Below are positions 1 through 64,000 of a stretch of 64,000 bases of DNA, in pieces (position 1 is the stretch's first letter; every line of letters begins with the position of its first letter). The notes beneath the pieces were generated by a model. That model had not been told where the DNA came from, made no database searches, and saw only the letters and a program-made list of their open reading frames with translations. This DNA is from a virus. Lineage: Duplodnaviria; Caudoviricetes. The stretch covers positions 6,716 through 70,715 of IMG/VR virus record IMGVR_UViG_3300009709_000299. The stretch is one strand, 5' to 3'. Made by a program: the position numbers and the translations under genes.

Positions 1-93
1 ATTTAGGTCTTCAATAAGTATTTTTTGAGGTAAAAAATTAAAATTTTTAAAATCAGAATCTAACAATTTATCTTGATTTTTTTGACTTCCCAT
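1..93 (-). CDS. N-terminal fragment of a probable neck/tail-completion protein (runs off the window edge)
   Basis: Read by hand: ATG at 93, MGSQKNQDKLLDSDFKNFNFLPQKILIEDLN, open to position 1. Preceded by the late motif ATATTTAT (104-111) and follows two neck genes. Function inferred from gene order only. Confidence 0.45.
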   Translation of the reverse strand, partial: MGSQKNQDKLLDSDFKNFNFLPQKILIEDLN

Positions 94-165
94 CTTTTTA
101 TAGATAAATATAAAAATATTACTTTATTTTCAAATTATTTTTCTTATTTTTGTTTTGGCTTTAAC

Positions 166-384
166 TTTGCTCTGCCTTTCTTCTATGGGGGTTGTAAACG
201 GCAACAAAGTGTTTGCACTAAGGGGAGAAAATTCTTCTATTGGTTTAACAAAAAAAGCAACCCTAGCTGTAATTTATTACAGCAACTTCAAATGAAGATT
301 AATCATTTGGGGGGAGGGGGGGTTGTTTCTTTTTGTTTCCCTAAAAATAGAAAAAATAATATTTAGCATACTGCTAAATATTAT
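166..384. other. Hairpin-rich, relatively GC-rich non-coding segment (candidate structured RNA or cis element)
   Basis: GCTGTAAT/ATTACAGC 266-283; CAAATGA/TCATTTG 289-309; ATAATATTTAGCA/TGCTAAATATTAT 356-384; GGGTTG (189-194 and 320-325) complementary to CAACCC (258-263); G6AG7 run 309-322. Confidence 0.35.
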
Positions 385-399
385 ATAAAAAAATTTTTT

Positions 400-990
400 T
401 TAAACTCCATTGAATACATCTCTATCAATTTCAAATGCTTTTATTGTCAAAAATGCTCTTCTATCACCAGCATAAGAAAATTGATTAGATATTTGTGAAT
501 ATCCATCATCCCAAACTTCATAAAATTGACCTTTATGAGATAAAAAGTCTCCTTGTTTTATATATATATTTAAATCATTACCATCTCTCTCTAAGAGACC
601 TAGTTCTTCTAAATGACTTAAATACATAGAAGCTTTAAATTCTCCCATGCCTTTTTTAGTAACTCCTTTAGGAGTTCTATATGTAGGACTTTCTACTTCT
701 ACATTTATTCTTCCAAATACTTCAATAGGTTGAAGTGTCTCTTTTACTATTGCTTCTCCATATAGTGCATGAGTTCTAGTTTTTTTAAGATCTACTCTAT
801 AAAGTATAAAGCTTTCTTGAAGAATATTATTGGTTAATTCTTTACCGACTTGATCAAAGAATCTAGCTTCTGCTTCACCAAAAAAAAGTTTTATCCCTTT
901 TTTGTCAGCTAAATTATCTTCTGCTTCTTTTGGTCTCTTTATACCTTTTAAATCATCAAAAGATGAATTATTGTTGTTTATATTACTCAT
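400..990 (-). CDS. Head closure/neck protein (T4 gp14-like)
   Basis: 196 aa; motifs LYRVDLKKTRTHALYGEA and GDFLSHKGQFYEV resemble head-closure proteins; directly downstream of the gp13-like gene. Confidence 0.6.
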   Translation of the reverse strand: MSNINNNNSSFDDLKGIKRPKEAEDNLADKKGIKLFFGEAEARFFDQVGKELTNNILQESFILYRVDLKKTRTHALYGEAIVKETLQPIEVFGRINVEVESPTYRTPKGVTKKGMGEFKASMYLSHLEELGLLERDGNDLNIYIKQGDFLSHKGQFYEVWDDGYSQISNQFSYAGDRRAFLTIKAFEIDRDVFNGV

Positions 991-1005
991 ATTATTTATA
1001 TTTTA

Positions 1006-2163
1006 TTATCCAAAATAAATTCCTAGCGGAATTGTTTGTAATGTTTTATTTACACTTTCTTGCATAGAAGCTCTATCTTCAAGTAATTTTTGTAAATTTA
1101 AAGCATCTAAGGTTGTTTTTAATTGTTCTAAATAAAGTTCTTTATCAGCTCTTCCATTAGTTATTAAATCTGCACTATTCATTGTTACTTCTGCATCTGG
1201 AATTGGTAATACACCAGAGAACTTTCCTCTAATTCCAAGTCCTAATAATTCTTTAGCTAAAGCTTGTGCATATTTTTTTACCCATGTTTTAGCAACATCA
1301 TTTAATAATGAATAATTTAAATTATATAATGGTGCATCAGCTGGACCTGATACTAATCCATTTCCTTGTGTTTGACCTGTTATTCCAATAGAATTTAATC
1401 CTAATTCAGGATTCCCAGCTACATAATTATCAGGTCTTAAAAAAAATCTGTAAAATACAGTTCCTGGTGTTCCATAATAATTTGCTATTCCATTAAAATT
1501 AGTTGTATTTCCAGAGGCATTTGGAATAGGATATAATCTTATTGTTCTATATCCAGGAGGTCCTTTAAAAACTGCATAAGAATATTCATATCCTCTAACT
1601 TTATTTCTTTGTTTTGCTGCAGATGATGTTAATACAGTATCAAATACAGGTAATACACTATATAAGTTATATCCTGCAAATGAAGCACCAAATTCAGTAT
1701 AAGCGAAATTAGCACCATCAAAACCATACATATTTACAAAGTTTGGAGTATACCATAAAACATCTTGTATTTCATGAGTATCTGGAATATTATAATTTTG
1801 AGTTCCACTACTTAAAGTAATACCTGTAGTAAATAATTCTCTTGTTGTACTTACACCACCACCAATCATTTCAGAAGCAGTATTGGTCATACTCTTTTCA
1901 AAATATAAACTATTTGTAATATATTTTAATGTAAAATCATTAGTGGTTGGTAAACCTAACATTTCTGCTAATTTGTTTTCCATAGCCCAATTATTGATAA
2001 ACGAAGAATATTCTTCAATAGCTTCACATATACATTCTTCTATTTGTTCATCAACTAATTCAACTCCCATTATAGGAGCGCCTAACTTTCTTCTAATTCT
2101 ATTAAAAATTTGTGTTTTTTCATAAATGGTAACACCTGTGAGACATCCTGCTTCGCAACTCAT
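1006..2163 (-). CDS. Neck/head-tail adaptor protein (T4 gp13-like)
   Basis: 385 aa; IRRKLGAPIMGVELVDEQIEECI at the N-terminus and WVKKYAQALAKELLG...RGKFSG at the C-terminus resemble gp13-type neck proteins; position downstream of the capsid gene. Confidence 0.7.
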   Translation of the reverse strand: MSCEAGCLTGVTIYEKTQIFNRIRRKLGAPIMGVELVDEQIEECICEAIEEYSSFINNWAMENKLAEMLGLPTTNDFTLKYITNSLYFEKSMTNTASEMIGGGVSTTRELFTTGITLSSGTQNYNIPDTHEIQDVLWYTPNFVNMYGFDGANFAYTEFGASFAGYNLYSVLPVFDTVLTSSAAKQRNKVRGYEYSYAVFKGPPGYRTIRLYPIPNASGNTTNFNGIANYYGTPGTVFYRFFLRPDNYVAGNPELGLNSIGITGQTQGNGLVSGPADAPLYNLNYSLLNDVAKTWVKKYAQALAKELLGLGIRGKFSGVLPIPDAEVTMNSADLITNGRADKELYLEQLKTTLDALNLQKLLEDRASMQESVNKTLQTIPLGIYFG

Positions 2164-2167
2164 ATGA

Positions 2168-2425
2168 TTATTGTATATAGGTTAAATAAGAAATTGTGGG
2201 AGCTTTTCTGAATCCAATAAATGTTCCACTATTAACAGTTGTTTGAGAAATAACACAATCAACTTTTTGACCTGCTACCATTGTTAGTGTTGCTGAACCG
2301 CCTGCAATCGCACATATTTTAATTGATCCATCAGCTACACAATATACTTCATGTATTTGTGTACTACCAGTGAAATTTTGCGTTGAAGTCAACGTAACAA
2401 TTTCCATATTTGCATTAATATTCAT
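2168..2425 (-). CDS. Small beta-rich virion protein, possible head decoration protein
   Basis: 85 aa, Thr/Gly/Val-rich; own late motif at 2442-2450; lies between capsid and neck genes. Function is inference. Confidence 0.4.
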   Translation of the reverse strand: MNINANMEIVTLTSTQNFTGSTQIHEVYCVADGSIKICAIAGGSATLTMVAGQKVDCVISQTTVNSGTFIGFRKAPTISYLTYIQ

Positions 2426-2463
2426 AATAGAAGAATTTTATTATAAATATTAAATAAAAAAGG

Positions 2464-4137
2464 TTATTTAATTAATAATTCGTATCTTATTTTACCACAA
2501 TCCCATATACGATCATATCCAGCTTCTTTCATTATTTCCCATTCTGTTTTTTCATTTGAATATATATCTGGAAATTTTATTTTTAAAGATTTTTTGCCAA
2601 ATTGAAATTTATGTAATCGTTTATGTCGAAAAATTTTTGGATTATAATATTTATAATCAGGAGCAAGTATTTTTGAAATTTTAAATCCTATATTAGTATA
2701 TAAGTTTTTTTCTTTATTAATTGTCCATCTTATATCAGCAAAGGATATTATTTTTGAAGGATGGTGTTCATTTGTAAAATGTTTTATAATTTTTCCTGCT
2801 ATACCAACGACTTGGTAATTAATATCAGTAGCAAATCTTTTTAGTTCAAATATTCCTTCTTTTTTACCTGAATTCATACTTCTTTTATCATCAAATGTCA
2901 TAACTGCTATTAATTTATTTTCATAAAAGGCTCCATAAAAAAATGAAGAATTATCATTTCCCTGAATATGAAAATTTTCTAAAAAAGATTCTTTTTGTTG
3001 AAATGATATCGATTTTATTTCACATTTTCTAGCATATATTTTCTTTAGATTATGATTTAAACCAAAAATATGTTTTAATTTACTTTTTACTATTTCTTGT
3101 TTTATTTCCCATTCATCTTCAAATATATGTATTAGACCATAACCTTTTTCATTCATTAATTTAGTTTTATTTAAATGAAACATTCCACCTCTACCAAATG
3201 TTTCTGTATGGTATCTATTACCATTATATTCAATTCCTATTTTTTTATCATGACAAATAATATCTATTTCTGTACCATTTAGTAATTTTTTATCACTTGA
3301 TATTATTTTTATATTAAAATTTTCTAAAAAATTTTTTATATTTATTTCAGCTTTGGAAACAAAAGTATGATTCATAACTTTATTTAAGTCTGACATTTTT
3401 TCAGACATAAATTTTCTAGTATCTTCTGTAATAGTTTTACCATAATTATATTTATAATCTTCTAAAGAAATATTATGTTTTTTTAGATGTGTTCCAGAAA
3501 TTTTTAAAAATTTTTCTCCACAAATTTTACATATAACAGAATTATGAGTAGCTGCATTATTTATATATTCTTGTTTTTTTATTTTATCAATTTCTGTTTT
3601 AAATAAAAAACTTTTTTCGGGATATTGTTTAATATATTTTTTAATATCAATATTATGTTCTTTTTTTAAATGTGTAGTAAACCATCCACTTTTATTATCT
3701 AAATCTATAGTAGTCCAATCACAAAAATCACATTTAAATTTTTCTCTTGTATCTATTTTTAATTCACCTATATCAAAAAAATCAGCATACCATTTTTTTC
3801 CATGAATTGACTCATATTTTCTTCTTTTAAATGCAGTTTCTATTTTAAAATCAGGATATTCTTTTTTTATATGATTTGTAATAATACCAGATTTATTATG
3901 AATATCTTCAAAAATTAAATTTGTTTTTTTACATATAAGTGTATAATCATCATTAATTTGTTTTTTTATACTAATTGTATTATCATTAAAAACATAATTT
4001 CCACTTTGATATAATATTCTTTCTATAACAGAAGTAGAACTATTTATTTCTTTAGCAATTACTCTATTACTTTTACCATTTTGATGCAATACAATTATTG
4101 TATTTATTTCTTCTTGTGTTAATTCTTTTTTTTTCAT
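2464..4137 (-). mobile_element. Free-standing homing endonuclease (HTH + Zn-finger-like repeats + Vsr/DUF559-like PD-(D/E)xK nuclease + Hef-like C-terminal domain)
   Basis: 557 aa; N-terminal HTH; CxxC..H motifs (CDFC...HLKKEH, CKIC...HLKKH); EIDI...GIEYNGNRYH...LIHIFEDEW nuclease core; YARKCEIK...FLENFHIQG C-terminal domain; inserted just after the capsid terminator. Confidence 0.7.
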
Positions 4138-4179
4138 AATTCAAATATACCATTTTATGGAATAAAATCAAAAAAATAA

Positions 4180-4221
4180 TAAAATAAAAAAGAGAATCAA
4201 AAGATTCTCTTTTTTATTTTA
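4180..4221 (-). terminator. Intrinsic terminator after the major capsid gene
   Basis: Perfect 19-bp arms TAAAATAAAAAAGAGAATC / GATTCTCTTTTTTATTTTA with a 4-nt loop, 15 nt past the capsid stop. Confidence 0.8.
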
Positions 4222-4236
4222 TTTAAAAGAAGATTA

Positions 4237-5904
4237 TTAGTATCTTCTTATGTTTTGGATAATAACAGTTGCATAGAACTTGTTATTTACCATTTTTTTA
4301 GCAAAACGTGTGATGATTCCCTTACGAGGAGTAAAGTCGTTCGGATCATAGATTGTTGCAGTTAATTGAAGTGGGATATATGGAGCATACACATAACCAG
4401 CTTCTAGGAAAGTATTTCCTTTATGACCTAGCAATACAATTTCAGCAGGTAGATAAGGATCTTTATAAACTACATATCTTGAACCTAATTGACCAATTTT
4501 TTCAACACCTAAGTTATATTTTTCTTGCTCAGGAGCAGCAGAACCATCTACATGGAAGTAATCAAGGTCATCAAAAATTGCACCAGCTTCTGCTGAACAA
4601 ACAATCCAGTTAGCACCACCACGTAGAGTTGCTTTGTGAATTTGAGCAGAAAGTTGGTTAATCATAGTGATTAATGTTTGATTCCAGTCTTTCTGAGTTC
4701 CAAAGAAGTTTGCACTGTTAGCAAGACCATTATAATCCCAGTGACCTCTAAATGGAGCGCCATTAATTAAGTCAATGATGATTTCTCTATCAATTTCAGC
4801 TGCGATATGCTCAGAAAGAAGAGCAGTTAATTCAGCTTCTGCATCAATTGAGTGATATGCTTCTAAATCTTGTGCAAGTTCAGGAGTCCAGTGAGCACGT
4901 AATTTTCTTGTCTCAGTAACAACAGTTACTGATGAGAATCTAATTGTAAGCTCAGCCATTCTAGAATTAGCTTCAAGACTAGCAAAAATTTCATATACTG
5001 GTCCAACTGTTAAACTAGTAATAGCACCACCAGTTCCACCACTGTTTAATTTTGTAGAATCAAAAGAAGTACCCCAGTTTCCACCAAGTGGTCTAACATC
5101 TAACACAACATCCATGCTTTGACCATTATATAAATCTTGTCCCCAGTTTTGAGTTTGGTTATAGAATTGTAAAGAGTCACCTGCATTAGCAACTAAAATA
5201 TTATTTCCAGCACCAGCTGAATAATAAATATCAGTAGAAGCAGTAAATCTTAATGAAGCAGAAGATTGTTGAGTTGAAATATCAAAACCAGCACCTAATG
5301 CAAATGTAGCAGGATAGATACCACTAGTTCCAAAACTAGATGTTGCTATTGTTTGTGCAATTCCAACAGTTGTAAGACCTGTTCCAAAAGAAAGATCAAA
5401 GCCATTGTTGTTATAGAATCTTTCATATGCAGAAGTTGTTGCAAAATTTGGACCAGGTTGTCCATTGGCTGTATTAAGAGGAGGAACTTTACCAGCATTA
5501 CCTCTTGAAACTTCTTGTGCTCTTGTTAAATTATTTTTGAAAGAGTTATCAGGTTGTGTACCATCACCAAAAGATACTCTTGCATCAAGATAAAATAATA
5601 GACCAGAAGGAAGAGCTAAAGGTTGTACAGATACTAATTCGTTAGCTAATAATCTAGAGAATACTCTTCTTACAATAGGAAAGGCAACAGTATCAAATCT
5701 ACCTGCAGAAGCATCTAGAGTAACCTCATTAAGCATACTTGCTGCTTGGTTTTCAAGAAGTTGAGCAATATTAGATTTTTTTATACCTTTCAAATTTTCA
5801 AGTAACCCTGATCTTTCCCAGTTAGCTACGATTGATTTTCTTTGTTCAGCGAGTGCTTTAATGTTGGTTAAACCATATTGACCGCTATTTAGTATAGAAC
5901 TCAT
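4237..5904 (-). CDS. Major capsid protein (T4 gp23 family)
   Basis: 555 aa; PIVRRVFSRLLANELVSVQP, TETRKLRAHWTPELAQDLEAYHSIDAEAELT, AEIDREII and YAPYIPLQ are hallmark gp23 motifs. Confidence 0.95.
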   Translation of the reverse strand: MSSILNSGQYGLTNIKALAEQRKSIVANWERSGLLENLKGIKKSNIAQLLENQAASMLNEVTLDASAGRFDTVAFPIVRRVFSRLLANELVSVQPLALPSGLLFYLDARVSFGDGTQPDNSFKNNLTRAQEVSRGNAGKVPPLNTANGQPGPNFATTSAYERFYNNNGFDLSFGTGLTTVGIAQTIATSSFGTSGIYPATFALGAGFDISTQQSSASLRFTASTDIYYSAGAGNNILVANAGDSLQFYNQTQNWGQDLYNGQSMDVVLDVRPLGGNWGTSFDSTKLNSGGTGGAITSLTVGPVYEIFASLEANSRMAELTIRFSSVTVVTETRKLRAHWTPELAQDLEAYHSIDAEAELTALLSEHIAAEIDREIIIDLINGAPFRGHWDYNGLANSANFFGTQKDWNQTLITMINQLSAQIHKATLRGGANWIVCSAEAGAIFDDLDYFHVDGSAAPEQEKYNLGVEKIGQLGSRYVVYKDPYLPAEIVLLGHKGNTFLEAGYVYAPYIPLQLTATIYDPNDFTPRKGIITRFAKKMVNNKFYATVIIQNIRRY

Positions 5905-5940
5905 TTTTGTTTGTTTTTTGTTTTTTAGTTAATGTTTAAT

Positions 5941-5948
5941 TTAAATAG
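5941..5948 (-). promoter_or_regulatory. Late-promoter motif variant (CTATTTAA) upstream of the major capsid gene
   Basis: One-mismatch variant of the (A/C)TATTTAT motif found before about 19 starts; 36 nt upstream of the ATG. Confidence 0.45.
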
Positions 5949-5979
5949 TTTGTTTTTTTAGAAATTCAAGATTTTTTTA

Positions 5980-7554
5980 TTAATCTTCGGCTTTTCTAAT
6001 ACCAGAAAGAATTTGTCTTCTTCTTTTTTCTTCTTCTTCTTTTAAAAGCTTAGTTTCATTACCTTCATATAAAGGTTTTGAAGAATTTGCTACATTTATT
6101 GTATTTGACTTTATCTTGTTATTTGTTGATTCTTTAATTAGTATGTTATTATCTTTTACAATTTTTTGATAAATTTTCTGGGCTTCTTTTACAGAAGAAG
6201 CTTTATCTAAAGATTCATTTATAGCTAATTTTTCTGTACTAGATAAACCACCATTCAAAAATAATTTGTTAGCAAGAGCTAGTTTTGCATTAAATGTTTG
6301 CATTTCATTAATTGATAATCTAAGCTCTACAAAAGAATTTTCAAATTCCTTTATATCCCTTCTTAAACTATTGTTTTCCTCTTTAAGCTCATCCAATTTG
6401 GATTCATATTGAGCTTTTATATTTTCTTCTATATTAATTCTACTTGTTTCACCTTGACCAATTGGAAATCTAGAGCTTTTTCCTTTTGAAGAAACTGAAA
6501 ATGATACCCCTTTCATTTCATCTATTTCATTTTCATCAGAAGATTCTTCATCAGAATCAATAATTTCTACATCTTCATCATTAGAATTATCATTATCTAT
6601 ATCTCCAAAAAAACTATCATTTGATGAATTTCTTATGGATAGATTATCAATATCATCTTGATCAACAACAGCTAATTCATCATAATCAAAATCTGATTCT
6701 TGCAAATCATCTACAATTACAGATGTATCATCATCTTCATTAGAATTATCACAATTACATTCTACAGTTTGACCATCAGATATTTCAAATTCTATTTCAT
6801 CATTATCATCATCACTATCATCAGAATCTAAATCTATTGTTAGATCATCTAAATCTGTATCATCATTATCATTTTGTGAATCGATAACTTCTTCCATTAT
6901 ATCTTCATTATTATAATCCATATATTCTTCTTGTATTGGTTGTTGATTTTGTTGAGGCACTGCATTTTGTTGAGCAGGTACTTGTTGATTATTATTTTGG
7001 GTAGGTGCAGGAGTAGAATCTACATTGTCATCATCTACAATTGTTACTTCTCCTTCTGCTGTTCCACTATTAGTAGTACCACCTTCTAACTTTCTTTCAA
7101 TGTCATTTAATTTATTCATTACTAATACAAATGGATTTTCGATATTAGCTTCAGCAGCTTGTTCTTCTTCATTTATATTAGTTATTTCAAATAAAATATC
7201 TTCTTCATTTATTTCATTATTAGAAGATTCTATATCATTAGATGATGTTGGATTTTCTGTAAAATTTTCTTGTCCTGTTGAAGAGGTTGTATCTGTATTA
7301 GTAATATTATTATTTGTTTCAATTGTTATTTTATTACCATCTTTATCAACATTTATAGAATCATCATCTACAATAACAGTAGCATCACCAGACTCTATAT
7401 TAATTATAGCTTCTTCAAGTGTTTTTTGAACTATTTCATCAAGTTGGGGCTGTATTTTTTTTTGCATTTGCTTTAAAGCTTCATTTTGAGCAAATTTTTT
7501 TATTTCTTCAAAATCAGCTTGTGCTTCTTTAATTACAGACTTTTTATTTGACAT
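5980..7554 (-). CDS. Prohead core/scaffolding protein (gp22-like role)
   Basis: 524 aa, very acidic (D/E/N-rich) centre and coiled-coil C-terminus (LDELKEENNSL...FNAKLALANKLF); between protease and capsid genes. Confidence 0.75.
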   Translation of the reverse strand: MSNKKSVIKEAQADFEEIKKFAQNEALKQMQKKIQPQLDEIVQKTLEEAIINIESGDATVIVDDDSINVDKDGNKITIETNNNITNTDTTSSTGQENFTENPTSSNDIESSNNEINEEDILFEITNINEEEQAAEANIENPFVLVMNKLNDIERKLEGGTTNSGTAEGEVTIVDDDNVDSTPAPTQNNNQQVPAQQNAVPQQNQQPIQEEYMDYNNEDIMEEVIDSQNDNDDTDLDDLTIDLDSDDSDDDNDEIEFEISDGQTVECNCDNSNEDDDTSVIVDDLQESDFDYDELAVVDQDDIDNLSIRNSSNDSFFGDIDNDNSNDEDVEIIDSDEESSDENEIDEMKGVSFSVSSKGKSSRFPIGQGETSRINIEENIKAQYESKLDELKEENNSLRRDIKEFENSFVELRLSINEMQTFNAKLALANKLFLNGGLSSTEKLAINESLDKASSVKEAQKIYQKIVKDNNILIKESTNNKIKSNTINVANSSKPLYEGNETKLLKEEEEKRRRQILSGIRKAED

Positions 7555-7595
7555 ATTTTTTAATTTTTAATAAATATGATAAAAAAAACAATTTT

Positions 7596-8264
7596 CTAAT
7601 TATTTTGTACTTTTTTCCAAAATGGATCATTTATACATTTTAAAACTTCTTTATATTTTGATATACTTCCTTCTGATCTTACTTTTTCTATATCATATGT
7701 ATTTAATAAAGGAATCATTCCAGGTCTTTCAAAACCTTCTTTGAACATATATGCACCAGGTGTAGATGGAGATGATACAAAGTCAAAACCAATAAGTTCA
7801 AAATCATCTTGAACTATATCACTTCCATTTATATTTTTAACTGAACCAACTCCTCTAGAGGATATTCCAAGAACTCCTCCTTTTTTAAGGATACCTTTTA
7901 AAATAGCACCAGCTGGATTTTCATCAAAGATGATACATTTACCATATAAAACATTTCCTTCCCACCACATATCTATGACCATGTGTGAAGTTCCTAGCAA
8001 ACTAACAATAGGACTATCTGGGTGATCAGTTTCTCCATAAGCCATACTTCCATTTACTAAATCCATATATTTTTCTGCTTCTCTTTTTAATATATTATAT
8101 GGATATATTCTACCATTTCTATTTATTGTATCTGCTTTTTGTAGAATACCAACTAGTATTAGATCTGTTCCATTTTTTTCAGATTCAAGAATTAAATCCT
8201 TGCTGGCTTTAAATGTAAAAAATTCAGAAATTAAATATTTTTGATTCTGATTTGATGTATTCAT
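7596..8264 (-). CDS. Prohead maturation protease (T4 gp21, peptidase U9)
   Basis: NRNGRIYP, YGETDHP (catalytic His), GISSRGVGS (catalytic Ser), FDFVSSPS motifs. Confidence 0.93.
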   Translation of the reverse strand: MNTSNQNQKYLISEFFTFKASKDLILESEKNGTDLILVGILQKADTINRNGRIYPYNILKREAEKYMDLVNGSMAYGETDHPDSPIVSLLGTSHMVIDMWWEGNVLYGKCIIFDENPAGAILKGILKKGGVLGISSRGVGSVKNINGSDIVQDDFELIGFDFVSSPSTPGAYMFKEGFERPGMIPLLNTYDIEKVRSEGSISKYKEVLKCINDPFWKKVQNN

Positions 8265-8385
8265 TTTTTTGACTACTTATACTTTTAGGTATAAATAGTT
8301 TAAAAAACGATAAAAAAAATATAATTTAATTTTACTTTTTTTTGTTTTGTTTATATTTTATCTTATAATTTTTTTATATTTTTCG

Positions 8386-8393
8386 TATATTTG
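8386..8393 (+). promoter_or_regulatory. Bacteroidota-type -7 element (TATATTTG)
   Basis: Matches TAnnTTTG just upstream of a non-structural gene; no clear -33 TTTG at canonical spacing. Confidence 0.4.
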
Positions 8394-8404
8394 AATATTA
8401 TATA

Positions 8405-8899
8405 TTGAATATGCTTAGAAGTGCTAGACAAATAAAGTTGGATAAAAAAATATTAAACAATCATAATGTAAGTGTTAAAATTGGTACTATAGAAAATAGA
8501 AATAATCCAGAAACAATTTATATTGAAACTTCATTTTGGATACAACCAAAAAACTCAGAAGAAGATACTCAACAATTAAATAAAAAACTTTTAAAAAAAT
8601 TAAAAGATATCTATCTTTTAGATTTATCATCATTATTGGATGATAATTATTTTTTTCCAAAATCAAAAGAAAACTTGTATATAGTTAATACACCAGAAAA
8701 TGTAAATTATAATAATAAAAAAAATTTCATCTCAATTGAATTATATCTTCACACTATTAATTTATTTGATAAATCAAATAATTTTCCATTGAGTAAAAAA
8801 TCTCCTTTATTTGATGAATCTTTAAAAATTGCTAATAAAATTGTTACTTCTGATATATTATCTGGTAATTCTGATTTTTTAATATTTAATCGTAAATAA
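8405..8899 (+). CDS. Hypothetical protein (start may be ATG 8411)
   Basis: 164-aa ORF with coding-like composition, divergent from the head operon. Confidence 0.7.
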   Translation: MNMLRSARQIKLDKKILNNHNVSVKIGTIENRNNPETIYIETSFWIQPKNSEEDTQQLNKKLLKKLKDIYLLDLSSLLDDNYFFPKSKENLYIVNTPENVNYNNKKNFISIELYLHTINLFDKSNNFPLSKKSPLFDESLKIANKIVTSDILSGNSDFLIFNRK

Positions 8900-8904
8900 A
8901 AAAA

Positions 8905-9342
8905 ATGAGTTTATATAACTTATCTGTTAATTTAGATATAAAAAACTATAATCATAAATACTTGGCTGTATTAGATAATAATTGTTCTTTATGTTTTTTT
9001 GATAAAATAAAAATAGATATAAATAATATTTTTGAAGAATTTTGTTCTATTTCATTAAAAAATTATGAAGAAGTTATATATGAATTTCTTTTTTATTGTA
9101 AAAATTATTTACATGAATTAATTATTTTAAATAAAATATCAATGTTTGATGTAAAATTATATATTGATTATTTTAATATAGGTTCATTTAAAATTTTTCT
9201 TAAAATACTTCCTAAAAGATTTCGTGAATTTGAAGAAATTGAATTTGATTATCAATTTACTATAAAAAGTGATGAATCTTTATCTTATCGTTTAAATAAG
9301 ATAATAAAAAACTCTAATGAACAATTAAATAAACTACTTTAA
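8905..9342 (+). CDS. Hypothetical protein
   Basis: 145-aa ORF 5 nt after the previous stop; its stop overlaps the stop of the convergent gene (TTAA 9339-9342). Confidence 0.55.
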   Translation: MSLYNLSVNLDIKNYNHKYLAVLDNNCSLCFFDKIKIDINNIFEEFCSISLKNYEEVIYEFLFYCKNYLHELIILNKISMFDVKLYIDYFNIGSFKIFLKILPKRFREFEEIEFDYQFTIKSDESLSYRLNKIIKNSNEQLNKLL

Positions 9343-10151
9343 ATTTTTTGATTTAGGTTTTCATTAAGCTCATAATATGAAATGATAGCATCATCTAAAT
9401 TATCTCCTTTTTTTGGATTAAAAGTATTGAGCCTTTGTTCAAATGTTTCAAAGATGATTTTATCTTCTTGTGTTAAATCAAAATTTTTTATTTTTTTTAT
9501 TTTATCTAAATTTTCATTTTTTAAATCAGTAAAATAATTAAATTTTGTATTATAATCAGATGTTAATATTTTAACTAATTTAAAATCTGATTCATTTAAA
9601 TGAGAATATCTTTCTTTAAAAGAAGAAATGGCTCTTTTTGTAATAAACTCCCAAGATATAGATGGTTCATCTGATTCTTCAATAATTTTTGTATTATTAT
9701 TTTTTTCTTTTAGTAAATAATTAACTACATATTCATAAGATTCTTGATCTTTAGCTATATTATAATTACCAGAACCTTTACATCTTGATTCAATTAAATT
9801 GTGTATATGATTATAATACATTTCTTTTTCTTTTGAGGCAGAACCAACATGTGTATTATCTAAAAATAAAATTCTTACTTCTCTATTTTCTTTAATAATA
9901 TCTTCCCATTTTACTCCATTCATAATTTCTAAAGTTTGATTTATGAATCTTTCAGCTAATCTTTCTTTTTTAAATTGTTTATTAGTATCAAATATATTAA
10001 AAATTAAAGCTTGCTTTTTTAATGTTGTATTTTCATTTAACTTTTTAATAAAATCATTCAAACCAAGTCTTTCTCCATTTAAAAACTCTCTTGTTTTTAA
10101 TCTTAAAATAGATTCTTTGATGACACCAAAATTTAAAGAAATATTATCCAT
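9339..10151 (-). CDS. Hypothetical late protein
   Basis: 270-aa ORF with late motif ATATTTATA at 10171-10179. Confidence 0.7.
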   Translation of the reverse strand: MDNISLNFGVIKESILRLKTREFLNGERLGLNDFIKKLNENTTLKKQALIFNIFDTNKQFKKERLAERFINQTLEIMNGVKWEDIIKENREVRILFLDNTHVGSASKEKEMYYNHIHNLIESRCKGSGNYNIAKDQESYEYVVNYLLKEKNNNTKIIEESDEPSISWEFITKRAISSFKERYSHLNESDFKLVKILTSDYNTKFNYFTDLKNENLDKIKKIKNFDLTQEDKIIFETFEQRLNTFNPKKGDNLDDAIISYYELNENLNQKI

Positions 10152-10194
10152 GTATTATTGATTTTTTTATTATAAATATAAAAAAAAACCTATT

Positions 10195-12624
10195 TTAAAT
10201 AGGTTTTAATATGAAGTTTGTTTTAGATAAAATTTCTTTGTATATATTAATACGCTCTTTTGTTACATTTTTTATATCATATTTATCTTTTACAAAATTA
10301 TGTAAATTTTCTGCTAATTTTTCTCTAAGTTCAGGTTCTAAAATTAATCTTCTTATAGCTTGATACCATCCTTTTTCATTTTTATTAACTAATAAGGCTG
10401 TTTCTTCATTTTTTAATAATTCTTTATAAATTCCAAAATCTTGTGCAATTAAAGCCTTTTTTTTCATACCTGCTTCTATTATTTTTAATTCAGATTTTAC
10501 TTTATTAAAAATATTAGGTTGGTTTATAATTTGTCCATTAGGTTTTTTTACTTGATCTATTATATCTAAGGGAGCTAAGGCTACATCACAATAATCATAA
10601 TGTATTGCATATTTAGTTAAAGGTAATGTATTTCTTCTTACATAATTTTTTGTTAATACATTTGGATATTCACCAGATTGATAATTTTGTAACCATTTTG
10701 TATATTCAACATCATCTTTAATTCCTTGATAATTAGCAGATAATATTTTTTCAAAAGCATACCATACACTTTGTTGTGGTTTCATTTTAGTTTGAGTTTG
10801 ATGTCCATTTTCATCTATAGAAGTTAGAATTCCTCGAACATCAAATCCAGATAATATTACTTGATATTTATTTTTTAATTCTTCATTGTTATGAAGAAGA
10901 TTGAATGAATTTTCCATTAATTGTAGATCTTTTAAATGAGAATTTCCACACCATATAGTCTTACCATTTCTTCTAACAAAAATAATGTTATGAGGAACTT
11001 CAACACAATACACAAAACCGTTATATGATTCTTTAAAATGATCTTCTGATTTCAATAATGGATTTTTTCTGCTTCTGATGTCATCTGCATCAATGCTAAT
11101 AACATAAGCATCATGTTTTCCTATTACTTTTCTTCCATCTTTCATAATTGATTTTTTTAATCCTCTATTTGTAATAGTAGAAATTATTCCAAGTTTAAGG
11201 CATATTTCTTGAATATTATCAGCAAGTTTTTTAGAAACAGTATAACCTCTTTTTCTAGAAGTTTTAAAACTCCTAATTTCATTATATCTTTTGTCAAATC
11301 TAAAACTATCACTTTCTTGATGTCCATCACCTTTTAAAAACCAATCAAGAAATATTTTTAATTTTTCAATTGGAAGATTAAGTAATTCTTTTGGAATGAA
11401 TTTATCTTCTGCTTTACCAAATTGACTTAAATATGTCCATAATTGTTTATCAAATACTCTCAATTGTTTTTTATCTTTTGTTAAAGTGGGATTATATCCC
11501 ATTGATTTTAATGTAATAAACATTTCTTCAAGAAAACCATTATCTTTTATTTGTGTTATACCTACTTGATTTAATCCTTCTGTTTGAGTTGTCCATCCTT
11601 CAGCTATCCAAAAACCAAAAAATTTTAACCAATCATTCATATTTACTATTTTGTCTTTAGTATATTTTTGTAATCTTATATTTTTAACTACAACTTCACT
11701 ATCTTCATAATCTTCATCAATTTCATTATATAAAGCAGGAATTGTAAATTGATTATTATCAATTCCAATCCAACCAGACGTTTTTTTAAAATGTAAATTT
11801 TTATTATAAACTTCTTCTGATGGTATTAATTTAAAATTTAGTTCTTTTTTTGAAAGATCTGAAACTTCAGAAACATACATTTTATGATTTGGAGTTACAG
11901 CATAATCTATTAAATTGTTTTTTCCTCTATTTAAATCACCCACAAAATGTTCTTTTAAATAATTCTTAGGTATATGATATTCTAAGTTATTTGTTTCAGG
12001 GTTTAAACAAGCTACTTTTTCATTTTTTACAAGATCTTTAAATAATTTGAAACCATTTTCTGTTAAAATTTCTGTTTGATCATCATAGCAAGAACCACCT
12101 ATCCATGATATTCTGCAGCGTTGATCACCTTCAATTCTTGTATCATTATGTTTCCACATTTTATCTTCTCTATTTATAGCATTTGGAATAACATAAACAT
12201 TTGGATTATATTTTCTTATTTCTTCTGCAAATAATTCTGTTGTTGTAGTAACATAATCAACTTTTTTTAAAGTATCTAAAATTTTTTCTGGAAATTTTTC
12301 TTGTTTAATTAATAAATACATTGGATGTCCAAAAAATGGTTCCCAATAATCATCAATATCAGCTACTATTTTGATACCTAAGCTTCTAATTCTTGCAAAA
12401 TTAATATCTTCATGTTCCTTTGGACCTAATCCTCTATGAAAATGTATAATATCAAACTTTTTTAAATATTCAATATCTTCTAAGTTTGGATGTTGATTAA
12501 TTTCAACAGAAAATTCATCATTATAATATTTTTCTATAGCTTTTGCTGGATCTATTGAACGAAAATGTCCTACACCATGATTGTCAGACATTACCATAAG
12601 AATGCTGATTTTTTTATTTATCAT
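10195..12624 (-). CDS. GT-B (GT4-like) glycosyltransferase interrupted by an intein (about 426 aa after splicing)
   Basis: N-extein GVGHFRSIDP...VADIDDYW...PNAI...WIGGS; C-extein SHLKDL...DVALAPL...NKVKSELKIIEAG...ALIAQD, typical GT4 C-terminal motifs. Confidence 0.88.
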   Translation of the reverse strand: MINKKISILMVMSDNHGVGHFRSIDPAKAIEKYYNDEFSVEINQHPNLEDIEYLKKFDIIHFHRGLGPKEHEDINFARIRSLGIKIVADIDDYWEPFFGHPMYLLIKQEKFPEKILDTLKKVDYVTTTTELFAEEIRKYNPNVYVIPNAINREDKMWKHNDTRIEGDQRCRISWIGGSCYDDQTEILTENGFKLFKDLVKNEKVACLNPETNNLEYHIPKNYLKEHFVGDLNRGKNNLIDYAVTPNHKMYVSEVSDLSKKELNFKLIPSEEVYNKNLHFKKTSGWIGIDNNQFTIPALYNEIDEDYEDSEVVVKNIRLQKYTKDKIVNMNDWLKFFGFWIAEGWTTQTEGLNQVGITQIKDNGFLEEMFITLKSMGYNPTLTKDKKQLRVFDKQLWTYLSQFGKAEDKFIPKELLNLPIEKLKIFLDWFLKGDGHQESDSFRFDKRYNEIRSFKTSRKRGYTVSKKLADNIQEICLKLGIISTITNRGLKKSIMKDGRKVIGKHDAYVISIDADDIRSRKNPLLKSEDHFKESYNGFVYCVEVPHNIIFVRRNGKTIWCGNSHLKDLQLMENSFNLLHNNEELKNKYQVILSGFDVRGILTSIDENGHQTQTKMKPQQSVWYAFEKILSANYQGIKDDVEYTKWLQNYQSGEYPNVLTKNYVRRNTLPLTKYAIHYDYCDVALAPLDIIDQVKKPNGQIINQPNIFNKVKSELKIIEAGMKKKALIAQDFGIYKELLKNEETALLVNKNEKGWYQAIRRLILEPELREKLAENLHNFVKDKYDIKNVTKERINIYKEILSKTNFILKPI
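10942..12090 (-). mobile_element. Intein with LAGLIDADG homing endonuclease (383 aa)
   Basis: Block A CYDDQTEILTENG, block B VTPNHKMYV, LAGLIDADG-like FFGFWIAEG and FLDWFLKGDG, blocks F/G VYCVEVPHN...IWCGN followed by +1 Ser. Confidence 0.92.
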
Positions 12625-12717
12625 TTAATTATATTTATTTTTTATTAAATTAAAAGTAATTGAATAAAAAATAAATATAAAATTATAAAATATATAATAT
12701 TTTTTATTCAATGTTTA

Positions 12718-13344
12718 TTATTTATTTTTTTGTATGAAATTTTTCATAGAATTTTCTACAAATTTTGATTTATTTATAGCTAATTCATCAGCTAATTCAT
12801 TAAATTCATTAATAATATTATCAGAAATAGTAAAAGTAACAGTTCTTTTTTTATTTAAATTACTACCTATCATTCTAAATTCAAACATATTTTTTATATC
12901 ATAATTATCTATATGATTACTTATTAGTTTTATTGAATAAATGTATAAATGATCAAATAATATTTTTGATTCTGTATTAAATTCTAAATTATAATTTGAT
13001 GTGTGTAAGGTTTTGTATATTTCATCATTAACTTCATCATCTTCTTTATAAATTTTTCCATTTTGAGTATTAATGTTAAATACAGGCGTATTAACAATTG
13101 TCATAGATTTATAATCTTTACTAAAATATTCTTGTATAATACTATAATGTGTCAATAATTCAGCACCTGTTAATCTATTATTTTCTTTTTTAAGAAGCCA
13201 ATAAGCTAATATCCTTTCTATTTTATTAGAAGTTAGTATTGTTTTTGAAATTTTTTCTTTTTTACTTTCTTGAAATAAGAAATTATCAAATTTCTCCATA
13301 CCATCTATTTGAGATAGTGGTGATTCTGTTTCTTCTGTTTTCAT
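12718..13344 (-). CDS. Protein with C-terminal ribbon-helix-helix (CopG/MetJ-like) domain
   Basis: C-terminus KKRTVTFTISDNIINEFNELADELAINKSKFVENSMKNFI fits the RHH pattern; late motif at 13361-13368. Confidence 0.6.
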   Translation of the reverse strand: MKTEETESPLSQIDGMEKFDNFLFQESKKEKISKTILTSNKIERILAYWLLKKENNRLTGAELLTHYSIIQEYFSKDYKSMTIVNTPVFNINTQNGKIYKEDDEVNDEIYKTLHTSNYNLEFNTESKILFDHLYIYSIKLISNHIDNYDIKNMFEFRMIGSNLNKKRTVTFTISDNIINEFNELADELAINKSKFVENSMKNFIQKNK

Positions 13345-13461
13345 GTTTTTTTATTTAAAATATAAATAATAATTTATAAATATAAATAGTTATTATTTTA
13401 AATAAAAAAAGCATATTTTTTATAAAAACATGCTTTTAAAAAATGATTACAATTAATATAT

Positions 13462-13737
13462 TTAACCAATATATGATTTTGAATCTTCTTTTATTTTTTC
13501 TATTGTACCTTTTTCATATTGATCACCTAAATTTAGATTAAAATATGAATTATCAAAATTATCTTCAATATTTATATAACCTCTTCTAACTTGTGCATCT
13601 AATTGAGCTGTAATTTGTGGTAAAGCTATTACAAATTTATTAGGTTCTAAAAAGAGACCTATAGTTCTTGTATTAGCTACTCTAACTGTAATTTTAACAT
13701 TTACATTTGATTTGTTTTCTATTTTCCAATAACTCAT
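13462..13737 (-). CDS. Hypothetical protein
   Basis: 91-aa ORF with an A-rich leader, followed by a hairpin at 13407-13437. Confidence 0.65.
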   Translation of the reverse strand: MSYWKIENKSNVNVKITVRVANTRTIGLFLEPNKFVIALPQITAQLDAQVRRGYINIEDNFDNSYFNLNLGDQYEKGTIEKIKEDSKSYIG

Positions 13738-13784
13738 ATTTTTTTATTTTTAATTTAATTACTTTTTTTATAAACTTAAATAGA

Positions 13785-14696
13785 TTATTTAATAATGTGA
13801 CATTTTATATTAGATATTATATTAGTTGGTAAAAAATATTCTTTACCTTCTAATACCCAAACTTGAACTTCTTCATTTTTTGTTTTTAATATAGCTTTAC
13901 CTTTTCCTGTTTTTACAGATTCTTTAAGTTCTTCAGGAGTATCAATTTTCATATATTTTTTGTCATTTGTAAATATTTCTCTGATTTTAAGATCAGAATT
14001 ATTTATGTTGGATTCATTTATAGAAGAATTTACTATATTATTAGTATTTTTTTGTTGTATTAAATCTTTTATATATGTTTTTATCTTATTTTCTAATTCA
14101 CTATTAATTTCTGACTCTGACTCTGATTCTAAATCATGATCTATTATTTTTATTGGAACATCTTTTTCAAATGGTTCTATTTGAAAACCGAAGTTGTTAA
14201 CATTTGGTTCTTCTTGAATATTTTCTATATATTGTGAAATACCATTAGTATAATCAAAATTAATTTCTCCTATTTTTATTAACTTAGCTATGTATACTTC
14301 TGCTCTTTTTTTGCCATCTTCCGTCCATGAATTGTGAATTGATTTTTTATTATCAGGATTTGAAACTAATCTAAAAGATCTATTTGATAAATTTTCACCA
14401 CCTACACTTAATTCATTTCTATCAAATACAATAAACTTTTCAGGTTCTATTTTATCTAGAAATGATGGTAATGAAGGTATATAATTTGAATCTTTTTCTA
14501 TACTTATAATAGTATTTTGATCAGTTTCAGGTTGTTTTTCCAAATTTATTTCTTCCACTAATTTATTTTCTTCTTCTATTTTTTTTAAAATACTTTTTTT
14601 TAATTCATTCATCATTTGTTCATCAAAAGCATTATTTAATCCCATATCTTTTATTTTAGTAGAAATAAAAGTAGAAAGTTCTTCTTGATTTTTCAT
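13785..14696 (-). CDS. Hypothetical late protein (start revised to ATG 14696, MKNQEEL)
   Basis: The longer start at 14873 overlaps PhoH on the opposite strand; the late motif at 14717-14725 sits just upstream of 14696. Confidence 0.7.
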   Translation of the reverse strand: MKNQEELSTFISTKIKDMGLNNAFDEQMMNELKKSILKKIEEENKLVEEINLEKQPETDQNTIISIEKDSNYIPSLPSFLDKIEPEKFIVFDRNELSVGGENLSNRSFRLVSNPDNKKSIHNSWTEDGKKRAEVYIAKLIKIGEINFDYTNGISQYIENIQEEPNVNNFGFQIEPFEKDVPIKIIDHDLESESESEINSELENKIKTYIKDLIQQKNTNNIVNSSINESNINNSDLKIREIFTNDKKYMKIDTPEELKESVKTGKGKAILKTKNEEVQVWVLEGKEYFLPTNIISNIKCHIIK

Positions 14697-14716
14697 TTTT
14701 TTTATAGTGTGTTTGT

Positions 14717-14729
14717 TATAAATATTTAT
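14717..14729. promoter_or_regulatory. Overlapping back-to-back late motifs (TATAAATATTTAT) serving divergent genes
   Basis: Reads ATATTTATA on the minus strand (gene at 14696) and ATATTTAT on the plus strand (PhoH at 14770). Confidence 0.55.
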
Positions 14730-14769
14730 TTTTTTATTAAAATTTATAATTTTAATAAAAAACAAAAAT

Positions 14770-15537
14770 ATGTCCAAAGGAAAAAGAAGTAATAATAAAA
14801 GACTTTCTAAAGAAGAAATAGAAGAATTGGAAGTAATAGAAATAGATAAATCTATGCAAGATTTGTCAGCCAAAGTTCAAAATGAACAAATACAATTTAA
14901 ACCAGGCACAGATTTTAAAACTGAAAGTCAAAAGAAACTATATAGAAAAATAAAAGAAAATCAAATGATTTTTATACATGGTCCTGCAGGTTCTGGTAAA
15001 ACATTTACAGCATTAAGAGCTGCATTGGAAATTATGAAAAATGATAATAATATAAATGAAATTTTAATAACTAAACCAATAATTGAAGCTGGTGAAGAAC
15101 ATATTGGATTTTTAAAAGGTGATTTATTGGAAAAAACGCAGCCTTATATGAAATCTTTTTATTCTACTATGGAAAAATTGATTGGTAAAGCCACCACTAA
15201 TATGTTAAAAACACGTGAATATGTAAAAGAAGAACCTATTGCATATATGAGAGGTAGTACATTCGATAATTGTATTTGTATTATAGATGAAGCTCAGAAT
15301 ACTACAGTAACAGGCTTGAAATTAATTATTTCAAGACTTGGACAAAATGCTAAAATGATTATAATGGGAGATACAGACCAAGTAGATATAAAAATTAAAG
15401 AAACAGATAAAACAGGTTTACAGGATGCTTTTGAGCGTTTTAAAGGAATAAAAGGAATTTCGTTTCATGAATTTTCTGAAGATGATATTGTTAGAAATAG
15501 TTTATTAATTGATATTATGAAACGATATAAAAAATAA
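14770..15537 (+). CDS. phoH: PhoH family ATPase
   Basis: Walker A GPAGSGKT, YMRGSTF, Walker B IIDEAQN, GDTDQVD. Confidence 0.93.
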   Translation: MSKGKRSNNKRLSKEEIEELEVIEIDKSMQDLSAKVQNEQIQFKPGTDFKTESQKKLYRKIKENQMIFIHGPAGSGKTFTALRAALEIMKNDNNINEILITKPIIEAGEEHIGFLKGDLLEKTQPYMKSFYSTMEKLIGKATTNMLKTREYVKEEPIAYMRGSTFDNCICIIDEAQNTTVTGLKLIISRLGQNAKMIIMGDTDQVDIKIKETDKTGLQDAFERFKGIKGISFHEFSEDDIVRNSLLIDIMKRYKK

Positions 15538-15571
15538 ATAAAATTTTTATATATTTATAATAAAAGTAGAT

Positions 15572-15769
15572 ATGGAAAATAGATCAAATGGTTTAATAGA
15601 TCCTAATAAAATCAATCAAATGTTTCAACAAAAACATCAAGTAAAAGAAGTCCGTTTTAAAAAAGATGGTCTTATGGAACGAATAAATGGAAAAACTATG
15701 ACTGATGATGGTCGTGAGCTTTTAAAAGAAAATGATATAGAAGGATTAAATATACCTGGAATACTGTAA
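15572..15769 (+). CDS. Small hypothetical late protein
   Basis: 65 aa; late motif ATATTTATA at 15551-15559; followed by a terminator. Confidence 0.65.
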   Translation: MENRSNGLIDPNKINQMFQQKHQVKEVRFKKDGLMERINGKTMTDDGRELLKENDIEGLNIPGIL

Positions 15770-15790
15770 TTTTAATCTTACATTATTATT

Positions 15791-15857
15791 AAAAAACTCA
15801 TAATTAATTTATGAGTTTTTTTTATATATAAAAAAAGCGGATTTTATCCGCTTTTTT
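15791..15857. terminator. Two tandem hairpin terminators between convergent genes
   Basis: AAAAAACTCATAA/TTATGAGTTTTTT (15791-15821) and AAAAAAGCGGAT/ATCCGCTTTTTT (15831-15857). Confidence 0.8.
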
Positions 15858-15858
15858 C

Positions 15859-16641
15859 TTATCTATACTTTTCTATATCTATTAACATTTTCATTCTAAA
15901 AAATGTTTCTTGTAATGATTTGGATGTTGTTTCTTGTATAGTATTTACAATTTCATTTGCATCATCCTTATCCATTTTTTCACATAAATCTTTAGTTATT
16001 TCATCAATCATATCATTTGTTGACCATGAAATATCTGATTTTTTTATCATTTTAGGAATAGGTTCTCCAAAATTAGAATCTTCATCATCCATGTCAATTT
16101 CTAAATCTTGATCAATATTATCTTCCCATTCTTTTTTTATGTCTGAAAATATTTCATCCATTTCTATTGTAATTTCACTTTCATTATCCTCAGTAATTGA
16201 ACTACCTTTAACTATAAATAAAGGTTCTTTTTTACCATCACAATTTGTATCAGGACCTGCAATAACTTCTTCTAAATCATCTTTATCAAGATTTTCATAA
16301 TATTTTAATGAATCAAATAAATCTGTAGCCCAATATACATCTCCATTATTTACTTTAATTCCATCACCATGATCTAAACATGAATTAAGAAATTCTTCTA
16401 ATTTTTCATCTTCTTTAGATAAATTATAAAAATCAAAATCACCAAAAATATCTAGTGGTAATTGATAAATTTTGTCACCAAATTCATCTTCTTCAAATTT
16501 ATATGGTGAACAATTTTCACTATTTTCACTGATTTTTTTTAATTCATTTTCAATTATTTTTTGTTCATGAATTAATTGTTGTTTGGTAACAAATTCATCA
16601 AATTTTTCAAAAATTTCTGTTCCAAATATATTTTTTTTCAT
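15859..16641 (-). CDS. Acidic hypothetical protein, possible internal head protein
   Basis: 260 aa, D/E-rich; in a late operon with 16648-17028. Confidence 0.6.
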   Translation of the reverse strand: MKKNIFGTEIFEKFDEFVTKQQLIHEQKIIENELKKISENSENCSPYKFEEDEFGDKIYQLPLDIFGDFDFYNLSKEDEKLEEFLNSCLDHGDGIKVNNGDVYWATDLFDSLKYYENLDKDDLEEVIAGPDTNCDGKKEPLFIVKGSSITEDNESEITIEMDEIFSDIKKEWEDNIDQDLEIDMDDEDSNFGEPIPKMIKKSDISWSTNDMIDEITKDLCEKMDKDDANEIVNTIQETTSKSLQETFFRMKMLIDIEKYR

Positions 16642-16647
16642 TATTTT

Positions 16648-17028
16648 TTATTTTTTTAAATTTTCATTCTCTTTTTTAAGAGCTTCATTTTCTGATTTTA
16701 ATTTTTTAACTTCATCAATTAAATCTTCATTTAAAACATTATCTTGATTTTGTTTTTGCATTTCTGATTGTATTTCAGCCCCTAATTCGCTTAGTCTAGC
16801 AAAATAAAAATCATTTTTAAAGCCAGTCTTACTTTTATTAGAGGCACTTTCAGGACTAGAAAATCCAAATGAACCAGTCATACCTTGATAACTTTCTTCT
16901 AAAGTTTTTAATTCGTTTTCTAATTCTAATGCTTTATCTGCTATTTCCTTTCTTTCTTTTAGATATACAGCTGTTTTAAAAATTATTTCTTTTATATTTT
17001 CAGCAGTTATTGTTTTATTTTTAGACAT
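16648..17028 (-). CDS. Coiled-coil hypothetical late protein
   Basis: 126 aa; late motif CTATTTAT at 17045-17052. Confidence 0.65.
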   Translation of the reverse strand: MSKNKTITAENIKEIIFKTAVYLKERKEIADKALELENELKTLEESYQGMTGSFGFSSPESASNKSKTGFKNDFYFARLSELGAEIQSEMQKQNQDNVLNEDLIDEVKKLKSENEALKKENENLKK

Positions 17029-17101
17029 GTTCTTATTTTTTAAAATAAATAGATTAAAAAAAATGATATTCTTATTACTTATTTTTATGATACTTTATTA
17101 T

Positions 17102-17109
17102 TATATTTG
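17102..17109 (+). promoter_or_regulatory. Bacteroidota-type -7 element (TATATTTG) at the head of the glycan operon
   Basis: TAnnTTTG match 5 nt before ATG 17115. Confidence 0.4.
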
Positions 17110-17114
17110 CAAAT

Positions 17115-17888
17115 ATGGAAGATAATCATTTTGTTATAATAAGCCCATTTTATAATGCAGGTTCTTTTTTAGAAGGTTGTGTTAATTCTATTTTAACTCA
17201 AAAATACAGCAATTTTAAAGTTATTTTTATTGATGATGCATCTACAGATGGTTGTACTGATGTTGAATGGTTTAAAAATTTAAAATTTGACTCAAGGGTT
17301 ATTTCAATTAAAAATTCTGTTAATTTAACAGCATTAGAAAATATTCATAATTGTATTATGAATTATTGTAATCCTAATGATATAGTCTGTTTAGTAGATG
17401 GAGATGATAAATTATCTAATAGAAATGTTTTATCTCATTTAAATGAAGAATATAAAAAATATGATCCTTGGTGTTTATATGGTTCTAGTAAATGGTCTGA
17501 TGGTAGAAGTTGTATCTCTAGACCTTATACAGAAAATGATTTTAAAAATAATATACGATTAGCACCTTTAAAAATATCTCATTTAAGAACATTTCGTGCA
17601 TCTTTTTATCAAAAAATAAAAGAACAAGATCCAAATTTTTCTTGTATGAAGGATAAAGATGGCAAATTTTATCGTATAGCTTATGATGCTGTCATGTTTT
17701 TAAATATGTTTGATATGGTTAAACCAGAAAATTTTAATAAAATTAAACATAATAGTAGTATTCTTTATCTCTATAATAGAGAAAATCCTATAAGTGATGA
17801 TAAAATCAATCAATATGGACAAACAAATACCCATATAGAAGTGGCTAAAAAGAATAGAATGAAAAAAATTGATAATATTAATTTATAA
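17115..17888 (+). CDS. Glycosyltransferase family 2
   Basis: IISPFYNAG, FIDDASTDG and VDGDD (DxD) motifs. Confidence 0.88.
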   Translation: MEDNHFVIISPFYNAGSFLEGCVNSILTQKYSNFKVIFIDDASTDGCTDVEWFKNLKFDSRVISIKNSVNLTALENIHNCIMNYCNPNDIVCLVDGDDKLSNRNVLSHLNEEYKKYDPWCLYGSSKWSDGRSCISRPYTENDFKNNIRLAPLKISHLRTFRASFYQKIKEQDPNFSCMKDKDGKFYRIAYDAVMFLNMFDMVKPENFNKIKHNSSILYLYNRENPISDDKINQYGQTNTHIEVAKKNRMKKIDNINL

Positions 17889-17891
17889 TTT

Positions 17892-18131
17892 ATGTATAAT
17901 ACATTATGTCCTTCTTGTAAAAGAGAAATTCATTTTGAATATAAACGTTGGAATTTAAAAATGCAATGTTCTAATTGTAAATCATATTTATTATTTGATT
18001 TTGATATGATATATGATCAAGAATTAAATGAAGAATTTGATGTTCCTACTATGATTTTATTAAAAGATTATCAAGAATTTTTAACCCATGAATTTACACA
18101 ACAAATAGAATGTAATTTAGGTAATTTATGA
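17892..18131 (+). CDS. Small zinc-ribbon protein
   Basis: CPSC...CSNC pair in 79 aa. Confidence 0.6.
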   Translation: MYNTLCPSCKREIHFEYKRWNLKMQCSNCKSYLLFDFDMIYDQELNEEFDVPTMILLKDYQEFLTHEFTQQIECNLGNL

Positions 18132-18850
18132 ATATAATTACAATAATAGTAAATCATAATAATAATGATAATGCAATCAATTTAAAAAATATTTTCTCTA
18201 AATTTGGAAATTGTTTTTTAATAGATTCTGGTTCTAATATTATTTTAGATGAATTTGATTACACATTGGAAAATGTGGGATATTCAGGTCTTTTTAATAG
18301 ATCAGTGGAATTATTTTTTGAAAAAGGTGGAGATATTCTTAATTTTATTTGTTCTGATGTAATTATAAATAAAAAAGAAGCAGAGAAATTAATTAATACT
18401 TTAACGAACCTAACTGAAGATGATAATATTGGAGTATATTCACCTTCTTCTTCTGGTCAAAGTCATAAACATTGTAAAAATTATAATTCTAATTCTTTAA
18501 GAGATGTTGTTTTTGTAGAAGGTTTTATGTTTGCTGCAAAAAAAGAAATATTAGAAGAAATATATCCAGTTGATACAAAAATCAATAGTTTAGGACATGG
18601 TTTAGATGCTTATAAAGGATTTTTATGTTTAAAAAAACATATGAGATGTGTAATTGATGATAATGTTAAAGTTTTTCATCCTCCAGGAACAGGATATAAT
18701 ACTAATTTAGCATCTATCCAATTTATAAATTGGATGAAACAAGCTTCTATGAAAGATTTTATGAAATTTTGGTATGATTATTCAGAGAAAAATTTTGCAG
18801 ATTCAGAAAAAACATTAATGGAATATAATTATAATAAAAAAATGAATTAA
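18128..18850 (+). CDS. Divergent GT2-like (GT-A) glycosyltransferase
   Basis: IIVNHNN, LIDSGS, NVGYSG, ICSDV and VIDDNVKVFH pattern; ATGA overlap with the upstream gene. Confidence 0.6.
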   Translation: MNIITIIVNHNNNDNAINLKNIFSKFGNCFLIDSGSNIILDEFDYTLENVGYSGLFNRSVELFFEKGGDILNFICSDVIINKKEAEKLINTLTNLTEDDNIGVYSPSSSGQSHKHCKNYNSNSLRDVVFVEGFMFAAKKEILEEIYPVDTKINSLGHGLDAYKGFLCLKKHMRCVIDDNVKVFHPPGTGYNTNLASIQFINWMKQASMKDFMKFWYDYSEKNFADSEKTLMEYNYNKKMN

Positions 18851-18862
18851 TGAGATTTATTT

Positions 18863-19264
18863 ATGATAGAAAACAAATTTATTTTAAAAAAATATAACAC
18901 TATTGATGATATAATTTTATCGCCATATCATGATGGTGATATAAATAAAGAAGATATAGATGGACTTGTTGGTTTTGATTTAGAAGGAAATGAACACGAA
19001 TTTTCTTTTGAAGAATATAAAAACTATTTGATACAACAAGGATATTGGGGATGGGTTGATAATAATAATGTAATTCATTATTGGGTTGGAAATCCTGATG
19101 TTTCTATAGAAGAGTTATTATTTTTCTTTGGTCATGAAATTGGTCATCGAATAGGTGAGCCGTTAGAAAATGAAGTGGAAGAAGAAAAGAGAGCTAATGA
19201 ATATGGACTTGTTGCTGAATTAGCATATAAATTTGCAACTCTAGAAAAAAATAATATCAAATGA
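18863..19264 (+). CDS. HExxH metallopeptidase-like protein (ImmA/IrrE-like)
   Basis: FFFGHEIGHRIG followed by EEEKRANEY. Confidence 0.55.
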   Translation: MIENKFILKKYNTIDDIILSPYHDGDINKEDIDGLVGFDLEGNEHEFSFEEYKNYLIQQGYWGWVDNNNVIHYWVGNPDVSIEELLFFFGHEIGHRIGEPLENEVEEEKRANEYGLVAELAYKFATLEKNNIK

Positions 19265-19878
19265 TATCAGTAATAATGGCCTCATATCTTGGATACTATC
19301 CAGGAGCAGCTACAAATAGAGAAAAAAAATTTATAAGAGCAGTAGATTCTTTTTTAACACAAAATTTTGAATCAAAAGAGTTAATTATAGTTTCTGATTG
19401 TTGTGATATTACTGAAAAATTATATCAAGAATATTATAAACAGTATAATAATATTATTTTCTTTAAATTAAAGAAAAAACAAGCTCCATTTTCTGGTTCT
19501 ATTAGAACATGTGGACTATCACTAGCAAATGGAGATAAAATCTGTTATTTAGATACAGATGATTTTTTTGGTGAAGATCATTTAAAAAATATTAATAATC
19601 AATTTACAGATGATGTAAAGTGGGTTTTTTATGATGATTACTTGGTAAGTAATTTTATAGATTTAAATAATTTTTCTAATTCAATTAGAATTAATGAAAT
19701 TATAGAAACGAGAATAGGAACATCAACAATTTGTCATTTAAATTCTATAAATGAAACTTGGGATGATGGTTATGGACATGATTGGAAATTTGTAACTAAA
19801 TTGGTTAAATATCCATTTAAAAAAATAATTAATACATCATATAATGTATGTCATATTCCAAATCAAATTGATGTTTAA
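19261..19878 (+). CDS. Glycosyltransferase family 2
   Basis: ISVIMASY, LIIVSD, YLDTDD and YGHDW motifs. Confidence 0.85.
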   Translation: MISVIMASYLGYYPGAATNREKKFIRAVDSFLTQNFESKELIIVSDCCDITEKLYQEYYKQYNNIIFFKLKKKQAPFSGSIRTCGLSLANGDKICYLDTDDFFGEDHLKNINNQFTDDVKWVFYDDYLVSNFIDLNNFSNSIRINEIIETRIGTSTICHLNSINETWDDGYGHDWKFVTKLVKYPFKKIINTSYNVCHIPNQIDV

Positions 19879-19889
19879 AATGATGTTAA

Positions 19890-20687
19890 ATGAAAAAAAT
19901 TGATATATATTGTAGTTTTAATTTGAATGTTCAATTAGAACATGAAAAACAAATTGAATTATATGTTGATTGTATTCCAAATACAAAAAAAATAAGTGAT
20001 TCCATTAGGATTGTATTATTGATTGAACCAATCGAAATTCTTGATTTGACTAATAATGCTATGATGTATATGAAAAGGGGATATTATGATTTTTTATTAA
20101 CTCATAATGATTTTTTATTAGAAAACTGTCCAAATTCTTTTTTATTTGAATATGGTACTACTTGGATAAATAATTATAAATTTAAAAATAAAAATTTTGG
20201 TGTTTCTGCTTTAGTTGGAGGGAAAACTATGGCTCCTGGTCATTTATTAAGACATCTATTATGGAATAAACAAAATGAAATAAAGATACCAAATATATTT
20301 TATTCTAGTGGAAATTTTGGTGGTATTCCTAATATAAATAATAATCCAGTTTTGGGAAGTAATAAAGAACCATTATTTGATACCCAATATCATATTTGTA
20401 TTGAAAATTCTAAAAGAAAAAATTGGTTTACTGAAAAAATAATAGATTGTTTTCAAACAAAAACAATTCCAATTTATTGGGGTTGTACCAATATTGATAA
20501 TTGGTTTGATATAAATGGAATTATTTCTTTTGATAATTTAGAAGAATTGTTTTATAAAATAAATTTATTAAAAGAAGATGATTATATTTCTATGCAAGAA
20601 GCTATAGAATATAACTTTAATGTATCTCAAAAATTTGTTAATTTTGCAGATAGAATTAAAGAAAAAATTCTAGAAATTGTAAAATGA
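19890..20687 (+). CDS. GT10 (alpha-1,3-fucosyltransferase-like) glycosyltransferase
   Basis: ICIENS...FTEKIIDCF..KTIPIYWG matches the GT10 core motif. Confidence 0.8.
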   Translation: MKKIDIYCSFNLNVQLEHEKQIELYVDCIPNTKKISDSIRIVLLIEPIEILDLTNNAMMYMKRGYYDFLLTHNDFLLENCPNSFLFEYGTTWINNYKFKNKNFGVSALVGGKTMAPGHLLRHLLWNKQNEIKIPNIFYSSGNFGGIPNINNNPVLGSNKEPLFDTQYHICIENSKRKNWFTEKIIDCFQTKTIPIYWGCTNIDNWFDINGIISFDNLEELFYKINLLKEDDYISMQEAIEYNFNVSQKFVNFADRIKEKILEIVK

Positions 20688-22264
20688 CATTTCATAAATC
20701 TATTTCAATTTATGCATCACATGATGCTTCTATTGCTATAAATCCAGCACCAGGAATATATCGAATCTTTGAATTTGAAAGACTTCTTAAAGAACGTTAT
20801 TGCAAAATTAATGATCATCCTAAATTTGAAGAAGCTTGTCAATTCATTTTTAATGAAATAAAGAAAGAATATCATCTTAATGATTTTGATATTTGTTATT
20901 TTGGAAGAATAAATTCTGGTAATTCAATAAATGAAAAAAATATATTAACTAAGGTTTTTGGAATAAAAAAATTTATAGATTGTGGGCATCATATAGCACA
21001 TGCTGCATCAGCTTTATATCAAAGTCCATTTGATGAATCAATAATTTTTTCTATTGATGGTGGTGGTTGGGATGAAACCAATGAAGTAACTATGTTTAAT
21101 ATTTATTTAGCTAATAAAAAAGAAAATACAATTACAAAAATAGCTCAATCTCATTTGGATGTTGGGAATGCATATTCTTTGATTTCAATGCCAATTAAAG
21201 AAATAAGAAATGGTAATTATCTTTCTTATGCTGGTAAAATTATGGGATTAGCTGCTTATGGAAAAGTAAGACAAGAATGGGTGTCTGCAATAAGAGCGTT
21301 TTATTTAAAACAACAATTTTTAGGCATTGAATTTAAACAATTAACTGAGTTAGGTAACAACATAGGTTTAGATTTGTCCACTTATGATACTATAAGTGGA
21401 CAAGATAGTTATGATTTAGCTGCAACTTCACAATATATTTTTGAAGAAATTGTATTATCAATTATAAATCCATATATAAATAAATACAAATTACCAGTTT
21501 GTTTAACTGGAGGTTGTGCATTAAATGTTCTGTTTAATGATAGATTAAAAAAAACTATATCTTATCCTATTTTTGTTCCTCCAAATCCAAATGATTGTGG
21601 AATATCTTTAGGACAATTATTATTTAATGAGCCACCAAATTGTGTAGTTGATGTTACTTATAATGGATTTGATATTTTAGATAAAGAAAATTTGTCACAA
21701 TATGTTATTGATTATAATGCACAAAAAGTAACAATTAATGAAATTGCAAAATTATTAATAAATGGTAAAATAATTGGAGTAATAAGAGGTAAATCAGAAT
21801 GTGGTCCACGAGCCTTGGGAAATCGAAGCATTATTTGTGATCCAAGTTTTCCTGATATGAAAGATATTTTAAATCATAAAGTAAAATTCAGAGAATGGTT
21901 TAGACCATTTGCACCAATTGTAAGAGAAGAAGAGGTTGATAAATATTTTGAATTTAATGGTGATGCAAAATTTATGTCTTATTCGCCAAAAACAAAAATA
22001 GAGTGGTTGGAAAAATTAAAATCAATTGTTCATGAAGATACAACTTCTAGAGTACAAACTGTTACACAAAATCAAAATAAATATATTTATGATCTCATAA
22101 CTGAAGTTGATAAACTTAAAGGAATAGGAATAATTTTAAATACTTCCTTTAATATTAAAGGAAAGCCAATTCTAACCACTATAGAAGATGCTTTAGAAGT
22201 ATTAAATACTACAGAACTTGATTATATTTTAGTTGAAGATTTTTTATTTAAAAAACAACAATAG
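20684..22264 (+). CDS. O-carbamoyltransferase (NodU/CmcH family)
   Basis: HDASIA, HHIAHAASA, GKIMGLAAYG, GGCALNV, GPRALGNRS, REWFRPFAP, LNTSFN. Confidence 0.93.
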   Translation: MTFHKSISIYASHDASIAINPAPGIYRIFEFERLLKERYCKINDHPKFEEACQFIFNEIKKEYHLNDFDICYFGRINSGNSINEKNILTKVFGIKKFIDCGHHIAHAASALYQSPFDESIIFSIDGGGWDETNEVTMFNIYLANKKENTITKIAQSHLDVGNAYSLISMPIKEIRNGNYLSYAGKIMGLAAYGKVRQEWVSAIRAFYLKQQFLGIEFKQLTELGNNIGLDLSTYDTISGQDSYDLAATSQYIFEEIVLSIINPYINKYKLPVCLTGGCALNVLFNDRLKKTISYPIFVPPNPNDCGISLGQLLFNEPPNCVVDVTYNGFDILDKENLSQYVIDYNAQKVTINEIAKLLINGKIIGVIRGKSECGPRALGNRSIICDPSFPDMKDILNHKVKFREWFRPFAPIVREEEVDKYFEFNGDAKFMSYSPKTKIEWLEKLKSIVHEDTTSRVQTVTQNQNKYIYDLITEVDKLKGIGIILNTSFNIKGKPILTTIEDALEVLNTTELDYILVEDFLFKKQQ

Positions 22265-22270
22265 TAATTT

Positions 22271-23125
22271 ATGAGATATATTATTGTTGCAAAAAATGTT
22301 TATCAAGGAGATTCAGTAAACGATGTTCCTAATCCTTTGGAAGTAACAGAAATAGCTACTGAGTTAATTATTACCAGACTTAAATTGATTGATCTATTAC
22401 AAACTGGACAAATTACTAAAGAAGATTGTGTAGTTACTGTTGAAGAAAGAAAATGTTTATATACAAAATTTTTTAATAATGTTATAGATTATCAATATTT
22501 TTTGACTTTAAATGTTCATGAAAATAGTATTATTGATTTGTTAGAAATAGGCGTTTTTCATAGAATGGCAGGTGGAAATGTTTGGGAAAGAGAAATACCA
22601 TATAAACCATTTTATCAGAATTGGGAACGAGATAAAAATTTAATAACTAATGTTGATTGGAGTAATGTATCTGATTATGATTTATCTAAACCTTTTGTGG
22701 CATTAGTTATTAGAAAAAGAGGAGCCTGGACAGAAAAAAATATGTCTCATGAATTTTGGGTTGATTTATTGTCAAAATTATATGATAACAACATTTCAGT
22801 GTTTGTTTTTGGAAAAGAAACAAATATATTTTCTAATGATAAAGTTCAATATATAAAAAATTATCAAGATTGGTGTACTATAGTTAAACACAAAAATTGT
22901 AAACATGTATGTTCCACTATGACAGGTGGGGTATATCCTTGTTTAATTTTTGGTAATAGCAATACTGAAATGACTATTATAGATAATACATTTTTAATGT
23001 CAAAACATGGAGGAGATCCATCTTTTTATGATAATTGTATTAACTTTTCAAAAATTAAAATAGAATTTATAAATTATATTCCTACAACAGAAGAATTATA
23101 TGGAAAAATTACAACAGGTCTATGA
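22271..23125 (+). CDS. Hypothetical protein, possibly a GT-B (GT9-like) transferase
   Basis: 284 aa within the glycan operon; VALVIRKRGAW...FWVDLL...VFVFGKE loosely resembles a GT9 C-terminal domain. Confidence 0.4.
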   Translation: MRYIIVAKNVYQGDSVNDVPNPLEVTEIATELIITRLKLIDLLQTGQITKEDCVVTVEERKCLYTKFFNNVIDYQYFLTLNVHENSIIDLLEIGVFHRMAGGNVWEREIPYKPFYQNWERDKNLITNVDWSNVSDYDLSKPFVALVIRKRGAWTEKNMSHEFWVDLLSKLYDNNISVFVFGKETNIFSNDKVQYIKNYQDWCTIVKHKNCKHVCSTMTGGVYPCLIFGNSNTEMTIIDNTFLMSKHGGDPSFYDNCINFSKIKIEFINYIPTTEELYGKITTGL

Positions 23126-24371
23126 TTATATTGTAATAGGTGGTGGCTTTACAGGTGTTGCAGCTTTAAGAAGATTACAACAACTTGGTATTAATAACAC
23201 AATATTATTGGAAAGCGAACATGAATCTGGTGGTTTATGTAGGACTAAAATTGTAGATGGTCATTATCTTGATATAGGTGGTGGTCATGTATTACATTCT
23301 AAATATCAAGATGTATTAGATTGGATATTTGATCACATTCCACAAAGTGATTTTAATAAATATGATACAAAGGTTTTAATTGATTTAGAAGGTAATCCTG
23401 TAGAATTTCCTATAGAATTAAATTTATGGCAATTACCAACAGATCTTCAAATAGAATATTTATATAGTTATTTGACTGCAGCTTGTAAAGATGTAAAATA
23501 TGAAAATTTTGAATCTTGGATAAGAAATTATCTTGGCGATAAAATTGCAGACAATTATATGATTCCATATAATAAGAAATTATGGTGTGTTGATATTGCA
23601 AAATTAAATACAGATTGGTTAATTAAAATTCCTGAAACTGATATTAAATTAGTTCTTAGAACAATTGTTGAAAAAAAATCTAATTTTACAGAAAGAATAG
23701 TTAGTCATAAATCATTTTATTACCCTAAATATGGAGGTTTTCAAGCTGTTTTTGATGCTATTAAAAAAACTGTAAATGATAAAATTGAATTAAATGTTGA
23801 TGTTAAAACGTTAAGATATGATAAAGAAAATCAACTATGGTATATCAATGAAAAATATATTACTAAAAAAATAATTAACACAGCTCCATGGACTAAATTT
23901 GATATCCAAATTGAAGGATTTGATTATAAAAAAGAATTTGAAAATTTAGAGTATTTAAGTGATGTTATTTCTTTATGGGAACGGGAGCCATATACTCATA
24001 ATGCACATTGGATGTATATTCCAAATCCAGATGTAGATCAACATCGTGAATTTTATATTTGTAACTTTGCGCCATATAGTAAACCTGGTGGAGTTATGAC
24101 TGATATAAATAGAAAAAGATGGATTGATAATAATAAAATATGGAAGGCTGGCATTCCATTATATGAACATGAAAATATTTATTCTTATCCTTTACCTACA
24201 AAAATTTATAAAGAATCCATGAAAAAAATATTAAATTTTTCTAAAAATTACAATTTATTTGGCTTAGGACGTTGGGGTCAATGGCAATATTTTAATACAG
24301 ATCAATGTGTTAAACAGGTTCTTGACTTTTTTGATAATGAAAAAGAATTTGATTATTTTAAAATATTTTAA
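23100..24371 (+). CDS. FAD-dependent oxidoreductase, UDP-galactopyranose mutase-like
   Basis: VIGGGFTG dinucleotide fold, ESGGLCRT, DIGGGHV, YYPKYGG, GLGRWGQWQY. Confidence 0.7.
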   Translation: MEKLQQVYDYIVIGGGFTGVAALRRLQQLGINNTILLESEHESGGLCRTKIVDGHYLDIGGGHVLHSKYQDVLDWIFDHIPQSDFNKYDTKVLIDLEGNPVEFPIELNLWQLPTDLQIEYLYSYLTAACKDVKYENFESWIRNYLGDKIADNYMIPYNKKLWCVDIAKLNTDWLIKIPETDIKLVLRTIVEKKSNFTERIVSHKSFYYPKYGGFQAVFDAIKKTVNDKIELNVDVKTLRYDKENQLWYINEKYITKKIINTAPWTKFDIQIEGFDYKKEFENLEYLSDVISLWEREPYTHNAHWMYIPNPDVDQHREFYICNFAPYSKPGGVMTDINRKRWIDNNKIWKAGIPLYEHENIYSYPLPTKIYKESMKKILNFSKNYNLFGLGRWGQWQYFNTDQCVKQVLDFFDNEKEFDYFKIF

Positions 24372-24374
24372 ATT

Positions 24375-25154
24375 ATGGTAACAATTAAAGAATTTTATTC
24401 CCGATTAGGGAATCAAATGTTTCAAATAGCTGCTGCTTATGGTATAGCTGATAAATTAAAGGATCAAGCCTTTATTCCAGAAGGATGGGCTTATCAAAAT
24501 ATGTTTTCTGGTCCATTTTTAACATCTAGACCAGTTTCACATAAGTTTTTATTTTCAGAACCTGGATTTACTTATCATGAAGTACCAATAGAACTAAATT
24601 TTGATCCACAAAAACATGTTTATGCTATAAATGGTTATTTTCAAAGTGAAAAAAATTTCATAAATGTAGAACAAAAAATTAGACAAATATTTGCTCCTAA
24701 TACAGATGTTTTAAACTATATTAATGAAAAATATAATACTATTATAAATAATGAAAAAACTTGCTCTCTTCATATAAGAAGAGGTGATTATTTAAATTTA
24801 GCTCAATATCATACTAATCTTGATTTAAATTATTACATAAAAGCTATTAAATCTTTTTCAAAAGATACTATGTTTGTCATATTTTCTGATGATATAGAAT
24901 GGTGTAAACAACAATTTCCTCCTAGTGAAAAATTTATTCATATTGAAAATGAAGCTGATTATATTGATCTTCATTTAATGAGTTTTTGTAAAAATAATAT
25001 AATTGCCAATAGCTCATTTTCTTGGTGGGGTGCATGGTTAAATAATAATCCAAATAAAAGAATAATTGCACCATCAGCTGACAAATGGTTTGGTCCAGCT
25101 AATTCTCATTTGAATGTAAAAGATATTTATTTTAATGGAATAGAACAGTTATGA
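24375..25154 (+). CDS. GT11 alpha-1,2-fucosyl/colitosyltransferase
   Basis: RLGNQMFQ, LHIRRGDY, FSDDIEW, IIANSSFSWWGAWL are GT11 motifs. Confidence 0.92.
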   Translation: MVTIKEFYSRLGNQMFQIAAAYGIADKLKDQAFIPEGWAYQNMFSGPFLTSRPVSHKFLFSEPGFTYHEVPIELNFDPQKHVYAINGYFQSEKNFINVEQKIRQIFAPNTDVLNYINEKYNTIINNEKTCSLHIRRGDYLNLAQYHTNLDLNYYIKAIKSFSKDTMFVIFSDDIEWCKQQFPPSEKFIHIENEADYIDLHLMSFCKNNIIANSSFSWWGAWLNNNPNKRIIAPSADKWFGPANSHLNVKDIYFNGIEQL

Positions 25155-25369
25155 AAATTAAATTAAGATATAATACTAATAATAAGGATGATAAAAATCC
25201 ATGGAGATTATTAATTGATGATGTTGAACATTTAGTTCCTGCAGTTAAATTTATAGGTATAGATATTATAACAACAAAAGACAGAATAGAGGCTATTGGA
25301 GATAAATGGCATATTTCCTGTGAAGCTAATAAAATATTAATAAAAGACGATATTTGGGAGATTAGTTAA
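25151..25369 (+). CDS. Hypothetical protein
   Basis: 72 aa; ATGA-type overlap with the GT11 gene. Confidence 0.6.
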   Translation: MKIKLRYNTNNKDDKNPWRLLIDDVEHLVPAVKFIGIDIITTKDRIEAIGDKWHISCEANKILIKDDIWEIS

Positions 25370-25376
25370 AAAAATC

Positions 25377-25610
25377 ATGGCAACACAATTTATAAAAACA
25401 GGTATTTTTGAACTTTCTGATAAAGAAATTGAAAAATGGCACAATTTCCAAAAAAAGATGAATAAAAAATATTCAGATAAACAACGTGATTGTGGAGCTA
25501 TTGGTGGTTTTTTTGAAATTTCTTTTATCCCAACTGGACTTGGAAATATTGTAATTGCAAAAACAGCTTTGGGTGATGAAAATGATATTACTGATTATGA
25601 TTTATTTTAA
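25377..25610 (+). CDS. Hypothetical protein
   Basis: 77-aa ORF in an operon-like arrangement. Confidence 0.6.
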   Translation: MATQFIKTGIFELSDKEIEKWHNFQKKMNKKYSDKQRDCGAIGGFFEISFIPTGLGNIVIAKTALGDENDITDYDLF

Positions 25611-25613
25611 AAT

Positions 25614-25790
25614 ATGAAAAAAATTATTTGTTTTATTATTGGTCATAAATTAGATAATATAGGTCATGATGATTACAAATTTTGTAATCTTTGTTTATGT
25701 GATAAATATTATGATAATAATAATAATAATAATAATAATTGGAATAAAAATTTATCAAATTATTATTCAAATAAAATATTTTATATATAA
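25614..25790 (+). CDS. Small Cys/His protein with a poly-Asn tract (not in the ORF track)
   Basis: Hand translation MKKIICFIIGHKLDNIGHDDYKFCNLCLCDKYYDNNNNNNNNWNKNLSNYYSNKIFYI; C-x(3)-GH...CxxC pattern; starts 3 nt after the upstream stop. Confidence 0.5.
   Translation: MKKIICFIIGHKLDNIGHDDYKFCNLCLCDKYYDNNNNNNNNWNKNLSNYYSNKIFYI
25716..25739 (+). repeat. (AAT)8 trinucleotide microsatellite
   Basis: Direct count: 8 tandem AAT. Confidence 0.9.
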
Positions 25791-25876
25791 AAATATTAAA
25801 AAAAACAATAAATTAGTATTTTAAAAATAGTTTAATTTTTTTTAAATTTTTATTATATTTTTTTTAAATTTTAATT

Positions 25877-26719
25877 TTGGAAAAACCTTTAATTAGAATA
25901 GTTGATACACAATTTTCTCATGGAACAAGTTTAGGTTCTGGTGATTTAAAATTATATTCTGATCATTTTGATTGGTATAGAGGAACAGAAAATATAAATG
26001 ATCTTGTTGTTATAACAGAAGATTCTTTTCATTTAATTGATCATTTTACTGAAAAAATTAAAATAGGTTTAATTATAGAGTCGCCTATGAGTAATAAAAA
26101 ATCATATGATTTTATTACACAACCAATTAATTACAATAAATTTGATTATATATTAACATTTAATAAAGAACTTATTAATATTAATCCAAATAAATTTATC
26201 TATTATATTTTTGGTGGTTGTTGGATTTATCCTGATCAAAGAAAAATATATGAAAAAAATAAAAATATATCTATTATAGCTTCTTCTAAAAGAACTACTG
26301 TAGGTCATTTATTACGTCATTCTATTATTTCTAGATTTAATAATAGTATTGATGGTATATATGGAAAAGGATATAAATTTGTAGAAAATAAATTAGAAGC
26401 ATTACAAGATTTTAGATATTCTATTATTATAGAAAATGATAATTGTGATGCTATGTTTAGTGAAAAGTTAATTGATTGTTTTATGACAGGTACTATTCCT
26501 GTTTATTGGGGCTGCAATTCAATAGGAGATTTTTTTAATAAAAATGGAATGTTCTGTTTTGAAAAAATTGATGAATTAGATAATATTTTAACCCAATGTA
26601 CTTATGAACATTATAATCAATCTTTAGAATTTATAAAAGAAAATTTTGAAAAAGCTAAAAAATATACACTCCCTGAAAATTGTATGTGGGATACTTTTTT
26701 TAAAAATATAATTAAATAG
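25877..26719 (+). CDS. Second GT10-like glycosyltransferase
   Basis: YSIIIEND...FSEKLIDCFMTGTIPVYWG; paralogue of 19890-20687; TTG start. Confidence 0.8.
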   Translation: MEKPLIRIVDTQFSHGTSLGSGDLKLYSDHFDWYRGTENINDLVVITEDSFHLIDHFTEKIKIGLIIESPMSNKKSYDFITQPINYNKFDYILTFNKELININPNKFIYYIFGGCWIYPDQRKIYEKNKNISIIASSKRTTVGHLLRHSIISRFNNSIDGIYGKGYKFVENKLEALQDFRYSIIIENDNCDAMFSEKLIDCFMTGTIPVYWGCNSIGDFFNKNGMFCFEKIDELDNILTQCTYEHYNQSLEFIKENFEKAKKYTLPENCMWDTFFKNIIK

Positions 26720-26725
26720 AAATTT

Positions 26726-27616
26726 ATGTCAAAATCAACAATATTATTTGGTGGTAGTGGATTTTTAGGAAATGTTTTTCTTAGAGAAAATCCAGATATT
26801 ATTTCTGTTGGTAGAACACATCCAGGTTTCGATATAATAAATAAACATATACATTTAGATAGTATGGATAATTTATCCATTCTAGATGATTTAGAATTTG
26901 ATAATGTTATTTTTTTAATTGGTAATTCTAATCATCATTTATTAAATAATAGCTGTATGGATGGTATAGAATATAATGTGATACCTTTAAAAAAAGCTTT
27001 GAATTATTTTCAAAATAGAAAATTAAAAAAATTTGTTTGTTTTACTAGTATATTATTATATGGAAATGAATCAAAAGATCGACCTGTTCATGAACAAGAT
27101 GATATATATCCTTATCAAAATGAATATTTATTTAGTAAGCATTTAGCAGAGCAAGTAGTAGAATTTTATAAAGAAAAAGTTCCAATTATAAATATAAGAC
27201 TTTCAAATATTTATGGCGATACTTCTCTTATACGACCAGATTTAGTTCCAACTTTGATTTATGATGTATTAACAAAGAAAAATCCAACAGTTTGGAATAC
27301 TACACCTAAACGTGATTTTGTATTTACTACTGACGCTGCTACTGCTATATTACAAGTAATAAACACAGAGTTTACTGGTCATTTAAATTTAGGAAGTGGT
27401 ATTATGTCTTCTGTAGAAGATATAGTAAATATAGTAGAAGAAATATCAGGAAAAAAAATAAAATCTTTAAATAAAGAAGTTACAGGAGTAATGAAATTTG
27501 TAGCAGATGTTTCTTTATTAAAAAAATTAACTGGTTGGGAACCCAAATATTCTTTAAGAGAAGGTATAGAAAAGACTTATAATGTAATGAAAAATAATTT
27601 AGTTTATGGAAAATAA
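26726..27616 (+). CDS. NAD-dependent nucleotide-sugar epimerase/dehydratase (extended SDR)
   Basis: GGSGFLG, TSILLYG, YLFSK (YxxxK), IRLSNIYG, RDFVF. Confidence 0.88.
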   Translation: MSKSTILFGGSGFLGNVFLRENPDIISVGRTHPGFDIINKHIHLDSMDNLSILDDLEFDNVIFLIGNSNHHLLNNSCMDGIEYNVIPLKKALNYFQNRKLKKFVCFTSILLYGNESKDRPVHEQDDIYPYQNEYLFSKHLAEQVVEFYKEKVPIINIRLSNIYGDTSLIRPDLVPTLIYDVLTKKNPTVWNTTPKRDFVFTTDAATAILQVINTEFTGHLNLGSGIMSSVEDIVNIVEEISGKKIKSLNKEVTGVMKFVADVSLLKKLTGWEPKYSLREGIEKTYNVMKNNLVYGK

Positions 27617-28529
27617 AAAAAAGATAGTGTTAGTAACAGGTGGAAATGGCTTGGTTGGTAAGTATTTACAAGATATTATGCCTGATGCAATATACCTTTC
27701 ATCTAAAGATGGTGATTTAAGAGATTATATTCAAACAGAAGCAATTTTTGAAAAATATAAACCAGATGTTTTAATACATTTAGCTGCTAAAGTAGGAGGA
27801 ATTATAGAAAATTTAAAATTACCTTCTGATTATTTAGAATTTAATATTGCAATGAATTCAAATGTTTTAAAATGCGCCTTGAAATATAAAGTAAATCATG
27901 TTATTGCGATGTTAAGCACTTGTATATTTCCAGATCGTTTAAGTGATGATAAATATCCGTTAACTCTTAAAAATCTTCATGATTCTGCACCTACTGAAGC
28001 TAATTTTTCTTATGGTTATGCAAAACGATGTTTATCAGTTCAAATAAGTTGTTATAACAAACAATATGGTACTCGTTGGAATTGTATTACACCACCAAAT
28101 TTATATGGTATATATGATCAATTTGAAAATCATGATAAGGCTCACTTTGTTACAGCATTATTAAAAAAAATAAAAGTAGCTAAAGATAATAATGATGATT
28201 TTATTACTCTATTTGGAACAGGTACTCCACTTAGACAATTTTTATATGCTAAGGATTTAGCTAAGGCAATAAAAATATCAGTAGATCAAGATATTAGAGA
28301 AGATTTTGTAGTTGCTCCACCAGAAAACATTTCTATTAAAAAAATAGCAGAAATAGCTCTTAAAGCATGTGATGCAGAACATTTAAAAATAAAATTTGAT
28401 ATTACAAAACCAGATGGACAATTTAGAAAAGATGTCAAAAATTCAGATGATTTATTACCCAATTTTCAATTTACAAAATTAGAAGAAGGCTTAAAAGAAA
28501 CTTTTGGATATATAGATTCAATAAAATAA
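27606..28529 (+). CDS. GDP-4-keto-deoxysugar epimerase/reductase (Fcl/WcaG family; probable ColC GDP-L-colitose synthase)
   Basis: VTGGNGLVG, LAAKVGGI, LSTCIFP, YGYAKR, PNLYG, GTGTPLRQF, KPDGQFRK. Fucose versus colitose specificity inferred only from the neighbouring ColD-like gene. Confidence 0.88.
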   Translation: MENKKKIVLVTGGNGLVGKYLQDIMPDAIYLSSKDGDLRDYIQTEAIFEKYKPDVLIHLAAKVGGIIENLKLPSDYLEFNIAMNSNVLKCALKYKVNHVIAMLSTCIFPDRLSDDKYPLTLKNLHDSAPTEANFSYGYAKRCLSVQISCYNKQYGTRWNCITPPNLYGIYDQFENHDKAHFVTALLKKIKVAKDNNDDFITLFGTGTPLRQFLYAKDLAKAIKISVDQDIREDFVVAPPENISIKKIAEIALKACDAEHLKIKFDITKPDGQFRKDVKNSDDLLPNFQFTKLEEGLKETFGYIDSIK

Positions 28530-28532
28530 TGT

Positions 28533-29165
28533 ATGATTAATTCTTTTTTTGATAAAATTTATTGTATAAATCTTGAAAAGCGTAAAGACCGTTTAGAAAA
28601 ATGTAATCAAGAATTTATAAAACATAGATTAAATGTAGATATATTTAAAGCTATTGATGGTAATAGTTATGATACATCTAATATGTTTGTTAATCCAACA
28701 ATTGAAAAAGGTAATGTAGGCTGTGTACTTTCTCATTTAAAAATCATACAAGATGCTCAACATAAAAATTATGATAAAATACTTATTCTTGAAGATGATA
28801 TTATTTTTGATAATGAATTAAATAAAAAATTTGAACAATATATAAAAGAATTACCCCATGATTGGGATATGTTATATTTTGGAGGAAACCATAATTTTCA
28901 TACAGGTCATAAATTAGATATGATATCTGAACATATTGGAAAATGTAAATTAACATATACTACACATTCTTATGCTATACGAAATACTTTTTTTCAAAAA
29001 GTAATCAATAAATTTCAAAATATAACACACCCAGTAGATGTATTATATACACAGCTTCAATCTGAAAATAATATTTATACTTTTTATCCTGGTATTAGTT
29101 CACAACGATCAGGTTATTCAGATATTTTAAATCAAGATATTGATTATTCTGAATATATAAAATAG
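28533..29165 (+). CDS. Glycosyltransferase family 25
   Basis: IYCINLEKRKDR, FKAIDG, GCVLSH, ILEDDI. Confidence 0.9.
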   Translation: MINSFFDKIYCINLEKRKDRLEKCNQEFIKHRLNVDIFKAIDGNSYDTSNMFVNPTIEKGNVGCVLSHLKIIQDAQHKNYDKILILEDDIIFDNELNKKFEQYIKELPHDWDMLYFGGNHNFHTGHKLDMISEHIGKCKLTYTTHSYAIRNTFFQKVINKFQNITHPVDVLYTQLQSENNIYTFYPGISSQRSGYSDILNQDIDYSEYIK

Positions 29166-29214
29166 CTTGATTTTTTTTATATGGTTAATTATATTTTTTT
29201 TAAAATATAACTAT

Positions 29215-30402
29215 ATGGAAAAAGAACCAATTAATTTAACTTTTAACACTATCGATCATCAAGATAAAGAGGCTTTATGTGATTTTTTAATGACAAATGA
29301 TCAATGGAGTAAAGGACCAGAAACTGTTGCTTTTGAAAAAGAGTTCAGCGAATTTTTAGGTTCTAAAAATTCTGTTTTTTGTAATTCAGGATCATCTGCT
29401 ATATTATTAATGTTATATACATTAATTATAGGTAAAAAAATGAAAAATAATAAAGTGGTTTTATCTGCATGTTCATGGAGTACAGATTTATCAAGTATTA
29501 TACAACTTGGATTAGAACCAATATTATGTGATGTTAATGATAAAGATTTAAGTGTTTCATTAGTTGAGTTAGAAAAAATTTTTATACAAGAATCTCCTTC
29601 TGTATTATTATTAGTTTCTGCTCTAGGGTTAGTACCAAAAATGGATGAAGTTGTTGAATTATGTAAAAAATATGGAGTTCTTTTATTAGAGGATGTTTGT
29701 GAATCATTGAATTCATCATTCAACAATAAAAAGCTTGGTACTTTTGGTATTATGTCATGTTTTAGTTTTTTTTATTCACATCATTTTACAACTATAGAAG
29801 GTGGAATGGTATGTGTAAATGAAAATATTGGTGAAAATGAAGAAGAATTATATCAAATATTATTATCATTACGTTCTCATGGTTGGACAAGAGATAATTC
29901 AGAATCATATAAACAACAAATGAAAAATAAATGGAATACTGATTCATTTAATGATATGTATACTTTTTATTATCCAGGATTTAATTTAAGATCTACTGAT
30001 TTACAAGCTTTTATAGGTAGAAGGCAATTAAAAAAAGCAGATAAAATGTGTGAGGTAAGATATAAAAATTATCTACTTTATAAAAAATATTTAAAAACAG
30101 AATGGTTACCACAAGAACATGATAATACTTTTACATCTAATTTTTGTTTTCCTATTCTTCATGAAAAAAGAGATGAAATAGTAGAAGCTTTATTAAAAAA
30201 TAATATTCAATGTAGACCTTTGATAGCTGGTAATTTAGGAGTACATCCTGTATATATTGAAAGATATGGAAGAACAGATAGTAATATAATGAGTAATGCA
30301 GATTATATACATAAGTATGGTTTATATATTCCAAATAATCATTCTCTTACAGAAGATCAGATTATTTTTATATGTTCAATCATAAATGAATTTTGTAATT
30401 AG
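29215..30402 (+). CDS. PLP-dependent GDP-4-keto-6-deoxymannose 3-dehydratase (ColD-like, DegT/DnrJ family); start revised to ATG 29215
   Basis: NSGSSA, EDVCES, and SFFYSHHFTTIEGG with His where aminotransferases of this family carry the PLP lysine, the ColD/E1 dehydratase signature; HGWTR and PGFNLRSTD also match. Confidence 0.8.
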   Translation: MEKEPINLTFNTIDHQDKEALCDFLMTNDQWSKGPETVAFEKEFSEFLGSKNSVFCNSGSSAILLMLYTLIIGKKMKNNKVVLSACSWSTDLSSIIQLGLEPILCDVNDKDLSVSLVELEKIFIQESPSVLLLVSALGLVPKMDEVVELCKKYGVLLLEDVCESLNSSFNNKKLGTFGIMSCFSFFYSHHFTTIEGGMVCVNENIGENEEELYQILLSLRSHGWTRDNSESYKQQMKNKWNTDSFNDMYTFYYPGFNLRSTDLQAFIGRRQLKKADKMCEVRYKNYLLYKKYLKTEWLPQEHDNTFTSNFCFPILHEKRDEIVEALLKNNIQCRPLIAGNLGVHPVYIERYGRTDSNIMSNADYIHKYGLYIPNNHSLTEDQIIFICSIINEFCN

Positions 30403-30407
30403 AAATA

Positions 30408-30435
30408 TACTTTTATAAAATGATTTATAAAAGTA
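30408..30435 (+). terminator. AT-rich hairpin after the glycan operon
   Basis: TACTTTTATAAA / TTTATAAAAGTA with a 4-nt loop; weak because it has almost no GC pairs. Confidence 0.4.
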
Positions 30436-30474
30436 AAAAAAATAATTTAAATTTGTAAAATTTGGTATGAAAAT

Positions 30475-32028
30475 ATGAAGATAGAAAAATTGAGTAAGAA
30501 AGATTTAGAATATATAAAATCAACCTATTATAATAAATCACTTTCTTATGGTCAAAGAATAGATGAGTTAATTAAATTTTTTGGTAAATCTGAACGTACT
30601 GTAAGAAGATATTTAGTTTCTTTAGGATTTAAAGAAAAGCAAAATATTGAATCTGAACAATTTAAAAAAGCTAAAGAAAAAAAATTTGATAAACGTAAAA
30701 AATGTTTTATTATAACTTGGGCTCAAAATTCTACTCCTGTTCATGATGGTTTTCTAAAAAATATTGAAGCATATGCAGAATATATCAATGCTTCAATACA
30801 TTGTATTTGTGGAAGATATAATAATCAAAATCAAAAGTTAGAAAATAATACACCTGATACTTGGGATAAAAAAATAGAAAAATACCTAGATGCATCTAGA
30901 CATCATATACATAAACATATATCAATTTTAGCTGATATAAAAATTCAACCTACTGCTGTTAGCCCTTTAACTTCACTAGAATCTTTAACTGAAAATAGTT
31001 CTGCTATTGTTGGTCATCCTAGAGTACATATGAAATCAATGCCTGTTATTGATGTTGAACATCCTAAAATGTTATTTTCTACAGGCTCTATTACTAAACC
31101 CAATTTTACAGATAGTCGTTCAGGTCGTATTGGAGAGTTTCATTTTGTTTATGGTTTTGTAGTTGTAGAAATTAAAGATGATGAAACTTATTTTATAAGA
31201 CAAGTAACTGCAGATTCAAATGGTGATTTTAATGATCTTTATTTTAATGTTAAAAATGGAAACATATCACGTATAGATAGTACTTTAGCTTTAATTAAAG
31301 GTGATTTACATTATGGAAGTCATGATGAAAAAGTTTTAGAACGTTCTTTTTCTGAATTAATTCCTAAAATAAAACCAGAAAAAATATTTTTACATGATAT
31401 TTTTGATGGTATTTCAGTAAATCCACATATTACTTCATTAAGTGAAATGTATTTTAATGAAATTCATGATAAAAATAATATAAAAAAAGAAATAAATGTA
31501 TTATTAGAATTTTTAAATACAATAAAACATTATAATTTATATGTTGTTTTTTCTAATCATGATGATTTTTTAACTAGATTTATAAATAATGGTGATGTTA
31601 AAAAAAATATAAAAAATGCAGTAGAATATATGGAATATGGTAAAATTTTGTTGGAGGGTAATGCTCCAAAAGGAATTATACCATATATTATAAATAATAA
31701 ATTTCCTAAAATAAAATGTTTAGGTAAAGATGAAAGCTTTAAAGTAAAAGGTTGGGAATGTTCTATGCATGGACATTATGGTTCTAATGGCAGCAAAGGA
31801 AGTGTTCAACAATTTAGAAAATTAAATACTAAAACTATTACTGCTCATGGACATGGGGCTTTTAGATTTGATGGAGCTGTTCAAGTAGGTACAAATTCTA
31901 AATTGAAATTAAATTATACACAAGGACCATCTTGTTGGGTACATGCAGATGCTATTATTCATAATGATGGAAAATGTCAATTAATCATATTTTCAGGACC
32001 TGATAGAGAATATACTACTTTTGAATAA
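30475..32028 (+). CDS. HTH-fused calcineurin-like metallophosphoesterase/nuclease (possibly T5 A1-like)
   Basis: N-terminal HTH (KSERTVRRYL); GDLH, LHDIFDG, SNHD, MHGH and AHGH metal-binding motifs. The A1 relationship is recalled, not searched. Confidence 0.75.
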   Translation: MKIEKLSKKDLEYIKSTYYNKSLSYGQRIDELIKFFGKSERTVRRYLVSLGFKEKQNIESEQFKKAKEKKFDKRKKCFIITWAQNSTPVHDGFLKNIEAYAEYINASIHCICGRYNNQNQKLENNTPDTWDKKIEKYLDASRHHIHKHISILADIKIQPTAVSPLTSLESLTENSSAIVGHPRVHMKSMPVIDVEHPKMLFSTGSITKPNFTDSRSGRIGEFHFVYGFVVVEIKDDETYFIRQVTADSNGDFNDLYFNVKNGNISRIDSTLALIKGDLHYGSHDEKVLERSFSELIPKIKPEKIFLHDIFDGISVNPHITSLSEMYFNEIHDKNNIKKEINVLLEFLNTIKHYNLYVVFSNHDDFLTRFINNGDVKKNIKNAVEYMEYGKILLEGNAPKGIIPYIINNKFPKIKCLGKDESFKVKGWECSMHGHYGSNGSKGSVQQFRKLNTKTITAHGHGAFRFDGAVQVGTNSKLKLNYTQGPSCWVHADAIIHNDGKCQLIIFSGPDREYTTFE

Positions 32029-32095
32029 AATATATATAAAAAAAATATTATCTTTTATCTTATGAAAGACAAAACGTAAATTTTGGCTTAATGCT

Positions 32096-32374
32096 GTGTT
32101 TGATGGATTTGATGAAATGTGTAGGCGTTTAAAAGAAAAAAATGAAAATGAAATAAAAATCAATAAAATAGAAATTAAAATTGGAACTATTTTAAAAATT
32201 AAAGATAATAGAGAAAAAAATAATTTTGGAGTAAGTGAATTTTTAGTAACATTCGTAGATGATGATTCTTTTATTGTACAGGGTGAAGGTGTAACTTGGT
32301 GGTGGCATAAAAAAATGTTAACTCCATTTATTGGAAATGCTACTATTTTAGAAATAATGAATAATATAGAATAA
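32096..32374 (+). CDS. Hypothetical protein
   Basis: 92-aa ORF; start uncertain (the frame is open a few codons further upstream; an out-of-frame ATG lies at 32062). Confidence 0.55.
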   Translation: MFDGFDEMCRRLKEKNENEIKINKIEIKIGTILKIKDNREKNNFGVSEFLVTFVDDDSFIVQGEGVTWWWHKKMLTPFIGNATILEIMNNIE

Positions 32375-32388
32375 ATATACATTTGAAT

Positions 32389-33108
32389 ATGAAAAAAAAA
32401 ATAGGAATTAATATTGATGGTATTTTAAGAAATTACCTAGATAAATTTGAAAAGGTTTATATATCTACTTATATTAGTAATCCAAGTATAGTAGATACTA
32501 CAGATGAGTTTCAATATAAAGAACTTACAGAAGAGGAAGCTGAAAAAAAAGCTTTAAAAATTCAAGAAGAAATAAAAAAAAGAATTAAAAAACCTTTTGA
32601 TTCATATGACTTATTAAATCACTTTTATTTTGAATCAGGTGAAAATTATCTTGGAGAACAAGTTGATCCTCAAGGTAAATTATCTGAATTTTTATATGAA
32701 TTAAAAACTTTTCCAATATTTGGTCAAGCAGAACCATTTCCAGGTTCATTTAATGCTTTACATGAATTACAATTACAAGGAAGAGAATCTGATGCATTTG
32801 ATATAATTTTATTATCTCATTTAAATAGTAAAGCTATAACTGCAACTTATACATTTTTGGGTAATAATGGTTGTAGAGCTAAAAACATTAAATTTGTAGA
32901 TTATGATTATGAAAAATGGGAATATTGTGATGTATTAATTGATATTGCTCCTGAATCATTTCAAACTAAGCCTGAAGGAAAATTATCTGTTAAAATTGAA
33001 CAACCTTATAATATTTGGGATTCTACTGATTATTCTTTTTCATCTTTGAAAGATTTAATAAAAAATAAGGAATTTATTGAAGATATTATAAAATTTTGTA
33101 AAAATTAA
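32389..33108 (+). CDS. HAD-fold 5'(3')-deoxyribonucleotidase-like protein (start revised to ATG 32389)
   Basis: IGINIDGILRN motif I, AEPFPG, KWEYCDVLID, QPYN; the first motif-I Asp is replaced by Asn. Confidence 0.7.
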   Translation: MKKKIGINIDGILRNYLDKFEKVYISTYISNPSIVDTTDEFQYKELTEEEAEKKALKIQEEIKKRIKKPFDSYDLLNHFYFESGENYLGEQVDPQGKLSEFLYELKTFPIFGQAEPFPGSFNALHELQLQGRESDAFDIILLSHLNSKAITATYTFLGNNGCRAKNIKFVDYDYEKWEYCDVLIDIAPESFQTKPEGKLSVKIEQPYNIWDSTDYSFSSLKDLIKNKEFIEDIIKFCKN

Positions 33109-33116
33109 AAAAAATA

Positions 33117-33473
33117 TTGAATATGATTAAATTAAACAGTCTATCAGAAATAGACAATTCAACTAAAGAAGGAAAAATATTACTTGCTGCTATTTCTTTA
33201 ATTAAGAAATCAAATGATCATTCTGATGATTTTATTTTAAATAATTTAAATGAAATAGTTAATGATATGTTTATATCTCCTGAACAAAAGTTAAAAAAAG
33301 ATATTCAAAATATAATTTTTGATAATGTTATTAATAAATATTATAATCAAAAAACTGGAAAGCCTGTTGAAACTTATGATGAAATACCAACTATATTTCA
33401 TGATGCTATTAATAAAAATCTTGATGATTTGATTCTAGTATTAAAAAGTTTTGGAATCTTTCAACAAAAATAA
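33117..33473 (+). CDS. Hypothetical protein
   Basis: 118-aa ORF ending at a terminator. Confidence 0.6.
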   Translation: MNMIKLNSLSEIDNSTKEGKILLAAISLIKKSNDHSDDFILNNLNEIVNDMFISPEQKLKKDIQNIIFDNVINKYYNQKTGKPVETYDEIPTIFHDAINKNLDDLILVLKSFGIFQQK

Positions 33474-33503
33474 AAAAGAGCTTTAAAAAGCTCTTTTTTA
33501 TTT
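33468..33503 (+). terminator. Intrinsic terminator
   Basis: AAATAAAAAAGAGCTTT / AAAGCTCTTTTTTATTT inverted repeat. Confidence 0.75.
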
Positions 33504-33568
33504 AAAAAAACATTTTTTTCACTTTAATTTTATTTTTATCCTGATTATATTTTTTTAAAAATAAAAAT

Positions 33569-34741
33569 ATGTCAGAATTACAAATTTCGATTTTAAATGA
33601 GACTATACAAAAGCTTAAAAATAGAGAATTTTCTATTTATGTATATTCTCCTGGACAAGTATTTCAGTCTGGTGGAATTAACTTATTGTATAGAATGTGT
33701 AGAATTTTAAAAGATAATGGTTTTAATGTTAAGGTTTTGTATGAAGCTAAAATAGATGAGAGAGCTAGCGCACAAGCAACATTAAAAGCTCAAAAAAAAG
33801 TTAATATTTTTCAAAAAATGAATTTTGATTGGATGGATGTTAATGTATCTGATTTAGAATTTATTCCACAAGCAGGAGAGGCTACTGAAATAATATATTC
33901 AGATGGAACAAAAGAAAAAATAAAACCACTGTCAATTGGAGTTGAAGATTTTTTAATTATACCAGAAGGTTTTGGAAATATTATAGCTCAAACAGTTAAT
34001 TTAACATGTAAAAGAATTGTATTAGCACAATCTTGGTTATATATATTAAACAGTTTAAATCCATCTCAAACTTGGTCTAATCTTGGAATAAAAGATGTAA
34101 TTAGTATAAGTGATGTAGTTACTAATTATATTAAATCTATTTTTCCTGCAGTTAATATAAAACAATTCGATCAATCAATTAATAGAAATTTATTTAATGT
34201 TCCAACTAAAATTTCTCATAAACAACCTATTGTATTATTTAATGCTAATAGAGGTCCTGAAAGTAGAGCTGTAGCGTATTCAGTTATACGTACTTTTCAA
34301 GAGTGGTTTCCTCACTATAAATGGGTAAAATTTATTGAAATGTCAGGATTATCAAAAGAAGAATATGCAAATAGAATGAAAGAAGGTTCTATTTTTATGT
34401 CATTTGATTCTGTTGGAGCATTTTCAACAAGTTCATTAGAAGCAATAGCATCTGGAACTTTAAATATATCATATTTGGCATATGGACCATCACAATATGC
34501 TAATCAAAATAATGGATATTGGATTCAAAATGGAGATGCATTTCAAATGGCTGAAACCCTTGGAGCAGTAGTGGATAGATTATTTAATGGTGTATATGAT
34601 AATAATCCTGAAATTCAAAAAGCTTATGAAGAAACTTTATCAAGATATACAGAAGAAAAAGAACAAGAAGCAATTTTAAAAATTTACAACGAATATATAA
34701 ACGAAAGAATAAATGAACTTACAAATTTCCAAACAAAGTAA
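33569..34741 (+). CDS. GT-B (GT4-like) glycosyltransferase
   Basis: SGGINLLY, IIPEGF, VLAQSW, SLEAIASG motifs. Confidence 0.75.
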   Translation: MSELQISILNETIQKLKNREFSIYVYSPGQVFQSGGINLLYRMCRILKDNGFNVKVLYEAKIDERASAQATLKAQKKVNIFQKMNFDWMDVNVSDLEFIPQAGEATEIIYSDGTKEKIKPLSIGVEDFLIIPEGFGNIIAQTVNLTCKRIVLAQSWLYILNSLNPSQTWSNLGIKDVISISDVVTNYIKSIFPAVNIKQFDQSINRNLFNVPTKISHKQPIVLFNANRGPESRAVAYSVIRTFQEWFPHYKWVKFIEMSGLSKEEYANRMKEGSIFMSFDSVGAFSTSSLEAIASGTLNISYLAYGPSQYANQNNGYWIQNGDAFQMAETLGAVVDRLFNGVYDNNPEIQKAYEETLSRYTEEKEQEAILKIYNEYINERINELTNFQTK

Positions 34742-35654
34742 TACCTTAATTAATCTATTTGTAGATTCAGAAGGTTTAAAGAATGAAAATGATTTAAATA
34801 ATTGTTTGTATAGTATTGCTAAACAAATAAAAAAAGTTGATTTAATAATATTATATAATTCTTTAACAACAGAAGAATTAGAAAAATTACAATCTATTAT
34901 TGAAAATCCTATTTTAAAATTACCAAAACAACAAGAAGATGGTTCTATTATTATAGAAGAAATTAAACTTTTAGAAAATGAATTATTAAATGCTCAATTA
35001 ATAAAAACAAATGCTGATAATTTTTCAAAAATTTTTAATGAAGGATTTAATTACTCTTTAGATAATAATTATGAATTCTATTCTGTAATAGAACAAGAAG
35101 ATAGTTTTGCTATTCATTGGTTTAATACTACTATGATTTATTTTGATGAAAATCCAAATATTTCTGTATTTGTACCATTAATTAGAAATAATGTTAATGG
35201 AACATTTTCAGGTTTTATTAATGAAGCTTCTATGGTAGAGGGTTTGGCAGAAGAATTTGGTCAATATGATATAGCTCTTTTATTACGATACAATGTTATT
35301 AATCCATTAGGAGCTGTTTATAAAGTATCTTCAATTAAAGAATATTCTGAACAAAAATCTGATGGTAAATTTTATCCATATAAAGAATCAATAAAAATTA
35401 CTCATTCTTATGAATTCTTTTTGAGAATGATTTATAATGATTTGAAAATAAAAACTATTCCACGTATTGGTTATGAACTAAAATTAATAAATAAAAATAT
35501 ATATTTATCAACTTCATCAAAAACACCTCAAAATATTGCAATAATACCTACAGAAAAAGGAGGTATTAATGTAAAGGAACTTCAATTTTATCTTGAACTT
35601 GCTAAAAAAGAATATTTCTTTGATACAGATAGAAATGTAATATTTAATCAATAA
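34713..35654 (+). CDS. Divergent GT-A (GT2-like) glycosyltransferase
   Basis: CLYSIAKQ, FNEGFNY, IEQEDSF, SYEFFLRM pattern of GT2-like folds. Confidence 0.6.
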   Translation: MNLQISKQSNTLINLFVDSEGLKNENDLNNCLYSIAKQIKKVDLIILYNSLTTEELEKLQSIIENPILKLPKQQEDGSIIIEEIKLLENELLNAQLIKTNADNFSKIFNEGFNYSLDNNYEFYSVIEQEDSFAIHWFNTTMIYFDENPNISVFVPLIRNNVNGTFSGFINEASMVEGLAEEFGQYDIALLLRYNVINPLGAVYKVSSIKEYSEQKSDGKFYPYKESIKITHSYEFFLRMIYNDLKIKTIPRIGYELKLINKNIYLSTSSKTPQNIAIIPTEKGGINVKELQFYLELAKKEYFFDTDRNVIFNQ

Positions 35655-35657
35655 AAC

Positions 35658-36569
35658 ATGTCAATAAATAATCAAATTAATGATAATGAAGAGGAAGAGT
35701 CAACACCATTAAGTGCTGATTTGAATATAGATGGTTCAGAAATTTTTGAACATGATTTTATATTTACAAGTGATCAAAAAGTTTATTGGACAGAAGAACA
35801 AGAACGTGCTGTAATTGATTATCTATGGTTAGATGAAACTTGGTTAAAAAATAAAATAAAATGGTTGTTAGAATCAATAGAAAAATTAGAAAAAAAAATA
35901 GATTTATCTAATATAGAACTTTATAATGAATTAATAGAAGAATCACGAAAATCTGAAAACAAAAAGAAAAAAGAAAAAATTTTTAGAGATAAAATTGAAA
36001 AACCTATTAATAAATTAGTTGAGAATGTGGTTTTTAATTATAAATTATTTAGAAAAGATATTGATGTTAAAAGTTTAGAGTTTGATGCACTAGGATTTCT
36101 AATGACTAAGTTTGCTAATTTTGATCCAAGTGAAAACGCTAAAGCATATTCTTATTATGGAACAGTTGTTAAACACTATTTGATTGGGGAAAAAAAAGAT
36201 CTTTATAAAGATCAACAAAGTCACTTAGAATATGAAACTTCTAAAGAAGAAGTAGATATTAAAAATAAATATGATATACATCAACCTAGTCATCTTGATG
36301 AATCTTCTAAATTATTTAATTTTACTATAGAACAATTAAAAAATGAAATAAAAGATCCATCTATGTCAGATAATGACAAAAAAGTTGGAAATGCAATTAT
36401 TGAAATATTTTTAAATCATGAAGAAATAGGTATTTATTCTAAAAATAATTTATATCAAATGATTAAAGAATATACTTCTTTACAAACAAAAGATATTACT
36501 TATTCTTTATCTCGATTTAAAAATTTTTATAAAAATAATAAACAATTTTTTCTTAAAAAGAACAAATAA
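35658..36569 (+). CDS. Phage RNA polymerase sigma-factor-like protein (possible late sigma, gp55-like role)
   Basis: PINKLVENVVFNY...FLMTKFANFDP...AYSYYGTVVKHYL resembles sigma region 2; C-terminal HTH-like segment. Confidence 0.6.
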   Translation: MSINNQINDNEEEESTPLSADLNIDGSEIFEHDFIFTSDQKVYWTEEQERAVIDYLWLDETWLKNKIKWLLESIEKLEKKIDLSNIELYNELIEESRKSENKKKKEKIFRDKIEKPINKLVENVVFNYKLFRKDIDVKSLEFDALGFLMTKFANFDPSENAKAYSYYGTVVKHYLIGEKKDLYKDQQSHLEYETSKEEVDIKNKYDIHQPSHLDESSKLFNFTIEQLKNEIKDPSMSDNDKKVGNAIIEIFLNHEEIGIYSKNNLYQMIKEYTSLQTKDITYSLSRFKNFYKNNKQFFLKKNK

Positions 36570-36604
36570 ACTTTTTTTATTAAAATATTTATAATAAAAA
36601 AGCT

Positions 36605-36979
36605 ATGAAAATAGATATTTCTAAAGATGGTTATAATACTCTTTTAAATAAAATATTTAAAAATTTAGAAGAAGAAAGAAATCTAGCATTAGATAGGTAT
36701 AGAATTCAGGATGAAACAGTAAAAGAACCTACAGATTTTGTATTACAAGGTAAAGAAATGGTCGCTTTTCTGAAATTAGCTTCTGATAGAACAGATACTA
36801 TGTTAGCTTTAACTAAAGATATCAAAGATATAACATTTGCTAATCAATTAAATGATTCTTCTAATACAACAACATCTGATGATGAAAGGAAGGAATTAGA
36901 AGATTTAGTAAAAGAATTAAAAAATAAAAATAATATAGATGATTTTAGATCAGATAATAATGAACTAGATGCTGAATAA
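36605..36979 (+). CDS. Hypothetical late protein
   Basis: 124 aa; late motif ATATTTATA at 36585-36593 begins an operon running to 40266. Confidence 0.7.
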   Translation: MKIDISKDGYNTLLNKIFKNLEEERNLALDRYRIQDETVKEPTDFVLQGKEMVAFLKLASDRTDTMLALTKDIKDITFANQLNDSSNTTTSDDERKELEDLVKELKNKNNIDDFRSDNNELDAE

Positions 36980-36982
36980 CAA

Positions 36983-38200
36983 ATGGCTTTTAAAAATCAA
37001 AATGGTGCAACTTTAACAGATTCTCAATCTGAGCTTACTTCTAAAATAGGTTCAATGAAATCGCTTTTATCATTACCATCTATTTTTAAAAAAAATATAC
37101 CAAAAAATCAACAAATAAGTTCATATGATTATTTAATGAAAATATTAAGATCTATTGGTATAACTCCTGAATTAATAATTCAAATATTTGTTAATAAAGT
37201 TTTTAGTATTGCTGAAAATTTTTTAGAAGATAAAGTTATAGAAGCAATGGGAGTAGCTTTAGATGCAAAAGGAATAAAATTATCTCAAAATCAAACTAAT
37301 GCTGATGTTTTACGAGCTGCTATACCAGCAAATTTTTTAGTTGCTGTTAAATTAAAAATTGCACAAGAATTAACTTATATGATTTTTGGACCAAGAAATG
37401 GTTCTGCAGCACAAACTTTAGTTCCTGATGTTATACGTAGAAATTTTTTATTAGGAGAAGCTGTATGTGGAATAAATATATTTTCTTTATCTAATAATCC
37501 AACTATTAGAAATGAAGATATAGCATTTAATAGAGTTAAGTTAGCTGAACAATTAGAGAGAGGTGAAGTAATATTTGAAATAAATTGTCAAGATGTAAAA
37601 ATAAAACTTCCAGATGATCCAAGTATTTTTTTTAATACAAGTGGACCAAATACTATTTCTAGTTCACCAATAACACCTGCTCAAAGTATAGATTTAGTAG
37701 TATCATATGTTCAAAATAGGGCTCAACAAATTAATAATCAACAAAATTCAAAGCAAGTTGGAAAAACTTTTATGGAAATTTTTGTTGAAAAATTATTAAA
37801 TTATATAACTACATTAGTGCTTCCTTATTTAGGTCCAATATTTGCTTTTTTAAAAACTAGAAATGAAACAATAAATTTAACACCAGAAAATACTTTATAT
37901 GGAACTTGTGCAATTGAAGCCAATCCAAACTCTTTAGAAACACAAGCTTTTTCAAAAGCATTAATAAATTCTTTATATAGAGAACTTATTAAAAGTTTAT
38001 TATTAGAAGCAATTAAAGGTTTTAAAAAATTAGTAAGTGCATATTTTGCTAAGACAGCTCTTGAAAAAATGAGAAGAAAAGCTGAAAAAATTAAATTAAA
38101 ATTTAAAATATTTAAAGGTTCAGAAGATTTACAAGGAGCAGCTCGACAAAAAAAAGCATTAAGTTCTTTAAGTGGTATTTTAGGAAATGAAAAAGTATAA
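36983..38200 (+). CDS. Hypothetical protein, probably virion structural
   Basis: 405 aa in the late operon upstream of the spike gene. Confidence 0.6.
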   Translation: MAFKNQNGATLTDSQSELTSKIGSMKSLLSLPSIFKKNIPKNQQISSYDYLMKILRSIGITPELIIQIFVNKVFSIAENFLEDKVIEAMGVALDAKGIKLSQNQTNADVLRAAIPANFLVAVKLKIAQELTYMIFGPRNGSAAQTLVPDVIRRNFLLGEAVCGINIFSLSNNPTIRNEDIAFNRVKLAEQLERGEVIFEINCQDVKIKLPDDPSIFFNTSGPNTISSSPITPAQSIDLVVSYVQNRAQQINNQQNSKQVGKTFMEIFVEKLLNYITTLVLPYLGPIFAFLKTRNETINLTPENTLYGTCAIEANPNSLETQAFSKALINSLYRELIKSLLLEAIKGFKKLVSAYFAKTALEKMRRKAEKIKLKFKIFKGSEDLQGAARQKKALSSLSGILGNEKV

Positions 38201-38203
38201 CAT

Positions 38204-38623
38204 ATGGCTTCAATAATTCAAGCAAGTGATGATGTAAATGATTCAGAAGCAATTGCGGATTACATGTTATTCTTATTAGATGATAAAAGAGTAAAAGTAC
38301 CTAAATTATCAATTGTTGAATTATTAACATCTAAATCTAGATCAGGATTAAGTGCAGAAATAATAGCAGCAGCTATTGTGGCAAGATTTCCTGAAATAGG
38401 AATACCAACAGGTCCACTAGAAGAAAATACTCCTAATGTCATGGAAAACTTGATTAAAATTATTTGTGAAGAATTTGTAGATGCTATACAAAATGATATG
38501 AGAATAGATGTGGCAGTTGATCAAGGAATTGTTTTACAAGCTACTGGAGCAAATTCTGGTGGACCTGTAACAGCAATAGGTGCATCTATTGCTCCTCATA
38601 CTGGAATTGGAGTTGCAAGATAA
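38204..38623 (+). CDS. Hypothetical protein, probably baseplate-associated
   Basis: 139 aa; Gly/Ala-rich C-terminus (GANSGGPVTAIG). Confidence 0.55.
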   Translation: MASIIQASDDVNDSEAIADYMLFLLDDKRVKVPKLSIVELLTSKSRSGLSAEIIAAAIVARFPEIGIPTGPLEENTPNVMENLIKIICEEFVDAIQNDMRIDVAVDQGIVLQATGANSGGPVTAIGASIAPHTGIGVAR

Positions 38624-38626
38624 AAT

Positions 38627-38848
38627 ATGGATGCAAAAGAAAAATTAATTAAAGTTCAAAAAATTGTAGATGAACATACTTTATTAAGTAGTGAAATAGA
38701 ATTCTTATTGAAAGAAGGCGAAAATATAATAGATAAATTACAAGAATCAGAACGAATTTTTGCAATTACAGAAACAATAAATTCTATTATGAAAGAGATG
38801 GAGTTATTAGAATTAGAATATGAAGAATTAATTACTTCCAATAAATAA
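38627..38848 (+). CDS. Small coiled-coil hypothetical protein
   Basis: 73 aa; stop overlaps the next start (TAATG). Confidence 0.6.
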   Translation: MDAKEKLIKVQKIVDEHTLLSSEIEFLLKEGENIIDKLQESERIFAITETINSIMKEMELLELEYEELITSNK

Positions 38849-39813
38849 TGGCTGGTATTTTTAATAAAATGGTAGATGATAGACTTGGTAAAACAGGTCA
38901 AGAATTTAGTAGTACTAAAGTAGGTAATACAATGAAAATTATTTATCCTGCTAAAGTTATTTCTACACAAGATCCATTTGATAAAAATAGAATTATAGTA
39001 GAAATAATAAGTATTTCTAATGATGGAAAAGAAGAGCCAGGAGAAGATCGTATGATTCCAAAAGATAAATTACCATTTTGTATTCCAATGTTATCTACAT
39101 ATTTACATGTTAGAGCTTTTGAAGGTGAGATGGTTTGGATAATGTGTGAAAATCCAAAAGATTTAACTTCTATAAGATATTGGATGGGACCAATTATAAG
39201 TTCTAAATCAAATTTAAAAGGTGAATCATATTTAAGTTCTAATTCTATTTTTGAAAAAACGGAATTCAATTTATCTTCAAAAGCAAAAGATAAAACAGGA
39301 TTTTTAAGTGTAATGCCTGCACAAGGCGATATAGCTTTACAAGGTAGAGATGATGCTGATGTTATTTTAAAACCTAGAGAAGTATATATTACTGCAGGTA
39401 AATTTAAAACGGGCAATAATAATTTTGAAATTAATAATATTACTCCATTATATATTCAACTTAAACAATATGATGGAGTTTCAAAAAATCCATATTCACA
39501 AACTAACATTTCTGCTACTAATATAAATGTTTTTTCTAATTTAGGTAAATTTCGTGATCCTGAACAAGGTAAAAAATATGAAACAGCTAATACTGATTTA
39601 TCATATTTAGGAGAGTTAGCAAACTCTTTACATCCAGCAGTTTTTGGTGATGAATTAATTAAATTACTTGATTTAATGATAAAAATAATATTAAATCATG
39701 TTCATACACCACAAAAAGCATTAGTTCCTAATTCTTTATCATCTCAGTTATCTGAATATACTATTGATGGTAATTTACAAACAATTATTTCAAAGTTTTT
39801 TAGAATAAATTAA
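38848..39813 (+). CDS. Baseplate central spike (gp5/gpV-like, N-terminal OB fold, HxH apex)
   Basis: IYPAKVISTQDPFDKNRI...LPFCIPML OB-fold pattern; C-terminal PAVFGDELIKLL...NHVH. Confidence 0.75.
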   Translation: MAGIFNKMVDDRLGKTGQEFSSTKVGNTMKIIYPAKVISTQDPFDKNRIIVEIISISNDGKEEPGEDRMIPKDKLPFCIPMLSTYLHVRAFEGEMVWIMCENPKDLTSIRYWMGPIISSKSNLKGESYLSSNSIFEKTEFNLSSKAKDKTGFLSVMPAQGDIALQGRDDADVILKPREVYITAGKFKTGNNNFEINNITPLYIQLKQYDGVSKNPYSQTNISATNINVFSNLGKFRDPEQGKKYETANTDLSYLGELANSLHPAVFGDELIKLLDLMIKIILNHVHTPQKALVPNSLSSQLSEYTIDGNLQTIISKFFRIN

Positions 39814-39819
39814 AACATT

Positions 39820-40266
39820 ATGAAAATAATCAGAAAAATAATTCGTGAAGAAATTGACAAAAATCTAAAAATAGAAGTTTTTTTAGGTGGTACAGCTAAT
39901 AATAGTCAATGGCGTGATGATTTAATAGAAAAATTGAAAATACATTATTTTAATCCAATTGTAAATGATTGGAATGAAGAGGTACAAAAAAATGAAATAA
40001 AAAAACGTAAGACTTGTGATTATATTTTATATGTTATTACTCCAAAAATGTCAGGAGTTTATTCAATAGCAGAAGTTGTGGATGATTCAAATAAAAGACC
40101 AGAAAAAACTCTATTTTGTATTTTAGAAAAAGATGAAGATAATAAATTTGATAAACATCAAATAAAATCATTAAATATGGTAAAATCTATGGTAAAAGAA
40201 AATGGTGTAAAAATTTTTGAAAATTTAAATCAAATTGCTAATTATTTAAATAAACAAAAGAAATAA
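39820..40266 (+). CDS. Nucleoside 2-deoxyribosyltransferase-like protein
   Basis: VFLGGT...WR...YFNP...DW...E...CDYILY...GVYSIAE pattern of the NDT-like family. Confidence 0.75.
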   Translation: MKIIRKIIREEIDKNLKIEVFLGGTANNSQWRDDLIEKLKIHYFNPIVNDWNEEVQKNEIKKRKTCDYILYVITPKMSGVYSIAEVVDDSNKRPEKTLFCILEKDEDNKFDKHQIKSLNMVKSMVKENGVKIFENLNQIANYLNKQKK

Positions 40267-40325
40267 TGTTCATTATATTAAACAAAATATATATATTTTG
40301 TTTAATATAATGAACATTATTTCTT
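40258..40325. repeat. Perfect 68-bp palindrome between convergent genes (probable bidirectional terminator/cruciform)
   Basis: AAGAAATAATGTTCATTATATTAAACAAAATATA followed directly by its reverse complement; checked base by base. Confidence 0.9.
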
Positions 40326-41739
40326 AATCTAAGAATGGTTTTATAATTTTAAAATATATACTTTCTGTTAAAACTCGTTTAGAACCTAATTCATTTATTC
40401 TAAATTCTATTCTATAATTTTGATTTTGCAATAACCAAGATGCATCAATATCAAAAAATAATTCTTGACAATTATGAAGTATGGCATAATTTACACTTGT
40501 CCATGGAATAATTGTTTCTTGACTATTCATAACTAATCTATATTCTAATATATAATTTGGTGCTGGTTGTTTTTGAGAATAATTAGAACGTAATATAACA
40601 AATACTCTATAAATATCATCATTAGTTATTATCTGGTCATTTTCTATACCATAAGTATTTATTGTATAATTATTTACTGATGGAACATTTGATGTATAGT
40701 AATTGTCTGTAATTACAAAACTTTTAACATAATCTTGCACATCAACACCTGGATCAAAAGTTATACCACTCCAAACATCAAAATATTTTTGACCCTTAGT
40801 AGCAGATGATAATAACACATCAATATAATAAGCTCCTGTAGAAAATTGAATAGGTGTTAATCCTGTAATAATTGGAATACCAGCTGCATTTTTTATAAAA
40901 ACGGTTGAAGCAGAGTAAAAATTTACATTAGTATTACCACTAAATGTATATAAAAATAATCTACTTTTTCTATTGTTAGATACTTGATTTCTATCATCTT
41001 TAATTACTTGATTATAATTAACTTCAATATATGGTTTAAAAGCAGAGTTTGTATGTTGTGTTAAAAAAGATGAAATATATCTATTATTTCCACTTATTGT
41101 TTCATATGGATTTGTATAAGATATACCAATTCCATAATTAGTAACACCAGAATATAACCACTCATTTACAATATTACTAATATCAATATCTATATCTTCT
41201 GAACCTAAATCAAAATGTTGAGTAGGTAAATTATAAGTAACAGCTGTTGTTGGGTCTGTATATATACCTGGATTAGTCCAAGCACTCATGCTTGTTGCAT
41301 AATTCCAATTAGAAAAGCCTGTTAATGTTGGAGTTCCAAAAGATTTAGATATATATTGTTGTTCAATTAAATCATATCCTAAACCTTGATCCCAATATTG
41401 ATTAATGGGAAATACTTGTAAATCAAATGAAGAGGCAATATTATTTGATAATCTTGAGAAAATATTATTTTCTAATAAAGCATCTTGTGGTATTATATTT
41501 TTTACTTTTAATTTGTAATTTATTATATTTTCAGGCATTATAATACCATTATTTATTCTTTGTTGCAACTCTGTTAAATCAAAAAATAATAGTCCTCTAC
41601 TAATAGAATTTTGTATTGCTGATATTTCTCCACCACCATAAAAAAAATTAAAAGATGCATTTTGTCCTGCATTATTATTAGCATATAATCCAGATGCTAT
41701 AGTATTTGATTTTGTTGAATATATTCTATATACTCCCAT
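40324..41739 (-). CDS. Virion structural protein with a DNRLRE-like domain
   Basis: SRGLLFFDLTEL, WDQGLG, NYGIGI, KPYIEVNY pattern; late motif at 41762-41769. Confidence 0.6.
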   Translation of the reverse strand: MGVYRIYSTKSNTIASGLYANNNAGQNASFNFFYGGGEISAIQNSISRGLLFFDLTELQQRINNGIIMPENIINYKLKVKNIIPQDALLENNIFSRLSNNIASSFDLQVFPINQYWDQGLGYDLIEQQYISKSFGTPTLTGFSNWNYATSMSAWTNPGIYTDPTTAVTYNLPTQHFDLGSEDIDIDISNIVNEWLYSGVTNYGIGISYTNPYETISGNNRYISSFLTQHTNSAFKPYIEVNYNQVIKDDRNQVSNNRKSRLFLYTFSGNTNVNFYSASTVFIKNAAGIPIITGLTPIQFSTGAYYIDVLLSSATKGQKYFDVWSGITFDPGVDVQDYVKSFVITDNYYTSNVPSVNNYTINTYGIENDQIITNDDIYRVFVILRSNYSQKQPAPNYILEYRLVMNSQETIIPWTSVNYAILHNCQELFFDIDASWLLQNQNYRIEFRINELGSKRVLTESIYFKIIKPFLD

Positions 41740-41845
41740 AACATTTATTAATGATTTTTTAATAAATAGAATATAAAATATTTAAATTAAATTCTAATTT
41801 TATTATTTTTTTAAAGAAATATTTATTATAATAAATATATTTAAT

Positions 41846-42229
41846 ATGTCTATAAGTTTAAAATTTCCTATACAAAGAACGATTAAAGGCGGAGTGATGA
41901 ACTCTACTGAAACAAGCGCCCAAGCTATAAGAACTAATTTAATTTTCTTATTAACAACCAAGCCAGGTAATCGTGTTATGCGAGAAGAATGCGTTTCTCC
42001 AATATATAATTTTATAATGGAACCATTTGATGAAATTACTGAAAATGAACTTAAAGATGCAATTAAAGAAAAAATATATGATTATATACCCCAAATAACA
42101 ATTTTATCAGTATCTCTTAAACACTCTAATGATGATGATAATCTTGCTATTGTTACAATAATTTATTCTATAAATGCTCTTGGGGTTGAAGATAATGTGA
42201 AATTAATAATACCTACACAAGAACCATAA
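41846..42229 (+). CDS. Baseplate wedge protein, gp25/GPW family
   Basis: AIRTNLIFLLTTKPGNRVM...YNFIMEP...IKEKIYDYIPQITI. Confidence 0.88.
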   Translation: MSISLKFPIQRTIKGGVMNSTETSAQAIRTNLIFLLTTKPGNRVMREECVSPIYNFIMEPFDEITENELKDAIKEKIYDYIPQITILSVSLKHSNDDDNLAIVTIIYSINALGVEDNVKLIIPTQEP

Positions 42230-44085
42230 TGGATACAAAAAAAAAAGTACAAGTAAATTATTTAAGTAAAGATTTTGCAAGCATTAGAAATGATTTAGAA
42301 ATCTATTTAAAAGCCTATTATCCAGAAGTTTGGAAAGATTTTAATGTGACTTCACCTGGAATGGCTTTAGTAGATATAGCAGCTTATGTTGGTGATTTAT
42401 TATCATTTGTTGCTGATAAAAAATATAATGAAAATTATTTAGAAGGTGTATCTGAACGTAAATCAGTGTATAGATTAGCAAAAACATTAGGTTTAAAACC
42501 ACCTGGTTTTAGACCTGCAATTACATTGGTAGATATATCTATTGAAGTACCCACTACTGCTGATGGACCAGATCCTAATTATTTGCCACTTTTTAGACCT
42601 GGTGCTAAAGTAAAAGGTGGAGGTCAAACTTTTGAAACAGAATTTGAAATTGACTTTTCTTCTGATTTTTCTTCAGAAGGTGTTGCTAATAGATTAATTG
42701 AACCATTATTTAATGCCAATCAAGATTTAATAAGATATAGAATAACAAAAAGAGAAAAAATTAAAGCTGGAACAACAAAAATATTTTCACAAGAAATTTC
42801 AGAATCTGATTCTAAACCTTTTTATTCATTAGTTTTACCAGAAAAAAATATATTAGATATAGTTAGTGTTATAGTTATAGGACAACTTGGAATTACTGAA
42901 ACACCAACTTATCAACAATTTAATGATCCATCTTTAAAATACTATGAAGTTGAATATTTAGCACAAAATAAAATATTTATAGAGGACCCTAATTCATCTC
43001 CAAATAATGGAGTAAGTGCAGGAATATTTTTAGAAGTAGAGAAAAGATTTACTAAAGATTATCTTTCTGATGGAAGTTGTAAACTACAATTTGGTAATGG
43101 AACACCTGATTATAATGCATATGAAAATTATTTAAGAGAAGCATCATTTATTACAAACAATAAGACTATTGATACATCTAAATTATTAGATAATACTGCA
43201 TTAGGTGTTAAAATACCATCTAATTCAACATTATTTGTAAAATATAAAGTTGGTGGAGGGTTGCTTAGTAATGTTGGAACAGGTGTATTAACAGAGGTTG
43301 GTGACATAGATGCTATTATTTTAGGTACAAATCCTTCTATAAACCAACAAGTAATATCTTCAACAAGAGCTAATAATCCAATAGCAGCAGTTGGTGGAGC
43401 AAGTTTACCATCAGTGAATGAAATTAAATTTCAAGCAGCTTCTAACTTTGCTACTCAAAATAGAGCAGTAACACTTAAAGATTATATTGCAAAATCTTAT
43501 CAAATTCCTAGTAAATTTGGTGCGCCTTTTAGAATACAAGGTATTGTACAAGATAATAAAGTAATTTTATATATTATTGCACGAGATGGAAATGGTAATT
43601 TAGTTGTTAGTACTGATACTGTTTTAAAAAATAATTTAATTTTATATATGTCTCAATTTAGAATGATAAATGATTTTATTGAGATCAATGATGGCAAAAT
43701 AATAAATCTACAAATAGAAGTTGATTTATACATTGATAAAACATTTAATATAAATGAAATTAAATTGAATTCTATTTCTCAAATAAGAGATTTTTTTGAT
43801 GTAGAATCTTGGGAGATGAACGAAAATATATATATATCACAAATTGTTGATATTTTAAGAGAAATTCCAGGTGTAATAAATGTATCTGATATACGATTCT
43901 ATAATATGGAAGGTGGTAATTATTCTTCTACAAGAACAACACAAGCTAATCAAATTCGTGAATCTTTAGTTGGAGGAGGATTTAGAACACAAATAACACC
44001 TATAAATAATACAATATTTGGAACATCTTTATCAATGTTTGAAATAAAATATCCAAATATGGACATAAGAATTAGAACAAATTAA
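42229..44085 (+). CDS. Baseplate wedge protein (T4 gp6 / baseplate J-like)
   Basis: YLSKDFASIR, DFNVTSPGMALVDIAAYVGD, YKVGGG..SNVG, TQNRAVTLKDY. Confidence 0.9.
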   Translation: MDTKKKVQVNYLSKDFASIRNDLEIYLKAYYPEVWKDFNVTSPGMALVDIAAYVGDLLSFVADKKYNENYLEGVSERKSVYRLAKTLGLKPPGFRPAITLVDISIEVPTTADGPDPNYLPLFRPGAKVKGGGQTFETEFEIDFSSDFSSEGVANRLIEPLFNANQDLIRYRITKREKIKAGTTKIFSQEISESDSKPFYSLVLPEKNILDIVSVIVIGQLGITETPTYQQFNDPSLKYYEVEYLAQNKIFIEDPNSSPNNGVSAGIFLEVEKRFTKDYLSDGSCKLQFGNGTPDYNAYENYLREASFITNNKTIDTSKLLDNTALGVKIPSNSTLFVKYKVGGGLLSNVGTGVLTEVGDIDAIILGTNPSINQQVISSTRANNPIAAVGGASLPSVNEIKFQAASNFATQNRAVTLKDYIAKSYQIPSKFGAPFRIQGIVQDNKVILYIIARDGNGNLVVSTDTVLKNNLILYMSQFRMINDFIEINDGKIINLQIEVDLYIDKTFNINEIKLNSISQIRDFFDVESWEMNENIYISQIVDILREIPGVINVSDIRFYNMEGGNYSSTRTTQANQIRESLVGGGFRTQITPINNTIFGTSLSMFEIKYPNMDIRIRTN

Positions 44086-44089
44086 AATT

Positions 44090-44305
44090 ATGGAATATAA
44101 AATAGAATCTACTCATATAAATTTAATAATTTATTATGTTAATACTTTAACATTAAGAGTGAATTTTACAACTGGTTCAGTTTATGATTATTATCCATTT
44201 TATGAAAATCAACTGCAAGAATTTATAGCATCAAAAAGTAAAGGAACTTGGTTTAATGTTAATATTAAAAAAAATAAATCAATTAGATTTAAAAAAATTA
44301 AATAA
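44090..44305 (+). CDS. KTSC domain protein
   Basis: ESTHI..IIY....TLRVNFTTGSVYDY......FIASKSKGTWFN.NIK matches the KTSC pattern. Confidence 0.8.
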   Translation: MEYKIESTHINLIIYYVNTLTLRVNFTTGSVYDYYPFYENQLQEFIASKSKGTWFNVNIKKNKSIRFKKIK

Positions 44306-47247
44306 TGGAAGAAATTTTAATAAATTCTAACTTTACTACAGGTACTACTATGTACTTGTTTAATACTGTTTTAAATAATCAAAATCTTATTCTTGAAGCT
44401 ACTCCATCATATTTATTATTTGATGATAATAATCAACCTAATGGTCTTTATTATTTTGATAATAAAATAATTTTTTCTAGAACACCTGAAAATAATTTTA
44501 TTGTACTATCATCTGCTACAAACAATTATATTACAGGATATACTAATGTTATTTCTTTTAATAATGTGTTATTAAATTCAGAAAAACTGAGATATGAAAA
44601 AAGATTTAAAAAAAGTGCATTAGAAGAAACTTCTGGTAGTTCTAGAACTTTTGTATTTTTTGAAGATAAGTTGAATGAAGATTTATATTTAAATGTTGGA
44701 TTACATTCTACTTATGATTTTTTAAATACATTAAGTATTTATAATAATTTAGTTGGTTCCATGCCAAAACAAGAAGCACAAACAGGTGTTGTTTTTGGAA
44801 AATTAGAAGCTATTCAAAAAATTATAGATCCTGATACTGGAGTTAATATTAAAATACCATTAAGAAATGTTCCTATTGGAATATTTAATTCTTCAGAAGA
44901 TTTTCAATCACCAACATCAGTTGATGAAAATGGTAATAGAATTATGTTAAACTTAGAGCCTATTATTAAAAAACAAAACTATTCTTTTACAGAATATTTC
45001 AATCAACAATCAATGGATTTTGATGAAAAATTTTTAGAAGATTCTTCATCATACACTTCAATACCAGATCAATATAAATATATAACTAAAACAAATGAAA
45101 ATGGTGAATTTATTTTATATGATGTTCCTATTGGAACACAAGTAGCGATATTTGAAGTAGATTTATTAAAACAAGGACTTACAAAAGAAGAAGTTGGTTT
45201 AAATTTTTTTCCTTATCCAACATTTGAAAGTCCTAATATAGATCAAGTTCCACACTTTTTTTTTAGACAATTTCCTATTGATGTTGTACCTGCTTGGGGT
45301 GATATCCAAACAGGATATACTGAATTAAATATTTCTGTTAACTTAGATTTAAGAAAATGGTCGACTTATTTTATTCCTCCAATATCATTTAGTAATAAAA
45401 ATATTACACAACTTCAAACAGAAGATCAATTAGATACATCATTAAAAATATTTGTAAGAGATATGACAAAATCAAATTTTAGTTTTGATATTTCTAATTT
45501 ATCTAATGATATACCTATTGATAATACTGAAATAGTGGAAATTGCTAATTTATTAAATAGAGATACTAGTCAAGAATATGAGTGGAGGAATGAATTTACA
45601 CAACAAAAAATAACAGCAGAATTTAGAACAGATGATTATAATGCTTTTAAAGTTCCTGCTAATATTTATTCTAAAAATTATATTAATAGTGAAAATATAA
45701 ATAAACCTTCACCATTTAATGTTTTAGGTACTTGGTTTTGTGCATATCAGTTTAAAATGCAATATTTAGATAATGGAGTTTTTAGAACAACTGGATTTGA
45801 ATTACAATATTTACCAAATAATCAAGGATACACAACTAAAGATCATTATCATGTTAATAAATTTAATGGAGGATATGATTCTAATTTAACAAATAAACAA
45901 ACAACAGGTTCTGGAATTTCCTTAAAAAAGGAACCTTATCTTAAACCTTGGTCAGCAACTTATCCAGAACCAATTAAAATACCAAAAATACCAAAGAGTT
46001 TAAATCCTAATTTTCGTACAATTGATGATCCACGTTATACAGATGGAGATTTGGTTGGAATGAAATACGCTTCTGCACAAGCAGGTGGATTGGGGCTACA
46101 AGAGAATAATAATGGAGGAAAATTTGCTAATAAATTTAGTAAAAGAGTTAATGCTTCATATTTATATAAATATGAAGCAGAGGTAAGTTGGCATGAAAAA
46201 TATGCAAATGAATATCCTGTAATTTTAAAAAGATTACAAGGAGATTATACTACAGAAGTAGAAAATGGTGAAAGATATCAAAGAGTAGAAGCTGGGTTTG
46301 GATATTTTTTAAAACCATTTGGATGGCCAAAAGTTGATTATAACAATTCCTATGATCAAATAAATAAAAACATGTTATCAATAGGGGTTAAACAAGTTTC
46401 TATAGATTCAACATTTAATATTAGATTAAATGTTGATGGAACTGCACCTTATAAAGAAGGTGGTATAGATATTTATAGAATTGTTGATCCACTAGATTTA
46501 TTGCCTCCAGAGCCACCAATTGTACCAACTTTTGCTAATTTTATAACTAAAAATATTTATAGAAAAAGAGATTCTAATAAAGATTTAAGTATGGTAAGAC
46601 CAACTGGCAATAATAAAGGAACTAGAGATAGCGTATGTTATCCAATTGGTCATGAAGGTAATAATAATTATTATTTTAGAAATTTTAATTTTAAAATATT
46701 TAATAGAGGTTTAATAAAAGTTATAATTCAAGGAGTAGATGTATTACCTGGAAACGCCTATGATTTTGGAACTATAAATTTTCTTCCAGAAACAATTCAA
46801 TTACCAGGTAATGATGGTTTTGATGTTACTAGTTTTTCTTATAAAAATTGTAATTATTTATTTGAATTTTCACAATATGAAGATGGAACAGGTCCAACTA
46901 CAAATTTTGTTAATGAAACAACTACTGTTCCAACTATTGATTATAACTCTAATTTGTGTTTGGCTACTGAGAAAGGAGTAAATCATTTTATGATTAATGA
47001 ATATAGGGTTTTAACACAAGTAATAAAAATAAAAAAAAATGGAAGTTGTGGAAATAGTTTAGTTGGTGGCAATGCTAAATTTAATGGTGTTATTTTAGGT
47101 GGTGGTGGAAACCTTGGGAAATTACCATCAAGTCTTCCATATTCAATTTTTGTACAAGATGGACAATTGCCAACTACATGTGATAGTTCATTGTTTGTAA
47201 TTGATTTAATTGGTAATGTTAGAAATTTACCATATCAAATAGTATAA
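44305..47247 (+). CDS. Large virion/baseplate protein with a prealbumin-like (carboxypeptidase regulatory) domain
   Basis: 980 aa; GVVFGKL...KTNENGEFILYDVPIG; Asn/Thr/Gly-rich. Confidence 0.6.
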   Translation: MEEILINSNFTTGTTMYLFNTVLNNQNLILEATPSYLLFDDNNQPNGLYYFDNKIIFSRTPENNFIVLSSATNNYITGYTNVISFNNVLLNSEKLRYEKRFKKSALEETSGSSRTFVFFEDKLNEDLYLNVGLHSTYDFLNTLSIYNNLVGSMPKQEAQTGVVFGKLEAIQKIIDPDTGVNIKIPLRNVPIGIFNSSEDFQSPTSVDENGNRIMLNLEPIIKKQNYSFTEYFNQQSMDFDEKFLEDSSSYTSIPDQYKYITKTNENGEFILYDVPIGTQVAIFEVDLLKQGLTKEEVGLNFFPYPTFESPNIDQVPHFFFRQFPIDVVPAWGDIQTGYTELNISVNLDLRKWSTYFIPPISFSNKNITQLQTEDQLDTSLKIFVRDMTKSNFSFDISNLSNDIPIDNTEIVEIANLLNRDTSQEYEWRNEFTQQKITAEFRTDDYNAFKVPANIYSKNYINSENINKPSPFNVLGTWFCAYQFKMQYLDNGVFRTTGFELQYLPNNQGYTTKDHYHVNKFNGGYDSNLTNKQTTGSGISLKKEPYLKPWSATYPEPIKIPKIPKSLNPNFRTIDDPRYTDGDLVGMKYASAQAGGLGLQENNNGGKFANKFSKRVNASYLYKYEAEVSWHEKYANEYPVILKRLQGDYTTEVENGERYQRVEAGFGYFLKPFGWPKVDYNNSYDQINKNMLSIGVKQVSIDSTFNIRLNVDGTAPYKEGGIDIYRIVDPLDLLPPEPPIVPTFANFITKNIYRKRDSNKDLSMVRPTGNNKGTRDSVCYPIGHEGNNNYYFRNFNFKIFNRGLIKVIIQGVDVLPGNAYDFGTINFLPETIQLPGNDGFDVTSFSYKNCNYLFEFSQYEDGTGPTTNFVNETTTVPTIDYNSNLCLATEKGVNHFMINEYRVLTQVIKIKKNGSCGNSLVGGNAKFNGVILGGGGNLGKLPSSLPYSIFVQDGQLPTTCDSSLFVIDLIGNVRNLPYQIV

Positions 47248-47251
47248 TTTT

Positions 47252-49276
47252 ATGTCAAAACAAGAAAAAAAAATACTATTAAATAGTGAAGGATTATTTA
47301 ATCAAACAAATGAAGATTTATTTTTAGATATAGAATTAAATTGTAATTTTTCAGAAATAAGACCTGAAGTATATAACAATAATTTTGATTTACAAAAAGA
47401 ATTTGAAAATGAAAGAAATACTTCACGAAATTTTGTTTTATATGGTATGATTGATTCTATAGTTAGAATTGACTCTAATAATTTTTTAGAATTATGGAAA
47501 CAAATAATACCACCATCTAAAAATATAGAGAATCCTCAAATACAAACTTATTCTGAAAAGAATTTAATTGTATTAAATGATGGTTCAACGCTTCAATATG
47601 TTCAACTGATAAATACTTCATTATTAAAATATACAACAGGAAATATTTTAGATATCCAAACAAGAAAATATTATATAGAACTTAATAACTATTATAATAC
47701 TGATCAACATGTTGTATATTTATTTGTTAATAGTGAAAAAGTAAAAAGCACATCAAATAACTATTTTGTAAGAAATCAATTATTTAAGCAAGAGTTAGTT
47801 TTTTTTGATACAGATGGAAATTTTATACCATATGGTACAGAAGATGAGTTTATAAATAATGATGGTACTACATTTAGTGTAAATAACAATTTTCCATTTT
47901 TTTATAATAAGCATTGGGTAAAAAATAATATTACTATAAATAGAGCTTATACCTCTAAAGTATCTTTTGAAGTAGATACAGTAAAAATTAAAGAAGGACA
48001 AACTATAAATGTAAATGTTGTTTTAGATAAACCTACATTACAAACTTGTAGTATTGTGTTACAATATTTAAATTTAACAGCAACACAAGATGATTATACA
48101 ATCTTACAAAATACTTTAACTTTTAATAAAGGAACAAAGAATGCAAGTTTATCAATAAAAGCAAATATTGATTCTAATGTAGAAGTGTCTGAAAAATTCA
48201 AAATAAGTATGTCTCAGTTTTTTGAATGTGAAATAGGTGCCATTTCAGAATTAGAAGTAACCATTTTAAAAACAGAGATTACAAATTTTGTAAACTACAA
48301 TTTACAAAATTTGTATAAAAATTTACTTTCTTTTGGAGAAAATAATCTGAATAATTCAGTTTTATTTTCTAATTTAAGAGATGGATATTTTGTAGGTGAT
48401 TTGGATTCAAAATCATTCTTTCCAAATGATGATTATGTAATTTCTATTAAAAATCTAGGTATAGATACACTATTTTCAACAAACGATATTTTAAATAATG
48501 AAATAATATTTAAATCGGGTGAAACATTAAGTTTTCAATATATAAATTCATATAGTGGTAATTCTACGCAATCATTAGGTATAAAAATAAATATTAGTCC
48601 TTTTTCACAATATAGTGCTATTGTAAATATAAATGGAATTATATATACTAATATAAAAACAAATCAAGATTTGATTACAAAATTAAATAATGATAATAAT
48701 ATTAAATATTATATTTATTCACTAGAGCAAATTTTAGATGCAGATGGTAACATATTTGAAGAATATGTATTATTACGTTCTACAACACCAGGATTACCAA
48801 TTATAGTTAAAAATTTAGAAACAAATATAACACCAGTAGAATTTGGCATTATGTCAGGAGTAGATTCAAGATTTACTAATTACATACCTTATTCATCTAT
48901 ACCTCCTAATATAAAGTTATTTTCTAATTCAAAAGATGGTAATTTTTGTAATTATGAATTTACTATAAAAAAACAAGGATATAAAGATATTAATATATCC
49001 TCTACTTCACTACTTGCAAATAATAGTGGAAACACATATTATTTAGTTACAGGATATAGAGATATAAATTCTGCTTATAAAGATGAAGAATGTTTGAATC
49101 CAGGTGAATTATCAAATTTTATTAACCTTTCAACAGTTTATGTTAATGGATTGTTATTTAATTTTAATTCAAATAATTTAACCGATACTATTTATAGTAA
49201 ATTTTTACCTAAACCTATTAATGTAATAGATTGTACAAAACAGAATAATATAGGTGGTTTTAATATTTTAATATAA
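47252..49276 (+). CDS. Virion protein with a Calx-beta/Ig-like domain
   Basis: 674 aa; VSFE...IKEG...VVLDKP...TATQDDY...LTFNKG...D.NVE.SEKF matches a Calx-beta repeat. Confidence 0.65.
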   Translation: MSKQEKKILLNSEGLFNQTNEDLFLDIELNCNFSEIRPEVYNNNFDLQKEFENERNTSRNFVLYGMIDSIVRIDSNNFLELWKQIIPPSKNIENPQIQTYSEKNLIVLNDGSTLQYVQLINTSLLKYTTGNILDIQTRKYYIELNNYYNTDQHVVYLFVNSEKVKSTSNNYFVRNQLFKQELVFFDTDGNFIPYGTEDEFINNDGTTFSVNNNFPFFYNKHWVKNNITINRAYTSKVSFEVDTVKIKEGQTINVNVVLDKPTLQTCSIVLQYLNLTATQDDYTILQNTLTFNKGTKNASLSIKANIDSNVEVSEKFKISMSQFFECEIGAISELEVTILKTEITNFVNYNLQNLYKNLLSFGENNLNNSVLFSNLRDGYFVGDLDSKSFFPNDDYVISIKNLGIDTLFSTNDILNNEIIFKSGETLSFQYINSYSGNSTQSLGIKINISPFSQYSAIVNINGIIYTNIKTNQDLITKLNNDNNIKYYIYSLEQILDADGNIFEEYVLLRSTTPGLPIIVKNLETNITPVEFGIMSGVDSRFTNYIPYSSIPPNIKLFSNSKDGNFCNYEFTIKKQGYKDINISSTSLLANNSGNTYYLVTGYRDINSAYKDEECLNPGELSNFINLSTVYVNGLLFNFNSNNLTDTIYSKFLPKPINVIDCTKQNNIGGFNILI

Positions 49277-49283
49277 TTGATGT

Positions 49284-49805
49284 ATGAATAATGATTTAAA
49301 ATATAGTTTATATTTGGATATTGTTTTTATTACTGGCAATACAACATATTCTAATATAGATTTAATATCTAAAATAAGAGGAAAAAATGGAACATTATTA
49401 GATGTTCCAGAATCTGATTTTTTTTTAACAATACCATTATATAAACAATCAAGAATAGAAGAATATGTTGATGTTCAAAAACAAGATGGGATTCAGACAA
49501 TAGAACGTCAAAATTTTAATCCATTTTTTATAGAATATTCTTTTTTTGATTCAGTAACAAGAAATAAAATATTTAATGGTGATCAATTAAATTCTTTACA
49601 AATAAATTATATTAGATCAGTAAGACCAGACATATCTTCAACTACAGATATAAAAACTTGGTTTAATAATATAGGATATTCTCAATTGCCATGGTTTCCA
49701 GGAACAATACAAGAAGTAACAGTAGATATGATTGATATAATAGGAAAAACAAATTTAAGTATTGTATCTAAAGCTAATTTATATCCAATAGAAATAAATT
49801 CATAA
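49284..49805 (+). CDS. Hypothetical virion protein
   Basis: 173 aa in the baseplate operon. Confidence 0.6.
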   Translation: MNNDLKYSLYLDIVFITGNTTYSNIDLISKIRGKNGTLLDVPESDFFLTIPLYKQSRIEEYVDVQKQDGIQTIERQNFNPFFIEYSFFDSVTRNKIFNGDQLNSLQINYIRSVRPDISSTTDIKTWFNNIGYSQLPWFPGTIQEVTVDMIDIIGKTNLSIVSKANLYPIEINS

Positions 49806-49807
49806 AC

Positions 49808-50476
49808 ATGTCAAGAAATTATATTATATTAGAAAAAAATAATAATTTGTTATTTACAGGAATAACTAGTTCGTTAAGTTTAAATGATAATTATTATTCT
49901 TATGATCAATCTGGTTTAAATAAAGGAATTGTTACAGAATTTAATGTAAAACAATTTTTAAATGATTCATCTAACGAAAAAATAGCAATTGATTTTTTTA
50001 ATTATTTAAACAATAATACATCTTCTTCAGAATTATATGAAATAAATAATGATAACAAAAAGTTATCAGATTTATTTAAAAAATATTATAATACTTCTAT
50101 ATTATTAGGAAGAGAAAGCTCGATGTCTTTTGTAGATGAAAGTTTAATATTTACTAGTGGTATTACTATAAATAATATTAATTATGCTTTAACTGCTGCT
50201 ACTATTGTAGAAAATATAATGACAGGAACTCCTGCCATGATTATATCATCTACAAAAAGATTGAATGATATAAAAGAAGAACTAACAACCTATACTATAG
50301 AACCTAGTTATTATATTGATCTTCTACTAAACTTTACTATTGGAGAAATAGCACAAATTAAATTTGCTGATTTTTTATTAGATGAGCAAATTATAATTAG
50401 TGGAAAAACAGTAAACTTGAAACAAGGATTTGTAAATTTAAATATTTCCACTAATCCAAATGAATTTTGGTATTAA
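49808..50476 (+). CDS. Hypothetical virion protein
   Basis: 222 aa; last gene of the baseplate operon; stop overlaps a convergent stop. Confidence 0.6.
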   Translation: MSRNYIILEKNNNLLFTGITSSLSLNDNYYSYDQSGLNKGIVTEFNVKQFLNDSSNEKIAIDFFNYLNNNTSSSELYEINNDNKKLSDLFKKYYNTSILLGRESSMSFVDESLIFTSGITINNINYALTAATIVENIMTGTPAMIISSTKRLNDIKEELTTYTIEPSYYIDLLLNFTIGEIAQIKFADFLLDEQIIISGKTVNLKQGFVNLNISTNPNEFWY

Positions 50477-51252
50477 TTATTTAAACAAATCCATAAATTT
50501 TTATATAAAACTTTAGCTTTATTTTCAGATAATCCTGACATTTGACCATCATTTAATTCAACTAATATCCATTCTCCATTTTCTTTTTGTGCAATATCTA
50601 CTACATAAAAATTAGTATATTTTTTTGCTATAGAAGCTATTTTTTTAGCAAAATTTAATGCTTTTTCACTTAATTTATGATCAGTTTTTTCAGCTATCCC
50701 CCAATAATAAGCATATGTTAAAATGCTTTCTTGGTAAAAGAAAAAACGCCACTCATTAGTAAATCGCATTCCATTTATTCCAATTTCATAAGTTATTAGT
50801 GGTTCATATTCTCTATAAATAACACCTTGCTGACAAATTAAAGGATCTTGCATTAGTTTCCATCCTATTTCTATAGCTTGTTTTTTATTTTCAGCAAACA
50901 TCATAGTATCCCACATTTGTTTTTTAGAGTTTGTCTTGCCTTTTACAACAAATTTACCCTCTGGTAAAATATTTGGTTGAAAATATGTTTTAAATGTATA
51001 TTGTTCTAGTGCTTCATACCATTGAAAATCTGCTATCCATTTATATTGTTCATAAGAATTTATGAGTTTTCCTCCCAGGTTATTTACATCCACCTCTAAT
51101 TCTTTATAATATGGTAAAACAGAATATCTTCCTATAATTAAATCATCTTTTTGAATTTCAGAACGATAAGTTATTGTTGGAAATATATTTTTAACTATTT
51201 GAAGCTCTTCTTCATTGGTTTGATCTGGTCTAAATAATATGGTTGGTTTCAT
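50473..51252 (-). CDS. ATP-grasp domain protein (R2K/DUF4343-like)
   Basis: KLINSYEQ, FVVKG, YREYEP, NEWRFFF, VVDIAQ...WILVELNDGQMSGL. Confidence 0.8.
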   Translation of the reverse strand: MKPTILFRPDQTNEEELQIVKNIFPTITYRSEIQKDDLIIGRYSVLPYYKELEVDVNNLGGKLINSYEQYKWIADFQWYEALEQYTFKTYFQPNILPEGKFVVKGKTNSKKQMWDTMMFAENKKQAIEIGWKLMQDPLICQQGVIYREYEPLITYEIGINGMRFTNEWRFFFYQESILTYAYYWGIAEKTDHKLSEKALNFAKKIASIAKKYTNFYVVDIAQKENGEWILVELNDGQMSGLSENKAKVLYKNLWICLNN

Positions 51253-51356
51253 TTATATAGTATTTTATTGGCAATAATACAAATTTTTATAAAAAATTAC
51301 AAATATTTTACAATTATACTTTTTTAATTCTATTTATATGAAAAAAACATAATTAT

Positions 51357-51503
51357 ATGAATAAAAAAGAAAGATTAATTCACACAATAAACGTTGATGT
51401 TTGTAATGAATTTAAAAAATTAACAACAGAATTAACTATTAATAGATCAGCATTAATTGAAAAAATGATTAAAACTTGGATTAATGAACAAAAAAATAAG
51501 TAA
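51357..51503 (+). CDS. Stand-alone ribbon-helix-helix protein, 48 aa (not in the ORF track)
   Basis: Hand translation MNKKERLIHTINVDVCNEFKKLTTELTINRSALIEKMIKTWINEQKNK; aligns with the C-terminus of 12718-13344; motif CTATTTATA at 51330-51338. Confidence 0.7.
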   Translation: MNKKERLIHTINVDVCNEFKKLTTELTINRSALIEKMIKTWINEQKNK

Positions 51504-51509
51504 TATATT

Positions 51510-51776
51510 ATGATAACTGATGAAGTTTTAGAAATTTTAAAAAAATAAGAGTTGAAAAAGGATATAGACTTGACCATTTAGAGGATTGGTATGGAGGATT
51601 TAGAAAAAATGAAGTTAAAAAACACATATCATAAATAATTTTGAAAAAAAATTTATAGTATGAATGATATAGTAAGAGCTTGTTTCACTAATTTTCTCTT
51701 TTTAGAATGGAAATTTGTTAAATCAAAAGATGGTTTTTGTAATAAAAAAAATGATAGGTTATATATAATTATTTAA
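51510..51776 (+). pseudogene. Possible decayed gene remnant
   Basis: Protein-like fragments in shifting frames: MITDEVLEILKK / IRVEKGYRLDHLEDWYGGFRKNEVKKHIS / MNDIVRACFTNFL / LEWKFVKSKDGFCNKKNDRLYIII. Confidence 0.3.
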
Positions 51777-51802
51777 AACTATTTATTTAAAATAAAAAAA
51801 CA

Positions 51803-52684
51803 ATGAGTGTAGGAACATACGGTTTAAAAAATCTTGCAAGTGTATCTTTTAATGATGTAGATATTCTTTATACTTATTCACCTACAAGACAAGATGTGGG
51901 AGATTTACAATTTAATCCATTATTTAGTAATATTACTAATAATGAACTTAGAAAAATTATAGGTGCAGATGGCTTATATAAGCTTAGATTACCTGCTAAT
52001 GTTTTTAATCGTTTGGGTTTTTATTCTGTTTTAATTAAACCAAAATCTTTTGAAATAGAAATTGTAGACTGTTCTTTTATTGTTCAAAATCAAGATAATG
52101 AAATACAAATTTCTAAAAAAGGAATTGTAATACCAGCTTTACAATTTCGTCAAACAGGTTCTCTTATAGGATATAAGATAGAATATTTTGATGATAATGG
52201 AAATAAAATAAATAATTTATTTAGAATTATTACAAGTTCTGATTTAGTATCTTTAGCTTCAAATACTAATAGTAATTCACCTGCTTCTACAAGTTATAAT
52301 TTGGATTCAAATGGTTCTTTTTTATTTTTAACTTTAACTCCTGATGAATTAAGCTTGATTTCAAATCAACAAAAAGTTGATTTAGGAAAAGCAGGTCAAA
52401 AAATATTACTTTCCAATACTTTTTTTGATCCAGAAATTATTGAAATAGAAATGGTAGATCAAACTATTAAAACGCTTAGTTGGGGAATTTATGGAAATTC
52501 TACTAGAGATCTTGATTCAGGTGTATTTTCGATTTTTGATGAATTTGGAAATTTATATAAACAATATAATTTGTATACTCAAAAAAAACAGTTTAGTGAT
52601 GGTTCTATAGATATTAAAGAACAAAGAACTTCTATAAATTTAGATCAAACATTTTTTAATTTAGCACAAGGAATTGGTTCATAA
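51803..52684 (+). CDS. Virion structural protein (baseplate/fibre attachment region)
   Basis: 293 aa; late motif CTATTTAT at 51779-51786; upstream of the fibre genes. Confidence 0.6.
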   Translation: MSVGTYGLKNLASVSFNDVDILYTYSPTRQDVGDLQFNPLFSNITNNELRKIIGADGLYKLRLPANVFNRLGFYSVLIKPKSFEIEIVDCSFIVQNQDNEIQISKKGIVIPALQFRQTGSLIGYKIEYFDDNGNKINNLFRIITSSDLVSLASNTNSNSPASTSYNLDSNGSFLFLTLTPDELSLISNQQKVDLGKAGQKILLSNTFFDPEIIEIEMVDQTIKTLSWGIYGNSTRDLDSGVFSIFDEFGNLYKQYNLYTQKKQFSDGSIDIKEQRTSINLDQTFFNLAQGIGS

Positions 52685-52783
52685 TATTATGAATATTTTA
52701 AAACCTAAAAATTAACTGAAATAAAATCGGGTTTATTAATTTGTTTTCTATTTATAGTAGAAATAAATTTAAACCACATAAAC

Positions 52784-54871
52784 ATGAGTATCTCAGGAAC
52801 ACCTTTTTTAGGACAAGATTCAACAAATTCAATTATCCCAATGTCAGGCAATAATATTGCATCAGGATTTTATTCTTTTGTTGCAGGGGGCAAAAATAAT
52901 AAAACAAATGGTAATTATGCACACGCAGAAGGATTTGGTACTTTTGCAAAAGAAATGTATTCTCATGCAGAAGGCTATCAAACATTATCATCTGGTGTAT
53001 ATTCACATACAGAAGGAGGATTAACATCAGCCACAACTATTGGTGCGCATGCAGAAGGAGCTCAAACACTAGCATCAGGATTTCATTCTCATGCAGAAGG
53101 ATTAACTACAATAGCATCTGGAGCAAGATCACATGCAGAAGGACAATCCACAAAAGCTACTGGGCAAGCTTCACACTCTGAAGGTATTGGAGCTTATAGT
53201 ATTGGTTTAGCTTCACATGCAGAAGGCTTTAATTCTATAGCACTAGGACAATTTTCACATGCAGAAGGTTTAGCTTCAACTGCTATTACTACTGCAAGTC
53301 ATGCAGAGGGATATAGAACTTTATCATCTGGTGTTTTTGCGCATGTAGAAGGATTTATGTCATTATCATCTGGATATATTTCACACGCAGAAGGTAGTAG
53401 TACTTTAGCATCTGGTACATATTCTCATGCAGAAGGCCTAGAAACATCAGCTACTACAAATGGTTCACATACAGAAGGATTTAGAACATTATCTTCTGGG
53501 TATTTTTCTCATGCAGAAGGAATAAGGTCTATAGCTTCTGGCTTTGTATCTCACTCAGAAGGTTTACAGACATCAGCTACAACAACTGCTTCACATGCAG
53601 AAGGAAATCAAACCTTAGCATCTGGTGTATATTCACATGCAGAAGGTTATAAAACCTTAGCTATAGGTGAAGCTGCTCATGTTGGTGGTATTTTTTCTAT
53701 AGCTAGTGGTAATTCTTCATTTGTTCACTCATCAAATTCTGCTACTTTATCCAATAACTCTTCTATTTTGGGTGGATTTGCAAATAGATTAAATATTTCT
53801 GCAACAGGCTCTACTATTCTTGGTGGTTCTAATATTACTGGTTCATCATCTGATACAGTATATGCTCCAAATCTAACAGCCACTTCAATTTCATCAAATA
53901 TTATTTTTTCAGGTGTAACTGATCTCTCTTTTTTATTTGCTCCAATTTCTTCTATTCCAAAATTTTGTTTTTCTGGAAATGGAAGTAATGGCTCTATAAA
54001 CACAATAAGTGGCTTTAATATTTCTTCGGGATTATTTTCAATAGTAGCAGGAGGTACAGGAAATACAGCTTCTGGTGATTTTTCAGTTGTTATAGGAGGA
54101 ACTAAAAACATAGCTTCTGGTACACTTACTAATGCACAAGGTTATGGAACTGTGTCATCAGGTTTTATGTCTACTACCAATGGTTATTTTACAAAATCTA
54201 CTGATATTTGTTCTCATGCACATGGTTTAATGTGTGAAGCTACTTCTATTGGTTCACATGCTGGTGGATCAGTTTCTATTGCTGCTGGACCACAATCATT
54301 TGTTCACTCTTATAATTCTACTGTTTTATCAAGTAATAGTTCAATACTTGGTGGTATGAATAATAAATTGAATAGTTCTGCATCAAATTCTATTATATTA
54401 GGAGGTTCTAACATTACTGGTTCATCATCTAATACAGTATATATTCCAAATTTAACAGCAACTTCTAATGTATATGCAAATAAATTTTATTCTGGAAATA
54501 CTGAATTAAGTTCAATTTTTTCTAAAGTAAATATAGGGGTTAAAACTGCTATGACATTGAATTCAGGATATTCTAGTATTGCTGGTAATACAGTATCTTA
54601 TAGGAAAGACTCTCTTGGAAATGTGTATTTAATTGGCGGTTTTGTAGTAGGAACTACATCTACTAATGAATTTGCTACATTACCATCTGGATTTAGACCA
54701 TCTACTCCAAGAGAATTTGCAGTTGCAGGAGCTGCTAGTACTAATGGAGGAACTTTTATATGTGTAGTTAATACAAATGGTCAGTGTCAAATAGTAAATT
54801 TAAATGGTTCTAATTTAACCAGTGGAAAAGTTACATATATTGATAATGTTTTTTTTAATATTAATGATTAA
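52784..54871 (+). CDS. Tail fibre/adhesin A with YadA-head-like 14-aa HxEG repeats
   Basis: 695 aa; 18 HxEG units with 14-residue period; C-terminal YRKD...VYLIGG...FATLPSGFRP fibre-tip domain; late motif at 52748-52756. Confidence 0.82.
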   Translation: MSISGTPFLGQDSTNSIIPMSGNNIASGFYSFVAGGKNNKTNGNYAHAEGFGTFAKEMYSHAEGYQTLSSGVYSHTEGGLTSATTIGAHAEGAQTLASGFHSHAEGLTTIASGARSHAEGQSTKATGQASHSEGIGAYSIGLASHAEGFNSIALGQFSHAEGLASTAITTASHAEGYRTLSSGVFAHVEGFMSLSSGYISHAEGSSTLASGTYSHAEGLETSATTNGSHTEGFRTLSSGYFSHAEGIRSIASGFVSHSEGLQTSATTTASHAEGNQTLASGVYSHAEGYKTLAIGEAAHVGGIFSIASGNSSFVHSSNSATLSNNSSILGGFANRLNISATGSTILGGSNITGSSSDTVYAPNLTATSISSNIIFSGVTDLSFLFAPISSIPKFCFSGNGSNGSINTISGFNISSGLFSIVAGGTGNTASGDFSVVIGGTKNIASGTLTNAQGYGTVSSGFMSTTNGYFTKSTDICSHAHGLMCEATSIGSHAGGSVSIAAGPQSFVHSYNSTVLSSNSSILGGMNNKLNSSASNSIILGGSNITGSSSNTVYIPNLTATSNVYANKFYSGNTELSSIFSKVNIGVKTAMTLNSGYSSIAGNTVSYRKDSLGNVYLIGGFVVGTTSTNEFATLPSGFRPSTPREFAVAGAASTNGGTFICVVNTNGQCQIVNLNGSNLTSGKVTYIDNVFFNIND
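54664..54728 (+). repeat. Left copy of a 65-bp inverted repeat (64/65 identical to 55066-55130)
   Basis: TAATGAATTTGCTACATTACCATCTGGATTTAGACCATCTACTCCAA (47 bp exact) + one mismatch + AGAATTTGCAGTTGCAG. Confidence 0.9.
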
Positions 54872-54880
54872 TAAAAAAAA

Positions 54881-54932
54881 ATATGATTAAAAAAAAAAGG
54901 TGATTGTTAATCACCTTTTTTTTTAATCATAT
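54881..54932. terminator. Bidirectional terminator between the convergent fibre genes
   Basis: ATATGATT(A10)GGTGATT - GTT - AATCACC(T9)AATCATAT; near-perfect arms of 25 and 24 nt. Confidence 0.85.
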
Positions 54933-56440
54933 AAATAGAAAGATACACCATCTACATAAACATTATTTCCATTATCTAATACTGATCCATCACCTTTAAC
55001 TATTTGAACAGAACCTGTAGAGTTTACAATACAAATAAAAAAGCCACCATTTGATCCAGCTGCTGCTGCAACTGCAAATTCTTTTGGAGTAGATGGTCTA
55101 AATCCAGATGGTAATGTAGCAAATTCATTATTTCCACCTATTGATCCTACAGTTAATATTCCTTTAAAATGTATATATCCCATAGAATCTTTTCTATAAG
55201 AAGGACTTCCACCATATCCACTCGCTAAACTAAATGCTGTTGTTGTTCCTGAACTATAGCTTGTTTGTGATATTATTGTTGCTAAATTTGTTGTTCCAGA
55301 AAAAAAATTTTGTGCATATATACTTGTTCTTGCTGTGAAATTTACACCATAAATCATATCTGCTGTATTTCCTGTAATATTAGAGCCACCTAAAATTGTT
55401 GACCCTGTAGCAGCAGAATTTAATCTATTGCCAAAACCGCCAATAATAGAAGCATTATTTGCTAATACATTAGAATTAGATGCATGTATGAATGATGCAT
55501 TACCAGAAGATGTTGAACCTGAACCACCCGCATGAGAACCATAACCAGAAGCTGAATTTAATACCCCTTCTGCATGTGAATTTATTCCAGAAGCTGTAGT
55601 TAAATATCCTTCTGCATGAGTCCTTGTTCCAGAAGCTATTGTTAAACGACCTTCTGCATGTGAATATATACCAGATGCTAAAGTACTACTACCTTCTGCA
55701 TGCGAAGCAGTTGTTGTAGCAGTTGTTCCAACTCCTTCTGCATGAGAACCTTGACCATTTGATCTTGTAGATTGTCCTTCTGCATGAGATCTAGGACCAG
55801 ATGCTATAGTTGTTAATCCTTCTGCATGAGAGTGTAATCCAGATGCTAATGTTTGGTTTCCTTCTGCATGTGCACCAGTAGTTGTGGCTGATGTTAATCC
55901 CCCTTCTGTATGTGAATATGCTCCAGATGATATTGTTTGATAACCTTCTGCATGAGAACCATATGATCCTGTTGCTCTAGTAGAATGTCCTTCTGCATGT
56001 GATCTTGCTCCAGATGCTATAGTATTATAGCCTTCTGTATGTGATTGCAATCCAGATGATAATGTATTTCTTCCTTCAGAATGGCTTCCAATAGTGGTAG
56101 CACTAGTTCTAAAACCAAATGATTGAGAAAAATTACCACTTGCTGTATTTCCTGTTCCACCTCCAATAAAAGAATATAATCCAGAAGCTATATTTGATCC
56201 ATTTATGGGTTTTATAGCACCAGTAAATGAATTTCCTGAAAATGGTGAAGATACTAAACTAATTGGAGCAAATAAAAAAGATAATTCAGTTGTTCCTGAG
56301 TATATAGTATTTCCACTTAATATTGATCCATATATTGTATTTGCTGTAACAACATTAAATGGTGCTAAACCACTAAAAGCTTTATTTAAAGCAACTCTAC
56401 CAATTTCAAAATTATCATTAAATCCTAAAAGTTCGCTCAT
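54923..56440 (-). CDS. Tail fibre/adhesin B, paralogue of fibre A
   Basis: 505 aa; 13 HxEG units; same type of C-terminal tip domain; late motif at 56451-56459. Confidence 0.82.
   Translation of the reverse strand: MSELLGFNDNFEIGRVALNKAFSGLAPFNVVTANTIYGSILSGNTIYSGTTELSFLFAPISLVSSPFSGNSFTGAIKPINGSNIASGLYSFIGGGTGNTASGNFSQSFGFRTSATTIGSHSEGRNTLSSGLQSHTEGYNTIASGARSHAEGHSTRATGSYGSHAEGYQTISSGAYSHTEGGLTSATTTGAHAEGNQTLASGLHSHAEGLTTIASGPRSHAEGQSTRSNGQGSHAEGVGTTATTTASHAEGSSTLASGIYSHAEGRLTIASGTRTHAEGYLTTASGINSHAEGVLNSASGYGSHAGGSGSTSSGNASFIHASNSNVLANNASIIGGFGNRLNSAATGSTILGGSNITGNTADMIYGVNFTARTSIYAQNFFSGTTNLATIISQTSYSSGTTTAFSLASGYGGSPSYRKDSMGYIHFKGILTVGSIGGNNEFATLPSGFRPSTPKEFAVAAAAGSNGGFFICIVNSTGSVQIVKGDGSVLDNGNNVYVDGVSFYLYD
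55066..55130 (-). repeat. Right copy of the 65-bp inverted repeat
   Basis: Reverse complement of 54664-54728 with one mismatch at 55083. Confidence 0.9.
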
Positions 56441-56488
56441 ATTTTTTGTTTATAAATATTTTAAAAAAAATAACCTATTTGTTTTTTA

Positions 56489-58192
56489 TTAAGTTAACTT
56501 GTATCCCATTTTATCAGTTGCTTTATCAGCCCAAGTATCATGTGTAGAAGACCATAATACTATTATTCTATATCCTAAATCTTTATCTTCTTTTAAAGAA
56601 AATGTTTGATAGGATGTATCATAATCCCTATATTCTGTAATAAGTGTATATGTACCATAAGTTAATCCATTAAATGCATAATTTCCTTGTGTATCTGAAC
56701 TAATTGATATTTTTGTACTATCTGGATAAATTAAAGTTAATAAACATTGTGAAATTACACTTCCTGATACTTGTCCTGATAAACTATAAAAACCTGGATT
56801 TGATAATGCTAAATTAGGAGGATTTACAAATGGAGCAATCACTGGATCATATGGAGAATCTATTTGAGTAAATACAAATGTTGTAGCTGGTGAATTTTGT
56901 GTTGTTGCACTATAAGAATCTGTATATGTTACAATTCTTTGATCTACACCAAATATGTTTGTTATTTTTTTTACATTTCCTATTCTATATACAAAATTAG
57001 TAGCATCTGCACGTATTGATACACCTGCCTCTTGAATATTAGAATCATTAGATAATTTTTTTTCTATTTCATAAATTACAATTTCATCTGAATATGAAAA
57101 TCCTGTTCCATAAGAAATTTCTATTTGAGAATAATCTCCATCTATTATATTAGAATAATAAAATTTAGGTGAAAATGTATCTAATTGACCTTGTACATAA
57201 GGTTCTTCAATTTTAGGTTTATTTGGTATTTGAAAATAAGTGAAAAATCTACCACCAATTAAAAAATCAGAGAAAGTGCCAGCAGAAATTAAACTATCAT
57301 GTGGTGTTTCAAAAAAAGTATCTGCACTATAAACAGGAAAATCAGAGACATTAAAATCATTAATATTATTTGTATAATTATATGATGTTATATTATAAAT
57401 TTGTCCATAATCATAATATGATGAATATACTAATTGTTCATTTAACATGAAATCACTAAATTCTTGTGATTGTATTTCTGTATATATTTTGTTACTGGAT
57501 ATATAATTATTAGAAATTGGAAAATTAAATTTAAATATGGTTTTAACAAAATATTGAGATTTGTCTTCAAACAATTTGTTTGTTAAATTTCCACTTGTCA
57601 TTCCTGTACTTTTTACAAATACAGGAAATATAAGATCATAATATGGAATTGTGATTGATGAATAAGGTATTTCTAACTCATAAAATGGATTTTCTAATAA
57701 ATTTTGTATATCATCCTTTGATGACAAATCTATTTTAGCAGCATTTTCTGTTGTTGCTGTATTTATTGTGTTAGTTATTTTTGTCGTAATAGTTTTCTCA
57801 CCATTTACAATTATAGTTTCTTCTTGAATTTGTTGATTAACTATATTTTTTTGATCTGTATTAATTTTAGTAAAATCAGGTTGATAATTTTTATAAGTTG
57901 TATAATCTAATTTATACACTCTAAATAATACAGATGTATTTGCTGATATTGAAAATGTATTAGCAGAAAAGAAATATCTTATAAATGGATTATTTAAATT
58001 AGTAAATGTTGCTTGTGGATCTTGTCCATAATAATTTAAAGTTCCACCTGTAGCACTATATATTGGTATTTCAAAATTATTAATAAGTCTATTACTTTGA
58101 TAATAATTTACATTTCTATTAGAGAAAAATGATTGTGCAACATCATTATAATTTCCACTTACTTTTCTATATTCTATTTGTTTTTGATCCAT
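56489..58192 (-). CDS. Virion protein with a C-terminal carboxypeptidase-regulatory-like domain
   Basis: 567 aa; YSLSGQVSG...SSDTQGNYAFNGLTYGTYTLITEY. Confidence 0.6.
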   Translation of the reverse strand: MDQKQIEYRKVSGNYNDVAQSFFSNRNVNYYQSNRLINNFEIPIYSATGGTLNYYGQDPQATFTNLNNPFIRYFFSANTFSISANTSVLFRVYKLDYTTYKNYQPDFTKINTDQKNIVNQQIQEETIIVNGEKTITTKITNTINTATTENAAKIDLSSKDDIQNLLENPFYELEIPYSSITIPYYDLIFPVFVKSTGMTSGNLTNKLFEDKSQYFVKTIFKFNFPISNNYISSNKIYTEIQSQEFSDFMLNEQLVYSSYYDYGQIYNITSYNYTNNINDFNVSDFPVYSADTFFETPHDSLISAGTFSDFLIGGRFFTYFQIPNKPKIEEPYVQGQLDTFSPKFYYSNIIDGDYSQIEISYGTGFSYSDEIVIYEIEKKLSNDSNIQEAGVSIRADATNFVYRIGNVKKITNIFGVDQRIVTYTDSYSATTQNSPATTFVFTQIDSPYDPVIAPFVNPPNLALSNPGFYSLSGQVSGSVISQCLLTLIYPDSTKISISSDTQGNYAFNGLTYGTYTLITEYRDYDTSYQTFSLKEDKDLGYRIIVLWSSTHDTWADKATDKMGYKLT

Positions 58193-58193
58193 T

Positions 58194-60587
58194 TTATAGA
58201 TATGGGTTTGCTGTTTGTATATATGAAGTGACAGTTGAATTTATTTTTGCTACAGATATTTTATTTTTGAGTATATTTGGTATAGTTGAACTAACTGTAG
58301 ACATAATTACATTATTTGTAAATTTTGTTGGTTGATATGCTTGGACACATATTATATTAGTTATTCCAGTAAATTTTTTATTTATTTCAGAATCTAATTC
58401 ATTAATACATATTGGACTTTCAAGAGGAGGTATAAATTCTATTTTAAATTCAGAACCAGAATTTATACCCTCTTTATAAACAAATTTCTGTCTATTAAAA
58501 ATAGTATTTCTATATTCTGTTCCTGTCCCTTGAAAAATACTTGTTGCTGGAATAAGTTGTAAGAAATAATTTTGAAATTGTATTTCTAACAATGAAATAT
58601 AATATTCTAATTTTTTAAAATTTAATCTATTTGATAATGGAGATGTGCTATAATAATACCATAAATATAAATTTCTCAATTGAAAATAATAATAACTTGT
58701 ATGATTATGATCAATAGTTTTTCTAATTCTAGGATCTATTAAATTTGCATAGATATGATCTAAAAATTGTGAAAATGTTAATCCACTTAAATTGTGTGGA
58801 GAAAAAAAATCGCTTTGTAAAGGTAATAACTCAAATGGAACAGTTAAAGAAGAAAAAGCAAAAGTAACACTAGTAGTTCCCCATAACCATGTTGTTCCAG
58901 TTGATGTTAACCAATCATATACATCACATTCAATAGCAGCAGCAGGACTTATAGTAATTTCTAATTCTTTAGTATTCATTATGTTTTGTGTACCAAAAAA
59001 ATCAGGATTTCCTATAGTAGTTTTTATATTGTCAATTTTTTTTATTGGATTAAATTCAGGTTTCCATTGATCAATATATACTTGTCCATCACCTCTACCA
59101 ACACCGCCTTCTTGAAATATATAATTACTATCATCATAATTTATGTATCCATTTTCGTTTATTTTTGGACCAGTCTCATTAAGATTATTGATTCCATCAG
59201 GTTCAATTGTTTGGTTAAAATTTGTTTTTTGTATTTCATAGACAAATTCATTTAAATTTATTAAACAATCTGGTGCACCTATTAATTTAAAAATAAATTG
59301 TAGAGCGTCTCTAGTTCCTTTTTTCTTATATAACCATACAATATTAACTAAAATTCTTTTCCAAATTTCAATATTTAATGCACTTAATGAACCATCATTT
59401 TCAATATCTCCTATTAAATATTCAAACATGTTTGTTTCATCAAATGATGATGATAATTCCCAGCCAAGTAAATTGCTTAATTTAAATAAAAATTTATTGG
59501 AAACACTTTCTTCTTTTTCATAATTTATAGAATGAGCAAAAGCTATTCCATCTATAAATTGTTTTATTTGATCAAATTCTTTTGTGTATACTTCTGCTAA
59601 TGATTTAATGTCATTAAACTCATCATCTAATTCAATAAAATTTTCTGGAAAAAATGTTCTAAACATGATATTTGTTTTATCATTGTCTACTAAATCGCAT
59701 GCATAAAAAAATCTAGTTTGATATTCTTCGAATGAAAATCCATATGTATCTGGATTAAACCCATCAATTATTTTTGGCCATTTGAAATTTATTATATCAT
59801 ATTGATCAGGTATTGTTGCATTAGGAATTGAAAAATCGCCATCTAATAATATTTGAGATTCTAATCTACTTAAATTATGTAAATATGTATTATATATAAC
59901 TTCAGATGGTCTTATATAAATGGGAGCTGAAAATGTTGTTGCTGTTGAGCCACTAAATAAATCTCCTTTTATATTAAATTGTAAATGTGGAGTATTTCCA
60001 GTAGGTGCAATATATTTATAATCCACTATATCATATATGATATTAGAACCACTTAATTGAATAGAGAAATTATTTATATTATTAACTAAAGATATTTCTT
60101 GTGTAGAACCTGTATTAATAATTATATCTCCTTGATTAGTAATTGAGCTATATGGTATTTTAAATGAGCTAAAAATCGTTATACCTGTAGTATAATTACT
60201 ATAATCTATTATTTGATTACCTAATAAAGCATATGGGAAATTTTCTAAAATATTATTAATTGCTAATGCAACTGTAGAATAAAATGAACCAAAATAAGCA
60301 TAACTATTTGGTTCATTTTCTTTTAAATTAAGTTCATTATTGGATACAGAAAAAGATTTTTTTTGATCATATGTTTGTGTATAATCTAATGTTTCTAATG
60401 TAGAAAAATTATTAAAATTTATTGATCTTGAATCTCCTGTTAATACATTATCATTAAAATTTCTTTCCATTCTAAATGAACCAAAAGTAAATATTGATTC
60501 AGATTTAGTTGTTGGAATTCTTGAATCTTGTCCAGGTGATGCAAAAACAGATAAAGTTTGTCCTGTATTTATAGTTAAAATATCCAA
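58194..60587 (-). CDS. Baseplate wedge protein (phage tail protein I / gp7-like domain)
   Basis: LSNLLGWE...WKRILVNIVWLYKKKGTRDALQFIFKLIG matches the P2 gpI-like motif; TTG start with late motif at 60604-60612. Confidence 0.72.
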   Translation of the reverse strand: MDILTINTGQTLSVFASPGQDSRIPTTKSESIFTFGSFRMERNFNDNVLTGDSRSINFNNFSTLETLDYTQTYDQKKSFSVSNNELNLKENEPNSYAYFGSFYSTVALAINNILENFPYALLGNQIIDYSNYTTGITIFSSFKIPYSSITNQGDIIINTGSTQEISLVNNINNFSIQLSGSNIIYDIVDYKYIAPTGNTPHLQFNIKGDLFSGSTATTFSAPIYIRPSEVIYNTYLHNLSRLESQILLDGDFSIPNATIPDQYDIINFKWPKIIDGFNPDTYGFSFEEYQTRFFYACDLVDNDKTNIMFRTFFPENFIELDDEFNDIKSLAEVYTKEFDQIKQFIDGIAFAHSINYEKEESVSNKFLFKLSNLLGWELSSSFDETNMFEYLIGDIENDGSLSALNIEIWKRILVNIVWLYKKKGTRDALQFIFKLIGAPDCLINLNEFVYEIQKTNFNQTIEPDGINNLNETGPKINENGYINYDDSNYIFQEGGVGRGDGQVYIDQWKPEFNPIKKIDNIKTTIGNPDFFGTQNIMNTKELEITISPAAAIECDVYDWLTSTGTTWLWGTTSVTFAFSSLTVPFELLPLQSDFFSPHNLSGLTFSQFLDHIYANLIDPRIRKTIDHNHTSYYYFQLRNLYLWYYYSTSPLSNRLNFKKLEYYISLLEIQFQNYFLQLIPATSIFQGTGTEYRNTIFNRQKFVYKEGINSGSEFKIEFIPPLESPICINELDSEINKKFTGITNIICVQAYQPTKFTNNVIMSTVSSTIPNILKNKISVAKINSTVTSYIQTANPYL

Positions 60588-60745
60588 TTTTTTTTTATTT
60601 TTTTATAAATATTAATAAAAAGAAATCATTTTTTATTATTATATGGTAAACATAATAAATAATATAGCTATTTTAAAGAAAATTTTTTTAACTATATTTA
60701 TTTTTGACATTTTAATAATTATATTTTATTTAAATAGAATTTAAC

Positions 60746-62779
60746 ATGAGTGGATTTCTTCCAAATGAACCAACCACATTTATTAATATAAAACTTACTG
60801 ATACAGGAAGACGTTTATTATCTTTGGGTAGATTAACTTTTGATAAAGCTGCTCTTTCAGATAGAGAAATAGACTATGGTATTGACCATACAAATACATA
60901 TTCTATTCTAAATAATAGAATTTTAGCTCCAAAAGACGATGAACCTACATTTACAAATTTAGATGATAGTAATTTTATTCCTCTAGGACCATCTAGAGTG
61001 ACTTCAATAAAACAGCTTATTTCAGGTGTAACTGATTCTACTGGATTTTTTACAGGCTCTACAAATGCTTTTGGAATAGAACAATCTAAATATTATACAA
61101 AATTAACATTTACATATTCTGGTAATGGATTGCCACAAGGATTAAATACTATAGCTTATGATTCTGGTTCAGAATTACCTTATTCACCAAATGTAGGTCA
61201 ATTAATATATATTCCTTGGGAACCTATTCAAAATTCTGGTAAAACATATGATTCTAGTACTATTTTGTATTCTGGTAACCCTACAGTTGGATTATGGTAT
61301 AGAATAATATCAGCATCTACAAATACATTATATTTAGATAGACCAACACCTAACTTTGGCACCACTGCATCTAATCAAAAAATTAATGCCTATGTATATC
61401 CATTTAATGGGATAGAAACATATTATAGTACAGCTTATACAGTACCTGTTTCTGTTTGGAATATGAATATAGTTAGAACAAATTCTGTTCCAGGAACATA
61501 TTCTACATTAAGTGGTTATACAAGTTATGGTTCTATAGAATATAATGGTACTAGAGCATATTTGAATTTTTCATCTGAAACAAGAGATATTGGAATTGTT
61601 CACTTTACGAATTTATATACAGGTAATACTTATGCTGAACAATTAGTTGAAGGTTCTTTTCATTTAACTATACCAAATATTATGTGGCATAAAACCCCTG
61701 CAAATAATGGTGAAGGCATGTCATATGGTATAGATTTATATGATATTGCAGGAGATACTACATTTGATATTTCTGCAAATACTACATATAGATTATTAAG
61801 AGACGGTTCTTCAATTAATAACACTATTGTAGGACGTGTTTATCATAAATTAAAGATAGCTGTAATAACAGATCAAGAGTTATTATATGCTATGACCTAT
61901 AAATCTAATAGAAATTATACATTACCACCATTATCTGTTTCGTTAGGAACAGCTCCAAAGTATCCATTATCAAATTCACAAGCTTTAGGTTTATGTGAAA
62001 GTGGAAAAACTTATTATGTTTCATATATTGTTAATAGCAATTCTGTTTATAATTCTGGTATAACATTTGGATACCCACAAAGTCTTCACTGTGGATATGT
62101 ACAAAAAATAAAAGGTGAATTTGATTCTAATGGAAATAAGACTTATATAAACGCTTCTTTTCCAAGCAATTCATTTCCATATTTACGTTCATCTTTGAAT
62201 ATGGAATCAAGTTCAACATATTCAGGTACAGGATGGAATGCTAACAAAATACAAATTTTGGTAAATGTAGTAAATGATACAGATTTATATAATTATAATA
62301 CTATTCCATCTGATGGATGGAAATTGATATCCAATGGTATAGGTAATGGTATTTATACAGGAGATACTAATGATTTAACTATTGATCCTTTAAAGTTACA
62401 AGGCTATCAATTTGTTATATCTGAAGCTGATTATAATAGTGGAACTACCTATAATTTAGATAATGTATTTACAAATAACGCTGATTATTTGTATAATACA
62501 GGGTTAACTTTTGGAAATGAATCATTTTTCTTTGGTATTGTAAATACAAATATTCTTGCATATTCATTTAAAAGTTCTATTGTGGTAATAGCTGATGGTA
62601 GTTCATTCAACACTACTGTTAATCCTACTTTTGATCCAAATTTTAATGATAATGTTTATATAACAGAAATAGGAATATTTAATACGGCAAATCAATTGGT
62701 TGGTGTTGGTAAACCAACATATCCAATCAGAAAATCTAATAGTAGATTTTTATCATTTAAATTAGAATATGATTTTTAA
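60746..62779 (+). CDS. Baseplate/tail-collar protein
   Basis: 677 aa; N-terminal KLTDTGRRLL and C-terminal VYITEIGIFN....LVGVGK resemble tail-collar/fibre anchor domains. Confidence 0.65.
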   Translation: MSGFLPNEPTTFINIKLTDTGRRLLSLGRLTFDKAALSDREIDYGIDHTNTYSILNNRILAPKDDEPTFTNLDDSNFIPLGPSRVTSIKQLISGVTDSTGFFTGSTNAFGIEQSKYYTKLTFTYSGNGLPQGLNTIAYDSGSELPYSPNVGQLIYIPWEPIQNSGKTYDSSTILYSGNPTVGLWYRIISASTNTLYLDRPTPNFGTTASNQKINAYVYPFNGIETYYSTAYTVPVSVWNMNIVRTNSVPGTYSTLSGYTSYGSIEYNGTRAYLNFSSETRDIGIVHFTNLYTGNTYAEQLVEGSFHLTIPNIMWHKTPANNGEGMSYGIDLYDIAGDTTFDISANTTYRLLRDGSSINNTIVGRVYHKLKIAVITDQELLYAMTYKSNRNYTLPPLSVSLGTAPKYPLSNSQALGLCESGKTYYVSYIVNSNSVYNSGITFGYPQSLHCGYVQKIKGEFDSNGNKTYINASFPSNSFPYLRSSLNMESSSTYSGTGWNANKIQILVNVVNDTDLYNYNTIPSDGWKLISNGIGNGIYTGDTNDLTIDPLKLQGYQFVISEADYNSGTTYNLDNVFTNNADYLYNTGLTFGNESFFFGIVNTNILAYSFKSSIVVIADGSSFNTTVNPTFDPNFNDNVYITEIGIFNTANQLVGVGKPTYPIRKSNSRFLSFKLEYDF

Positions 62780-62791
62780 AAAATAAAAAAA

Positions 62792-63166
62792 ATGGGAAAA
62801 GTACCTTCAGCAACAACTATAACTTCATCAGCGTTTTTAACAGAAACAGGTAGAAGATATCTTTTTGGAAAAGACAATAATGGTAATCCTATTAGATTTG
62901 ATTCTAATGGAACTGATAATTTTGAAATAACACAATTTGCTTTGTTTGATAATGATAGAAATTATAGAACATCTACTAATTTTTCTACAGGACAAATGCC
63001 TGATGTAGCTGGAACTAGTGAAGACAGCTGTTTAAAAGCAGCATTAAATTTAAGTATAAATAATATAATTATATTTGAAGGGGTTATTCCTCAAAGTTTT
63101 GAAGATAATTTTCAATATATTTCTAATGATGTAACAGTAGATGCATACAATTATCAAGCTAATTAA
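62792..63166 (+). CDS. Small baseplate/tail-collar-related protein
   Basis: 124 aa; AFLTETGRRYL...ITQFALFD echoes the N-terminus of 60746-62779. Confidence 0.6.
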   Translation: MGKVPSATTITSSAFLTETGRRYLFGKDNNGNPIRFDSNGTDNFEITQFALFDNDRNYRTSTNFSTGQMPDVAGTSEDSCLKAALNLSINNIIIFEGVIPQSFEDNFQYISNDVTVDAYNYQAN

Positions 63167-63174
63167 AACTTAAT

Positions 63175-64000
63175 ATGAATCAATATTTTAAACCTATAGA
63201 AAGTCCAGTATCAACAAGACAGGAAATCAGAACCAATGTTACACTAAATGGTAGTGGATTAACATATACCTTATGTGATAGAAATAATTTGTCAAGTGTA
63301 GAAGCTAATTATTTTGCATCATTTAATTTACCATATATTTCATCAGCTTTTTCAACTGGTTCTACTTTATCATTAGTTAAACCAGAATTGCAACAATTAA
63401 ATGTTGATAAAATAATAATTTCTCCTATACCTAATGGATTTTATAATGAATTTATTGATGGAAGATCAGTTACTTTAAAAGTTCCACAAACATTTGGTTT
63501 AAATATATCTGCAAAAACTGTTGTTTCTTCTACTTATACTGTTTTAGAAAAAATTGAAGCTAGTGAATTACTTGGAACTAATGTAGCTTTTTTATTTTGT
63601 GATGAAATTAATTTACCATATACAGGAACTACAAATGGAACCATAATTAGTAAATCAGGTAATACTACTTGGAATCCTTCTTCTTCATTTGTTAATCGCC
63701 CTGCTGCAGTTTCTTATTTAGAAATTCAATCAACTGATGTAAATACAGATAAAAGACCTTGGAGTGGTGTAAATAAAGCAGTCTCAATATCTCAAAATTA
63801 TCCTACACAAACAAATCAAGGATACAATTATGATATACCTGTTGGATTTGTTGCCCTAGATAAGGGATGGTTTGTATTTACACATCCATCAATTGTTAAT
63901 AATTTTCCATTTACACTAGGTCAAAAAATAGATGGAACTCCTAATTCAGGTCCAACTTCAGGAACCTCAAATATTTATTTTTCATCTGCTACAATTTCTA
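63175..64000 (+). CDS. Virion structural protein, truncated by the window edge (not in the ORF track)
   Basis: Hand translation from ATG 63175: MNQYFKPIESPVSTRQEIRTNVTLNGSGLTYTLCDRNNLSSVEANYFASFNLP...; appears open towards the end of the window. Confidence 0.65.
   Translation, partial: MNQYFKPIESPVSTRQEIRTNVTLNGSGLTYTLCDRNNLSSVEANYFASFNLPYISSAFSTGSTLSLVKPELQQLNVDKIIISPIPNGFYNEFIDGRSVTLKVPQTFGLNISAKTVVSSTYTVLEKIEASELLGTNVAFLFCDEINLPYTGTTNGTIISKSGNTTWNPSSSFVNRPAAVSYLEIQSTDVNTDKRPWSGVNKAVSISQNYPTQTNQGYNYDIPVGFVALDKGWFVFTHPSIVNNFPFTLGQKIDGTPNSGPTSGTSNIYFSSATIS

Follow-up and report, generated by a model that had tools for sequence, protein, structure and literature searches.

What would a bacteriophage build with some 18 kb of sugar-handling enzymes, and on which acceptor? 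The question is raised by the gene block at positions 17,115–35,654 of the window analysed here, a 64,000-nucleotide stretch of IMG/VR record IMGVR_UViG_3300009709_000299. The phage origin of the window is clear from two encoded proteins, a Gp23 capsid protein of T4 type (E = 1e-69) and a prohead protease of family S77, and the source is a huge, uncultured, T4-like phage. The record is a 70.7-kb fragment, 22% complete by CheckV, and the complete or near-complete genomes of the relatives G001–G004 measure 291–519 kb, so the earlier label 'jumbo' is reasonable. Sequence alone cannot tell whether the sugar-coated target is the virus particle or the host cell surface; tentatively, the phage's own particle proteins are favoured as acceptor, with host envelope glycans almost as plausible.

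The island lies on the plus strand throughout and is tightly packed, with four ATGA overlaps, in keeping with the same-strand cluster described in the first-pass annotation. Its ORFs were assigned to families by Pfam, NCBIfam and PDB searches. It comprises two GT2, two GT10, one GT11 and one GT25 glycosyltransferase, a NodU-type carbamoyltransferase, a UDP-galactopyranose mutase (UGM)-like flavoprotein, two short-chain dehydrogenase/reductases (SDRs) and a ColD-type 3-dehydratase, all of which had been proposed and are confirmed by these searches (one GT10 by BLASTP), together with an Agt-like GT-B enzyme, a GT-A-fold enzyme and a GT9-like candidate. No island ORF has more than two hydrophobic segments, and no polytopic membrane protein is encoded here or by the 124 ORFs in the islands of four relatives; the whole of the complete 388.6-kb genome G001 contains no protein with at least 8 transmembrane segments and no OST-like membrane protein. 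The phage thus supplies no flippase, polymerase, ligase, initiating transferase or OST, and wzx/wzy/wbaP-type lipid-carrier machinery was sought in the relatives and not found. The view that this falls short of a full O-antigen or capsule locus is borne out by an island made of soluble enzymes only. A search for a protein-initiating NGT/GT41 enzyme returned none, and there is no clear GDP-mannose 4,6-dehydratase (GMD) within the window.

The first island gene is a clade-core GT2 (17,115–17,888; PF00535, E = 3e-14) with 45–54% identical homologues at the island edge in G001–G004; the other GT2 (19,261–19,878; PF00535, E = 1e-12) is variable and has no homologue in these four genomes. The clade-core GT10-type enzyme (19,890–20,687; PF00852, E = 3e-5), of the α-1,3/4-fucosyltransferase family, has 39–51% identical homologues in all four relatives. 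Its paralogue (25,877–26,719; BLASTP 32% identity, E = 6e-27) has a 62% identical counterpart in G003. The GT11 enzyme (24,375–25,154; PF01531, E = 1e-27), of the α-1,2-fucosyltransferase family and a candidate fucosyl- or colitosyltransferase, is present in four of five relatives tested, and has 37–39% identical homologues in about 100 cyanophage records. The variable GT25 enzyme (28,533–29,165; PF01755, E = 7e-23), of the LOS-type β-1,4-galactosyltransferase family, has no homologue in the relatives or in IMG/VR. The product of 22,271–23,125, which has a 68% identical counterpart in G003, is a GT9-like (heptosyltransferase-type GT-B) candidate on the basis of the protein atlas, a lead and not a family assignment (feature score of 0.96 to a cluster named GT9 and TM score of 0.63 to a cluster composed entirely, at 100%, of PF01075 members).

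Two further transferases are strictly clade-core, each being found in 28 of 28 loci. The profile of the GT-B family at 33,569–34,741 (23 homologues) matches PDB entry 8xsg (E = 3e-23), which is AmGGT, a homologue of the Agt enzyme that belongs to the cytoplasmic NGT/Agt system for protein glycosylation. The product of 34,713–35,654 has a predicted GT-A fold (GT2-like; AlphaFold2 pLDDT of 89.6 and pTM of 0.90), the model matching SpsA, the fucosyltransferase WrtF and TarP in Foldseek searches with E values of about 1e-10. If the 'possible GT9' proposed earlier meant 34,713–35,654, this predicted fold does not support it; the label fits 22,271–23,125, through the atlas lead.

Among the donor and tailoring genes, the NodU/CmcH-type O-carbamoyltransferase (20,684–22,264) matches PF16861 (E = 8e-61), PF02543 (E = 6e-23) and a NodU model (E = 2e-48), and its only homologue among the relatives is in G003 (44–47% identity). 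The UGM-like flavoprotein (23,100–24,371), expected to provide a furanose donor, matches TIGR00031 over its full length (E = 2e-16) and eukaryote-type UGMs in the PDB (E = 1e-28), with an 84% identical counterpart in G003. The SDR at 26,726–27,616 (PF01370, E = 4e-20; LegB-type model, E = 2e-16; 73% identical counterpart in G003) is divergent, a dehydratase, epimerase or reductase of NDP-sugars that is not a clear GMD. The second SDR (27,606–28,529) is clade-core and GDP-fucose-synthase-like, of Fcl or ColC type; its match to the Fcl model NF047922 (E = 1e-47) falls below the equivalog cut-off, and homologues occur in four of four relatives at 38–56% identity. The clade-core PLP/PMP-dependent NDP-4-keto-6-deoxyhexose 3-dehydratase (29,167–30,402) matches ColD (PDB entry 2gms, E = 2e-59) and carries the motif FYSHH, with the catalytic His where aminotransferases have Lys (PDB entry 3b8x is a ColD mutant at this position); homologues in all four relatives are 47–52% identical. 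Deoxysugar (ColD-type) and carbamoyl tailoring, as first suggested, is well founded.

The remaining genes of the block have other family assignments or none. Three ORFs in a variable cassette (17,892–19,264, with the second and third starting at 18,128 and 18,863; 79 residues and zinc-ribbon-like, 240 residues, and 133 residues and acidic) have no Pfam or NCBIfam match and no homologues in the relatives or IMG/VR. Three small ORFs at 25,151–25,790 (72, 77 and 58 residues, the last with a poly-Asn run), for which no homologues were found, are possibly remnants of a lost cassette. The product of 30,475–32,028 was rejected as a glycan enzyme, as it is a T5 A1-like 'DNA transfer' protein (phrog_1745, E = 1e-137) whose family comprises 1,132 phage records annotated A1 or DNA transfer protein. 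Two ORFs at 32,383–33,473 (starts at 32,383 and 33,117; 241 residues, clade-core, and 118 residues) are followed on their 3' side by a GC-containing hairpin with a T-run. Directly after the island, on the same strand, 35,658–36,569 probably encodes a divergent phage sigma factor, not a glycan enzyme, as the last gene of the non-late block; it scores 0.98 to phage sigma-factor clusters in the atlas, Sigma70_r2 matches seven of 24 family members (best E = 4.5e-4), and it is found in 28 of 28 loci.

Outside the island, the further GT4 noted earlier at 10,195–12,624 on the minus strand is upheld by matches to Glycos_transf_1 and Glyco_transf_4. This clade-core transferase among the head genes is interrupted by a LAGLIDADG intein (LAGLIDADG_3), also present in L043 and hence in two lineages. 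Its homologues adjoin the major capsid protein (MCP) gene in at least 37 related loci, whereas distant ones in phAPEC8-like coliphages adjoin replication genes. The intein-free G001 homologue is modelled with a GT4 fold (AlphaFold2 pLDDT of 88.4) resembling GlgM, BshA and PglA (E = 1e-15 to 1e-11).

A putative late-promoter motif of the clade, (A/C)TATTTAT(A/T), is found in the window before 16 genes for head, tail and fibre proteins and lies 45 nt upstream of the head-module GT4, but precedes no gene start in 17,115–36,569, nor any in the corresponding block of four relatives. The first such motif downstream of the island (36,585–36,593, plus strand) lies 11 nt before gene 36,605, whose homologue bears it in G001–G004. 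Five nucleotides before the first island gene, TATATTTG (17,102–17,109, plus strand) matches the Bacteroidota housekeeping −7 promoter consensus TAnnTTTG; such a motif is found 19 nt before the first island gene of G003, and the T5 A1-like gene has its own, 19 nt upstream. Adjacency to capsid and fibre genes therefore does not amount to co-regulation, and the presence of the A1-like gene in the block, with the probable sigma-factor gene directly following, likewise indicates that the island is not co-regulated with virion proteins. Its timing is accordingly read from the pattern of promoter motifs, which suggests non-late expression.

The island is syntenic in G001–G004, with the head genes on one side and, downstream, a late block that includes baseplate genes on the other. 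It takes up 20–33 kb of each genome and combines a conserved core with swapped cassettes, the relatives adding true GMD, FkbM and B12-radical-SAM methyltransferases and NeuB. The comparison with related jumbo phages thus yields a conserved, syntenic locus, and its origin as a passively captured bacterial polysaccharide locus with no phage role, the least probable reading, is already largely refuted. The gene families are typical of bacterial loci and the three tiny ORFs may be remnants, but every assigned gene is intact, and core genes are 38–56% identical in relatives whose capsid proteins are 65–73% identical. The GC3 of the island (0.087) equals that of the structural genes (0.086), which argues against recent capture. 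The carbamoyltransferase has a single match, 30% identical, among 185,579 species genomes, in a scan that detects close relatives only.

From these observations we infer the pathway products and, tentatively, a virion-protein acceptor. The proposal of a glycan built on a soluble acceptor stands as regards an assembly island of soluble enzymes; its virion part is weakened by the missing late motif and the weak acceptor segments. In favour of virion proteins are the lack of polytopic membrane proteins, the synteny, extent and GC3 of the island, the GT4-fold enzyme within the run of head genes with its late-type motif, and the kinship of the conserved GT-B with AmGGT/Agt, which are soluble and work in the cytoplasm, lengthening the sugars of glycopeptides or free oligosaccharides. 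With the GMD, FkbM, methyltransferase and NeuB genes of the relatives, the gene mix resembles the capsid-glycan genes of chloroviruses and mimiviruses. Against it stand the non-late block with its A1-like and probable sigma-factor genes, the absence of an NGT/GT41 initiator or OST-like protein, and the replication-gene neighbourhood of the phAPEC8-like homologues. The Ser/Thr/Asn-rich capsid and fibre segments cited earlier are modest, at most 11 Ser/Thr per 20 residues and in fibres only; strong tracts are absent, and the MCP has neither a C-terminal nor a Ser/Thr-rich extension. Virion glycosylation is, to our knowledge, not documented for any T4-like phage. Terminal capping enzymes (GT10, GT11, colitose genes) also abound in the core, and their bacterial counterparts modify LPS or O-antigen intermediates that are linked to lipid. 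The closest rival is host-envelope remodelling, in which soluble phage transferases working on the cytoplasmic side of the inner membrane would take the lipid-linked intermediates of the host itself (lipid A-core/LOS, Und-PP-linked O-units or the Bacteroidota general O-glycan) as substrates, adding fucose- or colitose-type caps, with export by host MsbA, Wzx and ligase. GT10, GT11, GT25, GT9-like, GT2 and ColD/ColC-type proteins are canonical LPS/LOS/O-antigen enzymes. Such proteins are as a rule soluble or peripherally bound, and LOS-type extension proceeds without Wzx, Wzy or an initiating transferase, so the absent membrane genes are compatible with this reading, which also accommodates the host-type TAnnTTTG motifs and the non-late gene content. 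It would, however, depend wholly on host initiation and export; 10–20 transferases and several sugar pathways far exceed known seroconversion modules; and AmGGT, the nearest relative of the core GT-B with a solved structure, uses soluble acceptors. Another conserved transferase sits in the head module, and the core is kept across phages with genome GC values spanning 24–34%, a spread that makes different hosts probable.

Two other targets are less probable. It is unlikely that the GT-B/GT-A pair, with or without the island, glycosylates a non-structural host or phage protein during host takeover, or a small molecule, or produces free oligosaccharide. In its favour, 28 of 28 loci have the GT-B, GT-A and probable sigma-factor genes side by side or overlapping, set apart here from the genes upstream by a 95-nt gap that holds the hairpin; AmGGT-type enzymes accept free oligosaccharides; and the closest structural matches to the head GT4 include the small-molecule GT4 enzymes BshA, MshA and GlgM. 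No candidate acceptor was identified, though, we know of no phage precedent, and the many capping enzymes and sugar pathways point to a complex surface-type glycan. Improbable too is DNA hypermodification, in which the transferases and carbamoyltransferase would decorate a modified base of the phage DNA with sugars as protection from restriction or CRISPR nucleases. A non-late block of soluble enzymes would suit it, and phage transferases related to LPS enzymes are reported to be able to add mono- to trisaccharides to 5hmC (Pyle et al. 2024). At least 10 transferases with fucosyltransferase families and a colitose-type pathway nevertheless far exceed known DNA glycans, and no DNA-modification route was found in the relatives, on which this absence rests because the genome of the window is 22% sampled. 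A C5 DNA methyltransferase is absent from five of five relatives (completeness of 91% or more for four), and TET/JBP had no match in them, in a search whose control was also silent. The single thymidylate-synthase-family gene of G001 was rejected as a base-modifying enzyme, being a bona fide ThyA (E = 2e-76 with E. coli ThyA; PCH cysteine, Asn of PFNIASY and C-terminal APVAI all retained).

Other large phages are already known to carry similar sugar-enzyme blocks, and the novelty of the island had been overstated: the T4-like cyanophages P-SSM2, S-SRM01 and S-SCSM2R have near-equivalent annotated clusters, and similar ones have been noted in other large Bacteroidota phages, the published reading in both being host-envelope remodelling. 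New here are the synteny in four relatives with conserved core and swapped cassettes, the GC3 matching that of structural genes, the lack of the putative late-promoter motif, the A1-like gene within the island with the probable sigma-factor gene directly after, and the separate intein-bearing GT4 of the head module. Host-envelope remodelling, if true, would alter the infected-cell surface, leading to superinfection exclusion or to receptor masking that spares progeny from loss on infected cells or debris.

With virion proteins as acceptor, the favoured reading, soluble clade-conserved enzymes would make unusual activated sugars in the cytoplasm of the infected cell: a GDP-linked 3,6-dideoxy or 6-deoxy hexose via the ColD-type dehydratase and Fcl/ColC-like reductase, a furanose via the UGM-like mutase, and a carbamoylated sugar. 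Because the island would be expressed from non-late promoters, these donors and the transferases for elongation and capping (GT2, GT10, GT11, GT25, Agt-like GT-B, GT-A) would be ready beforehand to string the sugars into a branched, capped oligosaccharide, the head-module GT4 coupling one glycosylation step to assembly of the head. A common glycan would then come from the core enzymes, with lineage-specific decorations supplied by the swapped cassettes, as in chloroviruses.

The island of glycan enzymes that the first-pass annotation placed at 17115-35654 is real, with minor corrections to its gene list. All open reading frames (ORFs) between 17115 and 36569 lie on the plus strand and are separated by gaps of a few bases or overlap, four of these junctions being ATGA. 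The window has a GC content of 24%, contains no tRNA genes and encodes a T4-type major capsid protein (MCP; E=1e-69 with Gp23) alongside an S77 prohead protease and a very acidic scaffold-like protein, with baseplate-wedge and fibre-like proteins encoded downstream. The combination of glycosyltransferase (GT) families, SDRs and a DegT-fold enzyme with Gp23/S77 head genes is that of the glycan ('LPS') clusters of T4-like phages. The glycan families listed for the island were confirmed, apart from the possible GT9, while five ORFs in this range and three tiny ones carry no family assignment; one member of the block, a T5 A1-like 'DNA transfer' protein of the pre-early type (30475-32028, plus strand; phrog_1745, E=1e-137; 1132 phage records), is not a glycan gene. 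None of 50,697 phage records matched the island by megablast.

The product of the gene at 29167 is a DegT-fold 3-dehydratase of the ColD type (E=2e-59 with Escherichia coli ColD, PDB entry 2gms). Its 'FYSHH' motif aligns with the same motif of 2gms, in which the catalytic histidine replaces the PLP-binding lysine of the aminotransferases; in the mutant 3b8x the position reads 'FYSNH'. The SDR encoded at 27606 scores 163 bits against the Fcl model, for which the cut-off is 500, and fits either ColC or Fcl; we infer the ColC assignment, and likewise the nucleotide carrier of the deoxysugar. A further, divergent SDR is encoded at 26726. Relative to the GDP-L-colitose pathway of E. coli O55/O111 (GMD, ColD and ColC), the island therefore has a ColD homologue, an adjacent Fcl/ColC-like SDR and a nearby GT11 (24375; closest homologues 74-76% identical), whereas no protein of the window, which samples 22% of the genome, reaches the models of GDP-mannose 4,6-dehydratase (GMD). 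A true GMD is present in the island of a relative (E=4e-145).

The UGM-like flavoprotein (23100-24371, plus strand) most resembles the eukaryote-type UDP-galactopyranose mutases of Aspergillus and Trypanosoma (E=1e-28), matches to bacterial Glf being far weaker (1e-9 to 1e-6). The gene at 33569 encodes a GT-B enzyme of the Agt/AmGGT kind (family profile E=3e-23 with AmGGT, PDB entry 8xsg; AmGGT is more than 50% identical to ApAgt, an Agt-type alpha-1,6-glucosyltransferase), with no match among annotated phages. The enzyme encoded at 34713 is a GT-A-fold glycosyltransferase, its confident AF2 model (pLDDT 89.6) resembling SpsA, the fucosyltransferase WrtF and TarP. If the 'possible GT9' of the first-pass annotation was the gene at 34713-35654, it is a transferase but not a GT9, a family of the GT-B fold. 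A GT9-like candidate lies instead at 22271-23125 (atlas feature score 0.96; TM 0.63 to a cluster that is 100% PF01075), with zero Pfam matches of its own. The GT25 (28533) and the gene at 18128 have no relatives in IMG/VR. The family profile of the 241-aa ORF at 32383 gave no significant match in the PDB, and a HAD-like N-terminal motif considered for this family was not confirmed. Three tiny ORFs at 25151-25790 (plus strand), one with a poly-Asn run, and a 92-aa ORF in the 354-nt gap at 32029-32382, which holds only short ORFs on either strand, returned no homologues; both regions may be remnants of lost cassettes.

The source contig in IMG/VR is 70.7 kb long with a CheckV completeness of 22%, leaving about 78% of the genome unsampled. 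Seventy MCP relatives were found in IMG/VR, with identities of 41-75% and short partial matches of up to 88%; more distant relatives are the Flavobacterium phage 'immuto', two uncultured huge phages and Rhodothermus phage RM378. Five of the relatives are complete or near-complete: G001 (388.6 kb), G002 (372 kb), G003 (519 kb, with terminal repeats), G004 (291 kb) and G005 (233 kb). Given these sizes, the label 'jumbo phage' is reasonable. Just downstream of the MCP gene, a 557-aa ORF with HTH_38, ROS/MucR and REase-like domains (2464-4137, minus strand) carries a TAnnTTTG motif 4 nt upstream; because it occurs at only 21 of the 70 MCP loci, it is probably a mobile or homing element. Two convergent fibre-like genes at 52784-56440 have homologues in only two of the same 70 loci (L029 and L033), so the fibre module is highly variable.

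All window proteins were compared by tblastn with 60-kb regions of G001-G004, and in all four genomes the island occupies the same position. It is bordered on one side by the head module, with MCP, scaffold, protease, a GT4, PhoH and a 270-aa protein, and on the other by a conserved late block that starts with the homologue of the gene at 36605 and runs into the baseplate genes. The PhoH-like ATPase between head module and island (14770-15537, plus strand; E=4e-60) is kept in G001-G004. The core shared by the four genomes comprises the GT2 (17115), a GT10 (19890), the GT11, the Fcl/ColC-like SDR, ColD, the 241-aa ORF, the GT-B and GT-A enzymes and a probable sigma factor; the A1-like gene is present in three of them. 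The last three members of the core occur together at 28 of 28 loci. Around this core the content varies. A cassette of carbamoyltransferase, GT9-like and UGM-like genes recurs among the relatives only in G003 (44-84% identical), where the UGM-like protein, at 84%, exceeds the identity of the MCP (65%); the GT25 and 18128-19878 are found in none of G001-G004. The relatives' islands measure 20-33 kb and add the true GMD, more SDRs and DegT enzymes, FkbM methyltransferases, B12-radical-SAM enzymes, NeuB and GT17. One ORF in a relative's island (L077-L088) matches Tad3, a type I Thoeris inhibitor (E=2e-27), and two of the relatives' islands hold GIY-YIG/NUMOD homing endonucleases, one of which borders the island of G001 (L077:11231-11875).

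The conservation of the core among related jumbo phages, a comparison that the first-pass annotation had set as a check, thus argues against passive capture of a bacterial locus, as does the synteny. The third-position GC content (GC3) of the island (0.087) matches that of the structural genes (0.086), and a scan of 185,579 bacterial and archaeal species, each represented by one genome, returned just one protein related to the carbamoyltransferase (30% identity), the scan being pattern-based and sensitive to close relatives only. Judged from these comparisons, passive capture can be regarded as excluded for practical purposes.

The island is set apart from its surroundings by its putative transcription signals. 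A T-run followed by (A/C)TATTTAT(A/T) occurs in gene orientation in intergenic regions, in 16 copies located 10-45 nt upstream of 15 genes. The motif has 63 occurrences in the window, and its 16 placed copies compare with approximately 2 expected, a rough estimate given that intergenic DNA makes up 5.5% of the window. The placed copies span 104-60701 and precede the scaffold, protease, head-module GT4 and fibre-type genes, as well as conserved genes adjoining the baseplate gene. Both genes flanking the island carry it (17028, minus strand; 36605, plus strand), and none of the genes in 17115-36569 does. Upstream of the first island gene and of the A1-like gene there is instead TAnnTTTG, the Bacteroidota housekeeping -7 consensus; the A1-like gene has this motif in the window, G002 and G004. 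The T4 late promoter TATAAATA is weakly enriched and is not positioned upstream of genes, and a generic scan of the island for sigma-70 promoters and terminators found 190 against 184 expected in shuffles.

The pattern recurs in G001-G004, in which long same-strand islands are almost free of the late-type motif and the homologue of the gene at 36605 carries it in all four. In the complete G001 genome, 48 of 123 occurrences fall within 60 nt upstream of ORFs, and 45 of these 48 belong to the half with the head and baseplate genes (0-215 kb). TAnnTTTG occurs more often in the half at 220-388 kb, where small ORFs abound. We infer that (A/C)TATTTAT(A/T) is a late promoter, in which case the island would be an early or middle unit inserted between late modules. 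An A1-like gene inside the block fits such a reading, as does the gene at its end (35658-36569, plus strand), which lies immediately upstream of the first gene with the late-type motif and encodes what is probably a divergent phage sigma factor (atlas score 0.98; 7 of 24 family members match Sigma70_r2, weakly; no match of the family in the PDB). This gene always follows the GT-B/GT-A pair (28/28 loci), and its product is a candidate late-transcription factor for the motif. The TAnnTTTG motif, the MCP relatives among Flavobacterium phages and the literature together make a Bacteroidota host likely.

No polytopic protein is encoded in the island, a hydropathy scan giving at most two hydrophobic segments per ORF, and in the equivalent islands of four relatives each of 124 ORFs has at most one. 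The complete 388.6-kb G001 genome encodes no protein with eight or more transmembrane (TM) segments, the maximum being six, at the C terminus of a 1093-aa protein. On these hydropathy results, the phage supplies no Wzx, Wzy, WaaL, WecA, WbaP or OST-like protein. The initiating phosphoglycosyl transferase, flippase, polymerase and chain-length regulator that mark a Wzx/Wzy-dependent locus are missing, and the earlier judgement that the island falls short of a full O-antigen or capsule locus holds across the clade. The proposed search for wzx/wzy/wbaP-type genes beyond the window returned none in the relatives' islands, and in G001 no protein of at least eight TM segments.

Outside the island, the head module contains a clade-core GT4-type enzyme split by a LAGLIDADG intein (10195-12624, minus strand), within a run of genes having the late-type motif. 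Its homologues lie beside head genes at at least 37 related loci. The homologue at locus L043 (823 aa) also has an insert or intein, and about 30 others are intein-free (409-475 aa). The model of the intein-free G001 protein (pLDDT 88.4) has a GT-B/GT4 fold, with GlgM, BshA, HepE, PglA and a chlorovirus GT (3oy2) as structural neighbours. These are generic GT4 enzymes and do not reveal an acceptor. The coliphage homologues of the gene adjoin replication genes.

Virion proteins, the host envelope and DNA were weighed as acceptors of the island glycan. Virion proteins are put forward tentatively, at somewhat less than an even chance, and stand in a near tie with the envelope that sequence alone does not break. 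The first-pass view of an autonomous, soluble-enzyme glycan island that was not passively captured therefore stands, and its choice of the virion as acceptor is unproven. That choice is favoured by the complete absence of lipid-carrier machinery, by the fixed position, core-plus-cassette pattern and large genomic investment, and by the strictly conserved GT-B enzyme, since enzymes of the Agt/AmGGT kind work in the cytoplasm, elongating the sugars of glycopeptides or free oligosaccharides. The GT4 embedded in the head module points to the particle and away from the envelope. The non-late signals of the island, however, argue for remodelling of the envelope through host glycans and against a virion target. 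Such remodelling also suits enzymes of the LPS type, which as a rule are soluble or peripheral, host export being all that an LOS-type extension requires, and both the canonical substrates of the enzyme families present and the published reading of equivalent clusters agree with it. The core is, moreover, dominated by terminal capping enzymes, which counts against the virion, as does the lack of an NGT/GT41: of the NGT/Agt route of cytoplasmic N-glycosylation, the Agt-type homologue (33569) is present, but PF13844 (HMW1C/NGT, GT41) had zero matches in five relatives, with a control that rang in 2 of 14 genomes. The Ser/Thr/Asn-rich segments noted previously do not amount to strong Ser/Thr tracts, nor is there a capsid extension, the MCP aligning with Gp23 as far as residue 546 of 555 and its C terminus not being Ser/Thr-rich. 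Envelope remodelling, for its part, would be extravagant beside known seroconversion modules and sits poorly with conservation across phages of 24-34% GC; we consider it a slightly more doubtful proposition than a virion target.

Hypermodification of DNA is improbable. At least ten fucosyltransferase- or LOS-type transferases go far beyond known DNA glycans, and the search for base-modifying genes, which covered five relatives (the window's own genome being 22% complete), found no hydroxymethylating route: there was no C5 DNA methyltransferase (PF00145) and no TET/JBP match (PF12851, with a silent control), and the single thymidylate-synthase-family gene (PF00303) is a bona fide ThyA in G001. 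The thymidylate synthases of G001-G004 (L089-L092) are 370-439 aa long with insertions; in G002 and G004 the Pfam match is split in two, which suggests that these genes hold an inserted element.

Were virion proteins the acceptor, the 20-33 kb block, expressed before the late genes, would provide rare sugar donors (colitose-type, furanose, carbamoylated, methylated and nonulosonic) and the elongating transferases, and the late head-module GT4 would start or complete glycosylation of the particle proteins. The virion would thereby carry a glycan with a conserved core and outer decorations that differ between lineages. Chloroviruses and mimiviruses provide the analogy: with their own sugar-nucleotide pathways and soluble transferases they assemble glycans in the cytoplasm without lipid-carrier machinery, and these glycans have a conserved core and lineage-specific decorations. 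A chlorovirus enzyme is among the structural neighbours of the GT4, as mentioned. Those are eukaryotic viruses with experimentally proven virion glycans, whereas here the particle is a putative acceptor. An autonomous, chlorovirus-like protein glycosylation in the cytoplasm, extending across a clade of huge Bacteroidota-type phages, is given rather less than an even chance. In the mycobacteriophages that Freeman et al. reportedly described in 2023, the C termini of capsid and tail-tube subunits are said to be glycosylated, reportedly with only a few GT genes. Like the phage studied here, they encode their own soluble transferases, for which the virion is the hypothesized target; the island is, however, about ten times larger and has its own sugar pathways, and the MCP lacks a C-terminal extension.

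Features of this kind are already known from cyanophage clusters and from reports on moraphages and bS21-encoding phages. The T4-like cyanomyoviruses P-SSM2, S-SCSM1, S-SCSM2R and S-SRM01 likewise have same-strand clusters of soluble GTs and NDP-sugar genes (GT2, GT10, GT11, GT25, GT1/4, GMD, GDP-fucose synthase, NDP-sugar epimerases and FkbM), of putative function as in the island. The 'LPS' genes of P-SSM2 number 24 and form two clusters; the 13 GTs of S-SCSM2R, which has epimerases as well, include GT10, GT11, GT25, GT2 and GT1; and S-SRM01 has a same-strand run of approximately 13 kb with GMD, GDP-fucose synthase, a NodZ-type FucT, GT2, FkbM, two alpha-1,2-FucTs and GT25. Homologues of the GT11 occur in 103 phage records, nearly all cyanophage-type (37-39% identity), and those of the ColD-like protein in 71, of which 54 are Synechococcus phages (33% identity). 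Unlike the cyanomyoviruses, the phage studied here belongs to a different, uncultured clade with probable Bacteroidota hosts. Its island is fixed between head genes and a late block and bounded by the probable sigma-factor gene, whereas the S-SRM01 cluster lies among photosynthesis AMGs, and it goes beyond the cyanophage clusters in its ColD-type 3-dehydratase, carbamoyltransferase, UGM-like mutase and Agt-like GT-B.

For the moraphages, jumbo phages of aquatic habitats that are predicted to infect Bacteroidota, four GT orthogroups are reported as core, the role of which was left open (Arch Virol 2025, PMC12619734); the strictly core GTs of the present clade also number four, and RM378, a distant MCP relative in our search, is likewise distant in the moraphage tree. 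This clade may be the moraphage lineage or a sister to it. The bS21-encoding freshwater Bacteroidota phages carry many LPS and polysaccharide genes, read as surface remodelling (PMC9723584); bS21 was not found in the relatives examined here. Neither report covers the synteny, core and variable structure or promoter pattern of the island. What is new is the clade-wide synteny, the defined core, the promoter-motif pattern and adjacency to a probable sigma-factor gene, the intein-bearing GT4 in the head module, and the chemistry of ColD-type dideoxyhexose, carbamoylation and eukaryote-like UGM.

Large phages have repeatedly committed 5-10% of the genome to building complex glycans, the target of which is not known for any T4-like or jumbo phage. 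The clade offers a clean comparative handle on this question: a fixed genomic position, swappable cassettes and a small conserved core of GT2, GT10, GT11, ColD/ColC-type enzymes, Agt-like GT-B, GT-A and the head-module GT4. Whichever the target, the island is a resource for glycoengineering, with a colitose-type pathway, a carbamoyltransferase, a eukaryote-like UGM and many small soluble proteins of the fucosyltransferase families. If the target is the host envelope, no other phage-driven surface conversion known from a lytic phage would be as elaborate. If it is the virion, complex self-encoded glycosylation of the particle would be shared by environmental jumbo phages with the giant viruses of eukaryotes and a few mycobacteriophages, with a bearing on particle stability, grazing, adsorption and immune recognition.

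Follow-up and report, generated by a model that had tools for sequence, protein, structure and literature searches.

Two neighbouring tail fibre genes of an uncultured phage share a 65-bp block in inverted orientation that is probably a recent gene-conversion patch, produced by ordinary homologous recombination between these two paralogues. The genes, which we refer to as A and B, lie in a window of 64,000 nucleotides within a 70.7-kb contig, and all coordinates given here are those of the window. The contig derives from a huge, T4-like phage, a jumbo myovirus. The two genes and their putative expression signals are located as follows.

52784–54871, plus strand: fibre A gene, an open reading frame of 695 aa (phrog_25468 at 1.8e-52; PF05658 YadA_head at 2.1e-6)
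54923–56440, minus strand: fibre B gene, an open reading frame of 505 aa and a paralogue of A (phrog_25468 at 1.5e-39)
54881–54932, both strands: bidirectional terminator-like palindrome, near-perfect, with arms of ~25 bp and A- and T-runs
52749–52756, plus strand: promoter-like motif TATTTATA of A, 28–35 nt upstream of the A start
56451–56458, minus strand: promoter-like motif TATTTATA of B, 11–18 nt upstream of the B start

A (plus) and B (minus) are neighbours that converge on a single terminator hairpin. A bidirectional hairpin had been proposed here, and the palindrome at 54881–54932 bears this out, as its two strands fold at -23.4 and -22.9 kcal/mol, with z-scores of -8.6 and -9.7; the right arm reaches into B and takes in its last three codons. 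Both genes are complete open reading frames, each with its own ATG and its own upstream copy of TATTTATA. This motif may act as a promoter for A and B: of 54 genes, 14 have TATTTAT within the 60 nt that precede them, compared with about 3 expected from its density in the genome. Because each gene has its own start and promoter-like motif, both tips would be made whichever orientation the DNA between the block copies adopted.

Fibre A is composed of YadA-head-like SHAEG repeats (14 residues, 42 nt), two neck modules and a C-terminal head, and includes an internal duplication (53717–53886 and 54296–54465, identical at 131 of 170 positions). Alignment shows that it lacks an N-terminal segment of ~60 residues that is common to fibre B and its relatives; the segment is conserved in B and is also found in P0002, P0003 and P0004. 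In a syntenic relative (L069) there is a single fibre at the equivalent position, and it carries the B-type N-terminal segment.

The shared block and the DNA that it encloses occupy the following positions.

54664–54728, plus strand: fibre A copy of the block, 65 bp with 21 codons that span the TLPSGFRP motif
55066–55130, minus strand: fibre B copy of the block, in the opposite orientation to that of A
54729–55065, no strand: interior between the copies, 337 bp, containing the last 47 codons and the stop codon of both A and B and the shared hairpin

The inverted identity reported in the preliminary description was reproduced: 54664–54728 and the reverse complement of 55066–55130 match at 64 of 65 positions, with an exact run of 47 nt followed by a G/A mismatch at 54711 (Arg/Lys) and 17 further exact nucleotides. 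When all 65-nt windows are compared over all A/B diagonals the block scores best, although its lead is only moderate, the second-best window being a 60/65 match in the repeat region. There are exactly two copies of the block within the 70.7-kb contig. The equal spacing that had been described is also correct, in that each copy lies 143 nt from the end of its own gene. The A and B tails align without gaps from their stop codons (60% nucleotide and 49% protein identity) and, given these equal distances, inversion of the 337-bp interior would indeed keep both reading frames and the terminator.

The identity of the block exceeds what chance would give. All of its 20 identical residues are encoded by the same codon in A and B, where codon usage predicts 11.7–12.7, and the probability of this outcome is ~7e-6 with genome codon usage and ~4e-5 with that of the fibre genes. 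Elsewhere the codons agree far less: in the tail after the block 12 of 23 identical residues share a codon (14.2 expected), and the corresponding counts are 5 of 8 in the part before the block and 16 of 31 in the neck. Synonymous divergence is zero within the patch and saturated in the flanks on both sides.

An explanation by constraint alone would hold that strong purifying selection on the motif, or on a DNA or RNA element, together with AT-biased codons has kept the block identical. The motif, TLPxGFRP, is the most conserved of the family, with L, P, G, R and P nearly invariant in 30 members, and the genome's G+C content of 25% limits codon choice; however, the probability of ~1e-5 for 20 same codons already allows for codon bias. 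Homologues of each gene provide a second line of evidence. The orthologue comparison comprises the only two orthologues found, P0002 and P0008, both from other samples and compared at the protein level, one of them as an 85-aa fragment. P0002 is 64% identical to B across the last 150 aa (BLASTP), and P0008 is 62% identical to A, including 21 of the 23 residues that directly follow the block. In each orthologue 8 of the 21 block residues are different, and the block is therefore not equally conserved in unlinked homologues. Over these residues the distance to the orthologue is the same for A as for B. The block alone unites A with B, whereas both flanks unite A with P0008 and B with P0002. Pure constraint is thus largely refuted by the orthologue comparison and the codon statistics, and we rejected it as a very improbable source of the identity.

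These patterns are those of a gene-conversion tract. A near-identical stretch is bounded by diverged sequence, its synonymous sites are identical while those outside are saturated, and at the protein level the tract joins the two paralogues while its flanks join each paralogue with its orthologue. Gene conversion was among the options listed in the preliminary description, beside recombinase-driven and homologous inversion, and the absence of synonymous divergence inside the block, the saturated flanks and the broken grouping of A with P0008 and of B with P0002 lend it good support.

We propose the following course of events. A and B would be old paralogues whose 3' parts represent an ancient inverted duplication around the common terminator, and after the duplication they would have diverged until synonymous sites were saturated. 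As to enzyme, timing and donor, we infer a recent, short and non-reciprocal homologous exchange in which ~65 bp would have been pasted from one gene into the other. The tract coincides with the motif that is best conserved in the head domain; a heteroduplex could form there because DNA homology is highest at the motif, and the patch may have survived because the copied residues are tolerated at this position. General homologous recombination is the likely agent, since these phages are T4-like and a RecA/UvsX-type recombinase gene (a RecA-family open reading frame of 355 aa, scoring above the Pfam cut-off) is present in the nearest complete relative, of 388 kb. The 47-bp perfect inverted identity would then be a by-product that may permit rare inversions.

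An artefactual origin, by collapse or chimerism of a repeat during metagenome assembly, was also considered. The contig is metagenomic, and the independent k=31 assembly that we examined represents one run, from a moss metagenome that is probably the contig's own source; its contigs break at the repeat. This assembly nonetheless reproduces all of the junction k-mers. The 47-nt node at 54664–54710 has a depth of 31, compared with 16.5–18 in its flanks, and at double the flank depth the block is present twice in the reads. Nor is the structure a false palindrome, as the arms outside the block are only 60–73% identical. We rejected an assembly artefact on the strength of the junction k-mers and the double node depth, and regard it as extremely improbable.

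In-frame inverted repeats inside fibre genes are the hallmark of inversion systems; the headline reading of the preliminary description was a shufflon-like or Gin/Cin-like switch. A programmed site-specific inversion, catalyzed by a serine invertase of the Gin/Cin/Hin type or by an Rci/Rin shufflon recombinase, could draw on an enzyme of the host or on one from the 78% of the genome that lies outside the contig, which by CheckV represents only 22% of a genome estimated at ~320 kb. In the contig, about 22% of the genome, searches with PF00239 (serine recombinases) gave no match at E<=1 and searches with PF00589 (tyrosine recombinases) gave none, such that the remark that no invertase is visible holds for the whole 70.7 kb. 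Neither family is matched in the complete 388-kb syntenic relative (rated 100% complete). In known inversion systems the invertase gene adjoins the invertible segment, whereas among the genes up to 10 kb on either side of this locus are those for fibre proteins, baseplate-type proteins and an ATP-grasp protein, together with others whose products match no family. The longest palindrome inside the 65-bp block is 5 bp, leaving it without a dyad-symmetric core, and there are just the two copies; the arrangement also differs from that of a constant part with promoterless cassettes. With both genes complete and the crossover point in the middle of a domain, we find no support for a switch of this kind and consider it highly unlikely. 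A diversity-generating retroelement was likewise rejected, because neither the contig nor the 388-kb relative has a match to reverse transcriptase (PF00078) and because the repeats are inverted and have only one differing position, whereas the template and variable repeats of such elements differ at adenines.

The locus resembles those of Mu (G/Gin), P1 (C/Cin), e14 (Pin) and p15B (Min) in having in-frame inverted repeats within fibre coding sequence, and inversion would, as in those systems, exchange fibre C-terminal ends. It differs from them in that neither the contig nor the relative yields an invertase gene, there is no dyad-symmetric site, two complete convergent genes take the place of a constant part with promoterless ends, and the exchange point is intradomain. 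The R64 shufflon (Rci) and the Rin shufflons of Bifidobacterium prophages (PMC6109161) similarly vary adhesin C-termini by inversion at short repeats in coding sequence. A shufflon, however, comprises several cassettes with numerous short sites and has a tyrosine recombinase next to it, whereas this locus has two copies of the block, lacks silent cassettes and shows no recombinase in the contig or the complete relative. Calling an inversion switch thus takes more than an in-frame inverted repeat within fibre genes.

The position of the block within the protein was examined with an AlphaFold2 model of B, in which pLDDT is >90 across most of residues 41–150 of the model and, block-averaged, across most of the head of B. 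The heads map to the following segments.

54551–54868, plus strand: head of A, ~105 aa, predicted single beta-sandwich, with limits placed by alignment to the modelled B head
54926–55243, minus strand: head of B, residues ~400–505, beta-sandwich in the AlphaFold2 model

Foldseek matches the B head to 6r5w (Listeria PSA gp15) and to 3da0, 2bse and 2fsd (heads of the TP901-1, p2 and bIL170 type), with probability 1.0, TM values of 0.45–0.55 and E-values of 8e-5 to 1e-3. The modelled head thus resembles the receptor-binding heads of siphophages such as Listeria PSA and lactococcal p2 and TP901-1. PSA gp15, p2 and TP901-1 share the predicted fold of the C-terminal ~105 residues, and here as there the head would lie at the C-terminus of a trimeric fibre. 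Sequence identity is only 15–20%, however, and in this jumbo myovirus the shaft that bears the head consists of YadA-head-like repeats. The sugar-binding residues of the p2 and TP901-1 heads are His232/Asp234/Trp244/Arg256 and His133/Asp135/Phe145/Arg155 respectively, within the last ~30 residues (PMC3893620). The B tail contains no His, and at the level of sequence the His/Asp/Arg sugar-binding residues are not evident. The proposed swap of receptor-binding tips by inversion needs correcting, as the codons that follow the block specify no separate tip module but only the C-terminal half of a single compact head domain. With the patch in the middle of a single beta-sandwich, inversion would create chimeric half-heads and not a whole-tip swap.

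Inversion could also occur in the absence of a dedicated recombinase. Phage homologous recombination would then repeatedly cross over within the 47-bp identity and invert the 337-bp interior in frame, giving a population with parental and chimeric half-head fibres in which heteroduplex repair keeps the block identical (concerted evolution). The exact geometry suits such a process, with equal 143-nt distances and preservation of the frames and the terminator. A perfect identity of 47 bp is long enough to be used by general recombination systems, and the complete relative has a RecA/UvsX-type gene. By analogy of fold with p2 and TP901-1, in which the sugar-binding residues are among the last ~30 (PMC3893620), the exchanged half could matter for binding. 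On the other hand, both genes appear to be independently expressed and both tails would be made either way, such that the benefit of switching is unclear; the crossover falls in mid-domain, with products that would be chimeric beta-sandwiches from halves that are only ~50% identical; and the flank pairings of A and B are 'parental' relative to P0008 and P0002. That the 70-kb contig continues unbroken through the repeat is weak evidence for a single dominant orientation. The k=31 contigs contain no variant k-mers, although contigs drop rare variants and the two orientations share k-mers for crossovers within the 47 bp. On balance we consider recurrent inversion by this route unlikely. It is doubtful, to a somewhat greater degree, that the 47-bp identity serves as a recombinase-free flip site shuffling the binding halves of two co-expressed heads, in which case two genes would give a phage population four fibre forms and recurrent exchange would maintain the identity of the block. 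Should both orientations turn up in reads, they would be a further hint, beside the few that exist, of invertase-less fibre inversion in large phages. We note that a conversion patch is compatible with recurrent reciprocal exchange.

For gene conversion, the closest parallel is in T-even phages. Tetart et al. (1996, 1998), as summarised in PMC3157838, describe recombinational shuffling at conserved motifs of the tail-fibre adhesin genes gp37 and gp38. That case and this one have in common a T4-like phage, a homology-driven exchange for which no dedicated recombinase is needed, and an exchange site at the best-conserved motif of a receptor-binding protein, with diverged specificity segments on either side. 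The T-even exchanges took place between phages and swapped specificity segments, whereas here the participants would be two inverted paralogues in one genome and the product a 65-bp conversion patch. The folds are also unrelated, with a beta-sandwich head here and a glycine-rich core in gp38. The locus would offer a clean, well-bounded case of within-genome sequence exchange among the receptor-binding genes of huge uncultured phages.

The exchange sits on the top-conserved motif of a widespread head domain, which has 653 sequence relatives and for which we found no Pfam family. Scans of viral, metagenome and genome contigs found no close relative carrying the head or the block, and the 65 loci that match fibres A and B have only the SHAEG repeats in common with them, with no match to the head. 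In cultured phages the head is matched only distantly, by proteins from phages of Geobacillus, Exiguobacterium and Curtobacterium, and the tail spikes of Flavobacterium phages show weak similarity to the repeats.

A second, weaker patch of A/B identity is located within the repeats.

52960–53191, plus strand: A side of the second patch, within the SHAEG repeats (inverted repeat I1, 232 nt at 86%)
55727–55958, minus strand: B side of the second patch, partner of 52960–53191

The next-best shared block of the preliminary description falls here, and its figures are accurate: 52961–53153 and 55765–55957 differ at 21 of 193 nt, and 13 of these differences fall on third positions. Across the second patch A and B have the same codon for 48 of their 64 identical residues, compared with 35.5 expected, and the patch includes exact runs of 35 and 22 nt. 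The raised identity of this older patch indicates that exchange between A and B has occurred more than once.

Tail-fibre genes A and B both match phrog_25468 and have shafts made up of YadA-head-type SHAEG repeats, each 42 nt (14 residues) long. The preliminary description had the two genes converging on one bidirectional hairpin, and the palindrome at their junction does fold well on both strands. The features of the locus are as follows.

52784..54871, + strand: fibre A, ORF of 695 aa
54923..56440, - strand: fibre B, ORF of 505 aa
54881-54932, both strands: near-perfect palindrome with 25-bp arms and A- and T-runs (fold z-scores -8.6 and -9.7 against shuffled sequence)
54664-54728, + strand: block copy in A, 64/65 identical to the reverse complement of the B copy
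55066-55130, - strand: block copy in B, inverted relative to the A copy
52960-53191 / 55727-55958: second, weaker patch in the repeats, 86% identical
52749-52756: promoter-like motif TATTTATA just upstream of A
56451-56458: promoter-like motif TATTTATA just upstream of B

We reproduced the 65-bp inverted block, which consists of 47 exact nucleotides, a single G/A difference at 54711 (Arg/Lys) and 17 further exact nucleotides, and confirmed that each copy lies 143 nt from its gene end with an interior of 337 bp; an earlier hand count of 21 mismatches in 193 nt for the next-best block was exact on recount. The tails (the last 47 codons) of A and B align without gaps when counted from the stop codons. 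Among 65-nt windows on all A/B diagonals the block ranks first (64/65), and the runner-up, with 60, falls in the second patch; throughout 70.7 kb there are no copies of the block beyond these two.

Expected codon sharing was computed from the contig's own codon usage, and again with fibre-gene usage. All 20 identical residues in the block use the same codon, versus 11.7-12.7 expected (P about 7e-6 with contig usage and 4e-5 with fibre-gene usage), whereas elsewhere in the aligned C-terminal parts codon sharing at identical residues is no higher than chance: 12 of 23 in the tail after the block (14.2 expected), 5 of 8 in the pre-block part of the head (5.0 expected) and 16 of 31 in the neck (17.3 expected). 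Synonymous sites of A and B are therefore saturated in these parts, the block excepted, and the identity of the block exceeds constraint. The observation first made from the sequence is correct and statistically sound. In the second patch the same codon is used at 48 of 64 shared residues, versus 35.5 expected.

Two orthologues carry this head, both from other samples: P0002 (425 aa, B-like, 64% identical to B across the last 150 residues by BLASTP) and P0008 (an A-like fragment of 85 aa, 62% identical to A, with 21/23 residues identical just after the block). In both flanks A pairs with P0008 and B pairs with P0002, and within the block, where P0002 and P0008 each differ from A and B at 8/21 residues, A and B pair with each other; the A-B grouping is therefore confined to the block and, as far as these comparisons indicate, has the look of a short conversion tract. 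Since body and tail are paired in A and B as they are in the orthologues, the assembled orientation is the 'parental' one. Pure constraint on the block is unlikely, given 20 shared codons where about 12 are expected, and given that unlinked homologues do not conserve the block equally; the sign of simple constraint that the preliminary description had named was thus not seen. Recent gene conversion, one of the mechanisms originally put forward, is supported by both the codon sharing and the block-only grouping. We regard a short gene-conversion tract as the most likely reading, with moderate confidence: general homologous recombination acting on two old paralogues in inverted orientation would have left a short tract, placed at the peak of homology and of tolerance to copied residues. 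The block is probably a new example of an already known kind of event, short gene conversion between paralogues.

The last ~105 residues of B, modelled with a 30-sequence alignment as input, form one compact beta-sandwich (pLDDT >90 for most of residues 41-150). Its best Foldseek matches (probability 1.0, TM 0.45-0.55) are receptor-binding heads of siphophages, namely Listeria PSA gp15 (6r5w) and the lactococcal TP901-1, p2 and related heads. No Pfam family was found for the domain; a search of 1.8 billion library proteins recovered 653 relatives at E<=1e-3, frequently with several domains per protein. Many relatives (P0006, P0007, P0010, P0012 and others) carry three to six heads in tandem, and P0007 has an N-terminal trypsin domain as well. 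The most conserved feature of the head is the motif TLPxG(Y/F)RP, in which L, P, G, R and P are >=90% conserved in the 30-sequence alignment. In the model the block spans strand 84-87, the motif-bearing loop and the first part of the strand that follows (98-106), and so is predicted to lie in the middle of the domain.

The same homologous recombination machinery might also give reciprocal crossovers, which would flip the interior at some frequency. In the p2 and TP901-1 heads the residues that bind sugar are all found among the last ~30 (PMC3893620), so by fold analogy the exchanged half could matter for binding, but the products would be chimeric half-domains; we rank such flipping second and consider it rather improbable. 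The locus occurs in one public run only, a moss metagenome that is probably the source sample of the contig. Its k=31 contigs end at the repeat, as expected, and the 47-nt node has a depth of 31 versus 16.5-18 in the flanks, which confirms that these 47 nt are present as two identical copies in the reads; an assembly artefact is scarcely credible. A crossover inside the 47 nt yields no new k-mers, and the k=31 contigs are the same for either orientation.

The shufflon-like programmed switch first proposed is unsupported, and a dedicated invertase switch is unlikely. The absence of a visible invertase from the window was confirmed and extends to the whole IMG/VR virus contig (70,715 bp, 25% G+C, CheckV completeness about 22%, no end repeats), which encodes baseplate-wedge homologues, and in which searches for Resolvase-type and integrase-type recombinases and for reverse transcriptases gave no match. 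A syntenic relative, reached via the neighbouring 797-aa protein and rated 100% complete, has no serine recombinase, tyrosine recombinase or reverse transcriptase in its 388,594 bp; one of its ORFs scores above the Pfam cut-off for the RecA family. The block also lacks a dyad-symmetric core. Finally, A and B are probably expressed independently, as each has its own TATTTATA motif just upstream, so that both tails would be made in either orientation. TATTTAT(A), a candidate promoter element of this phage group, is enriched <=60 nt upstream of genes (14/54 versus about 3 expected), with further examples upstream of 51803, 58194/60587 and 60746; no such enrichment upstream of the 54 genes is seen for the T4 late-promoter word TATAAATA (1 versus 1.4 expected), and neither A nor B has an evident Shine-Dalgarno-like sequence upstream.

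At 54863-54900 the end of A is ATGATTAA followed by an A-run, and a second ATGATTAA with an A-run lies ~18 nt further on, forming the left arm of the terminator stem and pairing with the last codons of B. The arrangement resembles a small tandem duplication by which the stop of A was shifted away from the hairpin, and it fits an origin of the A and B heads by inverted duplication around that hairpin. Fibre A is bipartite, with its neck module (ILGGSNITG...NLTATS) present twice as a direct repeat (53717-53886 and 54296-54465, 131/170 nt identical); its second half resembles the whole of B minus the first ~40 residues, and the two-unit build recurs in P0004, from another sample. An N-terminal segment of ~60 residues, common to B, P0002, P0003, P0004 and the fibre of the syntenic relative, is absent from A.

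Within 10 kb the neighbours include an ATP-grasp protein, proteins of baseplate and fibre type, and others that match no family. The locus in the relative has the 797-aa gene, the 567-aa gene and one fibre, with a B-type N-terminus and a different C-terminus, converging on a homologue of the 293-aa gene; fibre A is absent there. The match of a 222-aa ORF (49808-50476) to a 709-aa protein of the relative (window 49808-51252 versus L069 17116-19245) is limited to the N-terminal part of the latter; in the window the ORF is followed on the opposite strand by an R2K-clade ATP-grasp gene (50473-51252; PF14243, 4e-23), with no ATP-grasp ORF at the corresponding place in the relative. These differences and the extra fibre A make this locus a gene-turnover hot spot. 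The protein of 567 aa encoded immediately upstream of B (56489-58192, - strand) has a C-terminal carboxypeptidase-regulatory-like (CarboxypepD_reg) domain, whose score of 27.9 bits falls short of the Pfam cut-off of 32.3; the protein has the fibre as its neighbour in the relative too, and from this conserved position may be a fibre-associated structural protein. A third fibre-like ORF lies outside the window, upstream of its position 1 (contig 1-2735, minus strand; >911 aa, C-terminus cut by the contig end), and the 'YSG.T.L..(I/L)FAP' motif of fibres A and B recurs in the N-terminal part of this ORF.
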